From assembly GCF_022379125.1 (NCBI RefSeq), contig NC_061519.1, forward strand, positions 23,919,101-23,983,100: a stretch of DNA of 64,000 nt, read 5' to 3'. Origin of the DNA: Scophthalmus maximus. Taxonomy: Eukaryota. Positions within the stretch are counted from its first letter, which is position 1; each line of letters begins with the position of its first letter. The translations under genes were made by a program, and so were the position numbers. Shown in pieces: positions 1 to 64,000 of the stretch. Under the pieces are notes generated by a model, which was given only the letters and a program-made list of their open reading frames with translations, did no database searches and was not told the DNA's origin.

Positions 1-3000
1 CCACCGGAGTCATGTAGCAGGCCAATCATGGCAACTGCGGGCGAATCCTAATTAGAGAGAGGCTGCGACGTGTCTGCGTGTCATCGGGTTGAGCGGGATT
101 AATGTACCTTGTGGTTTTGGTATGTTTTAAATATGATAATTGCCACGTATGTACCTGTTGGCCTGAAGAGCTCAAAACCAATATTAGGAGTCTTGAGGGC
201 AAACTGTGGGATCTCGGGCACGCAGGCAAAACATCAGATCCCCCCTGTGACCCAAGAATAACTCCGACGGCCCATCTCGCCATCTCGCCTCTGTCTAATT
301 GGCGTCACGTCCACGCTCACATAAATCGAGCAGAGTGAGATCCAGCAGCAAATATAGCAGGGACAAAAGAAAAAAAAGAAAGAAAGAAGGGAGATTTGTC
401 TGTTCAGAAAGCGCTCTGGTGCCGATCCAGAAGGACGAGTCGGACAGTAAAACTAAGAAAAGTGTCCCACAAAGCCTCAGCGTTATAAAAGAGCAGGATC
501 ATCTCATGTGGTGTCTTTTACAGACCCACTTGCTGAGGTTAGCTAAACACAGCTGTGGCGTTTCAGGACAAGCAAATGTGTAGTTGTCTCAACAATAAGC
601 ACTTTTGGTTCCTTGAATTGCAAAGTGGATTTTTTTTTTTTTTTTGCTCCTTTTTGCCTCAACTTGAAACATGGGAAACAGATCCTGTCGAAATGTGACG
701 AAATGCAGTTTCCCTGATCCCACTCTTCCCAAAATGTTGTCGTTGTTTGTGTTACCGAGGCGTTTATCTGAACCCGGTAGCTGAAATTGACTCATTACAG
801 GCGAATGTTAGATTCTATGATATTAATCTACGGTATAAATGAGTTCATACAGAGGAATTTGAAGCGCGTTTCGTGCAAATATGGAGTCTCGCTGTTCTTT
901 ATCGTGAACACAGATGAAACATTGGAGTTATTAATTCTTCAGGTGCATGCGAACATGACTCGTCTGGGAATTGGAAAACACTTCGCAGACAATATATCAC
1001 ACGGTTAAACAGTCCACAGTAGTTGTTGCGCAACTCATAATAGTTATTGCACAATTTACAACATTTCTGTCATGAATTCATTGTTACTTGAGTTCAGTCA
1101 GCCTTATAAAAACAATAGAATTAATCAATCAATAAGATTTTATATTAAGATAAAGTCTGTGTGAAATGTATCCCCTTACAAAAGTGTTTGCCAAAATCCT
1201 ATGCACTTTATGTGGGATTTTATTTTGAAATGTAACTGGTCCAAATGGCCATGGTTAGTAAGAGACAACTGATGGACTGTTGCATTATGGGTCAGAATCA
1301 GTGCCGAGAAACTACATACTGCCTCCAAATAACTCATCCTGCAGAGGCGCACACTGTAATTGTCTTTATGTTGTGTTCGATGTGGTTGATGGACTTGACA
1401 TGAGACACTTCTCAGTGTCTTTCTTTGAGTTAAACTCTTTTGCGTTGTGCCAGCGTGTTTATCGGCGGACACCGACCGGGGAGACTTTAAAAAAACGATT
1501 GGGCAATGTAAGTGTCATCTGAGGAAAGAGAGAAAGAGAGACAAAAATAAATCTTCAAAGACATCTGTGCGAAAGCGTGGCCATTATTTCATGGGACTTG
1601 CGTAGTTAAAAAAAGAGAAGAAACGGAGGATGGCTCATGTTGAAGCTACGGCGAAGAATTATCACCCGGGTGCAGTTCCCCTGAGCTCGACCGTACTGAG
1701 CTCACTCTAAATGTGTTTCAGCTCATTATTTTGGTTTTACTGCCCATAAGTTACGCTTCACTCTCACTGCAGCGGACAGATGTTTCGATGGAAAGGCTCG
1801 CTGTACACCAGGCGACCTGACCAGGCACAAAACACTGCCGTCGGATAAGCTGTTTCCCCGCAGGAGATGGAGGAGACCAAAACGGAGCGAAAGCCAGAGT
1901 CAGTGTTTGACTTAAATTCACCCGGGGCGGACGCAAACAACTCCAAATGAACGCGTATGTTGCTGCACGTGTGCAGGACGTGCAGCTGGGCTACTGTTTG
2001 CAAACACATTTTTAATGTCAACTGCCTTCATGTAGAATTCAGGTAAGCAACATGAACATATTCAAAAGAGTTGCGTCTTGCATTATTCTAAAGGTCTATA
2101 CAGGGAGCTTATAGCTAAAATGCAATGGAGGTCATTGTGGCATGTTATGTATTTGTATGCAGAGTATGTGTCTTTGCTGTTGGAACTGTATTTGTGATTC
2201 CATATTTCTTTGTTTGCATGTCCGGTTGTTGCTTTACAGAGCAGAACGTCAATATCTGATCATTACCAGAAAATAAGATCACTGAGCCATGTGGCGTTAG
2301 CATCACAGATGGAATTAGGATTTTAAAAAACATCTGAGATCTGGTTTGCAATTTCTGGCACTGCTTTTTATTTCTTTTTCTTACGCAAATCGTGTGAAAT
2401 CTTTTTTTTAGTTTTGGAGAAAATAAGTGTCATGAATCTTACTTCCTGGACTTGAATAAAAACAGTTTTTGCGGGTAGAAAATGCCCACAGATGCAGTAT
2501 ATTTGACGATAGGACAAGAGAAACAATTCTCATAAATGTGACTGGCTGCGCACAAAAGAAAACACTCGGATTACGTAACCAGTTTCACAACTGTCGCCCG
2601 TGTTTTTATAAAAGACGAGAGAGAGAGAGCCAGAGAGAGCGGTATCCTAGCAACAGAAAGTTGGCCGGAGGTTGACAGTTTACACTTACTCCTAATAATT
2701 TGTGCCGTAGGGGCCTCTGGTTTCAAAATAGGTTTAATCCAGTGAAACCAATTTTGTGGGTTAGGGGTGTGATGAGAAAATCGGGATTTACTCTCCTTTC
2801 AGATCATTAACCTGCGTTTATTTAGAGGGAATTGAATAAACATACCTTTTTTCTCTCCGATTTTCCAACAGCCGCCTGCTTTAAATTCTTAAAGTTACAC
2901 ACGTTTCACACCCTGGGTTAATTTACAGTATGACTGCAGATTTCCTCTGGCAGATGCTGCGCAGCTCCAAACTGTCAGCAGTTTTCAGGGGGGGGGGGGG

Positions 3001-3970
3001 GGGGGGAGAGTGTTACTTATTTAATTTTGGCATGAGTTTTTCGCAGTCCAGGGAAAACAAACCAGTAACTGTGCAAATAAAACAGCAACTCTCTAAGGTT
3101 TTAGGCAACTGCTGCCTGGTCCGTAACCTCCAACCTCTTTACCAAGACTCTTGATGTCGTCCAACATCAAGCTGCAATTCCACGAGAGAACATTTAGAAA
3201 CATACTTGGATTTCTTTTTTCCGGGGGTTAAGAAGACACCCGTCAGTCGCAAGGTCCCGTCTGTTATCTCTCTGTATCGTCAGCGATAAAAGAAAATCCC
3301 CCTGGGTTTCCTAAAGATATGAACGCGCTCGTCTTAAGTGACTCGAGTACATCTATTCGAACATCGGCACGCGTCGGTTAAATCGATGGAGACTGCATTT
3401 TTGGAGACCTGCGGAGTTGTGTGTTTGCCATGTTTGGTGAAAGAAGAAGACTCTTTACTCAACTTTGACTGTTGGGAAATCACTGCACATTTCCATCGCC
3501 ATCCCGTTCAGTTCGCCTCACCTCTGTGTGACAAGTGACGGGGCTCAGCAACAATCAAATTCAACTTACCAATGTGAATAACACGATTCGATACGTGTGA
3601 GGGTGATGAATGCAAAGGGAAAGGAGATGATTTTCACCCCTCCTCAGATCGTTGTGAGTCGGGGCCACGCTCCTGCCCGCTGTCGGAGGAGCAGCTGGAT
3701 TTGTCTGCTCACCGGAGGAATGTCAATCTGCCTCTCAGAAGAGTTTGTTCCTCCAAGAAACCTGATGTGCTTTGTGCGCAGTGACGAATACGCAACGACG
3801 GCAGGGAAAACATCTTCTGTTTTTGTTCTGCCTTCGGCCGCGGTGTTTCACAACCTGCCAAACGACTTCGGCGGAGAAACTTGAGCGAGAGGATCCCGGG
3901 ATGGAGCCTCCTGAAACATTTATTTGTACGGAGGGAAGAGGCCCAACCTGAAGCGTCTGACCCGACACCG

Positions 3971-3971
<1 letters not shown>

Positions 3972-4017
<46 letters not shown>
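3972..4017. repeat. (CA)n microsatellite, about 23 units
   Basis: Dinucleotide run. Confidence 0.95.
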
Positions 4018-4019
<2 letters not shown>

Positions 4020-4919
4020 TTGATGTTAGAGGTGGGCGACACACTTTTTTAAAAATTTTAATCAAAACTAAAGGGAACACTGAGTAATTCATGCGATTTA
4101 TTGATGCTGAACGGACTCAAGAACTTCAAGCTTTTTTCTCAGTTGTCGACATCATATTTAAAAAATATATATATATTTGATTAAATATAAAAGCAAGACT
4201 ACAGCGATAGATTATGATTTATACGGCCGCCTGCAGGTTACAGCATACTGATTAGGTAATAATTATAGGGTACAGTATTATTACTGGTTCGCATGGCAGC
4301 AGAGATGGGGTAAAAGTCAGACACAATATAAAATCATTTAATCTAATATTATGTACGTTTTTTATATCAGATCGGTGTTGGCTGTCCGAAAACAATAATT
4401 ATCCTGGGTAGTTCTACGAAATGCAGCAATATTCCTACTCTATCAATTTTGACAGCACATTTATTATGGAAGAATCCATAAATTGTACATAAACATGGAC
4501 GGCGTGTCCAACATTTATCCAAAATATCCTGATACGGTTGCTGCCATTTTGTGTTTTAGACGTGATTTGGAGCCAGAGTCTGCACAGTAGGAATCGACCA
4601 ACCGCTGGTTGGGTGATTGAGCATTGAGATGATTTCACTTTATGGAGCTGTCATGTCGTCCATCTTGATGTACAGTGAACTGAAGAAACTCTCATGCTCT
4701 ACACCTCTTTCTCTTTTAATTTAATATTGTGATGAAATCATACGTTCTTACTTATTATTGCTGGTATAATTGAAATGTTTCTGATGGTTTTTCCTCCACA
4801 GAAAGGACGGAGGGGGGTGGTAGGAGTCCAGTGCTCGCTCGAGTTCCAAGAGCTGAAGCCTATTGTAGCTTAACCTTGATGAATTGATTCAACTCGTCAT
4901 TTTCTGAATTCGGGGAACT

Positions 4920-5220
4920 TTTGCAGTGGACGCGAAAAGGCTTCAAAGGCCATTTACTTGGTGTTGACCCAGGGCTCAGAGGCCGGTGTCGGCGCGGTCG
5001 GCTCATGCCAGGTGTCCCGCGCGTCTGGAGTCCGCTCAGTGCCACTGATGAGGCCCACATGCGCTGGAAGTTGCCACCTCGTTTTCCGAATCCTGACAGC
5101 CCAGCGCGCCGCGTCTCGCTCCCTGCGGCCAAGTCTGCAGCGGGGCGAGCGCGAAAATCGTGCCGATGACAGTTTTTCCAAACAAACAGAAATCCCTGCA
5201 CCGTCCAAAAAACCGTGACA

Positions 5221-5255
<35 letters not shown>

Positions 5256-5620
5256 CGGCGGTGCCAACAGAGACACAGCCACAGTGTCATGTCTGCGTTT
5301 CGAGGCCTCTTCCCAGAGAAGAGGGCCCGTTGAGGTGACAAAACCACCGAGGGCTGTGGAAACTGAAGTGAGGAATGCAGAGTTCCACCACAACACCCCA
5401 AACAGGGGAGGTGATTACTCTTCCAGCCTCGCGCACATCGATCCTCCAGCTGGACGAAAGGCTGAGGCGACGCAGGCGGCGAAAGGGCGAAGCTCGCTGC
5501 TTTGCTTTTCACCCCGCTTTGCCAAAGCCCCGAGATCCAGTGGAGTGTCAATAACCCGCAGGGCCAAGGTTTACTTAGAGCTCGGCCCCTGGGAGGACAG
5601 ACAATACCTAAATGTCAGAT
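4920..5620. promoter_or_regulatory. GC/CpG-rich island of unknown function (contains poly-C32)
   Basis: Dense CpG (gcgcgg, cgcg, ccgcg) across about 700 bp; many overlapping ORFs in all frames typical of GC-rich non-coding DNA. Confidence 0.3.
5223..5254. repeat. Poly-C homopolymer (32 C) inside a GC-rich island
   Basis: Homopolymer run. Confidence 0.95.
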
Positions 5621-5858
5621 GAGCGTAAAAAGGAAATATAGGACACACGCGCGCGCGCAAAAATAATAGTTCTTCCCTAAATAAAGGTCTTCTATTATAA
5701 GGAGGAATGGGGAGCCTTCTTCCATTGGGTGCGGCCTCACCCTACATGCACCACATTATTATAATAATAATAAGTTATCATAATAATGATAATACACCAC
5801 AGATTCTCATCCTACCATGCACCCATTTTACATAATGCTGTCATCCCTAGGCCTTATT

Positions 5859-5863
<5 letters not shown>

Positions 5864-5894
<31 letters not shown>
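5864..5894. repeat. (AT)n microsatellite
   Basis: Dinucleotide run. Confidence 0.9.
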
Positions 5895-5897
<3 letters not shown>

Positions 5898-6696
5898 TGT
5901 CTGTCCAATACTTTTTATGTCCCCACGCCCCCCCTGTCTTCCCCGATTTGTCATTTCACTTAATAGCATAAAGTTTTTAAAAGAGAAAAAAGAAAGGTCA
6001 GCAGAAAATAGAACAAAAAGTCATTGGAATCAATCCCACGTGGACGATATCAGTTTCCCGAACACAGTCCCTCTTTCAAAAGCGCCAGATATTAATACGA
6101 GTAGTCCTACGAGTAGTCTCGTGCTCCACACCCCGGTTTCCCCCAAAGCTTTTTCGAGGATCACCGACCGACATTTGAAACTCGTGACGCTGTTTTGACT
6201 CGAGCGCGCCGTCAAGCCGCCGGACGCCGTCTGCGGTGGTAACATCCCCTCAGTTTTTTGATGAATCCGATTCAGCTGTAGTATCGCGGCTATGTCATAA
6301 TACCGTAGGTGCTTGCGTGATTGAAGCTCTGAAAAAAAATCCTCTGGCACTTTCTCCGGGTTTTTCAGGCGGTTCGGGTCGAAGTGAACTCAGTGGGAGC
6401 AGGTGAGAAACACAGAGTCATGTTGCACACACCGTAAGGAACGCGCTTTTTGGGAACCACAAATTCGGGCATTTCAGCCCTTCAGGGTGAGGTTTCCTCC
6501 CGCTATCCAACGTCCGACGCGGCGATGCTCCCGGGGCTCTCCCTCTATTGAGACAGTCGATACTCCCAAGTACAAACTACTTCATCTCCAAACTAACAGC
6601 AGCTGACAGTGTTTATTGTTACTGGATGGATCCGCCGATAAAAATGGACATTTTCCATTTTCTATAAACTTGTTATGAGCTGTGTTTAGGTTTCTC

Positions 6697-6729
<33 letters not shown>

Positions 6730-7539
6730 TACGCGGAGAACTGACAGGACATGCAACAGCGCAGGTACTGTACTTGAATATTTTGCCTTCATTATACTTC
6801 TGCTTTACATTAAAAGGAAAAATATTGAAGCGTTTACATTCACTTGAGATATATTGTAGTTCCTCGATACATTGCTGATTTACATTTGACATGTGAAACA
6901 TGACGTGTGATAAATTTAAATTAGATTAAATGACACAAAACTAAAATAAACCAGTTCAAACTAGCTCTACCTGGACCAAGTGCACAACAGTAAACTGCTT
7001 TGTACACACGACGCATCTCTGATATGCAACAACATTTTTTTTTATCATAATTGACACAGTCAGAGAGGCAATGCTGACATTCATATGTTACTTCTGAACT
7101 TTATACAATATACAGTATCGCCAGGCCCTGGCTGCAGCAGAAAAGGGATGGATGGACGGATGAACCATTTAAAAAATGTATAATACAACTTGCTTGTTGA
7201 ATTTCTTTTGCTGAAATCCCACCAATCCGAAGTTCTATCTACTGTCACTGTTACGGTCTCTCACCATGCGAGGCGCAGTCGGTGACTTGCGAGAGCCAGA
7301 GGAAGATGTAAGCAGGCCGGCGTTTGAAACCTCAACACAATCTCATCTCTCCGTCTCATCGCCGGCTAAAGGTTTGTCCGGGCGAATCACATCTCCCACC
7401 CAGTCAAGAGACCCGTTTTCATTTCATTACTCCTGAAAGCTACCTATACGCTCCTCCTGGCAGACCTGAACATTTACAAGCAGGTGCGAGTCTGTGAGAA
7501 ACTCTGGCTGCGTGCAGATGGCAGGAAATTCCAGTGAAA

Positions 7540-7990
7540 TGACAGCGGCTCCGTCCAAACCACAAGACGGTGTGAGCGGGGCCCCGTGCACCAGATACAG
7601 CCGGGAGCGGCCAGCGGCCGGCCTATAGGCTCCGCTTGGACTCGACCGCTCCTGCCAGCGCCTTGAAACAGGAGCCGCTCCTCTGGACGCCTGTTAAAAC
7701 TCTTGGCCCGGCCGACCGAGTCCCGTGCGGTGGGTGTACCGGCTGACTGCGACGTGTCTTTCCAAACAACTTGTGGGTGGTATTCGGTGCGGGGGAAACC
7801 TTTTGAAAACGGATTATGTTTTACATCTAGTGGGTCTTTTTATAGTCTGCGTTTCGGTGACTCATTTCGCATCTCGGCCAGTGAGATTAGTCAAGAATAT
7901 ATGAAGCAGCACTTTCCAGCCCTTTCGCGCGGCGCTCGTCCCACATGATGTCACGGGAAAACCGGGCCGCGTGCACAGCGAGCAGACGTT
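7540..7990. promoter_or_regulatory. CpG-rich island of unknown function
   Basis: ccgggagcggccagcggccggcc..., gcgcggcgctcgtcc; no recognisable coding homology. Confidence 0.25.
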
Positions 7991-9585
7991 GAGTAAACAG
8001 GGCCACGACATGGGCTGGGGGAAAGAAACTGGTATTAAAAGGGAAATTTGTCATTAGTATGATGATCTAAGTGATCCTGTTGGCTGAACAAATAACTATT
8101 TCATATAATTAAAACAATATTACAGCCTCTGACCACATAGATGGACAAAATCTCACCTCTGCCCATCGAGTTATGCAGATTTGAATAGATTTGACAACAT
8201 TGTATAGGGAAGCAATAGTCTTTAAAATGAATATAGTACATGTAAGAATTCATTTTTTTAACTTTATATTTTTACATCATTGCATCTATATCGCCATAGA
8301 TTGAAGAGGCCACCAAAGAGGCCTCTCTGCTCTCCAGACAACCCGCTCAAAGCCCCTCGTGACCTTTGACGGCTCGTGGCTTTGGCCAGCCGTCGGCACT
8401 CGCGGCGGAACTTCCTGGGATTGTGAGAGTCGGTGAAATCTGAATTCTAGATATTCGGTTTCCGCCATCTTGTTTGATAACTACCAGAAGAGGAATAACT
8501 TCCTCACTTTTCTTCTCGGAGTGCAGTTACAACATTAACGTCTAACGCCGGCGTTCGCCAACAGCCGCACCCGTAAAACTATGACAAACACGTGAGCCGA
8601 TCCGATCTGATTCATTGACTCTGACTCCAACAAAAGCTCAATCATCTTCACAGACTCCAACTCACGGAACATGAAAGGGTTTGAACTGATCGGGGATCAG
8701 ATACACACCGCGGCAGCTGTGAGAATCCGCGTATGACTAAAAAGATGCGTCAGCAAGATCAGACGGGGCCTGTTTCTACAGACGGCCGACACAGGGACAG
8801 CGTCGTGACACTGCGTGTAAACCTTTTCAACATCTGGAATAGAAAGAGGCCGGACCCACCTCCAGAAGGGGTTCCAGCGCTCAGATTTAAATCTGTCTCC
8901 ATCGCCTCTTGGATGGATTTTAACGTTTGAGATTGTCTGAGATTGGGCGGCTATCCCGTTTCCTGTTGCACGGTGACTCAGCCGCATCGGGTCCATTATC
9001 GCATATTTTGGTGTTACTGGAGGATATGAACTCATTCCGTTGCTGCTGGAAGTCAATTCAAGCGTTCTTTCGTCTGAGATCTGCGACGCGAACACCAAAG
9101 TCGGGCCTTGATGATGTTGTTGTTGGGTTTTTTTCCGCCGGCCCTGCGTCGCAACTCAGTCACACGGTGATCCGTTCTCAGCGTTGGTTTGTGCTCGGTC
9201 AGAACTGGTTTGCCAGACGTGGTGTCTGACCACACCGGAGATCAAACAGTGTTTGTCGTTGCTCCGCATGCGGCCACGGCGGAAAGGAGCGAAAAGCAGA
9301 GGAGGCGGGGGGGGGGCGCGAGTTGTCCTAAATGTGGCGATAGCGGAGCGTATTTTCGGCAGCCGCCTCCTCGAAAGAAACAAAACATTATAGGGTTGCA
9401 GAAGAAAGTGACAGAAATAGATGTGTGAATAATGTCGACAAACAAGGCTGACGGGGAGAAGTCTGCAGTGGGTGGGGAGCGTCGGCTTGTCAGTTTCAGA
9501 AAGTTGCAGAAATGGTGGTGAGGAGTTTGTTTCTGGAGCAAACTGACCGTCCGACACGCACTTCAGTGTGAAGGGTTTGTATTAC

Positions 9586-9930
9586 AGCTACAGTGTGCAG
9601 TATTCAGAAGAACTCATTCACAGGAATTGAACATATTGTCCATAGCTATGTCTTCATATACGTGTAATATTTATGTTTTTTCGTCAACTCTGAATGGGCT
9701 AAATATGGTTACATGAGGTGGACCCGACCTCCGTGTTTGCTACGTCGCGTTGAATACGGCTGGTGCACAGAACGTGTTCGCGTTGGATTTTCAGACGCCG
9801 CCGGAGACCGGAAATGGAATCAGCGGTGCGCCGCCGTAAAGTGTCCCCCGTCGGTCGCTCGGTGGGTTGCGGTTTGCAACTTTACCACCAGATGGCGCCA
9901 GAAAAAAATGACACGCTGCGGCTTTAAAGG
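9586..9930 (+). mobile_element. Copy 1 of a roughly 350-bp unclassified interspersed repeat (SINE-sized, non-autonomous)
   Basis: About 80% identity over about 350 bp with 29215-29580, same orientation (shared blocks: agctacagtgtg...attgtccatagc.atgt.ttcatata, cgtcaactctgaatg, acgtggacccgacct, ttgctacgtcg.gttgaatacgg, attttcagacgc.gcc.ga.accggaaatggaatcagcg.tgcgccgcc, ctttaccaccagatg). Confidence 0.6.
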
Positions 9931-10948
9931 TAAAGCAGTCGTAATCCAGTTTTGTCAAATTCTGCTCATATCTTTCTCACGGCCACTAGCTCTCCGTTCT
10001 GAGTGTGCGGCCAAAGAAAAAAAATTCCGTTTTTCGTACACAGCCCTGAACAACTCAACCAGACATTTCAGCTAATTCCGACGCATTGTCATGAAGGAGA
10101 GATGGCCGAGAAGATCTGTTTTTTCGCTGTTTCATTGAACTCCCCCACTTATTGAGATCAGTGAATCACCATGGCAACGCGCATGCGAGAGGGAGGGTGT
10201 GATTGTTTGTCTTTCTCCGGCATCGCTGACTCTCCCTCTAAATGGCTGTTCACCTTTAACTTACACTCGGGAAATAATGAAGACTTGAAAAAAAAAAAAA
10301 AGCTGTGGTTGATGTAATGTTCGGAAACTTCCCAGTGAACGCTGCACAGCTTGATGACAGTATGTGGGGAAAAAAAAACCATTCTCAGTTGTGTTACAGA
10401 CAGCATAACCGCCACAGGTGCATGTGTTTTCTTATCCGCGACGTAGTAATTTGTACAGAGATGCTGGAGGATGTGTAAAAAAAACCCCAAAAAGAGTCAG
10501 AGAGGTCCACTGAGGCTCCATCGGTTGTACCATAGCCCGGATTGCTGTGTGCCAGACCACAGCTAACAAATAACAATAGCTTTCTCCACAGGACAGTGAA
10601 ACTTTTGGAAGCCAACTGCAAAATTGCATGCGGGACGAGAGGCGGGAGCGACTGAAGCCAAGACGGTACAATAAGAAAGAAAAAGGGGGGGGGGGGGAAG
10701 CTTATTAAAAAAAATTGTTCTGGAAACGCACAGCTGGCGCCGGGTTGCAATCGTAACTTTACAACATGCGTTCGTGCCAAAAAACCACTCTCCGCTCCCC
10801 CGGACCAACAATCAGTGAAAGAACTCACATTTGGGTCCGTGTTCGACATCACTCCCCGTGTCTCCAGCAGGGCCCGCGGACCCCTTTGAAAGTCCTCGCT
10901 TTGATATTTCTCTCCCTCGTCCTTAAAACTTTGAAATGCAAATTGGTA

Positions 10949-11042
10949 ACCCCCCCCCCCCACACACACACACACACACACACACCCCCCCGGGAACGCA
11001 CGGAACGAGGAGACAGCAGTGTGTGTGTGTGTGTGTGTGTGT
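10949..11042. repeat. Compound repeat: C10-(CA)n-C7 ... (GT)n
   Basis: Homopolymer and dinucleotide runs. Confidence 0.9.
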
Positions 11043-12838
11043 GCAATTCCGCGTACCGTCATTAATCTTGACAGATCACTTTAATTTCGCTGCTGTATTT
11101 GTTATGCTTGCGTGTTAGTCTTAGGTGACTCCCAGGAATAATATTTAAAACTTTATAACAGCGACTCCCTCCACATTGAGTCGGGCCGCTCTCCTCGCCG
11201 CGCGCGTCCCAAGACAAACTGACGCAAAAGCAGCAGCACATGACGTTTGCTACTGGCTGCGGCTGTTTGCCCTGGAAGAACTAAGTACATGTAATTAGAA
11301 TTAATGATGTGCTTTGACATCTACTTTGCTGCGCTATACATTGGTTATCGATGTTGTATTGATTTGATCGAACTCTCTGCTCCCTGGCTGCTGCGACTCC
11401 AACCTCCCGGTGAGGACCTCATGGGAAATAAAAGAATTAGCTTTATTGTGTTCTCCTTTATAAAAGCCTTGTGTCCCCATTTGGAGAGAAAAAAGATCAA
11501 GTTTGATCAAGCTGGATTCAACTGAGTGAGGAGGTCGTCCGACTGTCTTAACCTGCAACGGTGCGGTTTGTTTGTTGCTGTTTTTTTGGTTCTATTTTTA
11601 AGATGAACTATTCAGTTTTTTCATTATTTTCACAAATGGATGAAATGGCCGCGTGATCAACCAGCGCTGGAATATACTGTGAGCAGCTCTGAAGTTCCCC
11701 TCGACTCTATCTCGGTCTATTTCGGATCATTGTTCTGGATTTCCCGCTCACCACTTTCATTTTGTGGCTCAGTTCTCAGCAGTTCTTTTTTTTACCTTAC
11801 ATTAATCAGGTGGATGAAATATATCTGTCTATATCTGTGTCTATGCTGATGTTTACCAAGTCGTTGACTAAATGCCCAATAGATCTGCGAGAAGCAGTTC
11901 ATAAGAACAACTTTTGCGTTGCCAGATTGTGGAAAAACCATCTCTCCATGCAGCATGACACTGCTGCCCCCCCCCTGGACTAAATGGAAAAGAGCTTCAG
12001 GACAAATGGATCTTTGGCCACTTGGGGACAACGGAACCATCTAAAAAAACAACACAGACATATTATCACACTCATCTCCACATGTACACCATCAGTGCAG
12101 AGGCTAAATGTCTCCATAAAGACATTTACTTAGATCCTGCGGAGGGCGCATTTGACAACTAATGGCGGGACAACTAGGCTGTCCTATTTCGAAGGCTCCT
12201 TCAAATGCGTCCTTACGTTCCCGAGCAATGAAGGATGCAAAGGGTGGATCCTTTACGAGGCCAACCGATCCCAGGGTTTATTGATAGCGATGTGATGAGT
12301 CGCTTTTTTCAAAAAGAGAACATGGCGGCAAAACACTGAAGACGAGACAGAGTCCGAGGTGGACGTTTTTAAAGTATCAGGCTTCAAGTCAATGAAACAG
12401 CTACGGCACAAGTGTTGAAACACCAAGGGATCAGACGGCCGCACTGCTAGTTGAAGACGCATCTGTAGGTCTAGGACAAGCTGGTGACCAGTGAGAAATC
12501 CTCCATTGATCGGACCCCCACGGCCTATGAGGTCTACGAAGGCGTGGCCTTATTGGGACACAGCTAGCGTCAGCATCACCTTCACGGCCTGCGGCATCGA
12601 ACCCAACGCGCATGTAACAACCGAATAACACTGTGAATACAGGCCATGCTTCATAATGGCTTCCTACACTTTTTCACTTACAGGACTCAAACTTGTAATT
12701 TCTCATTTTTTCACTTTGTGGTATTGTTACTGTAATTGAAGGACATGATGAGAATCCAACACTAAATCAAGGAATCACGCAACCGAGAAGAAGAAAAAAG
12801 GGTTCGCCTGAAACTAAATATGGATTCGAAATCGAAGC

Positions 12839-12841
<3 letters not shown>

Positions 12842-12876
<35 letters not shown>

Positions 12877-12886
12877 CACACACACA
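12842..12886. repeat. (CA)n microsatellite
   Basis: Dinucleotide run. Confidence 0.9.
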
Positions 12887-15117
12887 TTTGTTTTCCATTC
12901 ATGTATTGTGAGAATGACCCCCAAGGAAGAATCTGGAGTGTATGATCATCGTGTAGCGATAAACTGCCCCTCCACGTATTAACTGGAACTTCCATAATCC
13001 CACTAATGCGCCGGCCTGTGCCGAGAAAGAAAAAAAAGGTTCTGGGAGTCGTAATAATTCCCCAAGTAATCTTGATTTAAAAAGACTTTGGCCCGCGGCG
13101 CCCGTCGGGCCATACGATACGCAGCAGAAACAATGTTGAAACCGTTACCTCGGATGCTCGCAGCGGGGTCACGTTACCCAGCTGTGTCACCCTCGGTGTT
13201 GCAAAAGAGCGCTTGCGCGTCTGGCCAGGAATAACATTTCCACCACCAAAACCCCCAAAAAAGCGAGCTCTGCTCGCGGCAGGGCAATCGCTGCTCGCGT
13301 CCACGGGAGAGGGATGTGCGCCGACCCGGAGGCTGAGAGAAAAACAAGAGGGGGCGGAACCGTTTCGTCATCTTGCTATGAACACGGCTGTAGTAGAACA
13401 GCGGCTCTGAGAGGAGATCGGATGTGACAAATTCAGACTCAGGGCTGTTTGGGGTTGGGGTTTTTTTCGGAGACGCGGTCACAAATATTTACGTAAGAGA
13501 AAGCAAATCTAACACTAATGCGTCCCACATGATCAGTTTCTCAATGACTTTGAACCTTCGATTAAACACATTAGGTCATCGAACCCTGCGTCATGTAAGC
13601 ACGAGTATTAAAGAGGCATTAGCCACAAGGAATATGACTCCACACGACCCCTGTTGGCCACCGGAGGGAACTGCAGTAATGAGTGTGCCGCTTGACTTTT
13701 AATCAAATGGACCGGAAAGTCGACAAGAGACGCTCCGGACCGACGGGCAGGTGTTTCCAACAGCTGCTTTCAGCCAAGTGTCTCGTGCGAGACGGCGGAC
13801 AGAGCCAGGCTAGCGGTCTCCACCTGTTCCCAGTCTTTGTGCTAAGCTAACCGGCCGCCGGTCGGACGGGGCCGGTGCCGAGCTCCTCATCCAGGCTCTC
13901 CGCAAAGACAGCGAGCAAGCACATTTCACACAAAGTGCCTCAGACGTTTTCCGAAAGGAGAAAGTGGAGCAGAGACGTTCGTTTGTGCAATTCTATAGTG
14001 ATTTGCCACCTTGTTCACCTCGGCCAAAGGATTTTTCTCTCCTTTTGTTCCAGGGAGAGGCGAAGTCAGGATATATAGTTGTGATAATGGTCTGACGGAA
14101 TAGTACAATGACTGGTCAAGGGCAAATTTGTTCAAACATGCCAGACTGAGTTTGCTGACGAAGGCCAAGAGATGCAGTTGGAAGAATTTTTGGGGGTCAA
14201 ACTACTATTATTAAGGTTGCTGTCGAGATAAAAAAAAGAAAAAAAAAGCAGAAATAAAGATCCAGCTGCCGTTTTCCGAGGCCAAGAATGAACTGTCACC
14301 TCCGAGCCGACACTGACGCGAAGCGAACGCACTGGTGAAGTCCATGTGACGTGACTGAGAGCTCAGGCGAGCGGACCCCTGACTCGGGTGTCCCCTCGTC
14401 ACCCTCGTTTCCGAGGTGGAGAAAATGAACTGTCAAGCTTGACGGGAGAGTTGTAACAATTTGTATTCCTCAGAAGAAGAAGAGAACAGTTTCTTTGCCT
14501 GCAGCACAACCTCCTTCCACCCTTGTGTGTGCCTTGATTGGTTTTGTTTATTCATTTAGTTGCCTCATGCAGAATATACATGTTCTGCAGCATCCAGCAG
14601 ACTAATGACAAGTAATGTCACGCCTGGAGCAGAACAAATGGATCCAGCGTTTCGGGGGGGGGTTCAAACCTCCACTTGTAACCCAATGACATCTTCTGAA
14701 ACAGTTGTTTACATTCTGAAGAGTCAAGCGATGGGGGGAAACAGCCCTCTGCAATTTTAAAAACGCTCTTTTATTATTTTCTCCCCCTGGTGCGAAATCG
14801 AGGCGGACGCGTCACTGCCAGCGCAAACAATATTCCGGGGGCGAAACGAATCCTGGCTCGCCGCCGTCTCCCGCTCGCAAGCGCCATCGTGCTCCATCCG
14901 AGCACTTGAACAAACAAGCCCCGAGCATCTGTTAAAATAATCGCTGAGTCATCGGTATTGATCAACAAACCCCGATCGAGCTCCCAGTGGCATATTCGGG
15001 TGATTTTGTGCTTTCTGGGAAACAGCACAAAAAGGGTATTTATTGCTGCTCCAGAATGCCACATATATATGAGATTAAATTGGGTAAGTAATAAAATTAG
15101 CTGTGATCCAACCCTGC

Positions 15118-15120
<3 letters not shown>

Positions 15121-15159
<39 letters not shown>

Positions 15160-15176
15160 CACACACCTCTGTGCAA
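15121..15176. repeat. (CA)n microsatellite
   Basis: Dinucleotide run. Confidence 0.9.
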
Positions 15177-15918
15177 TGGGGAACTCGGGCCGATGCCTGC
15201 GACCATAAAGCCTGATTCCCCAGCACAAGCTCCGTGTCAGTGATACCATGAGACTAATGATTAAAACAAGCCTCCTCATCTGTTTGACTCGCACCGGGCC
15301 AGATTTCCACCCCCTGCGCAGCACTTCTCATTCCAGCCACATTACATAAATCAGTGGACTGCAAGAGGAGTGGAAAGGAAGAGTCCCACAAGCAATAAGA
15401 TGGTGGTGGGGGGGGGGACGACATATCACAGGGAAACCATTTGGGTCAGAGTTCACTGCAGTATGGCAGCGTGTCCGTTTAATTGCCCTTTCCCTAAAAA
15501 CCCATGGTTGCACAATAAATACAAGTTATGTTGTGCAACACAAGATGCAGAGGTGAACTGGGGGCATTCCTCCACACAAGTTGTCAATAAGTCTTCCTTT
15601 GCCACAAGCTCTCGACAAAGTCAGGCATCGTCCTGCGCTGCCCTCCGCCGCACAGCGTCCCCCTGTCACTGTACTTACAGACACATGTACAGTACGGCGA
15701 TGTGTCATGTGTTATATCATTGTCTAGAGAAAAGACAAAAAAAAACTGTCAATTTCGTCAGACTTGGTGTCGATACAGCTGATTAATAAGATTATTGAGT
15801 GTGCATTAGGGAGACTCTTCCATATCTACAACACGGCACAGATCCCACGGTGACCTGTCCATCATCACTGCAGGTCATTGTTGTTTGTGCAGGTTAAATC
15901 AGACATTGAAGAAGCAAC

Positions 15919-15966
15919 ACGCACACACACACACACACAGACACACACACACACACACACACACAC
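15919..15966. repeat. (CA)n microsatellite followed by GC-rich (GC)n patch to about 16140
   Basis: Dinucleotide run; gcgcgcgcgcgcgc at 16108-16126. Confidence 0.85.
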
Positions 15967-16299
15967 GGCAGACAGTGACACCGGGAGCTGCTCTTACCGT
16001 CCTGTGTCCCGTCATGGCTCACGCTCGTCCGCACGTCCTCGCCTCGCGCTGCCTCCCACCGTCTGCGCAGCGCGAGCTCCACTGGCTGCGTCCGCAACTG
16101 GTGCGCGTGCACGCGCGCGCGCGCGCCCCCCTTTTCTCACTGACACAGAATGAGAGTGAGTGTGTGGCAGGTTACACACGTTTGACTCCACTGAGAGTCT
16201 GTGGCTCTTACAGTCATAGTGCCGCTTCTTTTTTTTTATGAGTGTGAATTATGTGTTTTTACTTAGAGAGGGTGGGTTCTGCAGAACTTTGGTCACGTT

Positions 16300-16900
16300 T
16301 TGGCAAATGCATCTATCTAACTAAAGTATCACTCTATCTATATGTACAGTATCTATCTATCTGTACAGTATATATCCATCTATCTATGTACTATATATCT
16401 ATATATGTACAGTATCTATATATTTATGTACAGTATATATCCATCTATGTACTGTATCTATCTATCATCTATCAATTTACACTATCTATATATCAATGTA
16501 CTGTATCTATCTATCATCTATCTATTTACACTATCTATATATCTATGTACTGTATCTATCTATCTATCCATCTATAATTGTACAGTATCCATTTTTTAAA
16601 TCTATGTAAAGTATCTATCATCTATCTATGTACAGTATACATCTAGCTATCTATCTCTATATGTACAGTATCCATCTATCATCTATCCATCTATCTCTAT
16701 ATGTACATTATTCATCTAGCCATCGATCTATCTATCTTCATACAGTATCTATCTATCTATCTATCTATCAATGTACAGTATATATCTATCTATCTATCTG
16801 TACAGTATCTATCTATCATCTATCTATGTACAGTATACATCTATCTATCACTATATGTACAGTATCTATCTATCTATCTATCGAAACCCATGAATGTACA
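16300..16900. repeat. Complex satellite built from (TATC/TCTA)n tetranucleotide runs interrupted by a recurring tgtacagtat motif (about 600 bp)
   Basis: Visible periodicity: atctatctatgtacagtatctatctatc repeated >20 times with variants. Confidence 0.85.
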
Positions 16901-17413
16901 GCTGCTGGTTTGTGCAGTTATCTGATGAGCCGATCGTGTGGCAGCAGTGCAGTGCATGAAATCATGATCAGGAGCTGTTGTTCGCATGTGATCTTCAGTG
17001 ACTTCGACCGTGGCGTGACTGTTGGTGGGAGACGAGCTGCTCTGAGTTTGTGCAGCTCTGATCCACTGAGGTCATCCATCCTCCAAAAGATCCGAATTGT
17101 TACAGTTTAAACTGAGCTCATTCGTTGAAAAAAAAAAAGGTTTCATCGAGTTGCCTGTGTTCAGCAGGTAACACACAGAAAACATCAGAAAAAATGATAT
17201 ACTGAAAGGCTACAACCCACTATAAACATAGCGTCATTTTTTCCTTTAAATAAAAACTTAATAAACTAATAAATGGCCACCTGCAAATCTGCAAAAATGA
17301 AGATTGATGTTCTCAATACTCACAGGGCATGGACTGCAACAAAATGCAAACAGTTTGGAGGAATGAAATGACCTCACAAGAACTGTTTGATTCCAACACC
17401 ACCTGTTTGTGTT

Positions 17414-17418
17414 ACACA

Positions 17419-17476
<58 letters not shown>
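17414..17476. repeat. (CA)n microsatellite, about 30 units
   Basis: Dinucleotide run. Confidence 0.95.
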
Positions 17477-17478
<2 letters not shown>

Positions 17479-19061
17479 CTAGTGGTGGTTATTCTCACAT
17501 TACCACTAGCAGGTGTAGTTTTACTGTTATACAGGAAAGTATAACAGTTTGTATAGGTACAAACTGTATTTCGAACCAAGAACGTTCTTGCTGTGAGGCA
17601 ACCACTGTACCACCGTGCCGCCCCATCATATACAAAACAAGTGATCAATGTACGAGCTATTATACAGAATAGACATTAAACTGCCCAACACTGAGTGAGT
17701 GTAAACTAAGGTCAAAACACTTTGACCTACCTTATCCTTACTTTAACATTATCTACTAACATCTGTTTGTAATGTCATCATTTCACCAACAACACGTTTA
17801 TGATCAATTTTGACTTTTAAAGACTTACAGTTAATACAGTTAAAGTTTGACCTGTTTGCAGTATTATATTCTATTAGAATCAGTTTGCATCAATGAGTTC
17901 ATTAAGGCTCCCTTCAGGCCACGAAGCCACAACTGTGTGTTTACTCAATTTGTTCTATTGGATTTATTTCATTCTGCCCTTAAAGTGTAATTCAAGTGGT
18001 TCGCATTGTTTTACAAACTCAAACCATGATTCGCAAACTCAGGCCTACGTGTGACTCTGGTTATGATCCCCCTATTTATCAATATTTATGAGAACTCATA
18101 ATAGGCTATTAATCTTCTGTGTCAGATTTACATGTTATTTACTTCTTCGATTTGATCCATTTTTAATGGCACCACATTCATTTTCCTTCTTAGGCCGTGT
18201 TGAAATAAAGGTCACGTGTGGAGGTCAGTGCAAAGAGTGAGTCCGTCATCAATCAAAGCTGCTCGCCACATATTGACGTGTCCTTTAATGAGACAATGAA
18301 CCTCCGATTTGCTCCAAATGTATGCAGCAGCAGCAGCAACAAAAAAAGTCTGACGAATGTATAACATAACGGTTGTAGCTGCTTCTCCCCTATGATTTAA
18401 TAATTTTCCGACATAATAACTGACAGCGTCTTTAGTACTTAATAGTGGGTTCACTTGGGTCCTCTTTCACTTGACGGTGTTTTCATTTCCAATGGTAGCT
18501 CTATAATTTTCTCCGCGGAATTGCTCAGTATTGACCTTTTGCTGATTCTTTTGGTTTTGCAGAATTTCCCATTGTATCGCTGCAATTAATACTTGCCCTC
18601 CCATCAACGTGTGCACTGACATTTGTAAAACATAATCCCTGTTATTTCCACATTTGCACAAATCACATCACGACTTGGACTCGCCGCATGACAACCTGTC
18701 AAACTCCTGGCCCCGACCTGGCGCTGTTGAGGTGAACAGAAATACACAAAGGAGGCAAACAAACAGAGGGAACCTTTCATCTGCGTATCTGATTAGACCG
18801 GGCGAAACGGAGAGACTGAGTTGGACTCCCGATTCCCGAGATGATGCAAAGAGCTGTAAACAAGTCCTCTGGGACGGTGCCGTAAAACACAACCAGATGG
18901 GGCGAAAAACAATTCACAAAAGAACGTATTCACCGTGAAAAATTGAGACATTGTAGAGGAAGTTTTATCTCCTGACTGGAAACAGAGAACAGCTGGTGCT
19001 GGTTTCTCTCCGTTGCCATCCTGTCTCTCTCCCTCCTCAGGTGCAGTAAAGTCATTCGGAA

Positions 19062-19072
19062 ATTATCTTCCT

Positions 19073-19099
<27 letters not shown>
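19062..19099. repeat. (TTTC)n tetranucleotide microsatellite
   Basis: tttctttctttc... run. Confidence 0.9.
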
Positions 19100-19104
<5 letters not shown>

Positions 19105-19490
19105 TTTTCGCACTGCAGACATTTCATCTTGTCACAGTAGGGAAAGAACAGTTGTTACTAATAACATTAACAATGGCTCTGTTCTTTCCAAGTGTCCCAG
19201 TGAGACCTGACAGTGTGACACTGTGAGGCAGCGTGAACAAAAGCAGGACCCCTGAAGCCGACGCCGCTGAGGGCAATTTCGGCCGCCATTAACTTTATTG
19301 GCTACATCTGCGCCCGTCCCACTGTGACGCATCAGAAGGTCTTGAGATCAACTCAAATGAACACAAATAAACGTGTCAATGGAAACAATGATTCTAATGA
19401 TGAATACACTCATACAGCCATTGTTTTTAATATGACGTTTGACAAAAATAAAGGTTTGTCTGATTTGAATTTGTATACGAATAAAATCGA

Positions 19491-19530
19491 ATGTGTGTGT
19501 GCGTGTGTGTGTGTGTGCGTGTGTGTTGTG
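19491..19530. repeat. (GT)n microsatellite (imperfect)
   Basis: Dinucleotide run. Confidence 0.85.
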
Positions 19531-19613
19531 CTGAATAGTAGAAATGCAAGGAATATTCAGTCAAAAGAAAATGAATCACCAGCTGTATTGACGATTATCC
19601 AAGGACGTCGGAT

Positions 19614-19665
19614 CAGGAGCAACTGGACCTGGTTAAGAATTCGCAACCAAGTCCAGTTGCTCCTG
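19614..19665. other. Near-perfect inverted repeat / hairpin: 21-bp arms (20/21 paired) with 10-nt loop aagaattcgc
   Basis: caggagcaactggacctggtt ... aaccaagtccagttgctcctg. Confidence 0.7.
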
Positions 19666-21149
19666 AGTCAATGCCGTTGGAGAGCAACGACCTGGATGAA
19701 TGATGAATCTCAGATATATTGATGATTGATGAATTATTTCACGCATTTGTTGGTTCCAGCTTTTTAAATGACAGGATTTTTGCAGCATTTCTCTGTCAAA
19801 TATGGAGGTAAAGTAAATATTTTGGGTGTTTTGGACTGTTGGTTGGACAAAACAAGCAAATTGAAGATTTTGGCAGTTTCATGATATCAAATTGAAAAGG
19901 GAATTGTTTGTTTTTTAACTTCACCAGGCCTCTCTAAATAAATTACTACACTGTGAGTATGTATAATCCTTCTTGAGCTCACAGCTCAAAGATATATGCG
20001 ACCTGTAATCAAAGGTCTCTAGCAGATATTGCTGCATTTTAACTGGTCACGACGCAAAGAGACGCGTCAGGAAAGGCTCAGGTGCATCAATAACGGAAGA
20101 TAGGCAACCGAAAGAAAAGGGGTTTGGATTAGACAGCTCCTCTGACCACACTGGGATTACATTGAGGTGCAGTTTCAGTTAAGCCCCCTTAACTTTTGGC
20201 CTTAAATCCAATTTAACAATCTCTTTAAGGAATCAGTTCACCTGCTAAAGCCATATCCACACGTATATTCATAGGGTTATATTCATGAACCTGTTACAGG
20301 ACTGGTCAGGTCAAAATATATCAACACCATCCCCAGTATCGCCATGCATTCATTTTTTTAAATAACAACACTACCCTCTCCTGGCTGAATGTGGTAATAC
20401 AGCAATGACCATTGTTTCCCAAATCAGACACAATATTATTTCATATGAAACATTAAATATTAAGTGTTGTGACTGATACCACACTGTAAAAAATACTCAA
20501 TAACACGTAAAAGCTCTGAAATCATGTTACCTTAAGCATAGTCAATGGATTATTATCACATTCATTTGTGAGTTTAAAGAAGTTGTTTACGGTGACATTT
20601 TTAACTTTTCTTTACAAGACTGCAACTAATGTTTTTTTTATTATGGATGAATTGCTCTCTGATTTTCGAAATTCATCTAAAAATCTGAAAAATAAATTTC
20701 GAAATCAGAAAAAAAAATCGCAAAATTGTCCCATTTGAGAATGTTCGGATTTTTTTCATGTACTTTCTTTGTGATTGTCAAAATGATTAGTTTATTATTA
20801 ATATTTTGTCAATTTACAAATCGAGTAATCCACCAATGGTTGCAGCCCTACTTAGTAAACCACTATTAGTTGGTGGTTTTATCTATTGTAAAGCATCATA
20901 TTAATCATAGTTATCAGCTCTGCTCATGTTTTGTGCGCAAAATTCTTAATTGATAAAGTTATTTAAATTTTTGTGGGGTAAAAAGTACAATAGTTCCCTC
21001 GTATCTGTTGTTGTCTATATAATGCCATTAAAAAAAAAAAAAAGTAAAAGCAGCTGAAAATCTTACGTAATATTATCCCAGTAAATTACCAGACGAATAG
21101 ATGAAACACAAATCAAAGCCCGAACCTCTGGAGGCTTTTTGGAGGCAGG

Positions 21150-21480
21150 ACACGCTGATTTTCAAAACAACGGGTGAGAACGTTTAAGTACCAGGTCACA
21201 CCGGCGTCGGCGGTGTTTCTCTGCGTGACATAAGCCAAGTCGACCGAACCACCGCTCCCTCGGGCGGCTCCGTGCTTACTAAACCAGCACCCCTGTCCAC
21301 CGCTGCGCCATCGCTGCATTTAGCTCGGCGGCTAGAAGAAGAGCTAGCTCGCTGCTCAGGGGGGGCGAACCGCTGGTGCTGTGAACCGCTGGTGCTGCGA
21401 ACCGGACGACCTAGTTAACCATTTGACAGATTTTACCGAACCCGCAAGACATTTTACTCGCACAGGTCGTGGTGAGTATT
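21150..21480 (+). promoter_or_regulatory. CpG-rich putative promoter / first-exon region of the hnRNP C-like gene
   Basis: High CpG density (cgg, gcg, ccg clusters), tandem gaaccgctggtgctg x2, ends at strong donor cgtg|gtgagt at 21471/21472, about 4.3 kb upstream of the first coding exon on the same strand. Confidence 0.4.
21330..21471 (+). other. Candidate non-coding 5' UTR exon 1 of hnRNP C-like gene (3' end defined by donor GTGAGT at 21472; 5' end unknown)
   Basis: Consensus donor cag gtcgtg|gtgagtatt; no long ORF; CpG island context. Confidence 0.35.
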
Positions 21481-24400
21481 TTGTTCCGAGACATTTTTCC
21501 ATTTTTCCTTCCTTTTTTTTTTTTTTAATCTTTTCTTTTTGGATTTTTTTTCAACGCTGTTTTGTTTTTGCCAGCGGACAGATCGCGATGTGCTGGCTAG
21601 CGAGGTAGCTAGCTAGCTTAGCTTAGCTAAGCTAACTTGGAGACGCCGAACTCACGAACGCTGCTTGTGTTTTTTAGAAAGAAAACTCGACGCTGTGGAT
21701 GCATCTTAGCGACAGGCTCATTTCCCCCTTTTCAACTTTATTTTTTATATTGTTTATTGTGAAAACTTTTCCTTGACCGGACTGAATTGTTTTTGCTACA
21801 CCTCCAGCTAGCTAACAAGCTAACAAAGCTAAATTCATAGTCGCAGCTGTTCCATAATCGATGACAGATTGTCGACAACACAGTTAATGAGTATTTTGCA
21901 GGTTTTGGTTTTTGCAAGCAGAGGAACTGTTCAGTTTGCTGTGTATTTTTCTGTCTTTTTCTTTTTCCTTTTCAATTGATGGTCGGCTAACGTTAGCCAT
22001 ACTAGCCTCCAGGCTAGCGCAGGCCCCTGCGTTGCACACTTGAGGCCTGGTGGGGGCGCTGTCGAGGTCCAGGGCGAGTGTGTTGTGGATGGTTTAGGTC
22101 ATTTTTCATAATCTCCCCCCTGATTTTGCTCTTCTGGCTCATTTTGCTCTTCTGGCTCATTTTGCTCAGTAAGGATGTTTTTAATTTTTGAATCATGAGT
22201 AGTTTTTTCTCTTCCCATGATGAACAGTGATTTTTCTGTTTTTGGAGGCGTTGGACTGCAGCTGGCTGCAGCTTTTGTTGCATAACGTTGCACATGCACA
22301 TTCTTTAATAATTAAACGTTGTTGAATCAGAAAGAGTGCAATGGCTGTTTATGTGTATCCAAATCAACCCAAGCCTTGGTACAGTTCACGCAGGTACAGG
22401 CCACAGATCTACTACGGACAGGAGCCTTTTTCACAGCAGACATTTTGACTTTTGCCACAGTTGGATCAATAAAAATCCTGCGTGTTAGTCAAAGACATTA
22501 ATAAGTGGGACTCTCTAATTGAACAGTGTAATGGGGAGCACGTGTTTTCCTTTGCTATCCGTCAAAATGTCTTCTGTGGGGAAAAGGGGCCTATGAGCCT
22601 CATGTAGTCTTTTCATTAGAAGCTGATCAATTAAACTGGTGTTAACAGTGAATTGGAGCATATTAACCGATACATTACAGGAGGTCCTTTCACTTTGAGG
22701 ACCAGGGTATCTGCAGGAAGGTCTTGGAATTAAAAGTTTCTTAAATGCAATGCACAAAGGTCTTAAGCATTTTATTCTTCGCCTCTGTAGACAGTGATAT
22801 ACGTTTCATTTGTATGTGGTTGTGGGCTATTAGCTACAAATAAGACGAGTGCTCGAGTGGGTTTTGCATCGGCAGGTGACGTTGTGTATTATTTACAATT
22901 TATTTTGTATTATTATTATTACTACTAGTGATATCTTCAGTAGCCACTAGCCAGGGGCACACTTTAGCAAAGACTTGCACTGTTTGAGCACCACCCTTAC
23001 CTTGAATTGATTTAAATACCACAAAATATTTTCCTTTATTCAAATGATTGTAGGACTTTTTGTATCTGCATCCCTTTAACTGCTATGACCAGTGTAACTT
23101 TCTTTTTTATTCAGATTTAGAAACCTTGGGGAAACTAAAGAGGCCCTATAAAATTATATAGAAAACTATTCTGCATCCCAACAGTTGATCTACTGGATCC
23201 CATTCCAATTCACACTGTCTTTCAAATGAGTATACTTTTACTAGGTCAATATGATCACACACTACTCGTCTTTATGTTGCTGTCATGACCCACCTTTAGG
23301 TTTACTTGTAAATTTAAAATTGCCTAAAATTCAAAATAATTGTACTCAAAACGGATATTCCCCATATTTAAAGATAATTAAATAAATTTAGACCATAAAG
23401 TATAACTTGGAGGGGAAAGTTTGATAAACTTGCACATACGGTCATGACTGTCAAGCCACTGCAGTTTATTGTTGTTTATCTGACACCAATATTTATTTCC
23501 TTTCAGTTTGTCTAAACAAGAAAATATCTTTGATATATTCACAAGATTAGTCGGTTTCAGATATCGCAGGGGAACATAAACATGTTTTCAAGGATCATTT
23601 ACACACGTTCAGTTGTGGGTCAAGTCCCTGCTGACGTATGAATATGAAATCTAATGGTTTCGTCTCTGTGTTCAATCTCAGGTTCAGATTAGTTGTGGAT
23701 CTTTCCTCTGTATTCTTTACACATCTTATATTTAGCAGCAATATTCCACCTAAATATGTATTTGGCGCAGGCAGTTGTCCCAGAGTCAGGCTAGTTGTAT
23801 TGGGATTTTCCTGGAGACCTATACCTGGTTTTTAGAGCTGATACTCACACACACACTCCAACCAGGTAAGACTCGGTACAAGATAACCCTGCTCAGCTTG
23901 ACTGAGGTGTGTTTTCTGTCGCCTCAGTATAAATCGCGAGGGGCGCAGGTGAAGGTCAAGACACCAGCCCAAACTGAACCCAGGCCAGTGTCAAACATCA
24001 GACAGACGACAGCCCCCTGCACACAGACGCTATGGAGTGAGTGATGAATGTTAAGCCTTCCCCCCATGTCAGCCTGGGGGGGAGAGGGGGTTACTGTTGA
24101 TGCCACTACTGTTGTCATGTTTTCCTGTGTGAGCGCTCACTTTCTATTCCCAATTTCACAAGGCTTTGGGCTTCACCGAGTGCTCACATCTTTCCCTGGG
24201 TCGATCAGAATAATGGTAACATGCACTGTGTATTAGATCGAGGAGTACTTTTGGTGCTTTGCTAATATAGGTAAATCCCTTTGCGCTGTTGGGAAACGGA
24301 ATATTGATTAGAGCTGCAACAATTGACAGGAAATTAATCGTCAACTCTTTATCTATTTGTCTCAGGAAAATGCTAATTAAATATGAGAATTTGCTCTGTC

Positions 24401-25730
24401 AAACATGTTTTGAAATGTTGGTCAGACAGAACAAGACATTCAATGATTGCACCTTGTGCACTGCAGAAGAGGCGTTTATCTTTCTTTATTTTTCGTGGAT
24501 ATTATTGACTATTTATCCTTTTGAAAGAAAAAGAACCATTTGCAGATTAGTTGATAGTGAAAATAAGTTAGTTTGAGTTCTACCATCGTTAAAATGAAGT
24601 GTGATAGGATGATAGAAGACAATATAATAGGATTTTGGTTATAATGTCGTGGTATATCTTAAATGTCGTCCTCTACTGGAAAAAATATTTCATTACATTT
24701 GAGCAATACCGTTTACTTAACAATATGCAACTGTTAATTTTTAAATCAAACCGTTATTTGCCTCTCTGATCCCGAGAGAACAAACCACCATCCCTACATT
24801 ATTACTTAATGAAAGCATCTTCAGACCCGTCCTAAATCTATATTTATGAATGTTGAGGCTTTAAGTGGACATTCTGTCAGATCTCTTTTGTGCCCACCTC
24901 AAAATCCCAAACTGTAAACCCGAGACATACCTGTAGAAAAACACTAAAAACATAACCTTTATATATTTAATTATTATCTCTGCAGCTCAATGTCCTGATT
25001 GATATACCATCCAAATGCCGTGGTCCCTTCTCTGTCACTCAGGTGGAAAGATGTTACCTTGACTTAAACCATGTGGCGTCACTGTCGTGTCATTGACACT
25101 CATACAGTCATAACCAGACTTTTATCTTGAAAGTCTGTAGGTTTTTGGAGTAAAACAGCCTTTTAATATTGTCAAAATTGTCTCTCCGAGCTCAGACGTT
25201 CATCCACGTGGCCCCTTTTTTTTTTTCTTCAGATAGAGAAGTAAGATAAGGAATTTAACAAGGCTGTCGTCCCTTCACACGGTTAGGAATCAAACCATGA
25301 CATTCTTTGAAATGTTGTCCAGACGCTATTTGATCAGGCTAATGTTTAACCTAGTGTTCAACTCAACACATTGACAAAGCGACGCTCAAAATATCTTCTT
25401 CTTTTGTTGACTAAAAGTCAATTTATTTCAGGCCTGTAACTTAAAAAGCTTAACGGATAATCTCCAAACTAAATATAATTTGATGGCTTGTTTTAATTTG
25501 CAGCCGATGCAGTGAGCACAAGTTTGGGCACATGCCTCTTGTTTCTACTATCAGGTTGACCCACAACCTCCATCCGTCGTCTCCTTTGTCATCAGCAGCA
25601 CTGGTTTACTTTTGATTTAACCTTCTTCGTTCCCCAGGAAACCCCGCTGCTCTTGAACGCTGCCGTCCCGACTCACACATCCCCACGGCTGAGGACTCTC
25701 CGGTCCTCAACTCGACGACGGGAGCAGTAG

Positions 25731-26123
<393 letters not shown>

Positions 26124-26753
26124 TAAACGCTCTTTAAGGCTTATGCTTAAAGAAAACCTCTTTGAGTTTGAGATCCAGGGCCAAAGCTCATTCATACACG
26201 TGTTGAATTCAGTCTAGAGGTGAACACAAGGAGCTTGTGTCCCCTTTCAGCAGATGACTGTGAAAACAACTCTTGGTTTTCATCTTTCTGTACATTGAAA
26301 TGAAAGAACTATAAACAAGCAGAGGACTTGCATTGTAAAAAAAAAAATAATCTGAGTAAGTTGGTGCTGAAGAAACCTTCTATTAATAAGTAAAATTAGA
26401 CGGAGTTGCCACAGAATGTTTTTTTTTTTTACATATACATAAACCCATTTGGTTCATCTTCACGTCAGCCCACGCTCATTAAAGAAACTCCCATTTGTGA
26501 AATACTTGTCATCCTTATTTACCCGGATGCTCTGACTATAATAATGAAAGTCTCTGCTTTATAAAAATTATGGATTTATCCGTAATGCCAAGAGGGAACC
26601 TGATGGTATGAGTGAGGCAATCTCGCGACAGTCCTGAGATTGAACTCTCTGCTGGTGAAACTCCCGTTCAACTCTGCAGCATGTTGGCTTCTACGAATAG
26701 ATGCATGGTTTTGTAGACTGTCCAGTGATGTTAAAAGGGACTCTCTTCCTCAG

Positions 26754-26826
26754 ACATCAACCTGGCTGGAGAACCCAAACCGCACAGGTCAAAAACCACC
26801 AAGCGCTCGGCTGGAGACATGTACAG
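26754..26826 (+). CDS. hnrnpc: hnRNP C-like coding exon 2 (DINLAGEPKPHRSKTTKRSAGDMY)
   Basis: Acceptor cttcctcag|ACATCAAC, donor TACAG|gtgagt; matches HNRNPC DINLAAEPKVNRGK...MY segment; phase continuous with exon 1. Confidence 0.85.
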
Positions 26827-26914
26827 GTGAGTCACCACAGATCTAAACGAGGCCACAGAAACACTCGTCACCTTTTCTCATGGTTCCTTCTAAACGCCTC
26901 TTTTTCTCCCTTAG

Positions 26915-26971
26915 CAGCAGCAGTTCCTCGTTTGACCTCGACTACGACTTTCAAAGAGATTATTACGACAG
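26915..26971 (+). CDS. hnrnpc: hnRNP C-like coding exon 3 ([19 protein letters not shown])
   Basis: Acceptor ctcccttag|CAGCAG, donor GACAG|gtgagg; exact HNRNPC hallmark [15 protein letters not shown]. Confidence 0.9.
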
Positions 26972-27078
26972 GTGAGGACTGTTTGCTTGGTTTGTTTCCG
27001 GGTTTTGATCGCTCAAGCCTAGACCAGAGTTTTTCTGAATGCTCACTTTGCATTTTGTCCTTGTGTGTTTGATACCAG

Positions 27079-27251
27079 AATGTACTCGTACCCGTCCCGC
27101 GTCCCCGCTCCCCCTCCCCCCCTGTCGCGGGCCGTGATCCCGTCCAAGCGCCCGCGCGTCAGCCTCAGCGGAGGGAGCAGCAGCCGGCGAGCCAAGAGCA
27201 GCTTCTCCTCGTCCTCCAAGAGCAGCCAGAGGACGTCTTCATCCAGGACTA
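27079..27251 (+). CDS. hnrnpc: hnRNP C-like coding exon 4 ([57 protein letters not shown]; Ser/Arg-rich, contains a KRPRV NLS-like motif)
   Basis: Acceptor gataccag|AATG, donor ACTA|gtgagt; matches HNRNPC [27 protein letters not shown]. Confidence 0.85.
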
Positions 27252-28151
27252 GTGAGTGTCTCTGGTAACACGTTACTGTTTTAACCATTTGTACTAGTGA
27301 AGGAAAATGAAAACCGGCACGGTCTGAGCTTTTGATTTATATAAGGTTTTATACAACTATCATCTCCTGAAGAGGCTGCAGCTCGACTTGACTTTGTCAA
27401 GTGGGTTTAAGGTTGAAGTACCAGGACATATGTCGGCACTTCTTTACAGTATATTAATAAGCTGGCTCCTGAATTTACTGCTCAGGAACTTGAGCGTTAT
27501 GTCAACTTGAACACTTTTTTCTGATTTCATTATTCATAATACAAAATAAGCAACAATTGCGAGTCCCGGTTAATTTTTTTTATGCAGATAAAATGAATAT
27601 TTGGAGCTTATAGTCATGAATTAGAAAAGTTCCTTTATTCTGATGAAGCTGTTTATGAAGTGTCTGTATGTTCCAGCTGGTTTGCAGCATGTCGGATCAA
27701 TCGAGGTTTGATGTTGGTGCTACACGTTGCAAATATGAATTGTTCAAGTGAAAGCTACTAAATTAAATTTATTAATATTAATGAAGCTGAAATATTTCTG
27801 GTTTCTCACCAAACAAAAGCTGATCAGAGAGCTTTTTTTAAATTTGTATTCATTTTTTGAGTTAGTGAGTGCAAAACTTAAGCTTGAAGAAATCCAGTAA
27901 GGGAACTCAAAAGAAGTCTGATACGATATGTGGATTTGAAGTGCTTGAGGCCAAAAGAATTGTTCGATTTATTAGAAGACGTCATCTTTTCATCTTTTCT
28001 GGGAAATTTATATTGAGCATTTGTCACAATTTATATCAACACATCAGACAAGAAGAAAATATGTGTAAGTTGCCGTCCAGGTTTAATTTATTGATTTATG
28101 CAAACACAAACCTCAGTTTATGCTCAGTCGACTTGTTTTGTGTTTATGTGA

Positions 28152-28403
<252 letters not shown>

Positions 28404-28573
28404 TGAGCTCTATCTGCAAGGCATAACTCTTTTTATCGTATTTATAATAGTCAGAATGTCTTTAAACTCATTCATCAGAGGCAGCTGCTTTTGTTCAAAG
28501 GCAAAATCATCTTCCTATAAACCAGTTTTTTATGAGAGAGGATCGTTCCTGAATGCGTCTCCGTGTTTGGCAG

Positions 28574-28734
28574 AAGCCAAGAGCATAAAGACGGAGCCAG
28601 GAGAAGTGACTTCACCACCGCACTCGAGCAGCAAGAAGAACGACGGGATGAAGAGAGACAGGGAGAGCCAGGAACTGAACGACTCGGATGAGGACGAGGA
28701 GGAAGAGGAGGGCGACCTGCTGGAGGAGGAAGAG
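28574..28734 (+). CDS. hnrnpc: hnRNP C-like coding exon 6 (EAKSIKTEPGEVTSPPHSSSKKNDGMKRDRESQELNDSDEDEEEEEGDLLEEEE), phase 0 end
   Basis: Acceptor gtttggcag|AAGCC, donor GAAGAG|gtgaga; acidic region equivalent to the HNRNPC C-terminal acidic domain. Confidence 0.8.
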
Positions 28735-29214
28735 GTGAGACTCCGTTTGAAAGCAGGTCCCACACAAACGGCAGGTTTCATAACTCGTAGTCGCTCGCAA
28801 ATCGTGGATGAACACGAGTCTCTTAGGATTCTCATATGATCTCATGTTGCTGCTTGGAAGTTACTAATGTGGTAAAAAAACAAGTGTCCAAAAGATAAAA
28901 TAATTATAAGAACAACAAACTGTTTTTATAATTGTTTTATCTTTTGGACCTTTGTTTTCGTGGTGCATCAAAAACAACTTCTATTTTTTTATGTCGCTGT
29001 AAATGGAACTGACAAAACGAGCACTGGAGATATCACCTTGTGAACTTTAATTGAAATTAACCAAACACGAGTTAGACGCTAAACGTAGACGAATACGAAA
29101 GTGCACTGGGATTCAAACTTTGCTGCCTAATAAAGGCCAAAATGATGGATTTTTAAAAAATGATTGGAAAAATTGAAAAATCGGTTTCTGTTTACTACAC
29201 CGTTCTTGTTTAAA

Positions 29215-29580
29215 GCTACAGTGTGAAATATTTAGAAGAACTTCTTCACTGAAGTTGAATATATTGTCCATAGCCATGTGTTCATATATGTATAATCACC
29301 TGCAGCAAAGAAGCAATATTTCTTCGTCAACTCTGAATGAGATAAATACAGTTACATGACGTGGACCCGACCTGCGCGTGAGTCGCCATGTTTGCTACGT
29401 CGTGTTGAATACGGTTGTTGCACAAACTGGTCCAGAATACGTCGCATTCGCATTGAATTTTCAGACGCTGCCCGAAACCGGAAATGGAATCAGCGATGCG
29501 CCGCCAAGTGTCCCTGCCGGTTGCGGTTTCAACTTTACCACCAGATGCCACCAGAAAATTTTACACTGGGGCTTTAAATA
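29215..29580 (+). mobile_element. Copy 2 of the same roughly 350-bp interspersed repeat, inside the last intron of the hnRNP C-like gene
   Basis: See copy 1; the six-frame track shows paralogous pseudo-ORFs (…CLLRRVEYG.CT…FSDAA.NRKWNQRCAA) in both copies. Confidence 0.6.
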
Positions 29581-29716
29581 ACAGCTTTGAAATTTGATTG
29601 ACATATTTACCACGCTCCGGTTCAGCTCGTGAACCTGCTGCCACCGTTCCATTGATTTCGATTCATATGAAATGTGATGTGTTTCTGATACAAGCCCATT
29701 TTATCAAACTGTGCAG

Positions 29717-29842
29717 GTGAAGAGTCAAGAGAGGGAGGACGAGGAGGAGGAGGAGGAAGAAGAAGAGGAGGAGGAGGAGGAAGGAGAGCACGTGGAAGGT
29801 GACGATGATGTCGACAGTGTCAACGGTGAAGAGGACTCGTAG
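29717..29842 (+). CDS. hnrnpc: hnRNP C-like terminal coding exon (VKSQEREDEEEEEEEEEEEEEEGEHVEGDDDVDSVNGEEDS*), stop TAG 29840-29842
   Basis: Acceptor aactgtgcag|GTGAAG; (GAG/GAA)n poly-Glu coding repeat; ends like the HNRNPC ...GEDDS C-terminus. Confidence 0.8.
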   Translation: MKSQEREDEEEEEEEEEEEEEEGEHVEGDDDVDSVNGEEDS

Positions 29843-29856
29843 GCTCAGCCCACAGC

Positions 29857-29913
<57 letters not shown>

Positions 29914-30365
29914 TCCAGTAGGAACTCGGACTCTGTTTTAACACTCGTATTGTAGAGACAAAAGGAAAACGTACACACACAAGCATGGTGGACACACACA
30001 CACACAATGTCGTCCCGTTGTCCCTAAAGCTGTTATGTTACTTTCTCCAGTCGTCCAGAGTCACTGTCACGGGAATAATTAGCTGTAGGTTTTTGATTTG
30101 TGTTTTTACCGAGTCGCTCCTCGTCTTCAGGAGAAGACGGAAACGTGGACACTTGATGTTCTCAGAGACGACATCTCGACGGACATGTCTTAATGCAACG
30201 GCCCCCGAAGTTCAGCTACCAAGTAACAATTTTTAGGTCCAATGTCTTTTCCTCATCAGTGAGTTTGTTTGACCCTGTGTGTCTGTATGTTAATGTCAGT
30301 TTTTTATACTATTCCATTTCTGTTTAACTGTAAAGAAATAAATTGCAATAAAATATTAAAATTGG
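29843..30365 (+). other. hnrnpc: Putative 3' UTR of the hnRNP C-like gene, containing a (CA)n microsatellite and overlapping AATAAA signals about 30337-30350
   Basis: Follows the stop codon; aataaattgcaataaaatattaaaa poly(A) signal cluster about 500 nt downstream. Confidence 0.5.
29857..29910. repeat. (CA)n microsatellite in the hnRNP C-like 3' UTR
   Basis: Dinucleotide run 15 nt after stop codon. Confidence 0.95.
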
Positions 30366-32471
30366 ATACGTCCTCATGTCTGTTATTCGAGTATATTGTT
30401 TTCTGGAGGAAAGAAATCTTGTTTAGTAGTTGAAATGAAACAGACTCAACTGCTGTTTCTGTCAAAAACCAATTCAGTTTTCTAGAGATAGGGTTCAAAA
30501 TCATTTTATTGCACATCATGCAGTTCATAGTCTGTTTATTGAATCAGAATACACTTAACACCCCTCATTGAATCTTTTAAAGTAGTTTGCTTGGTGAATA
30601 AAGAAATCAGTGTTTTAAAAAATGAACAGTTCTACAGCATTTATGGTCATAACAGTAAAGAGAACATTCACCTGTAATAAAATATATAGCGTGGAAGTTT
30701 TAGCCTCTTCCATTATCATAAACAGAAACATTTACTGGCCCCTAAAGTTTGGACGCATAAATGGACCAAACACTTTTCAAAAGGAAATGCAAAGAGCAGC
30801 AGTGCAATGACAAAAAATAATTAAATATAAAATCACTGAAATACGATAAAGCTGAGAAATACGGAAGAGTATTAGGGCCAATCATAAGGAAAAAATGAGG
30901 AGAGAATTTTTAAATTTTTTTTTACATTTCAAGAAAAAAGTCGAAATGTCGAGAAAAAAGTTGTTCTAAAAAAATTTTTTTTTGTTATGACGACCTGATA
31001 CTCTTTCGTAGAGAAAAGTAATAGCTGAGTATCGACCGCTGCGACATAAAGAAAGAAGTTAAGAAATATGAAGAAAAGAGAAGAAAAAACAAAATGAAAT
31101 CCTTTTTGCTGAGACGGATCATTTAAAGCAGACGTGCTGATTGGCTGCAGTGAGTTGACTTGTCATCTCTTCTACGAACCGAGTGGGTGGAAACAAAATC
31201 TGGAGATCTGGATAGACGAGTCATTTTGTCAAAGAGAAAAGAATTGCAGCTTCGTTTGCTCCCTACAGGCAAATTTTAGGCCAAATGTCATGGTTGAAAA
31301 TTAATATAAAATCACTGAAATATGACTGATCTTAGAAGAGGAATAGAAAAACGGTGTGCGTAGCTAGAACGCAGTGAGAGGAAATGGCCACTAGGGATGA
31401 GTAAAGCACAATAAAGAATGTTATAACTAAAAGTGTGAAAATATAATTCAGTAACAATAACATTTATTCTGTCCGCGAAACCAGCTCCAGGCCACAACCT
31501 CCCCCTGGACTCCCTCAGGCGCTCTGCGTGACGGACAGCGCGAGGACGCTCGGCAGGAGAAGCAAAGCTGGTGGCGAAAGAGACGAGACGTCGGTCGGTC
31601 AGTCAGAAAATGTCTTTACATCTTTTAACAAAGCATTTTAAAATGCCAAAATGTTGTTAATAATCTTTGGGGAAATGTTCTGACAGTTATCAGAGTTAGT
31701 TGTTGTTTTCATGAACAGTTACATTTTTCCTAGAGAGAACTTCTCAATTCAAACCAAATTATTGACATGGATATTTAGTCACAGTTGTCGCTGTCAATCA
31801 GGACATTTCACCACCCCCATTGTTATGGCATCGAATAAGTAATTGAAACCCAGATATTATCGGAAAAATAAAAAACACATCATCTATTATCTAAAATAAT
31901 AGCAACCATATTTGGGGTTTAAAAAAAACGTACTGAACGTGAACTTTGACCTTTTAGTTTGGTCCGTGTCCCATTCGCTCACACGAAGGAGCTTCATGTG
32001 CCATAGTGGAGCCAGCCACCAGGGGGCGATTGACATGATTTGGTTTTACTTTTGGGAGCTGTCATGTTGTCCATGTTTATATATACAGTCTATGGGGGCA
32101 AATAACACTTTCTCCATTTCCCCTTCAAATGTTCTACACAGTAATTTGAAGTATCAGCTAATTTAAATTACAAAAAAATTATTTCAGGAATCCTTCTGGA
32201 CATGACCTCAATTATCAGACAGTTTAAGGAAAGCTGAGGTCGTCGGGGAGGATTGGTTACGACGGGGCAACCGCTTAAATCCAATCCGGTTTCTAGCTTG
32301 TTGCTCCGATTGAGTGCATGTACAGTATTAGGCCCACGCTAAAGTATTGTTTTACTGTACGTCAAGCCTTCAAGATGTGGACAGACTCAAAGGTGTAAAA
32401 GTAGGAGCCATGTGTCCCTCTGAATTACAGCATCCAAGGAGAAGAATAGGAAATGGCCGTGTGTTGCTCAC

Positions 32472-32627
32472 CGTGGGAGAGGAGAACACTACTGGCTCCT
32501 GATGGTGTGGCGGTGGCGGTGGCGGTGGCGTTCGTGGCCGGGGATGGTGTGGTCGGGACGTTGCTGGACGGGTCGGCGACGTTCAGAGGGCCGCTGATCA
32601 GTGAGACGTTGAACGGGCCGAGGGTAC
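32472..32627 (-). CDS. DOMON-domain gene exon 4: Thr/Pro/Ser-rich mucin-like stalk with N-glycosylation sequons (STLGPFNVSLISGPLNVADPSSNVPTTPSPATNATATATATPSGASSVLLSH)
   Basis: Acceptor cctcag|GTA, donor CACG|gtgagc; frame continuous with exon 3; (GCCACC)n coding repeat. Confidence 0.6.
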
Positions 32628-32747
32628 CTGAGGAATAAAAGTAGGAACACACGGGAGTGTGCTTGTTGGAGGGGAAGTGTATTTTGGACAAGGACAAAAT
32701 GGTCTGTGAAATAAGTTGAATCATGGAGGGGTTTTGTGTCCACTCAC

Positions 32748-32892
32748 TCCCATTCAAGGGGCCGGTCCCCAGCAGGATGGAGAAGGTGGTGGTGGCGTGG
32801 CTGCTCCTGGTGTCGGTGGCGTTCACACCGGGCACGTTGAACTCGCACTCGATCACATCGCCTCTCACCAAACCTCGGATTTGGGTCACTCT
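32748..32892 (-). CDS. DOMON-domain gene exon 3: RVTQIRGLVRGDVIECEFNVPGVNATDTRSSHATTTFSILLGTGPLNG
   Basis: Acceptor ctctgcag|AGA, donor GGGA|gtgagt; C-terminal DOMON signature (TTTFSILLGTGPLNG ~ ...YLLfA.GpL..G); in frame with exon 2. Confidence 0.7.
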
Positions 32893-35292
32893 CTGCAGAG
32901 CGGGATAGGATTAGGGGAGATGCAGGACAAGTGTGACCGTTCCGCCTTTTGGATGAATTATTTTGGTTGGAAGGAACCAAAAGGAAATCACAAAAAACGT
33001 GAACGCAGCAAATTCAAGAATGGCCCAAATGATTGTTGTTTTCGGATCTGCATGTTTTAGCCTACATATCAATTTTTCAATTTCTGAGCAAGATTTCTGA
33101 CTCATTTTGATTAAAACCTATATACAGGGACTGTTAGTAGGGAAATCTGATGTATATGACCTAAACATTAGCACTTTAAAAAACAGACTGTTCAATTATT
33201 TTATGATTTTTTTTCTTCTTCTAATTGTTAGTTACTGTTTGACAATAGGTTGTTGTTGACACTGAGCGCTGACGCCAAAGACAATTTTTTATGTATGCTA
33301 TTTTCAGCAAACTAAAAACGGACAAATATTTGTCCTTTTAAGCAGATCACTAACCAGCAGACTTTCCAAAGTCAGTTTACATGTGTATATCTACCAGGAA
33401 ACCATAATGTGTGTAGTGTATTTGACTTTTGATTCCCCACATATGTTTGAAAACACCTGGATAAATTACAAGGTGGCTCATTGGATAATTTGAGTGTGAA
33501 AATAATATGTAAACCACGTCACATGGTCGCACCAGATGTCGTCCCAACTGAATATTTATGGGTGTGCATCCGTCGACAGAGCACCGAATGGGGGAACGTC
33601 TTTTGAAAGAGCGGTGTTCGTCCCAACATCTTGACTTGTGGTGGTCAGATAGTTTATAATCATTTTTTGGGAGGTTTGTCTAAAATATCAAGTCCGTGCA
33701 CGTTTATTTCCATTCAAATTGAATTCATGTCATCTGAAACATAATCCCTACCGGGAAGATATGGGAAAATGATTTAAGGTTGTTTTTTTTAAATGTGAAT
33801 TTATTATAAACTACACATATTTTATCACAGGTAATATATTTTTAAAAAACACCTTAGTGCCACAAGTGCATGTTTTACACTTTCTGTTCATTCAGTTTCA
33901 TATTATATTTGGAGGATAATTTAAATATAAACTTTGTTTACTCCTTTACAGTATGCGGGTGAAACGTCAACCCCACCTCTGGAGGGGGCGTAGCATCCGT
34001 GTTGTTCCCCCGCATTGTCCCAAAGAAGAACGTCCCATTGTCCGAGGAGTTTGAAATATTTCAATACAATATTTGTTTATTCCCTCTATATGTCAGAACA
34101 GGTAAAAAAAAAAGAATAAACAACCTCACCCTCTCCGCTGGAGTGAGCGCAGCGTTTGTGTTGTTCCTCTGCATTGTCCGGAAGAAGAACGTCCCATGGG
34201 AGGAGTTCTGACCGCAGAGGAAAAGCTCACTGGTTCCCTGGGGAGAGAAGAGGAGGTGAAAGAGGAATTTGCTTCCTCGTAGGTACGACGACTCCAACGT
34301 CACAGAGTGTCTTTGTCGAGGCGGGAAACAAGTCAGTAATGTGACGAACTAGTCAACACGATGGTTTAAGTTTCCAGCTCTTTGGGGGTTTTCTGTTGTC
34401 TTCATGTTTTAATGAGGCCTGGCTGTGACAGTAAGGATCTGAACTGAGCTGTGGGGCTGTTGACTTTATTCTTGCATGTGGCGAAACAAAAATGATATCG
34501 CTTCGTCGTTTGCACGACAATGGCAAATTCCGATGTCACAACGTGTCTTTGTTTAAGCCGGAAACAAGTCGATAATTCTGATGAAAGGACTTTTGAAGCC
34601 ACTGTGCGATGTCTTTTTTTAAACTTCTGTTTTCCCTGTTCTGCAGGTTCTCTATGTCTCGTTCGCTAAAATCGCCTGAGCTCGACGGCAATGACGCAAT
34701 AATAACAATAGTGATGATGATGATAACAACATTCATTTCACCGCATTTTCTTGACGTTACAAAGTTCAGCACAAATGGATAAAACAGCAAAACAAATGGA
34801 TACATTAGGAAAACTGACAAAATGACTTGAGTTGGCTCATTGGGGGTTTTTCTATCGTCTTTATGTTTTGATGTAATGATCTGAACTGAGCCGTCATGTA
34901 TCACGAAGCTCGTGTTGAGTGTTTCATCACGACCTGCGTGCTTTTATTAACTGGATGCGGGGAGAAGGTCGGGGGCAGACACGTTGGACTCTATGAGACA
35001 GCCACACATTTTGTGTCCGCGAATCTGAACTGTTGGATTTGGGGAAGAGGCCCCAACTTGCTGTGAGACGGAATACATTTGGTAGGACTTCTTGCAAAAG
35101 TGACTTGATATTGAAGTCACAAACTCCTTTCCAGATAATGCACGAGCAAAAAAGATGATTGGAAGTAGCCTCTTGTTTGCTTTTTTAATGTTTACTAGTC
35201 TTACTGGCTCTTGATGTCTTCCTGAGCCCTTGTTCCAAAACTAATCTCATCTCGGGGGGCGGCATTAATGATGTGAGGTGCACGTGCGTTAC

Positions 35293-35502
35293 CTCGGTTG
35301 CGTTCACGGCGAGTCCCAGGGCAACGTAACCCTTCGAGGTTCCTCTGAGTTTGAAGTACAGGTCGGTGCCGTTGGGGGCCGCCGGGGGGCCGGCGACCAC
35401 TGACGCAAACAGACAGGTCCCGTTTCCTGCCGGGTCGCAGGCGCCCGGTTGGTCCACGCACAGCGCCGTGACGCCACAACCCGCCCGGGTGACGTTCACC
35501 TG
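35293..35502 (-). CDS. DOMON-domain gene exon 2: QVNVTRAGCGVTALCVDQPGACDPAGNGTCLFASVVAGPPAAPNGTDLYFKLRGTSKGYVALGLAVNATE
   Basis: Acceptor ttgtccag|CAG, donor GAG|gtaacg; Cys spacing plus C-LF-S...YF-L-G...GYVA-G motif characteristic of DOMON domains (FRRS1/SDR2/FRRS1L-like); 3 NxT sequons. Confidence 0.7.
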
Positions 35503-36086
35503 CTGGACAACGAAAGAAAAAAGCCTTTCGTGTTGAAACACACCTGGAAATTTCATTTTGGTACATGTAGGGAAAGTTATAGACTAGGCTTTTTTTAAAC
35601 TTGACCCAAACTAGGGACTAAAACTCAAGAGGCCTCTGCCTCTACTACTTCAATTTGAATCAGAATTTTTCTTCTTTTTTTTTAAGTCATTCCATTATGA
35701 CTTCCTTAACACTGTGAAAGTGCAATATTGAATAACTGGAGTCATCAGCAACGGGGAAACAACTTGGTAGATGTGCAACACTAATGAAACAACACATCAA
35801 CTAATCAACATGTCTTAATATAACAGTGCAGAGAACTATGAGGAGAACGAGTTAAGACAACATAAACTAAAAGTCCTTGTGGTTTATAGCTATATAAACT
35901 TTAGGCCTTGAATAGTTTAGTTTCTCTAAGTGGGTGAATAATGTAGAGAGAAAAATTCTCAATCAAGATAAAGCCCATGGTCATTAAACAAATATTAAAA
36001 TGATTGTGTGCGCACAGTACAAAGCTCAAAATGACACGGTGGAGCTGCGTACTGTACCGAGGAGATTAAGGCCAATGAGAACCAAC

Positions 36087-36185
36087 CTGTGTATCATTGG
36101 CAAAGGACAAATGAGACGTTCCTCTGACAACCGGTGCCACAAAAACCACCACTGCAGCGACCAACAGGATCGCTCCTCGTTCCAT
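36087..36185 (-). CDS. DOMON-domain glycoprotein gene, exon 1: signal peptide MERGAILLVAAVVVFVAPVVRGTSHLSFANDTQ (ATG 36185-36183)
   Basis: Hydrophobic h-region then small residues (VRG) typical of a cleavable signal peptide; donor CAG|gttggt at 36087; phase 0. Confidence 0.65.
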
Positions 36186-37317
36186 TTCCGCCTGGGAGAC
36201 ACGGACAGTCACACAGAAGAGGAAGTGTTCGAAATCTGAAAAGTGAGATCGAAGATCTTTTAACCCTTCTGCCACCAAAACCTTACAGTTCTTAAAGAAT
36301 CGTGGCGACATTGACACTTTTTTTAAACCATATAACCTGATGCCATTGATGCCTTCCTGCAGTATTTCAACTTTCGTATATACATAATATTTAATACTTA
36401 ATAACTTACTTACACGTAGACATCACCTTAATCATCGATAATGGCTTGAATCAAAGAACACACCTTTATACATTTCAATTCACAATTCACATTTGTTTCC
36501 TGGTCAAACGGGAAACAAAGGTTTTGCTTTATTTATACATTTTTTATTCTATAAAACACATAATGTCCAAATTTGTATTTTAACAATATCTATGAGTGTA
36601 ATTCTGCCAAGGAAAGTTTGTCCAAATGTATATTAGCCCAATCACAGGTTTGAATTTACATTGTGACAGAAAACAATGCATTTAAAGTGTTTTTTATTAT
36701 TATTTTTGTCATACACAAATACTGTATGTGCAGCTAGAGGTTATCAAGACATCGCAAACTCACTGTCACATCCAAAGTCAAATCCAGAGTGTTTTGGGGT
36801 ATTTTTTTTACCAAGATTACCAAAAATACTTTACTATAAATAAGTAGATGAATATTTATCACATTGTCCATCTTGCCTTGAGATGAAGATGAATAAATAA
36901 AACACAACTAACTTAAAGCAACTATTTCCATTGTTGATCGACTGTACATGAAATTACACTTCAGGCGTTGGTCTAGCCATTTCAAGGAAATGAATTCTCA
37001 TCAATCATCTCAGTACTAAAGTAAACACTTTAGTGAAGTATCACTTCACTCTCCTCCCACCCTCTTTTTAAACGCTGTAATTACTCCTACTTTAATTCTT
37101 AACATCAACTCAATGAAATTGTTACAGAATAATCAAAAACAAATAATAACAAAAATGCATGGATTGAGGATAACCCAAAACGGAGAAGAAAAAAAATGCT
37201 GTTTGATGTGAAGTTTTGATGAGAGACTTACCTCTGAGCTGCTAAAGTCAAACTGTTGAGTTGAAGAAGTGTTCTCACTTCAGATCAGCAGACGTCAGCG
37301 CGGATGCTCACAGTGGC

Positions 37318-37420
37318 TGTGGTGGTGGTGGTGGTGGTGGTGGTGAAGATGGGGGTGGTGGTGAAGATGGGGGTGATGGTGAAGATGGGGGTGGTGGTGA
37401 AGATGGGGGTGGGGCGTTCC
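37318..37420. repeat. GGT-rich minisatellite (21-bp unit gaagatgggggtggtggtgaa x4 after (GGT)8)
   Basis: Direct tandem repetition visible in sequence. Confidence 0.8.
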
Positions 37421-40400
37421 GCAGCATCCTGGAGGAGGCGTGGCTCTGCAGATACCTCATCGTCTGCGTCACCTGCTTCTGGAAAAAACCCACGTCACTG
37501 TTGGGGGGGAAATTAACAGGTTTTCGTCGATCTCACAAAGCACAATCTTCAAAGAATGAACTCAATTTTCTTTTTTTTGATTATTGAATGTGGGCCTAAT
37601 TATTGTTTTTCTAACAGTTGAAAATATGCTTTACTTTGTTTGAATTCTGTGCCTTGCTTCCTGGTTAAACATTACGCTGATTAGATTATGAAGTCAAACT
37701 TTCGCATGATAACAGTCATGCCCTCCAAACCCCTACATGTCAAAATTGACTGAACGTCACAGCGCCACCTACTGGCAACGGGAAGTTACAAGTTGTACAC
37801 TTCAATGTGTCCGCTGCCTCGGAGGTTCACCTCAAATTTGGTCTGCTAAGTTGTGAGACGTTGGCGATGTCATAACATGAATTTTTTTACCATGTGTTAA
37901 ACGGTGTTCCCATGGCGACCTATGGTTCGCCATCAATTACGAATGTTGTGTTTGAGGGACTTGGGATGCTCAGAATCTCGTGACCTTGACAGATGGGTTA
38001 AGAGGGGCGATTCCTCATGTCTGAAAAGCCTCTTTAGTCTAATTGTGGCAAATTGGCTCGCTAGCGCCTCCTATAAAATTTCAAAGTCAAGCCCCCCACC
38101 TTTAAATTTCATGTAGTTGAACGAAATTTGGTTGGCACGTGCATCATGTGGGGACCTACAGAAAAAGCCATTAGCTCCTCCCACCTGGATGTCGGCCTTT
38201 TTAAATTTTTTAACATTTCACACACTCATAGATTTCAGTCCCCTATATAAGCCTGTTTTTTTTTGTGGGGGGGGGGGGGGGGCGTTCAAGATCTATATCT
38301 CGCAATTTTAAATAAAGTGATATAAAATTCCGGGATGCACCTCGCACCAAAATGCAATGGGTTCTTTTCTTTCTTGGCCCATATCCCATCCTTCCACAAA
38401 GTTTCAAATCCGTTCAGTGCTTTTTGCCTAATGCGCAATAGAGGTGCAGTTCCTCTAATGGCCACTAAAGGCAGTCTCTTGGACAGAATTGAAGTGACTG
38501 GAAAAAAACAATACAGTTAGTACATTTTACTAACAAGAAATTAAGGCCTTAACTGCTATTTTCACTTCATCGATGTACGTCTGTGGTTTTAAAACGTACG
38601 GTTTCATTACAAGGATCTTTCGATTTGAAAGTCTTGCGCCACCTACTTTGCCCATATGTGGATTTCCTGGCTCCAGAACAGGTTGAGTCATCCGTTGCAA
38701 ATCTTTTGAAAAGGAATGAAATGGGAATTTCCAGCTGCAGTTTGACCTACGACTGCTCCCGCCTATTATTTTGACCTTCTACAAAAACGGACTTAAGTAT
38801 TTATAACGATTGGTGATAACGCAACAACCGGGATTTTACTGGGGCGAAGGTTTGAAGTTACAAATCTCATTTCAAATACCTCTTTTTTTTTTCAAATGAC
38901 GGTGCGTCATCGGGAGTTCACTTCTTTCGAATTCAGCTTAAAGGCAGATGTATAAAAAAAAAAAAAACTATAGCTGTGGACAAAACACCAAATACAGGAA
39001 GCGACATCATTAGAACGTCTTCCGTCATGAGAATCTGAAACGCCACCCTTCAAAACAAAGACCATTTAGTTCTTAAACAGGTTTCAGAGATCCTTCATCA
39101 AACAGTCTGCAGGTTTGATCGTCAGCCAGTTTGGTTTGTTTGACCTAAATACACTCCTTAAAAGAGCCCAGTCCACGTGTAAGTGTGTGCGGCCGCTTGT
39201 TGACAGTAAAGAAAGACGGAACAAAGTCCAGGAAAGAGAGACTGTTAACTTGAGCTACTCACTATTAACAGTACAATTCAATTCAAATGTTATCTGCGCG
39301 GCGCTGTGTATATATCTCGAGGCACTTTACGTAACATCGACCACTTTCTTGGTTATGAAGAAACGAAACAGTTCCCACAATGAGCAAACATTTGGTGATA
39401 ATGGAGATAAGAAACAAGACCTTTTGAAGACATTTCTGCACAGATGTTCGTGGTCCTCGCAGGATGAACCCCACGGATTTTGGTGAATTCCTGAAGAGCC
39501 ACGAAGCTGAACCATGAAATTGCGTTGTTTTTTGTGTGTGTGTGTGTGTGTGTAAAATATGTCTCCACAACATGAATTGCTGAGACTTTTGTTCTCCTTA
39601 TGATGGATTGTGCACGGAAGAGTATTAGGGCCATTCATGAGAAGAAGAAAAATGAGGGGAATATTTATTTTTTAACATTTCAATTTTTTAAATGTCGAGA
39701 ATAATGTGTATTTGTGTTTCTCTATGGAATAGAATCATTAATATTATTTTCCATATATAAAAAGCTCATATACCTTTATTCTGGAAGTGACATTCGTGAC
39801 CTGTTCCAATCCTCCCTGTCCTTGTGCATTTAAAAGTTTGATCACATCATCAGGAGCAAATGAATACAAATATAAATACAATTCTAAAAAGACATAACAG
39901 CATCATGTTTTCAGTAAACTCTCATAGCTTATTTATTCGATAAGAAACCAACACCGTAGAAAATAATGTTTACCCATTAAAAAAGAAAGAAAGATACACA
40001 GGGAAGATATAAAACATCAGTAGTGTAAACGGACAACGAGTGGTCAAGATGGCTGAAAGCACGAGCGTGAAGGAGGCGGAGCCTGGTCAAAGTGCAAATC
40101 TCCCACTGTGCATCAGAAATATTAAATATACACATTTTTAAAAAGGTGTTTCCTCTGGCACAACATCAGTGAATCATTTTCATCAGCCATAAACAAAACA
40201 CTCGTAGCATTTATATAATTTCAAGTCAGAATTTTATCTTAACTAATCTACTGTACAGATTTTTATTACAGATGCGGGGGGGGGGGGGGGGCAACGCAAC
40301 GAGAGGTTCAGCCTTTTTTTGGTAAAAAAAAAAGAAGAAGAAAACAAACAAAAGACAAATGTTCAAATCCTTTAAAAGATTTGAAAATGTCTGACCTTTG

Positions 40401-41026
40401 ACAACATTTTTAGAATATCTAAAAGATACACTGATATCATACAATTCTGCATATAGATGCTTTTAAGGGCCAGGCAGTTCATTTTGGTTTTAGTCGACCA
40501 GGATGTTTAAGATTTCTGTTTCTTCTTCAAGAGCAAATAATAACATAATAACATTGTATTAGTGTAAAAACAGCAGCGTCTCTTTCCTCATCCAATACAT
40601 GGCACACATTGAACCCATTAATTCATACGTACAAAAACTATCAACAATATTCAACCGGGGCTTTTTGTGCCGTAGAAAGAAAGTTCTTGCTCTTAACACT
40701 TTTATTTTAAATAAAGTTTTGAGCAGCGACAACAACATCCCAATCAACTTTTGTGTCTTTCAGGTGAACTCTCTCTTGACATTAATTTTTTTAAGGCTTT
40801 TGTTGTTTTTATCGTTTGTTTTATTGATGTTATTTTCCTTATATTTCACTCGGTTCAGTTTTATTTTATTGCACTGTGTCTAATTTGAGGCTATAATTTC
40901 TAGGTCTTCATGTTGTAATCACTCTGTAAAGGAATAAATAACAGCTCACGTTGCTGATCTTGGTCTCGTCGTTGCGATGGCGTATCGCAATAAATAGAAA
41001 GTGTGGATTGTCGTTATCGATCGAAA

Positions 41027-42868
41027 CTAGATATTGAGTCCGTCCTCCTGCAGAGCTCGAGATCCCAGACGGCTGCACTCATGCCTTCTGTCTCTGTCGC
41101 TTCCTCTCCTTTGTCCCTCCCTCCTCCGACCCTCTCCATCCTCCCTGCTCTTCCTCCTCTCCTCCTCCTCCTCCCCGTCGCCTCCCGCTCTCTCAAACTG
41201 CCTCCTGGCGCTCTCCACCCTGCTCCCTCGTTTCTCGTCACGCTCTCCTCCGTGGCGACTCCTCTGCGACGCCGACTCCTCCCTGCTCTTCCTCCTCTCC
41301 TCCTCCTCCTCCCCCTCCTCGCCTCCCGCTCTCTCAAACTGCCTCCTGGCGCTCTCCACCCTGCTCCTTCGTTTCTCGTCACGCTCTCCTCCGTGGCGAC
41401 TCCTCTGCGACGCCGACTCCTCCCTTTCCCTCGCCGCCGCCGCCGCTTCGTGACTTCGATGCGACTCTTTCCTCGCGGCGCTTTTCCCGCCGTCTTCTCG
41501 TTTTGTCCATCTCTCCGTCTCTCGCGGTTGATCCCTCGCTTCTTTACTTTCTCTCCTCTCTCCTCTGCTCGCCTGGGCTCTCCAGTCTTTTGCTCCTCGC
41601 TCCTCCTCCTCCTCCTCCTCTGTCCTCCTCCGTCGCTCCGTCCTGTCACTTTCCTTTCTGGCGAGTCTCTCCTTGTCCGTTCTGTGTTCACTCCCCCCTT
41701 CTCCGTCTCGGTTGCTTCTGCTGCTGTGCCTCCCCACGCTCCCACTTTCCTCCTCTTTCTCTCTATTCACCGGTTTCCATTCGTGCCTTATCCCTCTTTC
41801 ATGCGCTCTGCCGCTCTGGCTCCTCTGACCTTCTCTCTCAGATTTCACCCTCTCTAAACTGGGGTTTCCACTCAAGTCTTCTCGCTTCGAATCACCCGAT
41901 TTACTCTCAGCCCCCTCCCGTTCTCTCACGTCCGCCCTTTTCTGTTTTTCCTCCGTCTTTTTATTCGCACCAGCATCTGCTTTTGCCTTGTCCTGCTTGC
42001 TCTCATATTTCTCTTTTACAGCTGTTATTCTGTTCTCGGTTTCTTTGTCTCTTTTGCTTCCTTTCTGAGATTGAGATTCTTTTAAAACTTCCTCTTTAGC
42101 AGCTTTGACCATGTTCTCATTTCCCTGCTCTTTGTCCTGATCTGGTGGCTTCACCAATTTGGATTCAGATTTGCTTTCTTCTTCCGTTTTACTTTCCTTC
42201 TTTCCATCATCTTCTCTTGTCTCCTCCTCCTCCTCCTCCTTGTTGTCCTTTTTCTCTTCATCTCCCTTTTCCTTTTTCTCCTTACTTTTCAGAGTTTCCT
42301 TCTCCAGCTCTTTGTTCTTCCTCTGCTCCTCCTCAATCTTCTTGTCCAGTTTCTCCTCCAGCAGGTCCAGCTCCTGGTCCAGCTCGGCCAGCTTCTTGGG
42401 ATCCGACTCAAAGTTGTCTTCGACCTCCACCTCGATCTCCTCGATCTCCTCGTACTCCTCCAGCTCGATGCCGTCCATGGTTTTCTGCAGCTGCGTCTTG
42501 ATCTTGTTCAGCTCCAGGAGACCGCCTTGAAGGTCTTTGCAAACGTCTCTGATCTTGGCGGCGAATTTGGTTTTGGCGCCTTTGCGGAGCTCGTGGGAGT
42601 CCTTGGCGAGGAAGAAAACATCCAGGGCCAGGAAGAGGGCCGACATGACCCCCGTGGTGACGCTGATGGCCTGGGCAGCTTTGGCGGCGCCGCCTGCGGC
42701 GCCCAGAACCTGCACGGTGCTGATGAGCTTGTCGGTGTTGATCATCAGCGCTTTGCCGGCGCGGCCGCCCTCCTTCATCACATGTTTGATGTTGTGGTTC
42801 ATGGCCTTTCTGGCAGCACTCTGAGAATATTTCTCAAAGTCCCACTCCTGCAGGGTGTCCATTCCTTC
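41027..42868 (-). CDS. ApoL-domain gene, last coding exon. The N-terminal roughly 180 aa carry the C-terminal half of the ApoL domain (EGMDTLQEWDFEKY...LGAAGGAAKAAQAISVTTGVMSALFLALDVFFLAKDSHELRKGAKTKFAAKIRDVCKDLQ). A roughly 430-aa E/K/R/D/S-rich low-complexity tail follows, with stop at 41027
   Basis: 611-aa minus ORF; acceptor cctcctctag|GAAGGAATG at 42868; residues SALFLALDVFFLAKDSHELRKGAKT align with the ApoL family C-terminal amphipathic region (human [33 protein letters not shown]); AATAAA-equivalent tttatt on + strand at about 40821/40861. Confidence 0.8.
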   Translation of the reverse strand, partial: EGMDTLQEWDFEKYSQSAARKAMNHNIKHVMKEGGRAGKALMINTDKLISTVQVLGAAGGAAKAAQAISVTTGVMSALFLALDVFFLAKDSHELRKGAKTKFAAKIRDVCKDLQGGLLELNKIKTQLQKTMDGIELEEYEEIEEIEVEVEDNFESDPKKLAELDQELDLLEEKLDKKIEEEQRKNKELEKETLKSKEKKEKGDEEKKDNKEEEEEETREDDGKKESKTEEESKSESKLVKPPDQDKEQGNENMVKAAKEEVLKESQSQKGSKRDKETENRITAVKEKYESKQDKAKADAGANKKTEEKQKRADVREREGAESKSGDSKREDLSGNPSLERVKSEREGQRSQSGRAHERGIRHEWKPVNREKEEESGSVGRHSSRSNRDGEGGSEHRTDKERLARKESDRTERRRRTEEEEEEERGAKDWRAQASRGERRESKEARDQPRETERWTKREDGGKSAARKESHRSHEAAAAAREREESASQRSRHGGERDEKRRSRVESARRQFERAGGEEGEEEEERRKSREESASQRSRHGGERDEKRGSRVESARRQFERAGGDGEEEEERRKSREDGEGRRREGQRRGSDRDRRHECSRLGSRALQEDGLNI

Positions 42869-43407
42869 CTAGAGGAGGACAGAGGGTCAACACAGTCCCA
42901 GAGAGGTTAATTCTTTTTTTTTTAAAGACACATTCATTTCAAAACTGTTACTACTCGGCATTATAGCACTCTTTCCCAAAGATTTCTGACCATAAAAGAA
43001 AAAAAGAGTCATCCGGAGATGACCAGCCAGCAGGGTTAATAAGACCCAGATTTATTGCAAAAGTGCATAATTTCAGGATATTTATTTCACATTTCTCAAC
43101 TGACCGACGCCCACAATGGTGCAGAAACGATGACTCAATCATTTGATTGTGTAATTTGTCAAACATAAAACAGCATTACACATCATCACACCTCCCCTGG
43201 TGTTTAGTTTTACTTGCTGTTACTGTTTTACGTCATTGTAAATTTAACATTTTTCGAGTGTCCAACGGCTGGTCGGACAAATCGTTGCCTCAAACTCACC
43301 CTGTGATGGTCCTTTTTAACTATCATGACATTTTAGAGACCAAATCTGAAAAGGTAAAAAAAAAAACAAGCTAATTCTCTTATCTATCTGTGCAACCATT
43401 TCCTCAC

Positions 43408-43822
43408 CTGCACGAACTCCATGCACTCTCTGATGTCCTTGATCTCGTCCTGGTAGTCCTGGATCATCTTCTCCAGCTTCTTCCGGTCCATGTTCGAGTG
43501 AACGGTGTCCGTGATGTTGGCCGTCGCCGAGGCGATGCTGCCCGCCGTCGCCACGCCGATCCCCACGGCCGTGACGATGATGGAGGCACCGAAGGTGAAA
43601 GGTGCCAGGATGAGCCCCGTGATCGTGGCCAAGCTACCCGCGACGCTGGCCACCCCGCCGCCCACGGCGGCCGTCACCGTTCGCTTGTGGAACTGATCCG
43701 AGGCGTCGGCCAGGGCCAGGAGCTCCAGGATGCGTTGCTGCAGCGACGCCCCCCGCTGGTTGAACAGGCGCACGAAGAGGCGAGCTGCCATGTAGACACG
43801 GTCAGCCGCCTGCTCCAGGGCC
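43408..43822 (-). CDS. ApoL-domain gene, penultimate exon: core ApoL domain (ALEQAADRVYMAARLFVRLFNQRGASLQQRILELLALADASDQFHKRTVTAAVGGGVASVAGSLATITGLILAPFTFGASIIVTAVGIGVATAGSIASATANITDTVHSNMDRKKLEKMIQDYQDEIKDIRECMEFVQ)
   Basis: Acceptor ccctgcag|G at 43822, donor CAG|gtgagg at 43408; Gly/Ala/Ser-rich hydrophobic hairpin LAD..HK..T.A.V.G..G..G...T..GL.LAP.T.G.S...TA.GIG is diagnostic of ApoL family (Pfam PF05461) membrane-insertion region; joins last exon in frame (VQ|EGMDT). Confidence 0.8.
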
Positions 43823-44491
43823 CTGCAGGGAGACGGAGAGACGAGAGCTGTGAGGGACGGACACTCAAGAGATAAAAGGTCTCAAACACACAAGTCTGAC
43901 AAACAGCAGTCGATTAATCAATCAGTTTGTTATAGCTGGCAACATTTCGAACATTGTTTCAGTCATTTTCGAAGAAGTACTAGAAAATTCCACATATTCT
44001 CTGGTTGTTTACCAACTTGAAAAAATGACTTCACAGAATTTATCTGTTTTCCCAATTTAAGTAATTTTTGGGGGGAAGTTGGTAGACAATTTTCTTTTTT
44101 CTCAAAAGGCAAAATTTGCAGAATCCATTTTGTTAGATATGATAATGAACTGAATTGGATTTTGGAGCATTGGTCGGATTAAGCAATTGAAGATGTCACC
44201 TTGGGCTCTGGGAAGTTTTGACTGACACTTTTTTCAATGTTAATTGATATTTTGTCGACCAAATGATCAACAGACATGAAAATAATCATCAGTTGCCACT
44301 GTACCTTTACGCATATGCCCCAAGTGACAGTTGCAGGTGGACACAGGAAGACATGAATATAAATAAATATTGGCATTTATTGTTTGGCAAAGAAATAGAT
44401 AGAGACAATTAAGAAATCCCCAAATTGCCAATTTTTTTTTTTTTAAGACAATAATTAAAAAAATAAAATAAATAAATAAAACTATAATTAC

Positions 44492-44543
44492 ATTTGCTCG
44501 TCTTCCTGCTGGAAATTGGACGTCTCGTTCCATTCTGTCCAAC
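44492..44543 (-). CDS. Candidate bridging exon ((G)WTEWNETSNFQQEDEQ(M)), supplies AT of the Met codon completed by G at 43822
   Basis: Acceptor gtttccag|, donor CAAAT|gtaatt; with a 1-nt carry-in gives an open frame and restores the frame of the ApoL-domain exon. Confidence 0.45.
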
Positions 44544-44664
44544 CTGGAAACGGGCAGCAACAAAAATACAATAAGTATAATTCATAAAATACATAAAAAA
44601 AGACACATTTATATATATTATATATATATATATTACAAATAAACAGTGAGAACAATCACACTTG

Positions 44665-44704
44665 CCTTTCACCGTGTTCCACCACTCTATCAGCTCATCA
44701 GTCT
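44665..44704 (-). CDS. Candidate exon ETDELIEWWNTVK(G) with GC-AG donor
   Basis: Acceptor ttgttttcag|GAG; donor AAAG|gcaagtg is the textbook GC-donor consensus (AG|GCAAGT); phase 1 end matches next candidate exon. Confidence 0.45.
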
Positions 44705-44766
44705 CCTGAAAACAAAGACATGTTATCCACGAAGAGAAAACTGATGTTCTCGTACATATCAAGCAC

Positions 44767-45011
<245 letters not shown>

Positions 45012-45289
45012 CTGGAGAACCAAATACAACAAGGACACGACTTTTAACACACGGTTCTGAATCTTTGAACTCTCGTACTGTTCTAGTTTGATTTAGATTT
45101 CTTTATTTTGTTTTTGTTATTTTGTCGACCACACACCGACGTTCCTTTTTTCCTTTTTTGAATGACAGGCTGATAACATATGACTACGTTTAAAAAGATG
45201 GTCAGAGTTTTTGACAAAGACTCTGTTGATATTATTTCTATAATATTTCTTTCTGTACATCTATTTTTTATAATATCCTTATGACCAAC

Positions 45290-45352
45290 CTGTGCCGGGT
45301 TCAGCTCCTGCATCTCCACAGCCTCCTCGATGAGAGACATCTCATCTGCGAA
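45290..45352 (-). CDS. Candidate 63-nt phase-0 exon FADEMSLIEEAVEMQELNPAQ (acidic, B-like)
   Basis: Acceptor tttttgaag|TTC, donor CAG|gttggt; open 21 codons. Confidence 0.4.
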
Positions 45353-45595
45353 CTTCAAAAACCATTCATGGAAAATGAAAAAATAAATTCAAAAAGTGGA
45401 CGAAGATCAAATGTAGAAACAGGATATATTCATCCGAGTCTTTTATTAACTTTTTATCCCCAACTAACGTATAAAAATGCAAAAAACTTTTGAAAGTAAC
45501 ATGTTCAGCATGTTCATGTTTATGTTCTTTGATGCAGTTAAAGAACAGGAACATGGAGCAAAACAGCAAAGTGAGACCGAGGAATCACTACGCAC

Positions 45596-45649
45596 CTGAG
45601 TGGTCCTGGGTATTTTGGGAAGAGTTTTCTTGATTCGGAACGACACAAC
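45596..45649 (-). CDS. Candidate 54-nt phase-0 exon VVSFRIKKTLPKIPRTTQ (degenerate A-type: SFRIKKTLPK vs FSGMFKKSPK)
   Basis: Acceptor tttcttcag|GTT, donor CAG|gtgcgt; 18 open codons. Confidence 0.5.
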
Positions 45650-45785
45650 CTGAAGAAATAAAAAGAAGAAAACATCATGTTTTGCAGCTCAAACGCAGCA
45701 CAGCAACTTGTGCTTATATCATCTGTTGAAATAAATGCCATGTTTTCGGTATTTCTGTCATTTTTCCGAGTGAGCGACGACTCAC

Positions 45786-45857
45786 TCGTCTTTTCTTCTT
45801 GATCGTCCTCCTGCGTCTCAGCCCTCCTCCCTCTGGCGCCTCCACGTCCACGCTCTC
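45786..45857 (-). CDS. Candidate 72-nt phase-0 exon ESVDVEAPEGGGLRRRRTIKKKRR (degenerate A-type)
   Basis: Acceptor ccgttgcag|GAG, strong donor CGA|gtgagt; exactly 24 codons like canonical A exons. An alternative read-through would give a stop at 45714 (possible terminal exon of a separate array gene). Confidence 0.5.
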
Positions 45858-47431
45858 CTGCAACGGAAACCCCAAAAACATTTTGTTCAACAGCAGCAGA
45901 GCAACACGCAGGTGATCCCGCGAGGTTATCGCCTTAACCAGCTCACACAGCAACTCTCTTATTATACTATCATCATTTTAAAATGATTTATCTTTCAGAA
46001 TTTCTCTCTGTATCCATCATGAAAACAGTAGAGAATGTGAAACTCAAACCTTTCAAATCAAATAACTATGTATAGAGAGCAGAGGACTGGAAATTCAAGA
46101 AAAATTCTATTCCTCACTCTAATTATTCGACTTAAACGAGATCTCACACATCTCAGCGTTGATGGTACCGTACCTGTGGTACCACAGTTCTGGGCGTCCT
46201 CCTGAACATGCCGGCAAATCCTCCTTTTGTCTCCTGTCACGATGGAAAATCACAAAACATTTGCATGAGTCACAAGAAAGATAAGAAAACTTCCTCATTC
46301 ATCTAAACAGGTTAACACACTGAACACGACGCTCACCTTCGGGGCGTTTGTAGCTTCAAGAAGATTCTCAGTACTGGCGGAAGATTCTCCGTGTGCTGAC
46401 TGATCCTCCCGAAAAGCCATGAAATAAAATAAAAACATGCCATCAATTAGTTTAAAAGGTTTTTATTTCAGTAAACTGAAAATACCGATGTTGAAAATGT
46501 ATTTTGAACGTTCACCTGCAGAGAATCTGGTCTAGTCTCCCATTTCACAGCAGGTCTTGTCCCGTTATTGCTCATTTTAAATCTCATTTAAAATGCTACG
46601 TCTTTGATACAATTCAGGCTGATTCTATTCCATGATCATATTAAAACGTATCATTAGGGCCCGAGCCACTGGCAAGCATTGCCAGGCGAGGACGTATTGC
46701 AATTGAAAGAAATATTATTAATTCACGCTGCGACCTGCCCGAAAATCTGCACACGCATCAGAACCGGTGAACAATTTTGTATTTAGGGGTCTCGGGCATT
46801 GGCCTGCCAAAATGACTGGATAGAGCCCCTTACCACAATTATTCCCTAGCCTTAGAATTGATGTAGATCGACAAAATCTTGTTATCTTATTGTATTTGTG
46901 TCTTATTTCTTAATAAATCATCTTCTTTGAGTGTTGCTTTCCTTTGCCTCGAGTGCAAAGCACATTGGCTCGACTCCTGTTGTTTATTAATCTGCCATAT
47001 AAATACATTTATCTGGACATCTAACGCTCTGCGAGTCGCTTTCCTCAAACATTTGACTTCAAGAAGCTGCAAAGACAGAAAAACCTGGCTTTTTTATGAA
47101 AATTCATCTTTTCTCTGGAGTTTTTTGTGTTTTTGTTCGTGTGGTCGACCGATCGGAGGCATTCAAATATGTGCAGGGAACAAAACATGATGGTGAAAGC
47201 TCAATATTCGCTCCGTCAGCTGCATCCACAGACGTGGAGAAGCTCTCACCTCAGCAGCGTCGGCCAGACTGTCCCTGCTGGAGGACAGTTCCTCTGAGCA
47301 ATTGAGTGGATCCTGGAGAAATACATTTGGGAGGCATTCAGGTGGGTTGAATTTGATGATTCATACAATCATGATCATCTTAACAATGTAAATGAGAGCT
47401 TCAGCGGACGTATGAACAAATCCGGTTTCAC

Positions 47432-47503
47432 CTTAGTAGCGACGGAGCGCGGAGCCGGTTTGGGAGACTTCTTGAAGATCCCTGCGAGTCCTCCAGTCTT
47501 CTC
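47432..47503 (-). CDS. Array exon, A-type: EKTGGLAGIFKKSPKPAPRSVATK (72 nt, phase 0)
   Basis: Acceptor gtgtgtcag|GAG, donor AAG|gtgaaa; coordinates verified base by base. Confidence 0.65.
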
Positions 47504-50500
47504 CTGACACACGTGCAAACATCCACACATTAATAAATCAACAATCGGTAGCAGATAAGAAGGAGACAGGCTGATATTGTGATCGTCAGATTTTCTTTTT
47601 TACCTTCGATGTGTTTGCCTCCAACAGATTTTCGCAACTGGCAGATATTTTCTTCTCCTCGCCTGTGTTCGATTCCTGAACAGGAAATTAAATTGATTAT
47701 ATGCTATAATAATAATTATAATAATAATATAAACATTCCGTGAAGATTATTACTGTACCTCATCTGCTGTTCCCTCTGCTGGTTTCTTCTTAAACATCCC
47801 ACTGAAAATACTCTTCTCCTGAAAACGTTAAACGCAGACACATCAGGTTTGACTGTCATAGATAAATTACAGTACAATTTAAATTTTGTGGCATGCTGAA
47901 ATTTTTTTGCATATTTGAGTATACATGTTTGTATGTACGTGTTACTCTCCGTTTTACTCTGCCCTGTAATATTTGTACTCTTATATTTCTTTCCTATTTT
48001 TATGTGATCTTCAAACTGAGTTTAATTGTTTCCTATTATTTAACTTCACTTCTTCATTATTATCTCTAAAAGATAGTGCCATCTAAATATAGTTTTATTA
48101 TTATTATTATTATTATCTATGTTGATGGGGGAGTTGTCAAGTTTTATTAAAGTTGTGTGGCTCTAATACCCTAAATCTGATGTTTTCCGAATAAGAAAGA
48201 AACATCAGCGCAAACTTCAGTTTGCTTTTCAAACGCACAGGAACAGTTGTGTTGCACGATTCACCGTATTAAAACATGTGGCGTCATTTCACAGTGCTGA
48301 CATTTCAGATCTGGTTGAATAACCAACATTTCTCGACACATCACCTTGGTGTTGGTGTTTTCGGACAGACTGTCGGTACTCGCCGACAGCTCCTTCTGCT
48401 CCTCTTTGTCCTGAATAAAGAAAAACAATGGTCAGTTGGTAAATATGTGTCCGCACAGACGAGGATAATAAGAACATGAAACTAGTCGTGCTCTCACGTC
48501 TGCAGCAGCTTCATCTCCAGTCGCTTTGGGAGGTTTCTTGGGAAGAAGTCCACTGAAGAGACCGCCTTTCTCCTGACAAACACAAAGAGACACGCGTGGA
48601 TGGATTACGTTCCACCACTACTGTACTATGGATGGGTGCAAAAAACAACCACAAAGGGGGGGGGGTCCTTTCACATGTCTGTGCCTGTTGACTCATAATT
48701 GGTCCGTGTGGTGATGAGAAATGACTCTACAGTCATCAACCTGGTTTCATTTTGGACAGCGGCTTGCGAGGAGAATAAAAAGCATAATTCAAAGACCAAA
48801 CGCAGCTGATGAACATGTTTCCAAGCATCCTGTCAAATTGTTTTCTGCCTTTCAGGCATCTCAGCACACCTTTAAAAAAAAAAAGAAAGAACTAGCGTGT
48901 AGTGTGTTGAAACATGCTCTGACCTGTTACTTTACAACCTCAGATTCACATTATTGTCGCGTGTTCGAAATGGAGCTGTGTATAATTTAAAAAGTCTTTC
49001 AACACAAAATGCATGGTTTAAAGTAAAGAGAGAAGATCAAGACACGATTTTCCTAATGCATCTATATAAGATGAACATTCAGAGGAAGATGCTGCTGAGT
49101 GAAGAAGGAGATGATGAAGACGAGTTTTTGACAAACGATAACTTATGAGTGGTTATGACGGAGGTCGTCAGACACTGACCTCGTCAAACAGGTTGTCGAT
49201 GCTGGATGATCTTTTGAAGATGCCGGCCAGGCCTCCCTTTTTCTCCTGAAACACAAACTGCAGTTACTCCAATATTCAGAAATACTCAGTTTTATCGATC
49301 TTCACTGATACATTCAGCGAAAGAGAGAAAATCCAGAAAGCGACTTTGTTTCCGCGTGAACCACACAAGGACAACAACACAAGTGGATTTTCAAAGTTAG
49401 ATATTTAGTAAGTGAAAAATATAGTATTTTAATTTTATTTGACCCTTGAAGTTATTTTACAGATTAATAATTTACAAACAAACATGTTCAGGTTAATAAA
49501 ATAGGATATGATATGTCCATAACACAACATAGATTTCCAAATAGAATAGAATCCCAAATCTTTATTGAACATTTTAACTATTTTTCTAGAATCAGGTTAA
49601 ATTTTTCATAATTATTAGGCATCAATTTGCTTTAACAGTCTTGTTTTTAAATACAGATACTTACTTTGAACAAATGTTTACATACTATTATATGTCTTAT
49701 TTATAATTATATGTATACATGGAAGAAACTGTGTAATGTAAACTTTTTCTTTTTTATTTTGCTGATAATTCTTCTCTTATTTGTATTTTAAAGTATCTTA
49801 TAAGTATTTTTCTACAAGCATTAGTACTTTTGCTTAAGTAAAGACTCTTCAGCCACTGAGAAAGGATGTGAGTGTTTTCATCTTGAATAAGGTCCAGTTT
49901 AATGTGTTGGATACTTTGCTCTAACATACTTATTTTCCATTAATTCTTCTTTAATATTCAGGATTTTTTCTCTCTAGTTTTTGTCTTTGTAACTTTTTTT
50001 TATAAAGTGCAGCTGAATGTTGACCAGAACTAACAGGAAGCAGCAAACACATCAAAAACCTGTTTCTACAATCTGATTTGTCCAGAGGAGAGTGAGTGAA
50101 GAAAGGTTCTAGTTTGTTTGTCAGTCGCACCTTCAGGACGGTGGTGTCAGTCAGATTCTCACAGCTCCCCGACAACTGTTTTTCTTTGTTCCTCTCCTGC
50201 TCCTGAATTCGAACCAGAGAAGAGTCAAAGAGTCAATATCAGCTCCATCCTCTGATGATTTTAGATTGTTTATTCTTATTTTCATGCCTCTGGTTCATTC
50301 TCAGTACCTTCTCCGCTGCGCGCTCCGCTGGCTTCTGCGGCTTCTTGAACATGTTGCTGAAAATGCTTTTCTCCTACAAAATAATATTGGCGTCGGTGAA
50401 CATTTCTGAAGACAGTTTTGTCTGCAGGTGTTGTGTGCCGCATTGGACCTCGCTCACCTTGGTGGCGTTGTTCTCCGACAGGTCGTCGCTGCTGGTCGAC

Positions 50501-50589
50501 AGCTCGTCCTGGGCCTCGCTTTCCTGAAACAAGATTTTTTTTTAATTCCAAGTGATGCTGGGGGAAAACGAGTGGAAGATTGCGAGGCA

Positions 50590-51660
50590 GTTTGACGCCA
50601 GCTCTGAACAGACGGCGACATCTACTCACCGGCGACTCCGTCTTCTCTCCTGACGCTCTGGGCGTCTTTCTGAGGAGTCCGCTGAACACACCTGCACCTT
50701 TCTCCTGATGGAAACAGACGAGAAAAAGGGCTTCAGGACGTTTAAATATCTTGAGATAAAACTGTGTCACTGACCTGTTTGTTCTCAGATTGTTATTAAA
50801 AAGTTACTAACGGGAAAATCCTTAACTCTAAACCTCTCTTACCTTTTCTCTGATCTCAGACAGACTCTCGTTGCTGGCTGCCAGCTCCGTCTGCAGCGAG
50901 TCTCTATCCTGAAACACACGGAGTCACATAAATGCACCGACGAGTCCCCGCGTCACAAGATAAGAAACCGAACATGTTAAGGAATGTTTTTTTGCTTTTT
51001 TAAATGCAAGAGGTAAGAACAGGGAAGCTGTTGTTAAAAATCAACAACAAAGAACTTATTCAAGAGTGTGTCAAGATGTAATACCGTCACAAAAATGAAT
51101 CATTTGGTCTAAAGGTAATCTAAAGGCAAGGAGCAAAAAGTATCAGGGCCACTTATTGGGGAAAAAAATATGAGATTCAGAAAATGAGGTTGGGGAATTT
51201 TTTGTGGAAAAAAAAGTCATATTAAAAGAAGGAAGTCGTAATTTCACAACAACCAAGTCAGAATATTACGGGAATAAAGAGGTCATTTTAGGCCACGCGT
51301 CATTTTACCTAAGATCAGTAAAGATTAGTCCGTCGCCTGCGTCAAAATGAGGAATGTGGATCATCTTGTTAAGTTATGCTTTAAATAAAGGTTCGGTGTT
51401 ATACAAATGGTGAAATCTCTGAACAGACGGCGACATCTACTCACCGGCGACTCCGTCTTCTCTCCTGACGCTCTGGGCGTCTTTCTGAGGAGTCCGCTGA
51501 ACACACCTGCACCTTTCTCCTCTTTCTACCCACGAGACAGAAAGAGCTTTAGGATGAGACGGACCTTTACATGTTTCAATATGAAACCGTTCCACTGACC
51601 TGTTTGCTCTCCGATAGATGTTCACTGCTGCCTGAGAGCTCATGATCGGGACTTTCATCC
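50590..51660. repeat. Tandem segmental duplication inside the exon array (unit about 830 bp: 50590-51416 roughly equals 51417-51660+), duplicating an A exon and flanking intron
   Basis: Long near-identical string ctgaacagacggcgacatctactcaccggcgactccgtcttctctcctgacgctctgggcgtctttctgaggagtccgctgaacacacctgcacctttctcct present at 50590-50700 and 51417-51525. Confidence 0.8.
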
Positions 51661-54600
51661 TGTAAAAGGAAAAAACCCAAAAAACTGAGTTTAAAAGTTG
51701 TGGTAAACTTTAACTTCTTTATTAAATAATTCTTATAACAATAATTTGTTACTTTAATGGTACAAAATGTATGGAAATTCAAATGTGCAGTGAATCTACA
51801 TCTGTGCACAGATTTGAATCAGTATAAAAAAAATAAAAAAAAACCGCTATCATACAGTGAAGTGTTTAGAGAGGAAAATGGGGAAATCATGTACTTTTAC
51901 GTTGTTATTCCTAATTTCTCACAAAGTCAATCTGGAAATTGAAGTTTCAGATACGAGGCTTGAGAAACTATTCTTTCAAATGTTGAAAGTGGAAACACAA
52001 TGAAGACACGCAGGTCCATGTGTTGACACAGTTACCTCCTCAGATTCAGAAGCGTCCATAGCTTTCGCCGCCTTTTTGAATATTCCACCAAATATTCCGC
52101 CTTTTTCCTGAAACACACACACACACACAATAAAAAAAAAAACCGTGAGCGGCATCGAAGAAAGGGAAAGGGGATTGTTTCGAAGGCACGCTCGACGAGC
52201 TCACCTTGGTGCTGTTCTCAGACAGACCTTCGCGGCTGGCGGACAGCTCGCCGCCTTGAAGCAGCTTTTCCAAAGGGAGAGATTGAAAAGTAGATTATAA
52301 CCTGATACCGATTAGAGGTTTTTACTTGCATTCATCACAAACAGGATACCCAGGATAAGAACTCTATTCAGTCCAGCGTTTCTTCGGTGTTTTCATGACA
52401 AGGGGTTCGGTCACTTTGTCTGAAATATAGGCCAGATAACACTTTCATGAAAAACAACACTTAACCTGCAGAGGGAAAAGAGCAGAGAGACTTTCTCCCT
52501 GTTTCTGGGGCATTCGCTACAGGGACGGTCGACATGGATACCTCATAACTCATTAATCATGATTAATTTATTCCTCATACACACTCAGATTACACCAAAC
52601 TGTAACCCCCTTCCTAAAACTACTGGACCCCTGAAATATCTCTTTAAACCAAATCACACACAAGCTATTTCATACGATCTCCTTTTGGAAACTAATGTGA
52701 TGACTAATGTGATATCTCTTCACTCCCATTCACTGAAACTGTTTGGACCCCCCGCGGGGAGGCCAACCCCTCATGAGGAAAACCTCTGTGATGAACATTA
52801 GTTCAGGGATTCCAACCGGCAGCCTCGTTGTCACAAGGGAAACTTGTTGTGCAACGTTCAGAACAACTCCTGATCTACTGGAGTAGCTGAGCAGGAAACG
52901 CAGGAGACGCTTCTCACTTTCTCGTCTGCAGGTTTGGACGGCTTCTTGAACATTCCACTGAACGCACCTCCCTTTTCCTGCAAAACAAGTTGTTGTGTTT
53001 TAGGTTACTTCTTCCCAACAATTCCTGTATAATATCTGCAGGATTTCACACACACACACACAAAAAAAGCAAGCAGTATTCATAAGTTGAAATCAGATTG
53101 ACAGACACATTTCGAAAGGCTCCAGAGAGCGTTTCTCACGACCACACTGACCTTGGCGTGGGCCGCCTCCGACAGACTGTCGTTGCTCGCCGACAGATCT
53201 TTATGTGCCGACAGGTTCTCCTGGAACAACAGACCAAAAAGTGTCAGAAACAAAAAAACAGTAGGAGCAAAGATCAAAGGTCAAGTTCAACAAGAAGAAT
53301 ATCGTCTAACACAAACACATTTTCCAAGATGTCTCCACAAATAATAGAGCTAGAAAGTTAATCTGAATCTTATATAGATCATAAAATGATACCCCATCAT
53401 ATATTGTACGATAAGTGACGTCATGCATAGTTAAAAAATGCACTATATAGGACTGTAAATACGATTTGAATTATAAAGATCAAAAAATTATTTATGATCA
53501 TATAGTATGAATGACGTCATCAGTACAAATCTCTATGAAGTTGCCTTATCACTATATGAATAAGTTAGCATTGCCTGATTGGGGTGTGTACAGTGTGTGC
53601 AGGGTATGAATCGCCCCTTCGATGCTTTACATGATCTAATCTAGCTCCATGATAAACGACTATTTACTGTGAGTTCGCAGTTTTTGTTTGTTTGTCACAG
53701 AGAATAATTTGGGACATTTGGGGGCAGTTGCCCGTCTTTGCCAGGTTCATAGTCCAGCCTTGATTTACGGCAAAGATAATAAATGGAAATATTCTTGCTG
53801 AAAGAAAAGGATGGTCGTGATGCTTTGTATACTGTATATGGTGTCATGTACTGTAAAACATGGATCACAAGATAGATCGATGTGTATATATATAGATATA
53901 TATATATCTATATATATATAAAAACACACCCACATTGATGATAGATTAAAACGTCTGGTGAACAAAGTGTAATGAGAAAAGTGGTGTGACCTGTTTTAAC
54001 TTTGATAATCAATGAAATAAGAGGGTATGAGTCAGATGACTAGCCCCTGGTCTCCTCCTCATTTAGGGAGGAAACTGTTTCGCTCTTCCTCCTTTCCACT
54101 GAAACCCGCGTGTCATGGGTGTCATGGGACGTGCTGCTTTTTGGGCAAAATTCAAAAGGAGTGACGACCGCACCCAAACAGCTCCAACCGGCCCCCCGAG
54201 CCAGATTAGCTCTATGATGTCACCCAGTTGTCACGCAGCACAATGAAGCAGCGGTAATGTGCATTGCCGGTTGAGAGCATCTCCATGGAAACTATGCGGA
54301 AGCTGTACCTCTCCGGTTGTTCTCGGAGTCTTTCTGAGGAGCCCGCTGAACAGACCAGCTTTCTCCTGCAGGACGCAGAGAGATCATATTGAAAGCAAAC
54401 TGACTTGACTTGAATCTTCATTGTTTTGTCACGGTTCGACTCGTGCGACTCACCTTGTTGTCCGACAGGCTGTCGGTGCTGGCAGAGAGTTCGCCGTGCA
54501 GCGGCTCCGCGGCCTAAAACCACAACACACAAAAAATGTGACTCAACCACTGTGAACATGAACGCAGACCTGAAACCAGTCACCAGAAACAACAGACAGA

Positions 54601-54865
54601 CAGACGCAGCAACGTGTTTCCACACGTCGCACAAAAGCCTCCTTACTGCAGATCTCGTGTTTACAAGCGGCGGATCGAGCGGATCAAGTGTTGTTACATG
54701 TTACGTAACAACATTGTTTGGAAGATTGGAGGAATCTCATGCAGCTCCTGCAGCCAGAGAACATGTTCAGAGGCTCTTTTTTTTGGTGCCTTATTTTGAA
54801 ATGAAAAACATAATTAAAGCCAAGGACGAAATGCAAAAGACTTCAAAAGTAATAAAAAACATTAC

Positions 54866-54937
54866 CTCCTCCAGTCGTGGGCCTTCGGACATTTTGGGAG
54901 ATTTCTTGAACATCCCACTGAAAACGCCTCCTTTCTC
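54866..54937 (-). CDS. Array exon, A-type: EKGGVFSGMFKKSPKMSEGPRLEE (72 nt, phase 0)
   Basis: Acceptor gtatcag|GAG, donor GAG|gtaatg; coordinates verified. Confidence 0.65.
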
Positions 54938-55116
54938 CTGATACACAAAGAAAATATTACACGCCGACATAAAGTTTGAAGCTCATTAAAAATCATGCAG
55001 GTACTTATAAAGCTTTATGGGTGGATTATATTGTATACAGATGAGGGACAGTTAGGACTTTTACAGAAAATCCTTTCCAGTTTGCAAAAAAAATCTTAAT
55101 TCTAAACCTCTCTTAC

Positions 55117-55182
55117 TTTGTCTTTGCTCTCGGACAGACTCTCTGTGCTGGCTGCCAGCTCCATCTGCAGCGACTCTTTATC
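55117..55182 (-). CDS. Array exon, B-type: DKESLQMELAASTESLSESKDK (66 nt, phase 0)
   Basis: Acceptor gtgtttcag|GAT, donor AAA|gtaaga; near-duplicate of exon at 50830-50895 (DRDSLQTELAASNESLSEIREK). Confidence 0.65.
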
Positions 55183-56211
55183 CTGAAACACAAGGAGTCA
55201 AATAAATGAAGCAAAAGTGACGTCAAAGCGCCGACCCGTCTGTTTCAGATCGGTCATCAATCATAAGAACGGAATGTTAAGGAATGTTTTAAAATGCAAG
55301 AGGTACAAAACAGGGAAGCTGTTGTTAAAGATCCACGACAAAGAACTTATTCAAGTGTGTGTAAAGATGTGAGTCCATCACATTATAGGAGAAAAAGTCA
55401 TTCAAAAAAGAAGAGTCATACATGATTGTCTCGATCTTAGAGAAGAAATATCAAAGACGGTGGGGTAAACCTAAAGTATTTATTGGCCATAAAACATAGT
55501 TAAAGAAAGAATAAAAAAAAAATCTTAATCCACATCCGCACCAAACGTTAAGGAGTTCGTTCCCCATGTTCCCTCCGCCGAGTCTTGTGAAAATTGGTTT
55601 TGTAATTTTTGAAAAAATAGTCCAACAAACAAATACGACAATCAGACGCGGGTGAAAACATAAAGAACTTTCCTTGGCAGATGTAATAAACTGTATTTTA
55701 CTCTCCAACATATTCACACGTTGAACTGAAGCTATATAAAAATGAATTCATGACTCCGACAGTAGAGGATTAAAGCTCTTATTGGTCCGGACACATTCGA
55801 CCTCTACTTCACCATGTCTGGTGACGGCGTGGAGAATATTTGTTTTAGCAATGTTCAAGATTTGGACATGATCACCCGTCACTGTACCTGCCCAGGTGGC
55901 CCCTCCACAGGGACCTTGGGAGACTTGCGGCGAATCCCGCCGAAAAATCCTCCTTTGTCCTGGTGACGTCAAAAGGGATGAATTCACGCACGTTCACAAT
56001 GATTCTAATGTTGCATCATAATCATGTCCTGCCAACTCACCTTCGAGCTTTCAGTCAGATTTTCATTGCTGCCCGACGCGTCATCGCGTAGAGACCGTTG
56101 GTCCTGAAACACACAAACGGACAAGTTCAATGTGACGATCACGTCGCAGGGTAAAAAATGACGTCAATTTATGTCACTGCACACAAACTGGCATGTTTCA
56201 GCCGTCACCTC

Positions 56212-56283
56212 GTCAGCCTGAGCAGCATCTGCTGCTTTCGGAGTTTTCTTGAACATCGCGCTGAATATTCCTCCCTTTTCCTG
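56212..56283 (-). CDS. Array exon, A-type: EKGGIFSAMFKKTPKAADAAQADE
   Basis: Acceptor gatttcag|GAA, donor GAG|gtgacg. Confidence 0.6.
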
Positions 56284-56368
56284 AAATCATGAACAGATTC
56301 ATCCTGATCAAGCTCGGGTCTGTGTGGCCACTGCGACGGAAGATGAACGCTCATCTCTGCCGCTCACC

Positions 56369-56434
56369 TTGTTGCCGTTTTCAGACAGACTGTCGCTGCT
56401 CGCCGACAGCTTGCTCTGCGCGCCCAGACTCTCC
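56369..56434 (-). CDS. Array exon, B-type: ESLGAQSKLSASSDSLSENGNK
   Basis: Acceptor gtcgcag|GAG, donor AAG|gtgagc. Confidence 0.6.
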
Positions 56435-58261
56435 TGCGACGTCAGAGGGACGTTCACAAAAAAACGTTATCGGCCAAAGTGAAATTTAAACATGGACAGG
56501 CTTAATTAAACATATTTTGCAAAACGGCAAACTGTTATTTTGACATAGTTAGACGCAGAAAGCTATTTTTTTTTTCCCAGCTCACCTGCGGAGGCGTCTC
56601 ATCCGCCGGTTTGTCGGGTTTTTTAAAGAGGCCAGCGAAGAGGCCTCCCCTCTCCTGTGAGCAAATGTGCTTTTAGAAATGTACTGTTACACACACGGAT
56701 GGAATCTGCTTTTGTCACTGTTAAAAAAATACAGAATTAAACACAAGGGTCTTTTTTGTTTATACACATTTTGTTGCATTTGATTCAAACAGAAGCTTTT
56801 TTTTTTTTTTAACTCAAAACACTCCAAACTTGTTCTTTGACTCTTTTACCCTGCACACAAATGACCCTTGTGCTTCTCGTTTCCTCCCCGTGAACGGCAC
56901 CGTGTAGTTTCTGAAGCCGAGTTAACGCGCCACTCACCTGGGACAGTGCAGATGTTTTCTCCTCCACCTCTGCATCTTCGCGGTCACTGTCCGCTTTGCT
57001 GACCTGGCGGCGAACACATCAACCCCGAGGGAACAGGCTGGATGAGTTGAAAACTTGAAAACATGAAAGCATGAAAGCTTGACAACCACGGCAGAAGGCT
57101 GGACGTTACCGTTAGTGCAGGAGATAATCTCTCTTTGGGTGTTTTCCGGAACATCCCGGTGAGCAGATTTCCTTTGTCCTGAGGAAACGTGGAGAAAAAA
57201 TGACGTTTAAAAATCCTAAAAACATTTTTTTTTTACAGAAACAGAGAATGCTGAATACTGTATTCCCGCAGATATATATTTGCTCCACATGAAAGTGTAC
57301 ACTGTGAAATCACATCCTAAAAACAATTTCCTCCTCAGCGTTATCTACCTTGAGTGATTCCTTGTGGACAGGAGAGACGAGTGTTTGGCAGTGTTCATTT
57401 GAGCATTTGTACCAATACGGCGATTCACTAATGATTTTAAATATTTGCAGAAGCAGAACTGGCTTGTCAACATGAGAAGTCACGGGTCATCATTTTAATA
57501 CCGTTGCTGTCGATCTCTTACCCGTTTGGGTTCTGGGTTTTTTTCCGGCTTGTTTTTTTCGTTTTCGGTGGATTGTTCCTTGTCTGCGACTCCGTCCTCT
57601 GTGCTGGGAACTGGACTCGGATCTCTGCTGCCCTGAGACAAGAGTCGACAACCTTCAGCACAATATGTATCATCCTGAATTTCATATCAATACAACTTCA
57701 CAAGAGAAGGCGTGCTCATAATTTCACACAGTTTGCATCTCAAACCGTCTCCCGCCTTCTGCCTCACTATTTGTATTTAGAGCTGCCGAGTTGAATTTAC
57801 AGTTAGTTCTCTCTATGTTTTTTGTTTCTTTTTCTTGGGGGATTAACAGCAGAGGTCCCGGGCTGGATGTGAGCCAGAGACATGGAGATTAAACCTCTGA
57901 GCCTCCTACCATGGCAACCCCACAGTCAGAGCGTAAGAGTCACAGACGGAAAGTAAACGCAGCAAAAACGCCGGAAGGTAAAAGTGACACTGCAAGAGAG
58001 GAACACTTTTTGTGTGAAATTGTAAAAATAAATAAATAAATAGACTGCATTAATTCTTCGATAGGCAGAGCTCAAAGTAGAGCTGAGGGTGAAATATTAT
58101 CGTGCCACATTCAAGTGGATAGAGTACAGACCGTTTTTCATTTTATGTGAGAATCAGTAAAAAAAAGAGATTAAAGTCAGTCACAGCGATCCACCCAGGC
58201 TCCATCCATCAACCACAGGAAAAACATTAGAACATATCTTTCAAATAAAATAAAATACAAG

Positions 58262-58590
58262 CAAATATCAAACCTAGCGACCACCACCGTCAACACCACC
58301 GTCAACACCACCGTCAGCACCACCATCACCACCACCACTACCACCACTACCACCATCAGCACCGTCAGCACCTTCAAAAGCGTCAGCACCACCCTCACCA
58401 CCATCTCCACCACCATCACCACCTTCAACACCACCGTCAACACCACCATCACCACCGTCCACACCACCGTCAGCACCACCATCACCACCGTCCACACCAC
58501 CGTCAGCACCACCATCACCACCGTCAACACCACCATCACCACCATCAACACCACCACTACCACCGTCAGCACCGTCAGCTGAACAAGGAG
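58262..58590. repeat. ACC/GGT-rich minisatellite (12-15 bp units caccaccgtcaacacc / caccaccatcacc), about 330 bp
   Basis: Tandem periodic units; on the minus strand reads (GGD/GGV/GGA)n in one frame and (VVL/TVV)n in another; preceded by a plausible minus-strand acceptor cttgttcag at about 58590. Confidence 0.8.
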
Positions 58591-58761
58591 TTCTGGTTTA
58601 GAAAACCTCGGAAGCTGCAGCCACCACCAGCAGAAAACACAGAACCAGACGGTTCTTCTCTTCGTACCTTCGGTGACGACTTGAACTGCAAACCTTTCAT
58701 CACCCCCTTCAGACCCGCCTGTCAACCACAGTCACATGTCACATGCTGGCGGATTAAGACC

Positions 58762-58908
<147 letters not shown>

Positions 58909-59745
58909 GGTTTGCTGCCAGCAGCCTGTTTGGCTGGAGCGTCGGCAGTTCTATCCTCTTCCTCACAGTCGTGGAACGCGTACGCCTGATGAGAACAAAA
59001 AGAAGAAGAAGAAATTCGGTGAACTGCTGATTCAAAAAATCGACTTCTGCTTTATTTATCTTCTGTGTCTAAAACATTATAGATATACACTGTATTTATT
59101 CCACGCTTTTCTTCGATTTGATGATTCAGCGACTCACCTGATGCTAATGCATATTCACCAGCCAATTTATATCAACACTGAATCATAAACACACACCTAC
59201 TGATCACACACCCACACACGCCTGTTTGCCACCAGAAACCTGTTGAGCATCTTTTTTGCACATTGACACACGTGAATTCATCCTTTCTATACTTTATCTT
59301 ATGAAGGCATTCATATCGATTTTTTTATTCTTACACACACTTTTATTTGATTGTCTCAATAACTACAAATGTACAGGTTTTGAAAAGCTAATAGGATTCA
59401 GGATGTGAGGTGCATGTTTAAGTACACAGATGTTCATCAGTGTGTGTACTGTAAGATGGTGTGCATGTCAAAATGAATGTGGTATTACTCTAAGTTTATA
59501 TACAAATGAAGCAGCCAATGGAAATCAGTTCCTGATTCACTGGCACTAACTATAAAACTGCCCTCCGCTGAATTAACAATTTGTCTCCGCTACCGTACAT
59601 CCTCTCTCATGTCCCTGTAAATACTAAAATTATAAACACACCAGAAACCTTATAAAGTTAACACAACAGTAATGGCATCAACGTGTACAAGGTACATTCA
59701 GGTAATATCTGTTTGACTGTGCAGAGAGGAGCTGTTCTTACGGTG

Positions 59746-59811
59746 AACGTTGGCGTCTTCTCCTTTTGGCTCCGGCGAAACATTCCGGTCAGGACCGACT
59801 GATTGCTCTGC
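59746..59811 (-). CDS. Upstream A-like exon SNQSVLTGMFRRSQKEKTPTFT
   Basis: Acceptor ctctgcag|AGC, donor ACC|gtaaga; 22 open codons. Confidence 0.5.
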
Positions 59812-59849
59812 AGTACCACGACGCACGTGTCAATGACGAGGAAGATATT

Positions 59850-59862
<13 letters not shown>

Positions 59863-59902
<40 letters not shown>
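59863..59902. repeat. (TA)n microsatellite, 20 units
   Basis: Dinucleotide run. Confidence 0.95.
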
Positions 59903-59904
<2 letters not shown>

Positions 59905-59955
59905 CTTCATATATATTTGGTCAGAGGTGGAAGACAGCACTTCCACCTGTGGTAC

Positions 59956-60021
59956 CTGTTTGAAATCCGCTTCATCTTTGGAATCTCCGGCAGCTTCCGG
60001 TTTGTCACTTTGTCTGGACTT
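59956..60021 (-). CDS. Candidate exon KSRQSDKPEAAGDSKDEADFKQ
   Basis: Acceptor cctccgcag|AAG, donor CAG|gtacca; 22 open codons. Confidence 0.45.
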
Positions 60022-60180
60022 CTGCGGAGGAGGATGAGGAAGAGGAAGGACGTTGATCTGCGATTTATAAAAAAACGAGCACGTACAGAAGTAATGTGGT
60101 GTTTTATTGTTTGTGTACCTTTGTGTCCTCAGTGTGTACCCGCCAGCGCTGGCTGTGTCTGCTTGTTGCATCCAGTTCCT

Positions 60181-60199
60181 GCACAAAACACACACACAC

Positions 60200-60248
<49 letters not shown>
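60181..60248. repeat. (CA)n microsatellite
   Basis: Dinucleotide run. Confidence 0.9.
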
Positions 60249-60253
<5 letters not shown>

Positions 60254-60494
60254 CCCAGGAGGGAACAATAACTTTATAAAATGATACTGGAAACAGGAAA
60301 GAAACATGAAACATGAAACCTTGAGTAGCTTTGGGTGGTTCGTTACTGCAACCTGTTCTCACACCAAACTCCAAACTGCAGGCAACGATGACTCACTCCG
60401 ATCTCAATGAAAAAGTCTCGACATAAAGCAAACATAGTCCTATTAATACATTAAACCCTCAGAAACATCAAACATATTTGGGTGTACTGTACCT

Positions 60495-60557
60495 TTTCCG
60501 TGGGTCGAGGTGGAATCACAGGAGTTTCAGACGGATTCTCTTTGTTTCCTTTGTCCT
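60495..60557 (-). CDS. Candidate exon DKGNKENPSETPVIPPRPTEK (PxxP-containing)
   Basis: Acceptor gtgtcag|GAC, donor AAG|gtacag. Confidence 0.45.
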
Positions 60558-61401
60558 GACACAGACGGAAAAAAAGGTTTAAGTCATTTAATATAATTTA
60601 ATTGTTTGGACAATAATCCACATAGTGTAGTAAACATAAGCAGATTCTTAATTAAAATTAGTACAAAGGCCACATATTTAATATGTATATTGATGTTTTA
60701 ATATGAGATGTAAAGCAAATGCATGACCAACTGATTTAGTTTGTCCCTAAATAAATAAATGTCTGGTTGGCTTTAAAATGATATTCTAGATATTCTAGAT
60801 ATTCTCTATTCTGTGATTCACATAATAAAAATTAACAGCAATCTGAAAAAAGCAGTTAATACCTCATTGATTGTGGCTGCTGCTCTTTTCACTCTGTACT
60901 GTGTCTGAGTCCGTTCCTGGAAAGAAAAAAAGAAAAGTTAATAAAAACGCTATCATTCAAACTCGCTAATTCTCCTCATTTTCTCTCAGATCGTTTCAAT
61001 GTCAGTGCTCCACACAGAAATGTTCTAACCCAGAACCTTCTTGCTGTGCTGTGACAGTGCAAACCACTGTGATGCTCCTGATTCAATATTCAATATCTTT
61101 ACAAAAAGGTGTGCGAGTGCAAAAAAAGAGACTTCAGATCTTCTCCACTACAAAAAAATCGACTTAAATGTTCCCAGATGTTTAGGGCACGTCGGCCAAC
61201 CACATCTGCTCCGCGGGGGAGGAACTCTGAGACGCACGGGGGAAAGAACATGGACGAAAAGCCATTTCAGGAAATTACATTTGAAAACCTACAGGCTATG
61301 AAAAGAGCACGAGTGTCTTCAAGGTTGACTGCCACTGTATCGTTTGACTTTGTGTACACAAAAAACCACCGGAGATAAAAAAGACTGTTGGTGTCGGACT
61401 C

Positions 61402-61461
61402 ACGGCGTCTGAAGGTCGCGGCGGCACCAGAGGAGTCGGCTTCTCCGGGTCACTTGTCTTA
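61402..61461 (-). CDS. Candidate exon IKTSDPEKPTPLVPPRPSDA (PxxP-containing)
   Basis: Acceptor tctccccag|ATT, donor GCC|gtgagt; 20 open codons. Confidence 0.45.
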
Positions 61462-61607
61462 ATCTGGGGAGATCATTTCAGAACTCATTATGTACATAAG
61501 CCTCGCAGCGACCTCATGAAGTCATGTAAAGTCTTTTTTTAAACTTAAGCAAACATGCAAGACACGTGATTGACAAATGAAAGTTAGGTTTGGGTTCATT
61601 CCAGTAC

Positions 61608-61634
61608 CCCGGCAGGCTTCGGAGCAGGTTTCGG
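61608..61634 (-). CDS. Candidate 27-nt micro-exon PKPAPKPAG
   Basis: Acceptor ctacag|CCG, donor GGG|gtactg; phase 0. Confidence 0.4.
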
Positions 61635-61789
61635 CTGTAGACGGAGAAACAAACACAAAGTATCAGTAACGTATTATGTTGTGATATATATTAGTATATA
61701 TTATAAAGCATTGTGTTGTGTGCATATATTTTGGTGGGTTGTTTATTTACAGTGGAGCATTTTTTGTGCAACCAACAAAACGTTCTCAC

Positions 61790-61837
61790 CGGCTTTGGTT
61801 TCTTTTTGACTTCTGTCGTCATCATACACGCCTCCAT
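61790..61837 (-). CDS. Candidate first coding exon with start codon: MEACMMTTEVKKKPKP (ATG at 61837-61835; exon itself 61790-61842)
   Basis: Acceptor ttgtttccacag|GC at 61842, donor CCG|gtgaga at 61790; first in-frame ATG in a chain of phase-0 exons. Confidence 0.4.
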
Positions 61838-63089
61838 CCTGCCTGTGGAAACAACACAGAGATTATTTATTTTTTTAATGTATAAATATGACCAATGACA
61901 CAGACTGAAGCTTCATCCCTTTAATAGGAGATTTGATCAGTTGGCATCAGTTTCCTTTAAAAAATATCGATTTTGAGACATGTTTCAGATCAAACAACAA
62001 ATCATTGAATCATGAATACAGTTGTTGGTTGTAGTGCTGCAACTAATTATTATTCTCCGTATCGATTAATCCGCCATTTTGTGTTTTAGATTGTGATTGG
62101 TCTGTAAAACATCCGAACACTGAGCAACAACCCACAACTCCAAAACCTTCAATTGACCACAAAGTAAGACGAAGAAAAACTGCTAATTCTCACGTTTGAG
62201 CACCTGGAGAATTAAAATTTGGGCTTTTCTGCTTTCAAACTTCATAAAACAGTGAAAAATGTTTATATCTTTAACCTTGTGCACAGGGTGATGTCCCATT
62301 AGAGCCGCAACAGTTAATCGATTAGTAATCGCTTACTAAATTAATCTGCAACTATTTTGATAATCGATTAATCGGTTACAGTAGTTTTAATTCTGTGATT
62401 TCGTGTATATCATCAAATATAATAAAAGACAATAAGAGAAACAAAAAAAGCTCACATTTGAGAACCAGGAACCATCAAACATTTGATATTATTTGCTTAA
62501 AACGAGAGTCGTGAACCAAATATAATTTGTTCAAACAAATAATGACTTAATCAGAACGTATCGTCTTTAAAATCAATAAAACCGTTGCAGGCAACAATGC
62601 ACACAAAAAAATCACTGGAGTATCAGCAGAAGAACAGACATGACATTAATATGCTTCATTTAAATAATCTTAACATGTTCTGCTTGTAGATGATTTATCT
62701 GTTAAAAGAAACTGTTACCAGCCCAGCAATGGAAAGTAATGGACAATAATGAAGCACAGATTGTCAAGAACAAGCAAATTAACAACTATCAAAGTGCGGC
62801 ACTTGAACACAGCATAAGTATTTTTGAATTTTTAAAAACTCTTTTTCGATTCCACCTTTTCACATCCAACAACAAGTCATCAAGTGAAAGTCTAGAGCAC
62901 TAGATACAGAAGTGCAGCTCACAGTTTGACACGTTTGGAGAAGTAACACAACAAAACACTTCTTTTTTCTCCTTAAAATTGAACTCGGCTGAAGTCAATG
63001 GCAGAAACTCAACCCTGCGCGTCAATGGACGGCGACTCGTCCGCGTCACTGCGGCGCGACACCGGGCGGCTTCACCTACCGGAGGTTCG

Positions 63090-63200
63090 AAGACGCTTCA
63101 CGGACAATTCACTTTTAACTCAGGGTTTTTGTTTCTTCAGCGAATTGTGTGGAAGCTTCGTGGAGTTGGCGGCGGCTCCTTCACCGACAACACATCCCCG
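63090..63200 (-). other. Candidate non-coding 5' exon / TSS region for the array gene
   Basis: Minus-strand donor CTCCG|gtaggtg at 63090; all three frames closed; local CpG enrichment 63000-63200. Confidence 0.3.
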
Positions 63201-64000
63201 GGAGTTCAAAAAAAACAAAACACTGAGCCACACCCACAACATCTGCACACCCGATGCGTTCAAGAGCTCCCCAAAAACCTCGGGAAACCCAGCTCTGAAG
63301 TGCCTCCGTGTTGTTTTTGTTTCATGTGCAGTTAAAGTTGTGTTGGATTATTTATTTTTTTTTATCCCAGTGATATGAAAGTTTGACCTCCACTTGCAAA
63401 TGTACAATTTTAAAAAAAAATGTGTTTCATCAATAAATAAAATATAACAATAAACAAAAAATATATGTATTTCACCATAATTACTTACTTAGGTACAGTT
63501 TTTTTACCATAAATATTTTTTCTGGTTTTAGAAAATTATTATCAATTTGTTAGCAAATGAAAAACAAAACAAAATACATCAGAATCAATAAATGTGACCA
63601 ATATCTTTGGAGATATGTAAAACTACAGAGATGAAGCTTTTGCAATTTCAAAGACAACATTCAATACAACGAAAAATTACCAAAAAAAACTGCACAAAAA
63701 TATCAATTGACGTGTAACAGAAGCGTGCAACATTGTTTAGTAAGACATCATAAAATGCTAAACAATAAAATGCACATCACCGTCAGCAGCAGTTGTTCAC
63801 CCAGCTTCCGCCCTCTTCACCTCTACTGTACATCCCATGTTCTGTACTGTACGCTCCTGTCTGTCTCATTGACCCAGGTTTCCTAAGTGTATTTACCTCC
63901 ACGTTTAGTGGTTAAATATTTAGTAACCGAAATATTTCCGACAATTCCCTCAGGCAACATCAATGACAAGTCAAGCAAAAGCCCCTTGAACAAACCAAAT

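What the first reader, a model, noticed from the sequence alone, without database searches (positions are those of the whole stretch)
41027..63200. Possible single giant ApoL-family gene: N-terminal PxxP exons + at least 16 tandem A/B exon pairs + ApoL domain + charged tail
On the minus strand a chain of exons, all bounded by consensus splice sites, can be joined in one open frame. The order is: an ATG exon at 61837, Pro-rich micro-exons, about 32 phase-0 array exons (46.2-57.6 kb), degenerate repeat exons (45786-45857, 45596-45649, 45290-45352, 44940-45011), two phase-shifting bridging exons (44665-44704, 44492-44543), the ApoL-domain exon (43408-43822) and the terminal exon (41027-42868). 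The bridging exons restore the ApoL frame exactly, with the Met codon of MALEQAADRVYMAARLF assembled across an intron. No independent first exon or ATG for the ApoL part was found, and no convincing terminal exon for the array was found between the two. ApoL proteins are pore-forming innate-immunity effectors that evolve fast in fish. An ApoL domain fused to a large exon-array extension would be a new architecture.
Basis: partly seen in the sequence, partly recalled or inferred. Interest (0 to 1): 0.9.

Follow-up and report, generated by a model that had tools for sequence, protein, structure and literature searches.

The report
Turbot giant ApoL-domain gene, already annotated
The exon chain is real and forms one 50-exon gene for a 1,789-residue ApoL-domain protein with a long repeat-exon extension, but it is the turbot copy of a conserved teleost gene (apold1a / si:rp71-1g18.13) that public databases already model this way, so it is an uncharacterised gene rather than a new architecture.

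Summary
On the minus strand, 50 coding exons (61837 to 41027) join into one open 1,789-codon frame. They comprise PxxP N-terminal exons, 33 A/B repeat exons that all start and end on codon boundaries, four linker exons, two frame-shifting bridge exons, an ApoL domain (Pfam PF05461, E 1.6e-31) and a charged tail. One correction: bridge exon 1 is 44705-44666 and uses a GC donor.

The single-gene reading is supported. The window is turbot (Scophthalmus maximus). A GenBank model of this locus already joins array, ApoL domain and tail. Full-length array+ApoL models of 1,000-1,740 aa exist in over 100 teleosts, from eels to percomorphs, and match my chain exon for exon. A 4.7-kb intronless rainbow-trout contig links array exons, linker, ApoL domain and stop codon in one molecule. 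Against a notothenioid genome, DNA conservation is confined to the exons (47 of 50 collinear). dN/dS is 0.25 for the array, 0.15 for the linker and 0.09 for the ApoL domain.

The claims of a new architecture and of fast evolution are not supported. I found no paper describing the gene, and its function is unknown. My inference is an intracellular membrane-anchored scaffold whose disordered arm varies in length through splicing of cassette exons.

The parts
62800..63300 (-). Putative promoter and non-coding first exon region (inferred)
   Evidence: This is the only stretch near the gene that is both CpG-rich and GC-rich (CpG observed/expected 1.11-1.17, GC 0.46-0.55). Block 63228-63281 is 81% identical to a block about 1 kb upstream of the ATG exon in Pogonophryne. 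A possible donor CCG|GTAGGT lies at 63080/63079. No transcript data were available.
61790..61837 (-). N1, ATG exon: MEACMMTTEVKKKPKP
   Evidence: Larimichthys and Gasterosteus models start the same way, MEAC...KKKPKP, 12/16 identical. Found in Pogonophryne.
61608..61634 (-). N2, 27-nt Pro-rich micro-exon: PKPAPKPAG
61404..61463 (-). N3: IKTSDPEKPTPLVPPRPSDA, containing a PxxPxR motif
   Evidence: Identical in turbot model P0121. Weak p47phox proline-rich hit.
60863..60916 (-). N4: ERTQTQYRVKRAAATINE
60493..60555 (-). N5: DKGNKENPSETPVIPPRPTEK, containing a second PxxPxR motif
60119..60178 (-). N6: ELDATSRHSQRWRVHTEDTK
   Evidence: Weakly conserved (7/20 with Larimichthys). No counterpart found in Pogonophryne.
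59956..60021 (-). N7: KSRQSDKPEAAGDSKDEADFKQ
   Evidence: No counterpart found in Pogonophryne.
59742..59807 (-). A0, upstream A-type exon: SNQSVLTGMFRRSQKEKTPTFT
   Evidence: A-profile HMM hit at 31.4 bits. 18/22 identical with Larimichthys. 82% identical with Pogonophryne.
58908..58985 (-). X1: [26 protein letters not shown]. Its donor runs directly into a (GT)67 microsatellite.
58668..58718 (-). A0b: AGLKGVMKGLQFKSSPK, a unit of the 'GxLKGVMQKVNPFK' type seen in paralogs, here with the NPF motif lost
   Evidence: 94% identical with Pogonophryne. Paralog motifs seen.
57522..57632 (-). X2: GSRDPSPVPSTEDGVADKEQSTENEKNKPEKNPEPKR
57110..57178 (-). A1: DKGNLLTGMFRKTPKERLSPALT
56938..57003 (-). 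B1, B-like acidic exon: VSKADSDREDAEVEEKTSALSQ
   Evidence: 15/22 identical with Larimichthys. It lacks the LSASxDSLSE core.
56586..56654 (-). A2: ERGGLFAGLFKKPDKPADETPPQ
56368..56433 (-). B2: ESLGAQSKLSASSDSLSENGNK
56209..56280 (-). A3: EKGGIFSAMFKKTPKAADAAQADE
56041..56103 (-). B3: DQRSLRDDASGSNENLTESSK
55888..55959 (-). A4: DKGGFFGGIRRKSPKVPVEGPPGQ
   Evidence: 18/24 identical with Larimichthys.
55117..55182 (-). B4: DKESLQMELAASTESLSESKDK
   Evidence: The exon and its flanks are 88% identical to the B9 region, indicating a recent duplication. No counterpart found in Pogonophryne.
54866..54937 (-). A5: EKGGVFSGMFKKSPKMSEGPRLEE
54454..54513 (-). B5: AAEPLHGELSASTDSLSDNK
54309..54365 (-). A6: EKAGLFSGLLRKTPRTTGE
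53152..53220 (-). B6: ENLSAHKDLSASNDSLSEAAHAK
52918..52977 (-). A7: EKGGAFSGMFKKPSKPADEK
52205..52264 (-). B7: LLQGGELSASREGLSENSTK. It has a weak AAG acceptor.
   Evidence: Present in turbot model P0121.
52036..52107 (-). A8: EKGGIFGGIFKKAAKAMDASESEE
51600..51659 (-). B8: DESPDHELSGSSEHLSESKQ
51445..51525 (-). A9: KEEKGAGVFSGLLRKTPRASGEKTESP
   Evidence: 105 nt are 100% identical to A10, indicating a recent duplication.
50843..50908 (-). B9: DRDSLQTELAASNESLSEIREK
50630..50704 (-). A10: EKGAGVFSGLLRKTPRASGEKTESP
50458..50523 (-). B10: ESEAQDELSTSSDDLSENNATK
50308..50373 (-). A11: EKSIFSNMFKKPQKPAERAAEK
   Evidence: 19/22 identical with Larimichthys. 90% identical with Pogonophryne.
50131..50202 (-). 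B11: EQERNKEKQLSGSCENLTDTTVLK
49180..49245 (-). A12: EKKGGLAGIFKRSSSIDNLFDE
   Evidence: 20/22 identical with both Larimichthys and Gasterosteus. 95% identical with Pogonophryne.
48498..48572 (-). A13: EKGGLFSGLLPKKPPKATGDEAAAD
   Evidence: It follows A12 directly in the orthologs as well.
48345..48410 (-). B13: DKEEQKELSASTDSLSENTNTK
47759..47818 (-). A14: EKSIFSGMFKKKPAEGTADE
47604..47675 (-). B14: ESNTGEEKKISASCENLLEANTSK
47432..47503 (-). A15: EKTGGLAGIFKKSPKPAPRSVATK
   Evidence: 21/24 identical with Larimichthys.
47250..47312 (-). B15: DPLNCSEELSSSRDSLADAAE
46337..46399 (-). B16: SAHGESSASTENLLEATNAPK
46174..46233 (-). A16, last array exon: ETKGGFAGMFRRTPRTVVPQ
45786..45857 (-). D1, linker exon: ESVDVEAPEGGGLRRRRTIKKKRR, a basic cluster
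   Evidence: 19/24 identical with Larimichthys. Present in the trout transcript contig.
45596..45649 (-). D2, linker exon: VVSFRIKKTLPKIPRTTQ
   Evidence: Also present in paralogs as TMTFRIKRILP.
45290..45352 (-). D3, linker exon: FADEMSLIEEAVEMQELNPAQ. It has a GAAG acceptor and contains in-frame Met codons.
44940..45011 (-). D4, linker exon: ESTVEVQPVEMATYPTEDDPLQPE. Its donor GT is the first unit of a (GT)85 microsatellite at 44939-44770.
   Evidence: The orthologous exon is skipped in a medaka RefSeq isoform. Several short database models start at its Met.
44666..44705 (-). Br1, 40-nt bridge exon: ETDELIEWWNTVK plus one base. GC-AG intron with donor G|GCAAGT.
   Evidence: 13/13 identical with Larimichthys. 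Covered by all close ApoL homologs. The donor is GT in Pogonophryne.
44492..44543 (-). Br2, 52-nt bridge exon: (G)WTEWNETSNFQQEDEQ plus two bases. Together with Br1 it restores the reading frame.
43408..43822 (-). ApoL exon 1: first long helix and the hydrophobic hairpin (GGGVASVAGSLATITGLILAPFTFGASIIVTAVGIGVATAGSIASATA)
   Evidence: PF05461, E 1.6e-31. Hydropathy scan. 88% identical with Pogonophryne.
41027..42868 (-). Terminal exon: second half of the ApoL domain, with a second hydrophobic segment, then a Glu/Lys/Arg-rich tail of about 460 residues and the stop codon (41029-41027). It contains a 141-nt tandem duplication at 41139-41425.
   Evidence: Tail dN/dS 0.32.
40701..40870 (-). Candidate poly(A) signals (AATAAA) 156, 201 and 320 nt after the stop codon
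   Evidence: Motif matches only; no transcript data.

Best explanation
Shown. The interval is one protein-coding gene on the minus strand of turbot (Scophthalmus maximus) DNA. It is the ortholog of the teleost gene annotated as apold1a / si:rp71-1g18.13, which RefSeq also auto-names 'futsch-like', 'titin-like' or 'myb-like protein X'.

Fifty coding exons encode a protein of 1,789 residues, in this order:
1. An N-terminus with no hydrophobic leader and two PxxPxR motifs.
2. 33 short exons of 51-81 nt, each starting and ending on a codon boundary. There are two unit types. A is basic and hydrophobic, with consensus E-K-G-G-h-F-S-G-M-F-K-K-x-P-K (h = hydrophobic residue). B is acidic and Ser-rich, with consensus E-L-S-A-S-x-D/E-S-L-S-E.
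3. A conserved linker with a basic cluster and the motif LIEWWNTVKGWTEWNE.
4. An ApoL domain with two strongly hydrophobic segments.
5. A Glu/Lys/Arg-rich tail of about 460 residues.

The array is old. Each unit has its own ortholog in other percomorph orders, and the array exons are under purifying selection.

Inferred, at about 0.3 confidence for the functional part. The protein is intracellular. It is anchored to a membrane by the hydrophobic hairpins of its ApoL domain. The N-terminal array is a disordered multivalent arm of alternating positive and negative modules. Because every array exon keeps the reading frame when skipped, the arm's length and valency can be changed by cassette-exon skipping and by alternative use of tandem (NAGNAG) acceptor sites. 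The arm would recruit SH3-domain partners, and in the paralogs EH-domain partners, to that membrane.
For: Gene structure
- The exon chain gives an uninterrupted 1,789-codon frame with 49 AG acceptors, 48 GT donors and 1 GC donor.
- PF05461 scores 110 bits against a cut-off of 25.9.

Identity of the source and gene
- The window is 99-99.9% identical to turbot assembly GCA_006346445.1.
- GenBank model F2P81_000285 (P0121) of that locus already joins array, ApoL domain and tail.

Orthologous gene models
- The 1,007-residue N-terminal and array query finds 242 proteins. Of the 120 listed, nearly all are 1,000-1,740 aa and carry PF05461. They come from percomorphs, salmonids, smelts, herrings, eels and tarpon.
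- Alignment with Larimichthys RefSeq isoform X2 (1,708 aa), Gasterosteus 'apold1a isoform X3', Alosa and Megalops is collinear exon by exon.

Transcript evidence, from an ortholog only
- Logan contig SRR10006208_539 is 4,743 nt and carries one intronless ORF of 1,118 codons. It is 99.9% identical to Oncorhynchus mykiss RefSeq isoform X1. It runs from array units through D1-D4, Br1 and Br2 and the ApoL domain to the stop codon.

Selection
- Against the Pogonophryne albipinna locus, blastn matches are confined to the exons.
- 47 of 50 exons are collinear there. dN/dS is 0.245 for the array (646 codons), 0.146 for the linker, 0.088 for the ApoL domain, 0.38 for the N-terminus and 0.32 for the tail.
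- Orthologous units are 73% (A) and 59% (B) identical between turbot and Larimichthys. Units within the turbot array are only 38% and 37% identical to each other.

Splicing
- RefSeq isoforms in croaker, medaka and trout differ by whole A units (24 aa), by blocks of units (119 and 179 aa), by exon D4, and by single E or Q residues.
- 17 turbot exons have NAGNAG acceptors.

Protein properties
- A units carry a mean net charge of +1.8 and B units -2.9.
- The only hydrophobic segments in the protein lie inside the ApoL domain.
- PxxPxR motifs are present.
- NPF motifs are present in the paralogs.
- The only region near the gene that is both CpG-rich and GC-rich is at 62.8-63.3 kb. Nothing comparable lies between 43.9 and 46.1 kb.
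Against: - No turbot transcript was examined. The transcript evidence comes from trout.
- The RefSeq, Ensembl and GenBank models are computational predictions.
- Some databases split the locus. ApoL-only models of 270-530 aa start at the Met in D4, including a 292-aa Ensembl turbot model and a 382-aa zebrafish Vega model. Array-only models exist for Cottoperca, Anableps and Syngnathoides. Shorter products may therefore also exist.
- Exons N6, N7 and B4 had no collinear counterpart in Pogonophryne. B7 has a weak AAG acceptor and D3 a weak GAAG acceptor.
- The functional part rests only on composition and short motifs. The AlphaFold model was mediocre (mean pLDDT 58.8) and gave no significant structural neighbour.
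- Membrane insertion, protein partners and subcellular location are untested.
Confidence: 0.88

Rival explanations
1. There are two independent genes: an array gene ending near 45.7 kb, and a separate ApoL gene of about 400-800 residues with its own promoter. On this view the joined models are read-through artefacts of gene predictors.
For: Some database entries are array-only (P0149, 571 aa; P0136, 866 aa; P0181, 729 aa). Others are ApoL-only, starting at MAAYPTE or similar (P0002, P0007, P0025). Reading through the D1 donor meets a stop near 45.71 kb.
Against: - No conserved terminal exon exists for the array. Linker exons D1-D4 stay in frame with both sides and are under purifying selection (dN/dS 0.146).
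- The 40-nt and 52-nt bridge exons preserve the frame only when used together.
- A trout transcript contig physically links at least 9 array units to the ApoL domain and the stop codon.
- More than 100 species have collinear joined models.
- No region that is both CpG-rich and GC-rich lies between 43.9 and 46.1 kb.
- The array-only model P0149 ends by reading into an intron.
Confidence: 0.04
2. There is one gene with an additional internal start. Besides the giant isoform, an internal promoter or alternative first exon upstream of D4 would give a short protein of about 780 residues, consisting of the ApoL domain and tail without the array.
For: - The Scomber japonicus model P0003 begins with a different short exon (MSECDSKHLDE) spliced to D4.
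- Many models start at the Met inside D4.
- D3 and D4 carry in-frame ATG codons.
- The paralog has RefSeq isoforms with few or no repeat units.
Against: - No counterpart of the Scomber first exon exists in the window.
- There is no promoter-like region, both CpG-rich and GC-rich, in 43.9-46.1 kb.
- The short models come largely from older or protein-projection annotations and from short partial contigs such as P0001 on a 1,202-nt contig.
- This explanation adds to the best explanation and is compatible with it.
Confidence: 0.3
3. The array is a recently expanded, rapidly evolving repeat, as in immune effector genes. On this view its exon count is specific to the lineage or even to the individual.
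For: - A few recent events exist. A9 and A10 share 105 nt at 100% identity. The B9 region is 88% identical to the B4 region, introns included.
- Larimichthys has its own extra A/B pair.
- The other turbot assembly appears to carry an extra block of four exons.
Against: - Most units have one-to-one orthologs in Larimichthys, Gasterosteus and Pogonophryne. They are far more similar to their orthologs (73% and 59%) than to their neighbours in the array (38% and 37%).
- Array dN/dS is 0.245.
- The apparent extra block in the other assembly sits exactly at a single-N contig junction, so it is an assembly artefact.
Confidence: 0.05

Closest known systems
Teleost apold1a / si:rp71-1g18.13 gene models, for example GenBank F2P81_000285 (turbot), RefSeq 'apold1a isoform X3' (Gasterosteus) and 'microtubule-associated protein futsch isoform X2' (Larimichthys crocea)
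   Same: This is the same gene. It has the same exon order from MEAC...KKKPKP through the PxxP exons, A/B array, RRRRTIKKKRR-VVSFRIKK linker, WWNTVKGW motif and ApoL domain to the charged tail ending DGLNI/DGLYI. The turbot model lies on DNA that is 99% or more identical to the window.
   Different: My chain adds exons that the turbot GenBank model lacks: N1, N2, N6, X1, A0b, A2, A6, A7, A13, A15, B16, Br1 and Br2. It removes that model's duplicated block, which sits at an assembly junction. Exon number differs slightly between species.
Tandem teleost paralogs annotated 'apolipoprotein L, 1', 'apold1b' or 'apolipoprotein L6-like', for example turbot RefSeq 'dentin sialophosphoprotein isoform X3' (P0231), which lies immediately upstream of this gene
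   Same: They share the overall plan: PxxP motifs, repeated short motif units of A and B type, a WW..V..W motif and an ApoL domain. They lie adjacent on the same strand.
   Different: They have fewer or more homogeneous units. Many units carry NPF motifs (GMLKGVMQKVNPFK) that this gene has lost. The ApoL domain is about 40-75% identical. The charged tail is much shorter.
Mammalian APOLD1 (VERGE)
   Same: It contains an ApoL domain, has no signal peptide and is highly conserved (PMC8557400). The fish gene's name is derived from it.
   Different: APOLD1 is a small protein (about 279 aa, from my own knowledge) with no exon-array extension and no long charged tail. Orthology was not tested here.
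Human APOL1-6
   Same: They match the same Pfam family, PF05461, which includes the hydrophobic membrane-insertion hairpin.
   Different: They are primate- or rodent-specific expansions under positive selection, and APOL1 is secreted (PMC8557400). This gene is slowly evolving, lacks a leader sequence, and is 4-5 times longer.
Titin PEVK exon array (analogy only, from my own knowledge)
   Same: It is a long run of short frame-preserving exons encoding a disordered segment whose length is set by cassette-exon splicing.
   Different: The sequences and protein context are unrelated. Here the splicing evidence consists only of RefSeq isoform models from other fish.

Membership tests
ApoL family (Pfam PF05461) | Significant match to the ApoL profile above the curated cut-off | tested here: met
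   110.3 bits against a cut-off of 25.9, E 1.6e-31, covering profile positions 42-297 of 298.
ApoL family (Pfam PF05461) | Hydrophobic helical hairpin (membrane-insertion domain) inside the domain | tested here: met
   Kyte-Doolittle scan: residues 1087-1139 (maximum 2.13) and 1240-1265 (maximum 1.97) are the only hydrophobic segments in the 1,789 residues. The AlphaFold model places the first segment between two long helices, but with low confidence.
ApoL family (Pfam PF05461) | Pore or ion-channel activity in membranes | not testable with these tools
   This needs biochemistry.
Teleost apold1a / si:rp71-1g18.13 orthogroup | Full-length collinear similarity to proteins carrying that name | tested here: met
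   Gasterosteus, Pungitius, Osmerus, Sardina and Alosa proteins named apold1a or si:rp71-1g18.13 align from the first to the last exon.
Teleost apold1a / si:rp71-1g18.13 orthogroup | Same genomic neighbourhood | tested here: inconclusive
   A tandem ApoL paralog lies upstream in turbot. Adjacent pairs are suggested by consecutive locus tags in tarpon, eel and salmonids. A DOMON-like neighbour downstream matches the C-terminus of a fused Chanos model. No systematic synteny analysis was done.
Ortholog of mammalian APOLD1 | Reciprocal best similarity and shared synteny with human APOLD1 | not tested
   No mammalian sequence was compared. The name comes from database annotation only.
ClyA-family alpha-pore-forming toxins (Nhe/Hbl/Mak/Ahl) | Reproducible sequence or fold similarity | tested here: not met
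   A single-sequence phmmer search hit NheB and MakE at E 1.7e-4. A 40-sequence profile did not recover them. Foldseek placed AhlB and AhlC only at E about 2.5.

The most novel reading that the evidence does not exclude
A conserved family of intracellular ApoL-domain proteins, so far seen only in teleosts, carries a 30-exon splice-tunable array of alternating basic-hydrophobic and acidic-serine modules. No paper in the searched library describes it, and zebrafish ApoL studies considered only a small 2.6-kb locus. If the array is a combinatorially spliced multivalent arm that controls what an ApoL membrane anchor recruits, it would be an undescribed mode of ApoL function. It would also offer a tractable fish model for the poorly understood intracellular roles of APOLD1 and the APOL proteins.
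Probability: 0.3. Interest if true: 0.5.

Novelty: already known. Interest (0 to 1): 0.25.

Why it matters
As a discovery it matters little. The gene and its architecture are already in GenBank, RefSeq and Ensembl for turbot and many other fish.

Three things are still useful:
1. A corrected, complete exon model for the turbot gene. It restores the bridge exons and other exons missing from the deposited model and removes a duplication caused by an assembly join.
2. Evidence that the repeat exons are individually conserved and selected, which argues for a function other than filler or fast-evolving immune repeats.
3. A reminder that a strongly conserved giant ApoL-domain protein in fish has no described function. 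Fish ApoL work has focused on a different, small locus (PMC4492502).

Tried and rejected
1. Similarity of the ApoL domain to ClyA-family toxins. The phmmer hit to NheB and MakE was not reproduced by a profile search or by Foldseek on the AlphaFold model. Rejected.
2. Structure prediction of the linker plus ApoL region. Mean pLDDT was 58.8 and pTM 0.54, and only generic helical bundles were returned. Uninformative.
3. Pfam on the array. No family matched. There was only a sub-threshold p47phox proline-rich hit.
4. Copy-number difference of four array exons between two turbot assemblies. The junction is a single N between contigs, so this is an assembly artefact.
5. Literature. There were no hits for apold1a, rp71-1g18.13 or six RefSeq LOC identifiers. 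APOLD1 and APOL1 papers do not treat this gene.
6. Fetching orthologous DNA for Larimichthys, Gasterosteus, Solea and Xyrichtys failed because those isoforms are not on record. Pogonophryne worked.
7. Search for the array outside teleosts. The Megalops array query gave 94 hits, all teleost. The search is word-seeded and capped, so absence elsewhere is not established.
8. Pfam on long ORFs in 1-40 kb to name neighbouring genes gave nothing.
9. An alternative first exon like that of the Scomber model was not found in the window.

Full report
**What is in the sequence**

The window is eukaryotic, fish-like DNA. Fifty coding exons join into one frame of 1,789 codons plus a stop. That is 5,370 coding nt across 20,811 bp. 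All 49 acceptors are AG. Of the donors, 48 are GT and one is GC.

- the ATG at 61837;
- the four 'degenerate' linker exons;
- bridge exon 2;
- the ApoL exon;
- the terminal exon.

Bridge exon 1 is off by one base. It is 44705-44666, and its donor is G|GCAAGT, so the statement that all splice sites are consensus needs that one exception. The Met codon split across the last bridge intron is real.

**The array**

Two exon types recur.
- A units have the consensus E-K-G-G-h-F-S-G-M-F-K-K-x-P-K (h = hydrophobic residue) and a mean net charge of +1.8.
- B units have the consensus E-L-S-A-S-x-D/E-S-L-S-E and a mean net charge of -2.9.

All of them start and end on codon boundaries and are 51-81 nt long.

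Profile HMMs built from the units hit 17 A and 14 B sites. Every hit is on the minus strand between 46 and 60 kb. The best hit elsewhere in the 64 kb, on either strand, has E 0.09.

Between 57178 and 46174 there are 16 A and 15 B or B-like exons. The alternation is not strict: A12 and A13 are adjacent, and so are B15 and B16. Two more A-type exons lie upstream, at 59807 and 58718.

**The ApoL part**

The translation of the bridge exons plus 43822-43408 plus 42868-41027 matches Pfam PF05461 at 110 bits (cut-off 25.9, E 1.6e-31). A hydropathy scan finds only two hydrophobic stretches in the whole protein, and both lie inside this domain. There is no N-terminal hydrophobic leader.

**Where it comes from, and whether it is one gene**

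The window is 99-99.9% identical to turbot assembly GCA_006346445.1. GenBank model F2P81_000285 (P0121, 1,583 aa) of that locus already joins array, ApoL domain and tail.

A search with the 1,007-residue N-terminal and array part found 242 proteins. Of the 120 listed, nearly all are 1,000-1,740 aa and also carry PF05461. They come from percomorphs, salmonids, smelts, herrings, eels and tarpon. Many are named apold1a or si:rp71-1g18.13. Others carry automatic names such as futsch, titin-like or myb-like protein X, which the low-complexity tail would explain.

Alignment shows exon-by-exon collinearity of my chain with Larimichthys isoform X2, Gasterosteus apold1a X3, Alosa and Megalops. This includes the linker and both bridge exons.

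I could not get any for turbot. A Logan contig from run SRR10006208 provides it for an ortholog. It is 4,743 nt and 99.9% identical to rainbow-trout RefSeq isoform X1. It holds one intronless ORF running from array units through D1-D4, Br1 and Br2 and the ApoL domain to the stop codon. A contig without introns across a region that is split by introns in all three genomic loci I examined (two turbot assemblies and Pogonophryne) must derive from spliced RNA. That last step is inference.

**Selection**

I compared the region with the orthologous locus of Pogonophryne albipinna.
- blastn matches are confined to the exons.
- 47 of 50 exons have collinear counterparts, mostly with AG and GT at the matching positions.
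- Pooled dN/dS is 0.245 for the array (646 codons), 0.146 for the linker, 0.088 for the ApoL domain, 0.38 for the N-terminus and 0.32 for the tail.
- Orthologous units are 73% (A) and 59% (B) identical between turbot and Larimichthys. Units within the turbot array are 38% and 37% identical to each other.

The array is therefore ancient, and each unit keeps its own identity. Only a few events are recent. A9 and A10 share 105 identical nt. The B9 region is 88% identical to the B4 region, including intron sequence.

**Rivals**

- **Two separate genes.** Database entries that hold only the array or only the ApoL part suggest this. Four findings argue against it: the trout transcript, the selected in-frame linker, the frame-coupled pair of 40-nt and 52-nt bridge exons, and the lack of any terminal exon for the array. 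I give it 0.04.
- **An additional short isoform from an internal start.** This remains possible. A Scomber model has a different first exon spliced to D4. No such exon exists in the window, and nothing both CpG-rich and GC-rich lies in 43.9-46.1 kb. The only such region is at 62.8-63.3 kb, next to a block conserved with Pogonophryne. I give it 0.3.
- **A fast-evolving immune repeat.** The conservation data argue against this. An apparent four-exon copy difference between turbot assemblies lies at a single-N contig join and is an artefact. I give it 0.05.

**How it probably works**

Shown:
- RefSeq isoforms in croaker, medaka and trout differ by whole A units, by blocks of units, by exon D4, and by single E or Q residues.
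- 17 turbot exons have tandem NAGNAG acceptors.
- Every array exon can be skipped without changing the reading frame.

Inferred, at about 0.3 confidence: the protein is an intracellular, membrane-anchored ApoL protein. Its N-terminal arm is a disordered polyampholyte of alternating basic-hydrophobic and acidic-serine modules, and splicing sets its length and valency. The arm carries PxxPxR motifs, which are the class II SH3-ligand consensus (from my own knowledge; there is a weak p47phox proline-rich hit). Paralogs carry NPF motifs, which are EH-domain ligands (from my own knowledge). This points to a role in recruiting trafficking proteins to a membrane.

Structure prediction did not help. 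Mean pLDDT was 58.8 and no structural neighbour was significant. A marginal sequence hit to ClyA-family toxins was not reproducible.

**Comparison with what is known, and novelty**

This is the already annotated teleost apold1a / si:rp71-1g18.13 gene. A tandem paralog with the same plan lies just upstream, outside the window. Further paralog families of 650-830 aa share the plan.

In a capped search, all 94 array hits were teleost. Deeper origin was not tested, and neither was orthology to mammalian APOLD1.

I found no paper on the gene. An APOL evolution paper treats APOLD1 only in amniotes (PMC8557400). Zebrafish apol1 work used a small 2.6-kb locus as the single fish ApoL ortholog (PMC4492502).

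**Verdict**

- The single-gene interpretation is supported.
- The claims of a new architecture and of fast evolution are not supported.
- Novelty is 'already known' at the annotation level.
- Interest is 0.25. That score reflects a conserved giant protein that remains uncharacterised, and a corrected gene model for turbot.

Noticed in passing
window 44770-44939 and 58773-58907: Two long microsatellites, (GT)85 and (GT)67 on the gene strand, begin exactly at the donor GT of exons D4 and X1. The pre-mRNA would therefore carry long (GU)n tracts right after these two splice sites. The exon orthologous to D4 is skipped in a medaka RefSeq isoform. Whether the repeats influence splicing is unknown.
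   Followed up: partly
window 41139-41425: A 141-nt tandem duplication (2.1 copies, 96% identical) lies inside the terminal exon and repeats a 47-residue stretch of the charged tail. The other turbot assembly and its protein model P0121 have only one copy. This is either a coding length polymorphism or an assembly collapse.
   Followed up: partly
window 50602-50706 vs 51417-51521; 50815-50934 and 51018-51091 vs 55089-55208 and 55309-55382: There are recent duplications or gene conversion inside the array. Exons A9 and A10 share 105 nt at 100% identity. The B9 region, including intron sequence, is 88% identical to the B4 region. This contrasts with the otherwise ancient, diverged units.
   Followed up: partly
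L001 22620 (other turbot assembly), corresponding to window 51916-53880: GenBank model F2P81_000285 contains a duplicated four-exon block. In its assembly the two copies meet at a single-N contig junction, so the duplication is an assembly artefact. The model also lacks both bridge exons and several array exons.
   Followed up: yes
L001 1-7900 (about 2.5 kb beyond the window's right end): A tandem paralog on the same strand lies immediately upstream. It is turbot RefSeq 'dentin sialophosphoprotein isoform X3' (P0231, 1,110 aa). It also has A/B-type repeats, PxxP and NPF motifs, a WWNTVEQW motif and an ApoL domain.
   Followed up: partly
window 35305-35418, minus strand: A short match (50% over 38 residues) to the C-terminal part of a Chanos chanos 'apold1a' model. 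That model carries a DOMON domain (PF03351) fused after the ApoL part. This suggests a conserved downstream DOMON-like neighbour gene that was wrongly fused in the Chanos model. A 286-residue gene is called there in the other turbot assembly.
   Followed up: partly
window 58280-58573: A GGT-rich minisatellite (periods 9, 12, 21 and 33 nt; about 290 nt) lies in the intron between exons A0b and X2. The other turbot assembly has a 444-N gap at this place.
   Followed up: no
window 63228-63281 and 62800-63300: A non-coding block 81% identical to Pogonophryne lies about 1.4 kb upstream of the ATG exon. It sits within the only region near the gene that is both CpG-rich and GC-rich (CpG observed/expected 1.1-1.2). 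This is probably the promoter or the 5' UTR exon.
   Followed up: partly
window 44664-44666: The GC donor of bridge exon 1 (G|GCAAGT) is GT in Pogonophryne. It may therefore be a derived T-to-C change that kept an otherwise strong donor context, but with only two species the direction of the change is not established.
   Followed up: partly
ApoL domain, residues 21-153 of the query used: A single-sequence phmmer search hit the bacterial pore-forming toxin components NheB (6tao) and MakE (6w08) at E 1.7e-4. The hit covers the Gly/Ala/Val-rich hydrophobic hairpin. It was not recovered with a 40-sequence profile or by fold search, so it is probably compositional.
   Followed up: yes

What the first reader, a model, noticed from the sequence alone, without database searches (positions are those of the whole stretch)
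41027..42350. ApoL terminal exon carries an unusual roughly 430-aa E/K/R/D/S-rich low-complexity tail with internal tandem duplication
After the conserved ApoL C-terminal amphipathic region (…KGAKTKFAAKIRDVCKDLQGGLLELNKIKTQLQ) the ORF continues through KEKE-like and RS/RD/RE-like low-complexity sequence. It contains a near-perfect tandem duplication of about 120 nt (…ESASQRSRHGGERDEKR.SRVESARRQFERAGG…EEEEERRKSRE… twice, about 41100-41420). Canonical ApoL proteins end shortly after the amphipathic helix. This tail is highly charged (RS/RE/RD dipeptides) and might mediate nucleic-acid or protein interaction, or might be young and disordered.
Basis: seen in the sequence. Interest (0 to 1): 0.5.

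Follow-up and report, generated by a model that had tools for sequence, protein, structure and literature searches.

The report
Conserved disordered charged tail of fish Apold1a
The long charged tail is real and translated, but it is the normal, evolutionarily old and mostly disordered C-terminal extension of the fish gene apold1a; only the 47-codon in-frame tandem duplication inside it is particular to this genome.

Summary
On the minus strand, 42868..41027 is one terminal exon of 613 codons plus TAG. Its first ~128 residues finish a Pfam ApoL domain. The remaining ~485 residues are 55% charged (E23, R15, K11, S9 %). The duplication is 141 + 138 nt (47 + 46 codons), not ~120 nt. The copies differ by 2 substitutions and one 3-nt indel.

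The gene is not a canonical ApoL. It is teleost apold1a, about 20 kb with more than 25 exons. Percomorph and flatfish orthologues (990-1650 aa) carry the same tail as a single exon. They share six conserved islands, the same K-rich to R-rich polarity, and a near-invariant C-terminus L-x-E-D-G-L-(N/Y)-I.

The tail is coding. Chance predicts 17.5 stops and none occur. dN/dS is 0.21-0.38, against 0.07-0.12 for the domain part. Nearly all indels are multiples of 3. Two spliced transcript contigs from other fishes keep the whole tail.

AlphaFold2 predicts disorder except for two helices. One is a leucine-zipper-like helix. The other is the ESARRQFERAGG island, which is the element duplicated here.

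My reading is a cytosolic disordered scaffold carrying short docking and phosphorylation motifs (inferred). The tail is ordinary for this gene family, but it is not described in the searchable literature.

The parts
41027..42868 (-). Terminal coding exon of apold1a (613 codons plus TAG stop at 41029..41027)
   Evidence: Acceptor CTAG|GAAGGAATG sits at 42869/42868 and joins in phase 0 to the previous exon's donor GTGCAG|GTGAGG. A single tblastn HSP to Cottoperca P0001 aa 453-1029 covers 42865..41030.
42485..42868 (-). C-terminal third of the ApoL domain (exon aa 1-128), including a hydrophobic segment at aa ~62-92 and the amphipathic helix ...KGAKTKFAAKIRDVCKDLQGGLLELNKIKTQLQ
   Evidence: Pfam PF05461, E = 4.5e-8, profile positions 222-297 of 298. 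Hydropathy scan. dN/dS is 0.07-0.12.
42416..42469 (-). Acidic stretch IELEEYEEIEEIEVEVED (aa 134-151), conserved in all teleost Apold1 proteins
   Evidence: Alignments.
42260..42406 (-). Conserved leucine-zipper-like helix SDPKKLAELDQELDLLEEKLDKK, running on into K/E-rich sequence (aa 155-203). Residues 158-214 fit my KEKE-motif criteria.
   Evidence: AlphaFold2 helix 157-203 with pLDDT 87-90 for residues 161-190. Residues D156, L160, A161, L163, E166 and E171 are invariant in 34 sequences. KEKE test.
41879..42259 (-). K/E-rich proximal part of the disordered tail (aa ~204-330). It holds the conserved island VKAAKEEVLKE...ETENRITAVKEK (42109..42008).
   Evidence: Composition by block. pLDDT below 50. 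Island seen in the alignment.
41057..41878 (-). R/E/S-rich distal part of the disordered tail (aa ~331-604). Conserved islands: GRHSSRSNRD (41734..41705), ERGAKDWRAQ (41602..41573), RKESHRSHE (41473..41447) and RRGSDRD (41110..41090). There are seven R[RK]x[ST] sites.
41279..41419 (-). Tandem duplication, copy 1 (141 nt, 47 codons): ESASQRSRHGGERDEKRRSRVESARRQFERAGGEEGEEEEERRKSRE
   Evidence: TRF and copy alignment. It contains the ESARRQFERAGG island, which lies in AlphaFold2 helix 472-532 with peak pLDDT 92.
41141..41278 (-). Tandem duplication, copy 2 (138 nt, 46 codons). It differs from copy 1 by AGG>GGG (R>G), GAG>GAC (E>D) and one 3-nt deletion.
   Evidence: The extra copy is absent from all 18 orthologues aligned and from Solea P0121.
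41030..41056 (-). Conserved extreme C-terminus ALQEDGLNI-COOH (family consensus L-x-E-D-G-L-[N/Y]-I)
   Evidence: 47 of the 132 retrieved homologues end in [GA]LxI. Within those 47 the counts are D(-4) 43, G(-3) 46, L(-2) 47 and I(0) 47.
40701..41026 (-). Probable 3' UTR, with AATAAA signals starting at 40870, 40825 and 40706
   Evidence: Composition changes abruptly at the stop, from 8% T to 32% T. Inferred; there are no transcript data for this species.
43408..43821 (-). Preceding exon: the core of the ApoL domain, with a 54-residue hydrophobic hairpin
   Evidence: Pfam ApoL, E = 4.8e-22. 89-91% identical to orthologues. Hydropathy scan.
44491..61466 (-). N-terminal part of the same gene: more than 25 small exons encoding repeats of a ...KEKGGIFSGMFKKTPKP... 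motif
   Evidence: tblastn of Solea senegalensis P0121 (1627 aa) and other orthologues. Exon boundaries were not refined.

Best explanation
The region is the terminal exon of teleost apold1a, the fish counterpart of the endothelial membrane protein APOLD1/VERGE.

Shown here:
- The ~485-residue tail is genuinely translated.
- It is an old feature of this gene family, not an oddity of this locus.
- Its architecture is conserved. In order, it has an acidic patch, a leucine-zipper-like amphipathic helix, a lysine/glutamate-rich variable spacer, and an arginine/glutamate/serine-rich segment dotted with short conserved islands. Those islands include RRxS kinase-type sites and a short predicted helix, ESARRQFERAGG. 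The tail ends in a near-invariant EDGL(N/Y)I C-terminus.
- Apart from the two helices it is predicted to be disordered.

Inferred mechanism:
- The tail stays in the cytosol. A 485-residue stretch that is 55% charged is unlikely to be moved across a membrane.
- It acts as a long flexible scaffold that links the membrane-embedded ApoL module to partner proteins through short linear motifs.
- The zipper helix would serve self-association or regulation.
- The C-terminal hydrophobic-x-hydrophobic end fits the sequence pattern of a class II PDZ ligand. This would suit the junctional and cytoskeletal role reported for mammalian APOLD1.
- The RRxS sites would allow regulation by phosphorylation.

Length change: the tail's length evolves by in-frame slippage and tandem duplication in the 77%-purine coding strand. 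In this genome a recent 47-codon duplication has doubled the ESARRQFERAGG helix island. That makes this tail (480 aa past the TMDG landmark) marginally the longest by that measure among the homologues retrieved in the first search (next longest 479 aa).
For: Identity of the gene:
- Pfam ApoL is found on both exons.
- The best homologues are named apold1a, si:rp71-1g18.13 or 'ApoL domain containing 1a'.
- The gene maps over 61466..41027.
- The DOMON-like downstream neighbour is the same as in Chanos and Myxocyprinus read-through models.

The tail is coding:
- No stops occur where 17.5 are expected, P about 2e-8. The other sense frames have 11 and 25 stops.
- The tail is a single uninterrupted exon in Cottoperca, Anarhichas and Pelmatolapia genomic DNA.
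- Tail dN/dS is 0.21-0.38, against 0.07-0.12 for the ApoL part.
- Gaps in codon-unaware nucleotide alignments are multiples of 3 in 15/15, 15/15, 9/9, 17/17, 12/16 and 9/12 cases.
- The C-terminal motif is conserved after 330-480 residues of variable sequence.

Transcript evidence:
- Logan contig L004 lacks four introns relative to Anarhichas genomic DNA. Its last block is collinear with the genome through the whole tail and ~1 kb of 3' UTR.
- In contig L007 three exons abut exactly at the window's junctions (237|238 and 651|652), and the full tail is retained.

Architecture:
- Conserved islands appear in the alignment.
- K/(K+R) is 0.68-1.0 in the proximal half and 0.18-0.54 in the distal half in all 31 orthologues checked.
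- AlphaFold2 gives pLDDT below 50 for 396 of 613 residues, but confident helices at 157-203 and 472-532.

The tail is exclusive to this family: a tail-only phmmer search against 1.84 billion representatives gave 9 hits. Pfam confirmed an ApoL domain in the six hits that were new, and the other three were already ApoL-annotated hits of the first search.

The duplication is lineage-specific: all aligned orthologues have one copy.

Mammalian context: APOLD1 localises to endothelial cell contacts and Weibel-Palade bodies, and its loss disturbs cell junctions and cytoskeletal architecture. It is described as having three transmembrane domains and a coiled coil (PMC9973481; PMC11726835).
Against: - There are no transcript or protein data for the species of the window itself.
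- Some database models of orthologues end early inside the tail or read through into the neighbouring gene (P0031, P0104, P0063, P0059, P0092). Isoforms without the tail therefore cannot be excluded. Weak donor-like sites exist at 42285, 41895, 41829 and 41770.
- Every functional statement is inferred from sequence patterns only. This covers the cytosolic location, the PDZ-type ligand, phosphorylation, and self-association through the zipper helix.
- dN/dS values from protein-guided alignments of low-complexity sequence are biased downward, and dS is near saturation for the more distant pairs.
- Indels in (GAG)n-like sequence tend to be multiples of 3 even without selection.
- Cypriniform apold1a does without the long tail, and a transcript supports this (L006). 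The same appears true of the apold1b models. The long tail is therefore dispensable for the core function.
Confidence: 0.72

Rival explanations
1. The tail is mostly neutral low-complexity filler. Slippage in a purine-rich exon inflates and deflates a disordered spacer. Only the zipper helix next to the domain, and perhaps the last few residues, matter. The duplication has no functional consequence.
For: - Tail length varies from 330 to 480 aa among orthologues, with many indels.
- Poeciliids have an independent tandem expansion.
- Cypriniform apold1a lacks the long tail (transcript L006) and the apold1b models also end without it.
- Tail identity is only 50-58% where the domain is ~90% identical.
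Against: - dN/dS is well below 1 along the tail.
- Six islands are conserved at fixed order across orders of fishes, and the K-to-R polarity is kept in all 31 orthologues, including Pelmatolapia, where GC3 shows no matching gradient.
- A confident predicted helix lies deep inside the tail.
Confidence: 0.2
2. The arginine-rich distal half is an RS-like or arginine-rich mixed-charge domain. It would bind nucleic acid or drive condensate formation.
For: The distal 270 residues are rich in R, E, D and S. The tail has 39 RE/ER/RD/DR dipeptides and 16 RS/SR dipeptides.
Against: - There are no runs of RS: the longest is 3 residues, and RS/SR dipeptides account for only 4.9% of tail residues.
- No RNA-binding domain is found in the full-length orthologues scanned.
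- The tail is tethered to a membrane-embedded ApoL module with a hydrophobic hairpin.
- There is one short basic cluster (RRRR) and no clear nuclear localisation signal.
Confidence: 0.06
3. In this species the tail is not part of the main protein. An internal donor soon after the ApoL domain would splice it out, or the tandem duplication would be an assembly artefact.
For: Some orthologue models end early or differently (P0104, P0063, P0084, P0031, P0008). Weak donor-like GT sites exist in the exon. No reads are available to check the 141-nt repeat.
Against: - The open frame, the in-frame indels and the conserved C-terminus only make sense if the tail is translated.
- Two spliced transcripts from other fishes keep it.
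- The tail is 77% purine, so it offers no polypyrimidine tract for an internal acceptor.
- The two copies differ by 2 substitutions and a codon indel, unlike a simple assembly stutter.
Confidence: 0.05

Closest known systems
Teleost apold1a orthologues. Examples: Solea senegalensis LOC122772061 (XP_043885659.1, 1627 aa), Cottoperca gobio LOC115022310 (1029 aa), Pelmatolapia mariae apold1a (1015 aa), Cynoglossus semilaevis 'Apolipoprotein L domain containing 1a'.
   Same: - The same ApoL domain, ~90% identical.
- The same exon junctions.
- The same single-exon tail, with the same order of islands, K-to-R polarity and EDGL(N/Y)I end.
   Different: They carry one copy of the 47-residue ESASQRS...RRKSRE unit, and this genome has two. 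Tail identity is only 50-64%. All are computer-predicted, uncharacterised proteins, and no paper in the searchable library mentions apold1a.
Mammalian APOLD1 / VERGE
   Same: It is an ApoL-domain membrane protein with a hydrophobic hairpin, a third hydrophobic segment and a coiled-coil or leucine-zipper helix. It is reported at endothelial junctions and Weibel-Palade bodies (PMC9973481, PMC11726835).
   Different: Human APOLD1 is about 279 aa (my own knowledge of UniProt Q96LR9, not checked here). It has neither the ~900-aa N-terminal repeat region nor the ~450-aa charged tail. One-to-one orthology with the fish genes rests on database naming and was not tested by a tree here.
Cypriniform apold1a and teleost apold1b
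   Same: The same ApoL domain, acidic patch and SDPxKLAxLExEL helix.
   Different: Tails are only 45-75 aa in cypriniforms. The Danio-like full-length transcript L006 ends ...EESKSESKLCKL. The apold1b models stop inside the helix (...KKLAQLEE).
Canonical APOL1-6
   Same: The Pfam ApoL fold, and the profile ends at the same amphipathic helix.
   Different: The canonical ApoL profile ends at that helix. The window gene belongs to the distant APOLD1 branch (PMC8557400).
KEKE motifs and ER/K single alpha-helices
   Same: Residues 158-214 satisfy my implementation of the KEKE criteria (57 aa, 68% K/E/D, no W/Y/F/P). AlphaFold2 predicts residues 157-203 as one long helix.
   Different: Only this proximal part qualifies. 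My crude i/i+4 salt-bridge score is modest (0.1-0.2). The helix also has a hydrophobic heptad stripe, so it may pair with another helix rather than stand alone. The KEKE definition is recalled from memory.
SR-protein RS domains and arginine-rich mixed-charge domains
   Same: The distal half is rich in R with E, D and S.
   Different: There are no RS runs and no RNA-recognition motif, and the tail is anchored to a membrane protein.
Class II PDZ-binding C-termini (hydrophobic-x-hydrophobic-COOH)
   Same: L-(N/Y/D)-I-COOH fits the pattern and is invariant at positions -2 and 0 in 47 of 47 tails that end this way.
   Different: This is a pattern match only. No partner is known and binding could not be tested.

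Membership tests
ApoL family (Pfam PF05461) | Significant match to the ApoL profile above the gathering score | tested here: met
   The terminal exon scores 33.3 bits (cut-off 25.9) over profile positions 222-297. The preceding exon scores 79.2 bits over profile positions 51-172.
ApoL family (Pfam PF05461) | Hydrophobic helix hairpin able to insert into membranes | tested here: met
   The hydropathy scan finds a 54-residue hydrophobic segment in exon 43821..43408 and a further one at aa ~62-92 of the terminal exon. Actual insertion was not tested.
Teleost apold1a gene family | Best database matches over the whole exon are apold1a proteins | tested here: met
   All 120 listed hits of the first search carry ApoL. 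Many are named apold1a or ApoL domain containing 1a. No tree or reciprocal search was done.
Teleost apold1a gene family | Shared gene structure: many N-terminal repeat mini-exons, two ApoL exons, and one large terminal exon | tested here: met
   tblastn maps of P0001, P0007, P0008, P0031 and P0121 onto the window. The same terminal-exon structure is seen in L001-L003.
Teleost apold1a gene family | Long tail with ordered conserved islands and an EDGL(N/Y)I C-terminus (non-ostariophysan members) | tested here: met
Teleost apold1a gene family | Conserved neighbourhood | tested here: met
   A DOMON-like exon at 35296..35505 on the same strand matches the downstream gene fused in the Chanos and Myxocyprinus models. 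Only this one neighbour was checked.
SR / RS-domain proteins | Extended runs of RS/SR dipeptides, usually with an RNA-recognition motif | tested here: not met
   The longest run is 3 residues and RS/SR dipeptides make up 4.9% of tail residues. Pfam finds only ApoL.
KEKE motif | At least 12 residues, more than 60% K+E/D, no W/Y/F/P, no 5 like charges in a row (definition recalled from memory) | tested here: met
   Residues 158-214. This applies only to the proximal part of the tail.
ER/K single alpha-helix | Long isolated helix stabilised by i/i+4 E-K/R salt bridges, without a hydrophobic seam | tested here: inconclusive
   AlphaFold2 helix 157-203 has pLDDT ~88. However, it carries an L160/L163/L167/L170/L174 heptad stripe, and my salt-bridge score is low.
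Class II PDZ ligand | C-terminal hydrophobic-x-hydrophobic-COOH | tested here: met
   LNI-COOH here. L(-2) and I(0) are present in 47 of 47 tails that end this way.
Class II PDZ ligand | Demonstrated binding to a PDZ domain | not testable with these tools
   Needs peptide-array or pull-down experiments.
Intrinsically disordered region | Low predicted order and low-complexity, high-charge composition | tested here: met
   pLDDT is below 50 over 209-471 (apart from a few isolated residues) and 536-610. The fraction of charged residues is 0.55.

The most novel reading that the evidence does not exclude
The Apold1a tail would be a regulated cytosolic scaffold that exists only in fishes. Its invariant EDGL(N/Y)I C-terminus would dock a PDZ-type junctional or cytoskeletal adaptor. 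The zipper helix and the ESARRQFERAGG helix would bind further partners. RRxS phosphorylation would tune these contacts. Tandem duplications, such as the one here and the one in poeciliids, would change the number of binding sites. Together with the N-terminal array of more than 20 FSGMFKKTPK motifs, this would turn a small membrane-remodelling ApoL module into a giant multivalent linker, a role that the 279-aa mammalian protein must fulfil in another way.
Probability: 0.2. Interest if true: 0.45.

Novelty: new member of a known kind. Interest (0 to 1): 0.27.

Why it matters
The main value is as a correction. The locus should be labelled apold1a, not a canonical ApoL with an aberrant tail. The tail should be kept in the gene model.

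There is a modest biological point. Fish Apold1a proteins are 4-6 times longer than mammalian APOLD1, a vascular protein linked to a bleeding disorder. Large disordered regions flank the ApoL module on both sides. The searchable literature says nothing about them.

The conserved C-terminal motif, the zipper helix and the RRxS sites give concrete, testable handles on how the ApoL module might connect to junctions or the cytoskeleton. The low-complexity tail also explains why automated pipelines give orthologues misleading names such as neurofilament, myosin, eIF3A, futsch and myb-like.

Tried and rejected
1. A tail-only word-indexed search (after a frame error) returned only 2 hits, because low-complexity words saturated the 8000-candidate limit. 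It was uninformative. The exhaustive phmmer search replaced it.
2. Sequence search of the PDB with the exon product found nothing.
3. Pfam at E up to 10 on full-length Solea P0121 found nothing besides ApoL. In particular there is no WH2 hit for the N-terminal FKKTPK repeats and no domain in the tail.
4. An exact look-up of the window ORF in public assemblies found nothing. The source species is therefore not represented, and I could not check whether close relatives share the duplication.
5. Logan contig L005 (P0030) turned out to retain an intron, so I did not use it as transcript evidence.
6. P0088 shares 'EESKSESKL' with the window, and I suspected a tail-removing splice isoform. It is instead a Danio-like full-length transcript with a naturally short tail.
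7. The Albula tails (280-320 aa, ending REPLSI) lack the percomorph islands under my regular expressions. I therefore do not claim the tail is homologous back to the base of teleosts.
8. I did not run a structure-library search, because the model is mostly low-confidence and matches would be meaningless.
9. The literature search for apold1a returned zero papers. The APOL-evolution paper does not discuss fish genes.
Full report
**1. What is in the sequence.**
On the minus strand a 611-codon ORF runs from 42862 to the TAG at 41029..41027. The exon itself begins at 42868, behind a good acceptor (CCTCTGTCCTCCTCTAG|GAAGGAATGGAC). It joins in phase 0 to the donor GTGCAG|GTGAGG of the exon at 43821..43408. 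Both exons hit Pfam ApoL (PF05461). The upstream exon covers profile positions 51-172 (E = 4.8e-22). The terminal exon covers positions 222-297 of 298 (E = 4.5e-8).

The ORF then continues for 485 residues:
- Composition is E 22.9%, R 14.8%, K 11.3%, S 9.3%, G 7.8% and D 6.4%.
- 55% of residues are charged, and the net charge is almost zero.
- The coding strand of the tail is 77% purine with 8.4% T.

**2. The tandem duplication.**
TRF reports one array at 41139..41425 with period 141, 2.1 copies, 96% matches and score 537. This is the strongest tandem repeat in the 64-kb window. Copy 1 is 41419..41279 (141 nt, 47 codons). Copy 2 is 41278..41141 (138 nt, 46 codons). They differ by two substitutions (R>G and E>D) and one 3-nt indel inside a GAG run. 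Both are in frame. The left flank and both copy ends share ...GGGAG|GA, which fits slippage or unequal exchange between short purine repeats. Otherwise the description is right.

**3. Is the open frame more than a by-product of T-poor sequence?**
Yes. The tail's own base composition predicts 17.5 stop codons in 485 codons, with P(none) about 2e-8. None of 5000 shuffles was open. The other two sense frames contain 11 and 25 stops. Codon positions have distinct compositions. Composition switches abruptly to AT-rich sequence right after the stop, with AATAAA signals 160-320 nt downstream.

**4. What gene this is.**
A search with the exon product returned 396 proteins. All 120 listed carry ApoL and come from teleosts. 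Many are named apold1a, 'apolipoprotein L domain containing 1a' or si:rp71-1g18.13. Percomorph and flatfish proteins are 990-1650 aa. The closest tail belongs to Solea senegalensis LOC122772061 (XP_043885659.1, 1627 aa) at 64% identity.

Mapping these proteins onto the window shows one gene from ~61466 to 41027 on the minus strand. It has more than 25 small N-terminal exons, two ApoL exons and the large terminal exon. The next gene downstream on the same strand has a DOMON-like exon at 35296..35505. It matches the gene fused to apold1a in read-through models from Chanos and Myxocyprinus, so the neighbourhood is conserved. There is no second ApoL gene in the window. The locus is thus apold1a, the fish relative of mammalian APOLD1/VERGE, and not a canonical ApoL.

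**5. The tail is a family feature.**
Tails past the TMDG landmark measure 330-480 aa in these fishes. The window's tail, at 480 aa, is marginally the longest by that measure among the 120 homologues tabulated (next longest 479 aa).

A 19-sequence alignment shows the same order of elements everywhere (window positions):
- an acidic patch, EVEEYEEIEEVEVEVED;
- a helix, SDPKKLAELEQELDLLEEKLDKK;
- a variable K/E spacer;
- VKAAKEEVLKE...KDKETENRITAGKEK;
- RRHSSRS;
- EEERGVKDWRAEMAK;
- RKESHRSH;
- RGSRVESARRKFERAGGEE;
- RRGSDRE;
- the C-terminal motif.

The proximal half is lysine-rich and the distal half arginine-rich in all 31 orthologues checked: K/(K+R) is 0.68-1.0 against 0.18-0.54. This includes Pelmatolapia, where third-position GC shows no parallel gradient, so the polarity is not simply a mutational bias.

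Every aligned orthologue has a single copy of the 47-residue unit, so the duplication is specific to the lineage of this genome. Poeciliids have a different, independent tandem expansion in the K-rich part.

Cypriniform apold1a has only 45-75 residues after the helix. A full-length Danio-like transcript contig confirms this (L006). The apold1b models end inside the helix.

A tail-only exhaustive phmmer search of 1.84 billion representatives gave just nine hits. Pfam confirmed ApoL in the six new ones, and the other three were already ApoL-annotated hits of the first search. The tail is therefore not a module shared with other families.

**6. Evidence that the tail is translated and constrained.**
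In genomic DNA of Cottoperca gobio, Anarhichas minor and Pelmatolapia mariae the tail is one uninterrupted exon that ends at the conserved motif.

Nei-Gojobori estimates give dN/dS of 0.21-0.38 for the tail and 0.07-0.12 for the ApoL part. The least saturated pair, Cottoperca-Anarhichas, has tail dS 0.44 and dN/dS 0.38.

In plain nucleotide alignments that know nothing of codons, gaps are multiples of three in 15/15, 15/15, 9/9 and 17/17 cases for four pairs. For the two most divergent pairs the counts are 12/16 and 9/12.

Caveats: protein-guided alignment of low-complexity sequence lowers dN/dS. Triplet repeats also slip in threes without selection. The conserved C-terminus after hundreds of variable residues does not depend on either caveat.

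**7.
Logan contig L004 (SRR28473478; its protein clusters with a Lycodopsis pacificus protein) aligns to Anarhichas genomic DNA in five blocks. Four introns are missing. The last block is collinear with the genome through the whole tail, the stop and ~1 kb of 3' UTR.

In contig L007 (SRR14563179) the counterparts of three window exons abut exactly (237|238 and 651|652). The ORF runs through a complete tail ending in DGLNI.

So in two other fishes the mature mRNA keeps the tail. The frame in the window is unbroken from domain to C-terminus, as single HSPs show, so there is no frameshift. I could not test the window's own species, because its ORF is not in the public collections.

Some database models of orthologues stop early or read into the neighbouring gene. 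Weak donor-like sites exist at 42285, 41895, 41829 and 41770. Minor tail-less isoforms therefore remain possible.

**8. Structure.**
AlphaFold2 with a 34-sequence alignment gives mean pLDDT 50, and 396 of 613 residues fall below 50. Within the tail, two elements are predicted with confidence:
- Helix 157-203 has pLDDT 87-90 over residues 161-190.
- Helix 472-532 peaks at pLDDT 92 over 501-510, the SRVESARRQFERAGG island in copy 1 of the duplication.

The first helix carries leucines at 160, 163, 167, 170 and 174, a 3-4 heptad spacing read directly from the sequence. It contains residues invariant in all 34 sequences. Residues 158-214 meet my implementation of the KEKE-motif criteria.

The tail has seven R[RK]x[ST] sites, and RRGS at 587-590 is conserved in most orthologues. 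It is not an RS domain: the longest RS run is 3 residues and RS/SR dipeptides cover 4.9% of tail residues. Neither the PDB by sequence nor Pfam recognises anything in the tail.

**9. How it most likely works.**
Shown: the tail is a translated, old, mostly disordered polyampholyte with two helices, ordered conserved islands and an invariant C-terminus, attached to a membrane-inserting ApoL module.

Inferred:
- The tail is cytosolic, because translocating 485 residues that are 55% charged, with no signal peptide in view, is unlikely. The even larger N-terminal repeat region is probably cytosolic too.
- The tail acts as a flexible scaffold whose short motifs recruit partners.
- The zipper helix would serve self-association or control of the neighbouring ApoL helices. 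A review proposes antiparallel pairing between the LZ2 helix and helix 5 in APOLD1 (PMC11726835).
- The hydrophobic-x-hydrophobic C-terminus is a candidate class II PDZ ligand.
- The RRxS sites are candidate regulatory phosphorylation sites.

This fits what is published for mammalian APOLD1, which is found at endothelial cell contacts and Weibel-Palade bodies. Its loss disturbs junctions and cytoskeletal architecture (PMC9973481). No step of this mechanism was tested. The duplication doubles one predicted helix island and could double a binding site, or it could be neutral.

**10. Rivals.**
- Mostly neutral filler with only the helix and the end under selection: plausible for the linkers, but the islands, the polarity and dN/dS speak against it for the whole tail.
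- RS-like or mixed-charge nucleic-acid or condensate domain: the composition is vaguely similar and the defining features are not met.
- Tail spliced out, or the duplication an assembly artefact, in this species: unlikely on comparative grounds but not excluded without reads.

**11. Comparison and novelty.**
The locus is a member of the teleost apold1a gene family, whose long-tailed proteins already sit in RefSeq, Ensembl and UniProt as uncharacterised predictions. Low-complexity matches often give them misleading names such as neurofilament medium polypeptide, myosin-1, eIF3A-like, myb-like X and futsch.

Relative to mammalian APOLD1 (about 279 aa by my own recollection, not checked here), the fish proteins have huge disordered extensions on both sides. 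No paper in the searchable library mentions apold1a.

The finding is therefore a new member of a known kind, with a small lineage-specific variant (the 47-codon duplication). Interest is low to moderate. The useful outputs are a correct label and gene model, and a set of testable motifs.

Noticed in passing
window 44491-61466 (-), e.g. 49180-49248, 52036-52110, 54866-54940, 56209-56283: The N-terminal part of the same gene consists of more than 25 mini-exons. Each encodes a copy of a motif like LSASNDSLSEN..KEKGG(I/L)FSG(M/L)FKK(T/S)PKP. In Solea the array spans ~900 aa. The FKKTPK/LLKKTPK core recalls the LKKT actin-binding core of WH2/thymosin motifs, which would be interesting given APOLD1's link to the cytoskeleton. 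Pfam finds no WH2 match even at E up to 10.
   Followed up: partly
window 35296-35505 (-) and ORF 32425-32889 (-): The downstream neighbour on the same strand is a DOMON-like gene. Its exon matches the C-terminal part of apold1a read-through or fusion gene models in Myxocyprinus (P0092) and Chanos (P0059), which carry Pfam DOMON. The 154-aa ORF at 32425-32889 has no Pfam hit.
   Followed up: partly
orthologues P0040, P0047, P0041 (Gambusia, Xiphophorus): Poeciliid Apold1a tails carry an independent tandem expansion of about 5-8 copies of EEPKKSKESVLDIFKIKKEKKEEKS in the K-rich segment. The tail has therefore expanded by duplication more than once.
   Followed up: no
database names of orthologues: Orthologues are auto-named neurofilament medium polypeptide, myb-like protein X, eIF3 subunit A-like, myosin-1, forkhead-associated domain-containing protein 1 and microtubule-associated futsch. 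These names are artefacts of low-complexity similarity.
   Followed up: yes
window 41014-41745 (-), 41003-41857 (+), 41503-42099 (+): Long ORFs of 198-284 aa also lie open in other frames and on the opposite strand of the tail region. This is expected from the polypurine/polypyrimidine composition. They have no support as genes.
   Followed up: partly
window 44770-44939, 58773-58907, 58282-58573, 16350-16882, 37319-37412, 40276-40291: Simple repeats occur in introns and flanks: (AC)85, (CA)67, a 21/33-nt ACC-rich minisatellite, a long TATC array, five copies of an 18-nt unit, and a G16 run about 740 nt downstream of the stop.
   Followed up: no
L007 1-240 (Logan SRR14563179 transcript contig): Upstream of the ApoL exons, this transcript has the EMAAYPTEE exon in a different frame from the main ORF. 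This could be alternative splicing of the N-terminal mini-exons or an assembly error.
   Followed up: no

Follow-up and report, generated by a model that had tools for sequence, protein, structure and literature searches.

A long apolipoprotein-L gene of teleosts with an N-terminal half made of alternating single-module exons

The apolipoprotein-L (ApoL) proteins (Pfam PF05461; human APOL1-6 and APOLD1) are of medical importance: APOL1 is involved in kidney disease and kills trypanosomes, APOL3 kills bacteria and APOLD1 acts in the endothelium. The mammalian members are ~280-430 aa in length; to our knowledge none of them has a repeat array. Short, unstructured basic-hydrophobic segments that bind membranes occur in other proteins, such as the effector domain of MARCKS, the WSK motifs of AKAP12 and possibly motifs of BCAS1. 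In the MARCKS type, phosphorylation reverses the binding to acidic lipids or calmodulin. Nopp140 (NOLC1) and Treacle (TCOF1), which feature an N-terminal LisH domain, are disordered polyampholytes in which acidic serine-rich and basic stretches alternate and which arose through exon duplication, Treacle having about one repeat in each exon. SCPP genes have all their exons in phase 0. Finally, the zinc fingers of Piccolo offer a teleost case of lineage-specific exon/domain amplification in a conserved gene (PMC3484663). In the gene described here a small coding unit has likewise been multiplied in tandem within a conserved vertebrate gene family, but this unit is a pair of predicted disordered motifs rather than a folded domain.

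We analysed a window of 64,000 nucleotides from the turbot, Scophthalmus maximus (contig NC_061519.1, positions 23,919,101 to 23,983,100; coordinates below are positions within this window). A first-pass annotation had taken an array of mini-exons in it for a novel stand-alone repeat protein. These exons are instead the N-terminal half of a teleost long ApoL gene: they lead into a C-terminal ApoL domain, and the remaining exons of this gene sit outside the range then annotated. The gene model has 50 exons (61837..41027, minus strand; Table 1) and encodes 1789 aa with every exon used; AG/GT boundaries are present at every exon with the sole exception of one GC donor, and exons 1-46 are all phase 0. 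The translation of exons 47-50 matches PF05461 with E = 1e-32 and 114.2 bits (Pfam cut-off 25.9 bits) over profile positions 41-297 of 298, so that a 300-residue C-terminal region is covered nearly end to end; the homologues score between 1e-29 and 1e-33. The region shares with the family the long hydrophobic helix-loop-helix hairpin, the later hydrophobic helix and the C-terminal H-x-L-x-K-G-A-K helix region, and a signal peptide is absent, as in most intracellular APOLs. Channel-forming, membrane-lytic or lipid-binding activity is a further mark of the family, and the fish protein is a candidate for it. The protein differs from the mammalian APOLs in its ~1000 extra residues upstream of the ApoL domain, encoded by ~40 small phase-0 exons, and in a charged tail of ~450 aa. 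From N to C terminus, the parts are the start codon, two SH3-ligand-like PPRP motifs, ~31 alternating single-module exons of two types (A and B), a polybasic stretch, an acidic stretch, an ELIEWWNTV motif, the ApoL membrane-insertion domain and the charged tail. An intron-free Logan contig (L002, 4743 nt) carries one continuous ORF that runs from the modules into the ApoL domain, as expected of an mRNA.

Table 1. Exons of the long ApoL gene of the turbot, in order of translation
Exon	Coordinates	Strand	Feature	Remarks
1	61790..61837	(-)	start codon (MEACMMTTEVKKKPKP)	matches N-termini of homologues P0001, P0023 (MESCMMKPEVKKKP..., MEACMMKPGVKTKP...)
2	61608..61634	(-)	PKPAPKPAG, phase 0	
3	61404..61463	(-)	first PPRP motif (EKPTPLVPPRPSDA), SH3-ligand-like	
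4	60863..60916	(-)	ERTQTQYRVKRAAATINE	
5	60493..60555	(-)	second PPRP motif (SETPVIPPRPTEK)	
6	60119..60178	(-)		
7	59956..60021	(-)		
8	59742..59807	(-)	first A-like module (SNQSVLTGMFRRSQKEKTPTFT)	tblastn to P0001, P0007; A-profile match
9	58908..58985	(-)	acidic linker	donor GT is first unit of (GT)67 microsatellite
10	58668..58718	(-)	basic (AGLKGVMKGLQFKSSPK)	
11	57522..57632	(-)	111-nt linker (GSRDPSPVPSTEDG...PEPKR)	neither A nor B
12	57110..57178	(-)	A (DKGNLLTGMFRKTPKE...)	
13	56938..57003	(-)	degenerate acidic module in B position	
14	56586..56654	(-)	A	
15	56368..56433	(-)	B (KLSASSDSLSE)	
16	56209..56280	(-)	A	
17	56041..56103	(-)	B	
18	55888..55959	(-)	A (DKGGFFGGIRRKSPK)	
19	55117..55182	(-)	B	~88% DNA copy of exon 29, flanking intron included
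20	54866..54937	(-)	A (EKGGVFSGMFKKSPK)	
21	54454..54513	(-)	B	
22	54309..54365	(-)	A	
23	53152..53220	(-)	B	
24	52918..52977	(-)	A	
25	52205..52264	(-)	B	weaker AAG acceptor
26	52036..52107	(-)	A	
27	51600..51659	(-)	B	
28	51445..51519	(-)	A	recent 100% duplicate of exon 30
29	50843..50908	(-)	B	
30	50630..50704	(-)	A	
31	50458..50523	(-)	B	
32	50308..50373	(-)	A (EKSIFSNMFKKPQK)	
33	50131..50202	(-)	B	
34	49180..49245	(-)	A variant (EKKGGLAGIFKRSSSIDNLFDE)	90% identity to collinear module, sole and mackerel
35	48498..48572	(-)	A	
36	48345..48410	(-)	B	
37	47759..47818	(-)	A	
38	47604..47675	(-)	B	
39	47432..47503	(-)	A (EKTGGLAGIFKKSPKPAPRS)	
40	47250..47312	(-)	B	
41	46337..46405	(-)	B	
42	46174..46233	(-)	last A (ETKGGFAGMFRRTPR)	
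43	45786..45857	(-)	polybasic stretch (GGGLRRRRTIKKKRR)	
44	45596..45649	(-)	VVSFRIKKTLPKIP	near-invariant across orthologues
45	45290..45352	(-)	acidic	
46	44940..45011	(-)	acidic (ESTVEVQPVEMATYPTE)	donor is start of (GT)85 microsatellite
47	44666..44705	(-)	ETDELIEWWNTVK	phase 1 end, GC donor
48	44492..44543	(-)	GWTEWNETSNFQQEDEQM	
49	43408..43822	(-)	ApoL domain, first half with hydrophobic hairpin (GLILAPFTFGASIIVTAVGIGVA)	tblastn 88-90% identity to P0007, P0001; Pfam ApoL
50	41027..42868	(-)	ApoL domain, second half; Lys/Glu/Arg-rich tail; stop codon (...EDGLNI*)	

The array between 57632 and 46174 (minus strand) comprises 32 exons, 57-111 nt in length, all open and of phase 0; each is bounded by AG and GT, and most have a polypyrimidine tract, a CAG acceptor and a GTRAGT donor. 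They run as the linker, eleven A-B pairs, a lone A, three further A-B pairs, a B and an A, i.e. 16 A, 15 B and the linker; the alternation of small module exons noticed earlier thus stands for 31 of them, which have good splice sites, the first exon of that range being the linker and an A-like exon (exon 8) preceding it. The sizes then given, 72 nt for A and 66 nt for B, are indeed modal, yet they hold for only 5/17 A and 6/15 B exons, and the charges of +4/+5 and -5/-7 were overstated: entire A exons range from -1 to +5 (median +2) and B exons from -1 to -6 (median -3). The family consensus is EKGG-[VLIM]-FSG-[MI]-FKK-[ST]-PK for A, with a Gly- and Pro-rich core, and E-L-S-[AG]-S-x-D-[SN]-L-S-E for B. 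In the family logos F6, G8, F10, K11, K12 and K15 of A are invariant, as are S10, S12 (99%), D14 and L16 (97%) of B. Relative to shuffled sequences the array is enriched in [FLMI][KR][KR] (15 against 2.5 expected, z 8.4), [ST]P (z 3.2) and S-x-[DE] (27 against 17, z 2.9), the last bearing out the serine context first described for B. The CK2 consensus [ST]xx[DE] shows no excess over what composition predicts (26 against 24, z 0.5), and CK2 was set aside as the B kinase on this count.

The symmetric phase-0, one-module exons had been attributed to exon duplication, and the DNA agrees: copies are generally 60-75% identical, with younger ones at 88% and 100%. The youngest is exon 28, whose identity to exon 30 ends at its 5' edge; its acceptor context is poor because the duplicated stretch ends there, and it may be a pseudo-exon. 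Most window modules resemble their collinear counterpart in sole or mackerel more than they do any other module of the window. In the eel gene, too, each A has its own phase-0 exon (72-75 nt, one of 54 nt), as does nearly each B (63-72 nt, one of 48 nt). Teleosts share the assignment of one module to one exon, the motifs and, to a large extent, the order of the modules.

We collected 170 homologues, nearly all with PF05461. Profiles of the modules recovered 824 A and 565 B instances across 120 homologues, far above chance and with the alternating order retained. A profile of the A+B unit run against 1.84 billion (1.84e9) representative proteins gave 96 matches, with the modules confined to the ApoL-gene family: the module-bearing matches of at least 700 aa all contain ApoL, and the short A-only matches, considered as candidates for other protein families, proved to be the same genes, read through as ORFs without splicing. 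Species names retrieved for the looked-up matches were all teleost, and no non-teleost relative was seen in the name-checked part of the 96 matches and named clusters, the gar, bowfin and bichir genomes lying outside this search. The array is borne by two paralogue groups, both spanning eels to percomorphs: the orthologue group (automatically named apold1a or si:rp71-1g18.13; 70-92% ApoL-domain identity to the window) and a tandem paralogue group ("apolipoprotein L1"; ~44%). Within the window, tblastn with P0055 and P0027 found no paralogue copy outside the gene. What sets the annotated isoforms apart is in-frame blocks of 93 and 141 aa, equal to 2 and 3 A+B units.

Searches for a described family containing the module pair gave no match for the 729-aa array in Pfam (E <= 0.1), for the protein's N-terminal 228 aa or its C-terminal tail in Pfam, for the array among known motif families in the PDB, or for the entire window in Rfam. 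A weak match to p47_phox_C (PF08944), also recorded on homologues, relates to the PPRP motif of exon 3. Literature on apold1/apold1a and apolipoprotein L in zebrafish and teleosts yielded no description of the repeat; PMC4492502, PMC4854397 and PMC8557400 do not mention it, the first two, on zebrafish, taking the fish gene for a short protein of the APOL1 type and saying nothing of such tails, and the third, on APOL evolution, describing no repeat array. The earlier statement that the pair belongs to no known family thus survives as far as the repeat is concerned; the homologous predicted proteins, however, are already in public databases for considerably more than 100 teleost species, with automatic names that include claspin-like, titin homolog, starmaker-like, dentin sialophosphoprotein, "nucleolar protein dao-5-like" and "nucleolar and coiled-body phosphoprotein 1-like". 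The A/B repeat itself seems to be previously undescribed, though the gene has already been predicted in >100 fish genomes.

Intrinsic disorder is predicted for the array: the AlphaFold2 model of the Dissostichus orthologue P0003, of low confidence throughout (mean pLDDT 43), gives it a pLDDT of 30-43 and no secondary structure, and places helices at the hydrophobic segments of the ApoL domain. These are also the only regions of the turbot protein with 19-residue Kyte-Doolittle windows above 1.6 (residues ~1090-1130 and 1230-1260). No signal peptide is seen in the first 50 residues (best 12-residue mean -0.17); because of this and the SH3-ligand-like PPRP motifs, the array side of the protein is most likely cytosolic. 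On the Wimley-White interfacial scale, A cores come out favourable (mean -1.95 kcal/mol per 8 residues) and lead into a charge of +2 to +4, whereas B modules are unfavourable (mean +1.58).

From these properties we infer the membrane binding, phosphorylation and topology of the array, and we lean towards a reading in which this disordered, likely cytosolic N-terminal half is a multipoint weak membrane binder tuned by splicing and phosphorylation. The A core, GG-phi-F-S-G-M-F followed by K-K-[ST]-P-K, would be a weak unstructured anchor at the membrane interface, combining aromatic/hydrophobic insertion with a charge of about +3, much like the MARCKS effector domain. B would be an acidic serine cluster rendered more negative by cytosolic acid-directed kinases. 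Together, ~15 weak A anchors could provide strong affinity for acidic membranes beside the ApoL domain. This affinity might be adjusted through the count of symmetric cassette exons retained by splicing, through phosphorylation in B and at the [ST]-P site of A, and through partners brought in via the PPRP motifs. The MARCKS segment is similarly short and unstructured, with aromatic/hydrophobic residues next to Lys/Arg and Ser/Thr as a possible phospho-switch (F-S-F-K-K-S-F-K against F-S-G-M-F-K-K-S-P-K in A). However, it has a charge of +13 against ~+3 for A, while entire A exons are often near neutral, which speaks against anchoring; it also occurs in one to three copies rather than 15-17 and lacks the paired acidic serine module. 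The MARCKS-type/WSK profile (PF03832) has no match on the 729-aa array (Pfam, E <= 0.1), and the resemblance is one of functional analogy, not homology. Nopp140 and Treacle offer a likeness in the alternation and exon duplication; the fish array differs in having no long acidic serine runs, no excess of CK2 sites and an attached membrane-insertion domain, and neither LisH nor another Pfam family was found on the array or the first 228 aa of the protein.

The strict conservation of B looks more like that of a specific binding motif than of a charge spacer. This brings up a less probable but serious reading, in which the modules dock folded partners (e.g. calmodulin or another protein binding A, and a reader that recognises phosphorylated B) and the array is a multivalent scaffold or condensate-forming polyampholyte rather than a membrane binder. 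Very strong conservation of single positions is typical of short linear motifs, the disorder suits them, the modules keep their positional identity between species, and the PPRP exons share the same tail and are interleaved with the modules in catfish. Neither Pfam nor the PDB links A or B to a known motif family, though, and the A core, with its Gly-Gly, two aromatic/hydrophobic pairs and Lys-Lys, equally resembles interfacial membrane anchors. We tentatively raise a further proposal, with about the same modest likelihood: that the A/B pair represents undescribed, teleost-wide paired short linear motifs, namely a weak basic-aromatic membrane anchor and an invariant L-S-x-S-x-D-x-L phospho-motif, retained over considerably more than 200 million years and only before ApoL domains. 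These might regulate where or whether the ApoL pore or insertion domain engages membrane, tunably by splicing and phosphorylation, as an N-terminal control element that mammalian APOLs lack.

That each module is an amphipathic helix, coating lipid like the 11/22-mers of exchangeable apolipoproteins or perilipin repeats, is improbable. The module length of ~22-24 residues, with proline in many A modules, and the "apolipoprotein" family of the host gene recall such repeats, and the helical hydrophobic moment of A modestly exceeds that of shuffles (z 3.6). Yet the highest-moment A window spans S-P-K-P, the core is Gly-rich, the moment of B falls below shuffles (z -1.1) and the P0003 model shows no helix in the array, so that the stable amphipathic helix considered for A is not upheld.

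Slightly more doubtful still is a luminal or secreted acidic phosphoprotein of the starmaker/SCPP type, with S-x-E/D sites phosphorylated by the Golgi casein kinase Fam20C. The S-x-[DE] enrichment, the near-invariant S12-x-D14 of B and the SCPP-like phase-0 exons (1-46 here) fit it, as do the names starmaker-like and dentin sialophosphoprotein; these, like the nucleolar-type names, reflect composition only. The Golgi casein kinase sites proposed at first are unlikely because the protein has no signal peptide, its hydrophobic segments lying ~1090 residues downstream in the ApoL domain, and the SH3-ligand-like and polybasic motifs of the same tail fit the cytosol. Very improbably, the small exons might be decayed or unexpressed repeat DNA beside a true gene made of the ApoL domain only, as the pseudo-exon-like exon 28 and the many short ostariophysan paralogues (404-690 aa) would allow, but 42/42 upstream exons are open and in phase, nearly all with good splice sites, teleosts share the motifs and the module order, and the intron-free contig links the modules to the ApoL domain.

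Teleost long ApoL genes thus place ~1000 conserved, exon-modular, alternatively spliced and predicted disordered residues before the ApoL domain. If this tail regulates membrane targeting, it would be a natural system in which anchor number is varied by splicing. The presence of long, tailed ApoL genes in teleosts alongside the short ostariophysan paralogues also bears on fish models of APOL1. In practical terms, annotation can be improved, the current automatic names (claspin-like, titin homolog, starmaker-like, dao-5-like) being misleading. At the other end of the gene, the tail encoded by exon 50 includes a 141-nt tandem duplication.

The array of short repeats, built of one-module exons and predicted to be disordered, makes up the N-terminal half of what a long teleost gene for an apolipoprotein L (ApoL) domain protein encodes. 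The gene model, built by tblastn of homologues to the window together with a reading of the flanks, comprises 50 exons, which are in phase 0 throughout exons 1-46; the donor of exon 47, whose intron follows ...WWNTVK, is the sole non-GT donor among the 50. Among annotated proteins, lengths of 1463-1703 aa are reached in sole, sardine, fugu, trout and smelt.

Small exons, microsatellites and the teleost origin of each homologue with a species name mark the window as eukaryotic and evidently teleost DNA. Upon translation, EKGGxFSGMFKKxPK peptides recur in all three minus-strand frames from about 59.8 to 46.2 kb. Exons were called by enumerating open phase-0 AG...GT intervals and then locating each repeat peptide; this yielded 32 exons, each open and a multiple of three in length, most with a polypyrimidine tract and CAG acceptor and a GTRAGT donor. 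Behind a linker, their order is A-B eleven times, then A, A-B, A-B, A-B, B and A, where A is the basic mini-exon with the above peptide and B an acidic Ser-rich one. The calls bear out the first-pass annotation in its view of alternating phase-0 exons with one module each, while the sizes it gave, 72 nt for A and 66 nt for B, hold as modal values only. Its charges of +4/+5 for A and -5/-7 for B were too large: whole A exons range from -1 to +5 (median +2) and whole B exons from -1 to -6 (median -3). Modules are 60-75% identical to one another in DNA sequence; in addition, there are two younger segmental copies within the gene, intron sequence included, and these recent duplications show that turnover of the array continues. 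The identical copy stops exactly at an exon edge, with loss of the upstream acceptor region, and has probably left behind a pseudo-exon.

Features of the ApoL gene and its surroundings, in window coordinates
Feature	Coordinates	Strand	Details
Gene model	61837..41027	-	50 exons; product 1789 aa if all exons are used
Start codon			MEACMM...; 5'-most part, then two PPRP motifs, then module array
First PxxPPRP exon	61404-61463	-	EKPTPLVPPRPSDA
Second PxxPPRP exon	60493-60555	-	SETPVIPPRPTEK
A-like exon	59807-59742	-	upstream of the range in the first-pass annotation; tblastn, gene model
(GT)n microsatellite	58773-58907		67 repeats; first unit is donor of exon ending 58908 (-)
GGT/GAT-rich minisatellite	58280-58573		intron between exons 10 and 11; periods 9, 12, 21, 33
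Called array exons	57632 to 46174	-	32 exons
Linker		-	111 nt; first exon of the 57632-46174 range, ahead of A/B modules
Intragenic copy	50815-50934 and 55089-55208		about 88%
Intragenic copy	50602-50706 and 51417-51521		100%
Probable pseudo-exon	51519-51445		left by the 100% copy
Polybasic stretch			after array; RRRRTIKKKRR, then VVSFRIKKTLPKIP
Acidic exons			after polybasic stretch; then ELIEWWNTVKGW
(GT)n microsatellite	44770-44939		85 repeats; first unit is donor of exon ending 44940 (-)
Exon 47 donor	44666	-	GC; AAAG/gcaagt
ApoL domain			two large exons after ELIEWWNTVKGW; Pfam PF05461, E 1e-32
ApoL hairpin exon	43408-43822		GLILAPFTFGASIIV...
C-terminal tail			Lys/Glu/Arg-rich; ends ...EDGLNI and stop, as in homologues
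Tandem duplication in coding tail	41139-41425		141 nt; 2.1 copies, 96% match
RRM exon of neighbor gene	25731-26123	+	Pfam RRM_1, E 1.5e-13

When concatenated, the array (729 aa) matches 170 proteins, mostly of 1000-1270 aa and almost all with PF05461; every named protein among them is from a teleost. Their automatic names are inconsistent (apolipoprotein L1, apold1a, claspin-like, titin homolog, dao-5-like, starmaker-like). An A+B profile made from 14 units of the window retrieved only 96 matches from 1.84 billion representative proteins. Each module-bearing match of at least 700 aa has an ApoL domain, the short matches derive from these same genes as unspliced ORF read-throughs, and two long matches lacking modules were set aside as compositional. 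For the matches that were looked up, the species names were those of teleosts without exception: eels, moray, herring, sardine, catfish, salmonids, smelt, cod relatives and many percomorphs. The host proteins are already in public databases, and the ApoL family is well known; no Pfam family was found on the concatenated array, there is no Pfam model for the A/B repeat, and the literature open to searching yielded no account of it.

By ApoL-domain identity, the family splits into two paralogue groups: one, apold1a / si:rp71-1g18.13, which includes the window gene, is 70-92% identical to it, and the other, 'apolipoprotein L1', about 44%. In both groups the A/B arrays occur together with PPRP motifs and the WWNTV motif, the order of these parts being different. 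In several species the two paralogues occupy one contig under neighboring locus tags; a search across the window for the second found only the one group's gene. The second group includes many short ostariophysan members (404-690 aa), and therefore the arrays can shrink.

The exon layout itself is ancient. When the European eel protein P0015 was mapped onto eel genomic DNA, every A and nearly every B proved to be its own phase-0 exon between short introns (A 72-75 nt, with a single exon of 54 nt; B 63-72 nt, with a single exon of 48 nt), and this layout therefore dates to the base of the teleosts. For most modules of the window, the collinear module in sole/mackerel is a closer match than any other module of the window, from which it follows that the array is old and its positions stable. 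The A consensus, from 600 unique instances, is E-K-G-G-[VLIM]-F-S-G-[MI]-F-K-K-[ST]-P-K-P; that of B, from 432, is D-D-L-S-A-x-S-E-L-S-[AG]-S(99%)-N-D-[SN]-L(97%)-S-E-N. Two exons each bear a PxxPPRP motif that is closely similar to the proline-rich SH3-binding region of p47phox, and several homologues have an entry for Pfam p47_phox_C (PF08944). One catfish paralogue has repeated copies of the PPRP exons, interspersed among its A/B modules.

Isoforms annotated within one species are distinguished by in-frame blocks of 93 and 141 aa, equal to two and three A+B units. Two Logan contigs, judged by their sequences, look like assembled mRNA, one from each paralogue group: L002 (SRR10006208 contig 539; 4743 nt) has a single unbroken ORF of 1118 aa from the modules through to the ApoL domain, and L003 (SRR28040489) is intron-free and encodes a 517-aa member of the other group with its array likewise read through. 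Both could serve as a source on the tissue they come from and on which isoforms are used. At two exons the donor GT opens a long (GT)n microsatellite, read in transcript sense; such tracts could influence the splicing of adjoining cassette exons.

AlphaFold2, run on the Dissostichus orthologue P0003 with 39 aligned sequences and with low overall confidence, modeled the array without secondary structure (pLDDT 30-43 throughout) and helices only from the WWNTV region onward, a result that fits a disordered tail. A cores, behind which comes a charge of +2 to +4, have a favorable Wimley-White interfacial energy (mean -1.95 kcal/mol per 8 residues); for B modules it is unfavorable (mean +1.58). Relative to shuffles, [FLMI][KR][KR] (z 8.4), [ST]P (z 3.2) and S-x-[DE] (z 2.9) are enriched, and the CK2 motif [ST]xx[DE] is not (z 0.5). 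We propose that the A modules, much like MARCKS, anchor weakly at the membrane interface through basic and aromatic residues and that the B modules serve as acidic phosphoserine clusters, the two together making a multivalent membrane-associating tail. Its strength would be set by the count of included cassette exons and by phosphorylation, and the PPRP motifs would recruit SH3 partners. In a less likely rival reading, suggested by the very strict conservation of B, B and perhaps A would be a specific docking motif. The helical hydrophobic moment of A is modestly above shuffles (z 3.6), with its best window spanning prolines, and that of B is not above them (z -1.1); no signal-peptide-like segment was detected, and transmembrane-like stretches occur only in the ApoL domain. 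For each of the secreted/Fam20C, amphipathic-helix and unexpressed-repeat readings, one or more tests gave a contradictory result.

Two proteins of solved structure, PDB 6tao ('Non-hemolytic enterotoxin lytic component L1') and PDB 6w08 ('Motility Associated Killing Factor E'), match the hydrophobic hairpin region of the ApoL hairpin exon in sequence, weakly yet significantly (E 1.7e-4). Both are components of bacterial alpha-pore-forming toxins, and the similarity would tentatively suggest that a membrane-insertion hairpin is shared. The tandem duplication in the C-terminal coding tail, with a peptide of about 47 aa per copy (approximately RKSREESASQRSRHGGERDEKR.SRVESARRQFERAGG), is a second coding repeat of the gene, recent and independent of the A/B array. 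The GGT/GAT minisatellite yields long spurious ORFs on both strands. Finally, the neighboring gene on the opposite strand contributes an RRM exon with an N-terminus that is hnRNP C / RALY-like in look.

Follow-up and report, generated by a model that had tools for sequence, protein, structure and literature searches.

One extra exon pair was probably built stepwise into the mini-exon array of an apold1a-like gene of Scophthalmus maximus, through duplication of an A exon, insertion of a copy of exon B3, and then gene conversion between exons A8 and A9. The gene lies on the minus strand of the window, a stretch of 64,000 nucleotides (Table 1). Apart from this composite exon pair and a single conversion tract, the array has no young features.

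Table 1. Location of the gene, its exon array and the segments that make up the extra exon pair (coordinates of the window).
Feature	Position	Strand	Basis
Teleost apold1a-like ApoL-domain gene	41027..61837	-	PF05461 domain; orthologue-matched N- and C-termini
Exon array, 16 A + 15 B exons	46174..57178	-	exon catalogue; nhmmer; positional orthology
Perfect tract, A9 copy	50602..50706	-	repeat search
Diverged A9-upstream homology, ~75% to 51522-51622	50707..50797	-	shuffles; junction view
B3-derived segment, 277 nt	50815..51091	-	blastn; alignment; repeat search
Segment X, 325 nt, between A8 copy and B3-derived piece	51092..51416		no significant match
Perfect tract, A8 copy	51417..51521	-	repeat search; alignment
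Exon B7 (DESPDHELSGSSEHLSESKQ), relic source	51600..51659	-	orthologous to Dissostichus B7 and Scomber B7
Source segment with ancestral exon B3	55090..55382	-	B3 position in other fish proteins

The gene runs from a start codon at ~61837 (MEACMMTTEVKKKPKP...) to a stop at ~41027-41029 (preceded by ...LQEDGLNI), with both ends approximate because they were taken from stop-to-stop frames. The C-terminal half of the product is an ApoL domain (PF05461, E=2.6e-31, 109.6 bits against a Pfam gathering threshold of 25.9, profile positions 49-297 of 298). This half is 84-89% identical to proteins named apold1a or si:rp71-1g18.13, and the exons are colinear one by one. Further homologues are called apolipoprotein L1-like; the names claspin-like, titin homolog, piccolo and dao-5-like, also found among the family homologues, are spurious. 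Colinearity with the named proteins across the array, together with the ApoL domain, identifies the predicted gene as the teleost apold1a orthologue. When a sister species was sought for dating the events, the nearest proteins reached just 84-89% identity even in the ApoL domain.

The N-terminal part of the protein is encoded by the array, in which A exons (EKGGxFSGMFKKxPK...) alternate with B exons (...ELSASxDSLSE..K), as the initial annotation had proposed and the exon catalogue confirmed. The exons are 57-75 nt each, all in phase 0-0 and bounded by AG/GT splice sites, with near 1:1 positional orthologues in Scomber, Anableps, Perca, Oreochromis and other teleosts. Profiles of the A and B exons (nhmmer) returned exactly the catalogued exons and no full-length pseudo-exons besides. 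No Pfam family was found to cover the N-terminal A/B array, no paper mentioning apold1a was found in the literature searched, and an Rfam scan of 44-60 kb for intronic snoRNAs or miRNAs gave nothing near a gathering score; a mir-297 match was rejected as a TA microsatellite. Exon identity matrices placed the exon pairs other than the two strong matches described below at 55-80% identity, and a general 5-unit periodicity of the array was rejected on the same matrices. Tandem Repeats Finder, which had been suggested as a check, reported no array-level tandem repeat in 40-64 kb, its longest period being 500 and the 815-bp spacing described below lying beyond its reach. Microsatellites, one minisatellite and a 141-bp coding repeat elsewhere were reported in the same interval.

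Two matches are the strongest non-microsatellite self-matches within 40-64 kb; across the entire masked window they rank third and fourth, behind two repeats that lie outside the gene. Neither is a product of chance. One of them joins exons A8 and A9: 50602-50706 equals 51417-51521 over 105 nt with 100% identity, 815 bp apart by repeat search and alignment. The initial annotation had reported a near-identical pair of >100 nt at 50590-50700, with the A exon peptide EKGAGVFSGLLRKTPRASGEKTESP, an intron flank and a period of ~830 bp. The pair and its peptide are real, and the limits and the spacing are corrected here. In gene orientation the tract opens with 2 nt of the acceptor, spans the whole 75-nt A exon and ends 28 nt into the following intron. 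Exon A9 (50704-50630) occupies the ancestral downstream context A9-B9-A10, and B7-A8 retains the ancestral upstream context. Exon A8 spans 51519-51445, or 51525-51445 with a better TAG acceptor that lies in frame 6 nt upstream of the 51519 start and has a pyrimidine tract; the context of the nearer acceptor, gtgggtagaaagAG, has few pyrimidines. With 0 mismatches in the core, the 95% upper bound on divergence is 2.8%, and at 12% divergence a run of 105 identical bases would arise with a probability of 1.5e-6. All 75 exon and 28 intron positions are identical, every synonymous site included, and since the identity covers synonymous and intronic sites, selection alone is insufficient as an explanation.

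Beyond the core, weaker homology continues only in the gene-upstream direction, to 50797 / 51622 (74-75% identity). The flank upstream of A9 matches its A8 partner specifically, with a score of 45 against a shuffled null of 14.9 +/- 2.2 that reached this value in 0 of 2000 shuffles. It carries 21 mismatches in 83 columns (K=0.31), compared with 0 in 105 for the core (Fisher p=7e-9). At 50790-50775 the flank holds a relic of the B7 3' end and donor, in which the codons SENKQ, equal to the B7 ending ...SENKQ of the orthologues, are followed by gtcagtg. At the opposite end homology halts abruptly at 50601/51416. The homologous stretch is limited to 50602-50797 and 51417-51622, about 200 of the 815 nt, and no counterpart of 50798-51416 was found within 51623-52231. 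Homology over the entire period and uniform divergence along the unit, which mark a simple tandem duplication, are both absent, and the very recent ~830 bp tandem duplication of the initial annotation is not supported; its view of the near-identical stretch as a recent sequence exchange between array units holds.

A perfect core beside a 75% flank is the mark that recent gene conversion within an old duplicate would leave. The tract of identity lies inside older, diverged homology, the change in divergence is abrupt, and identity extends over neutral sites. Diverged homology is present on one side of the tract, as identity and homology end together downstream (50601/51416); this one-sided pattern is compatible with conversion that ended at the homology edge and is not the textbook pattern.

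The other strong match aligns 50815-51091 to 55090-55382 (blastn 76.9% over 294 columns, E=6e-54), with 76% identity when gaps are counted, ~90% in aligned columns and 88% in ungapped blocks. This similarity of a B exon and its intron had been noticed at 50830-51080 and 55117-55370, limits that are refined here, and its long intron piece, described as downstream of the exon, lies upstream on the coding (minus) strand. In the segment at 50815-51091, read in gene orientation, exon B8 (50908-50843, DRDSLQTELAASNESLSEIREK) is preceded by 183 nt of intron and followed by another 28 nt; the counterpart of this segment holds exon B3 (55182-55117, DKESLQMELAASTESLSESKDK), situated between A3 and A4. 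Mismatches in the introns (19 in 197 columns, K=0.10) are significantly rarer than in the A8/A9 flank (Fisher p=0.0012), and the exons differ at 10 of 66 positions (85-86% identity), by hand count 8 non-synonymous and 2 synonymous, with omega ~1.

Multi-exon blocks duplicated ~4.3 kb apart, as initially claimed, were not recovered: the match is confined to one B exon with flanking intron, the remaining introns are not alignable, and no intron homology was found at the block offset beyond 50815-51091. The exons on either side of B3 show no specific relationship to those around B8 (A3/A8 64%, A4/A9 68%), none of the pairs A2/A7 (68%), B1/B6 (73%) and B2/B7 (68%) is a best partner, and the weak colinear A2/A7 and B1/B6 matches at ~4.17 kb offset represent background exon-to-exon similarity. 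Where a ~4.3-kb higher-order repeat would involve 5 exon pairs, B3/B8 alone stand out. Both B3 and B8 match the B3 unit of Anableps (scores 72 and 67 vs a null of 19). An ancient intronic element was rejected as the nature of the B3/B8 intron block, which in Anableps is conserved for just ~28 nt beside the exon.

Segment X adjoins the B3-derived piece. Its comparison with the A7-B7, A3-B3, B3-A4 and A9-B9 introns gave nothing above shuffled controls, and the same was true for the whole window on both strands and for two other fish loci. A further ~17-24 nt of filler is found at ~50791/50798-50814, and all junctions are sharp, without extended homology.

Orthologues in other teleosts carry B7, one A exon and B9 at the A8/A9 position, and in the proteins of Anableps, Ilyodon, Girardinichthys and Oreochromis B3-like exons are restricted to the interval between A3 (or B2) and A4. 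The segment 50727-50296 is colinear with A8-B9-A10 of Dissostichus (L001 8686-9094); as a calibration, orthologous introns compared with this genus gave K=0.39, and orthologous A exons differ by ~18% between species. Dissostichus has three copies of B7-A8-B9-A10, ~650-720 bp and 83-90% identical over their full length, and Anableps has an A8-B9 duplication of 463 nt at 99.4%. The full-length repeat of Dissostichus illustrates, by contrast, the appearance of a simple tandem block duplication. The duplications around A8 in the two genera are independent, and array turnover is real. The ongoing unequal crossing-over envisaged in the initial annotation is half borne out: the array is duplication-prone, as Dissostichus and Anableps attest, whereas plain crossing-over leaves the sharp non-homologous junctions unexplained.

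Based on the orthologues, the ancestral state would have been a single A exon between B7 and B9. An old duplication (K ~0.31) would then have copied a segment reaching from inside or upstream of B7 to 28 nt past the A donor, comprising part of B7, the short intron and the A exon, with exons A8 and A9 as the outcome. At an intermediate time (K ~0.10), a 277-nt copy of B3 from 4.3 kb gene-upstream would have been placed between A8 and A9, adjoining the 325-nt segment X. The duplicated B7 would thereby have been replaced except for its last 16-23 nt, which persist as the intronic relic with its donor site, and the copied B3 exon would have turned into B8, restoring the A-B alternation. Recently (0 differences in 105 nt), non-allelic gene conversion would have homogenised A8 and A9 across the exon and 28 nt of intron.

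The anatomy of the region includes three divergence levels (K ~0.31, 0.10 and 0), and these point to three events, which probably followed one another in the order given; as to mechanism, we infer non-homologous or template-switch joins and then conversion. Because the array exons are all phase 0-0, the extra 47 codons preserve the reading frame, cassette splicing would be feasible, and the putative exons A8 and B8 may be included in the mRNA. The age gap between the duplication and the B3 insertion was estimated from few aligned columns (83 and 197), and local rate variation or an earlier B3/B8 conversion could mimic it.

If duplication and insertion were separate, the insertion exactly at the older duplication junction is a coincidence, and a single complex event is more natural in this respect. 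One FoSTeS/MMBIR-like template-switching event, copying B7(3')-A, then X, then the B3 segment, might have made the whole 815-bp insertion, with later conversion equalising the A copies. The position of the B3 piece and X at the A-duplication junction would then need no coincidence, the junctions are sharp without extended homology, and the donor sequence is merely 4.3 kb away in the same gene. Such an origin is nevertheless unlikely in our judgement: divergence in the A8/A9 flank (K=0.31) significantly exceeds that of the B3/B8 introns (K=0.10, p=0.0012), and the window yielded no template for X.

Far less probable still is a fresh head-to-tail duplication of ~815-830 bp by unequal crossing-over, accompanied by a separate ~4.3 kb multi-exon block duplication. 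This would account for the 105-nt perfect repeat at 815-bp spacing and for three colinear matches at 4.16-4.28 kb offsets, and real multi-exon tandem duplications of this array exist in other species, but it is already contradicted by the present evidence: homology spans just ~200 of 815 nt, divergence is sharply bimodal (0/105 vs 21/83 mismatches), the rest of the period is B3-derived or without a match (segment X), the neighbours of B3 and B8 are not specifically similar, A2/A7 (68%) and B1/B6 (73%) being background, and the junctions are non-homologous. We give similarly little credence to an assembly or polishing artefact, or to purifying selection on the exon without sequence exchange, as the source of the perfect identity. 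The tract is indeed centred on a coding exon, and its identity was read from the assembled sequence; against this, every synonymous site and 28 intronic bases are identical, the B3/B8 exons of the same array are just 85% identical, orthologous A exons are ~18% different between species, and the unique flanks of both copies should let spanning reads place them unambiguously.

We favour stepwise assembly of the exon pair, which would be ordinary repeat-array evolution, in an array without description in the literature searched, and by itself is not surprising. On a small scale it illustrates cleanly the ways in which an array of coding exons evolves: duplication, patching from elsewhere in the array and gene conversion. 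It also replaces the picture of an 830-bp duplication that is fresh and perhaps polymorphic. In annotation, gene models can be led astray here by the identical exons and by the relic splice donor. With its exon-by-exon conservation and lineage-specific expansions, the teleost apold1a array is a reasonable system for studying the evolution of disordered-region length. It is conceivable, if doubtful, that the exon around A8 (FSGLL[RK]KTPK...GEKTE) is a recurrent duplication hot spot in Scophthalmus maximus, Dissostichus and Anableps. A hot spot could stem from local structural fragility or from selection for extra motif copies in an ApoL-family protein; selection, in turn, would mean convergent adaptive tuning of array length in a disordered region conserved across teleosts.

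Mammalian APOLD1 is a short protein that is not known to carry such an A/B array, and the gene described here resembles it and the ApoL family (PF05461) in its C-terminal half, with a bona fide ApoL domain. Non-allelic (ectopic) gene conversion is known between tandemly duplicated exons or genes, such as the globin and opsin paralogues. As in those cases, a short perfect tract, here 105 nt, lies inside older and far more diverged paralogous sequence, the A8/A9 tract includes synonymous and intronic sites, and the partners are ~0.8 kb apart on the same strand. Unlike them, A8/A9 pass from identity to divergence at one boundary only; the other boundary is the end of all homology, and donor and acceptor are indistinguishable.

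Amplification of exon blocks is familiar from the triplicated 8-exon block of nebulin, the two-exon kringle IV-2 repeats of LPA, the PEVK exons of titin and the Olduvai triplets of NBPF. The apold1a array is similar in that small symmetric phase 0 exons encode a repeated peptide module, and in that it grows by exon-group duplication, with copy number varying by lineage. It differs from these systems in having no uniform higher-order unit, most of its exons being old, 1:1 orthologues across teleosts. Another parallel is the zinc-finger amplification of teleost Piccolo, which is reported (PMC3484663) to be likewise specific to teleosts and variable among lineages, with a coding module multiplied inside a single gene; the module described there is a folded zinc-finger domain in another gene, whereas that of apold1a consists of short, probably disordered A/B motifs.

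The array belongs to an apold1a-like gene in DNA that is fish-like eukaryotic and carries long (AC)n microsatellites. The C-terminal half of the gene product matched the ApoL domain (Pfam PF05461, 109.6 bits, E=2.6e-31), and its teleost homologues are proteins of 1,000-1,150 aa, named in their sources 'apold1a', 'si:rp71-1g18.13' and 'apolipoprotein L1 isoform X...', plus a scatter of evidently spurious names. Every exon of the alternating A and B series (numbered in gene order) measures 57-75 nt, is in phase 0-0 and has AG/GT splice sites; a nucleotide profile search recovered the same 31 exons and none besides. No Pfam family covers the A/B repeat, no mention of apold1a was found in the literature searched, and the array appears to be undescribed. 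Protein models from Scomber, Anableps, Perca, Pseudoliparis, Oreochromis, Girardinichthys and notothenioids align to it exon by exon, and from this position-by-position match we take the array to be ancient and mostly stable.

Features of the apold1a-like locus and of the surrounding window
Feature	Position	Strand	Content
apold1a-like gene	~61837 to ~41027 (ends approximate)	minus	begins MEACMMTTEVKKKPKP...
Exon array	57178-46174	minus	16 A exons (EKGGxFSGMFKKxPK...), 15 B exons (...ELSASxDSLSE..K)
Perfect tract, A9 and A8 copies	50602-50706; 51417-51521		acceptor AG, 75-nt A exon (EKGAGVFSGLLRKTPRASGEKTESP), first 28 nt of next intron
B8/B3 match	50815-51091; 55090-55382		exons B8 (50908-50843) and B3 (55182-55117), 183 nt of gene-upstream intron, 28 nt downstream
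B7 3'-end relic	50790-50775		ATCTGAGAACAAACAG then GTCAGTG, in intron upstream of A9; SENKQ and donor site, stop codons before
Segment X	51092-51416		325 nt
Three-pair blocks	50704-49180; 48572-47432		[A9 B9 A10 B10 A11]; [A12 B12 A13 B13 A14]
Exon A11	49245-49180		EKKGGLAGIFKRSSSIDNLFDE
C-terminal repeat, last exon	41139-41425	minus	141 bp (47 codons), in frame, 2.1 copies, 96% identity
Minisatellite, gene's 5' part	58280-58573		imperfect, 9/21/33 nt (ACCACCACC...); probably intronic
Microsatellite, between exons of gene's middle part	44770-44939		(AC)85; probably intronic
Dispersed repeat pair, outside gene	9577-9928; 29206-29578		72% over 394 nt
Tandem repeat, outside gene	16310-16882		~205-bp unit
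RRM-like ORF	25758-26126	plus	resembles RRM exon of hnRNP-C/RALY-like gene (by eye)
DOMON-like ORF	~35185-35556	minus	resembles DOMON-like exon (by eye)

The two three-pair blocks parallel each other as an ancient higher-order unit, and within the array the motifs EKSIFS.MFKK, GGLAGIFK and S.SCENL were found only there; since the Scomber protein shows the same order, the unit arose before these lineages diverged. Between A11 and A12 there is no B exon, either in the window or in the orthologues; A11 itself scored weakly against the B-exon profile (E=1.3e-3) and has a tail similar to the core of the B exons, and it may have arisen by fusion of an A with a B exon. Within the E/R-rich tail at the C-terminus, EESASQRSRHGGERDEKRxSRVESARRQFERAGG...EEEEERRKSRE occurs twice, and no other head-to-tail duplication in the gene is truly young. 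The RRM-like and DOMON-like reading frames suggest neighbouring genes.

Apart from microsatellites, no self-matches in the array region are stronger than two, A8/A9 and B3/B8; all other array exon pairs are 55-80% identical. Exons A8 and A9 share 105 nt at 100% identity, 815 bp apart. The initial annotation had read this as a very recent tandem duplication of ~830 bp; the near-identical segments are real, but their left coordinates were ~12 nt off, the period is 815 bp, and the homology does not fit such a duplication, for which uniform similarity over the full period would be expected. Homology between the periods covers only ~200 nt, with bimodal divergence. Gene-downstream of the perfect core none was detected (alignment score equal to the shuffled null), and gene-upstream ~90 nt more are homologous at only 75% identity, with indels. 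This flank is significant alone (score 45 versus 14.9 +/- 2.2 in shuffles, reached by 0/2000) and specific to its partner, with scores of 13-20 for twelve further A-exon flanks; mismatches number 0/105 in the core versus 21/83 in the flank (Fisher p=7e-9). At its far end the flank contains the B7 relic, and orthologous B7 exons likewise finish in ...SENKQ. These alignments show an old duplicate of the B7 3' end, intron, A exon and 28 nt, in which a short tract was recently made identical; 105 nt of identity next to an old flank is what non-allelic gene conversion leaves behind. Selection does not account for it, the synonymous and the 28 intronic positions all being identical, for which the chance is 1.5e-6 even at 12% divergence.

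The B3/B8 match (blastn 76.9% over 294 columns, E=6e-54; 88% in ungapped blocks) confirmed the proposed B-exon similarity ~4.3 kb apart, but it is limited to one exon with adjoining intron. Multi-exon block duplication found no support, since the neighbours show no specific relationship (A3/A8 64%, A4/A9 68%); the remaining introns around B3 and B8 gave no alignment. Other colinear matches at ~4.17 kb (A2/A7 68%, B1/B6 73%) are at background level and do not join best partners. The B3-derived segment extends as far as 50815, and the B7 relic starts at 50790-50797. For X, which separates the A8 copy from the B3-derived segment, no relative could be detected, either in the window or in two other fish loci. 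The 815-bp interval is thus a mosaic of, in gene order, X, the B3 copy, a short filler, the B7 relic with its intron, and an A exon. The A9/A8 and B8/B3 homologies both stop exactly 28 nt past the exon's 5' splice site, which may be coincidence.

In every teleost protein model compared, one A exon alone separates B7 from B9; the Dissostichus eleginoides locus opens with the same arrangement, B7-A8-B9-A10, and then continues into tandem copies of its own. Exons resembling B3 are confined to the position immediately upstream of A4, following A3 (after B2 in Oreochromis models), and the Anableps B3 unit is matched by both B3 and B8. A9-B9-A10 and the Dissostichus exons A8-B9-A10 are colinear through exons and introns alike (50727-50296 versus 8686-9094 of that locus), and B7-A8 retains the ancestral upstream context. 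Taken together, the single A exon, the position of B3 and the colinearity show that B8 and one A copy are derived in this lineage, with B3 as the donor.

Jukes-Cantor distances over aligned columns were 0.31 for the A8/A9 upstream flank (21/83 mismatches), 0.10 for the B3/B8 introns (19/197), 0 for the perfect core (0/105; 95% upper bound 0.028) and 0.39 for orthologous short introns against Dissostichus (47/156). Because divergence in the flank is significantly different from that in the B3/B8 introns (p=0.0012), these values suggest three events: an old A-exon duplication, a later copying of B3 and a recent conversion of A8/A9 would have followed one another. A single complex rearrangement with later conversion is a reasonable alternative, as it would account without coincidence for the exact location of the B3 copy and X at the junction of the duplication, but with that inequality in divergence we consider it rather improbable. 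Only the conversion is very recent; none of the duplications is. Plain unequal crossing-over, which the initial annotation had invoked, is argued against as the maker of the 815-bp insertion by its sharp junctions without flanking homology.

As all array exons are in phase 0-0, the extra exon pair would add 47 codons in frame. Splice sites are good at the predicted exons A9 and B8. At A8, the immediately preceding AG has no pyrimidine tract; a TAG acceptor in frame and 6 nt farther upstream is preceded by one, and its use would add the residues KE. Counted by hand, 8 non-synonymous and 2 synonymous changes separate B8 from B3 (omega ~1), a ratio that does not demonstrate constraint on B8.

That the array is duplication-prone was borne out by independent duplications in other fish. 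Dissostichus carries a true tandem repeat of [B7-A8-B9-A10] in three copies of ~650-720 bp, 83-90% identical over their full length (8490-10503 of its locus), which, unlike the 815-bp interval, has the look of simple block duplication. In the Anableps anableps locus, 463 nt with A8 and B9 are duplicated at 99.4% and an offset of 1948 bp (20998-21460, 22946-23408); in the Scomber protein the [A2 B2] pair is present in two identical copies, and Oreochromis carries two B3 exons. Three independent events include A8, which hints that this exon may be a recurrent duplication hot spot. Overall, units of this duplication-prone exon array have indeed exchanged sequence, but the sequence does not bear out the specific events first proposed. 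Exon-array duplication plus gene conversion is known from nebulin, LPA and titin; the apold1a-like array shows the same kind of process and is a new example of it.
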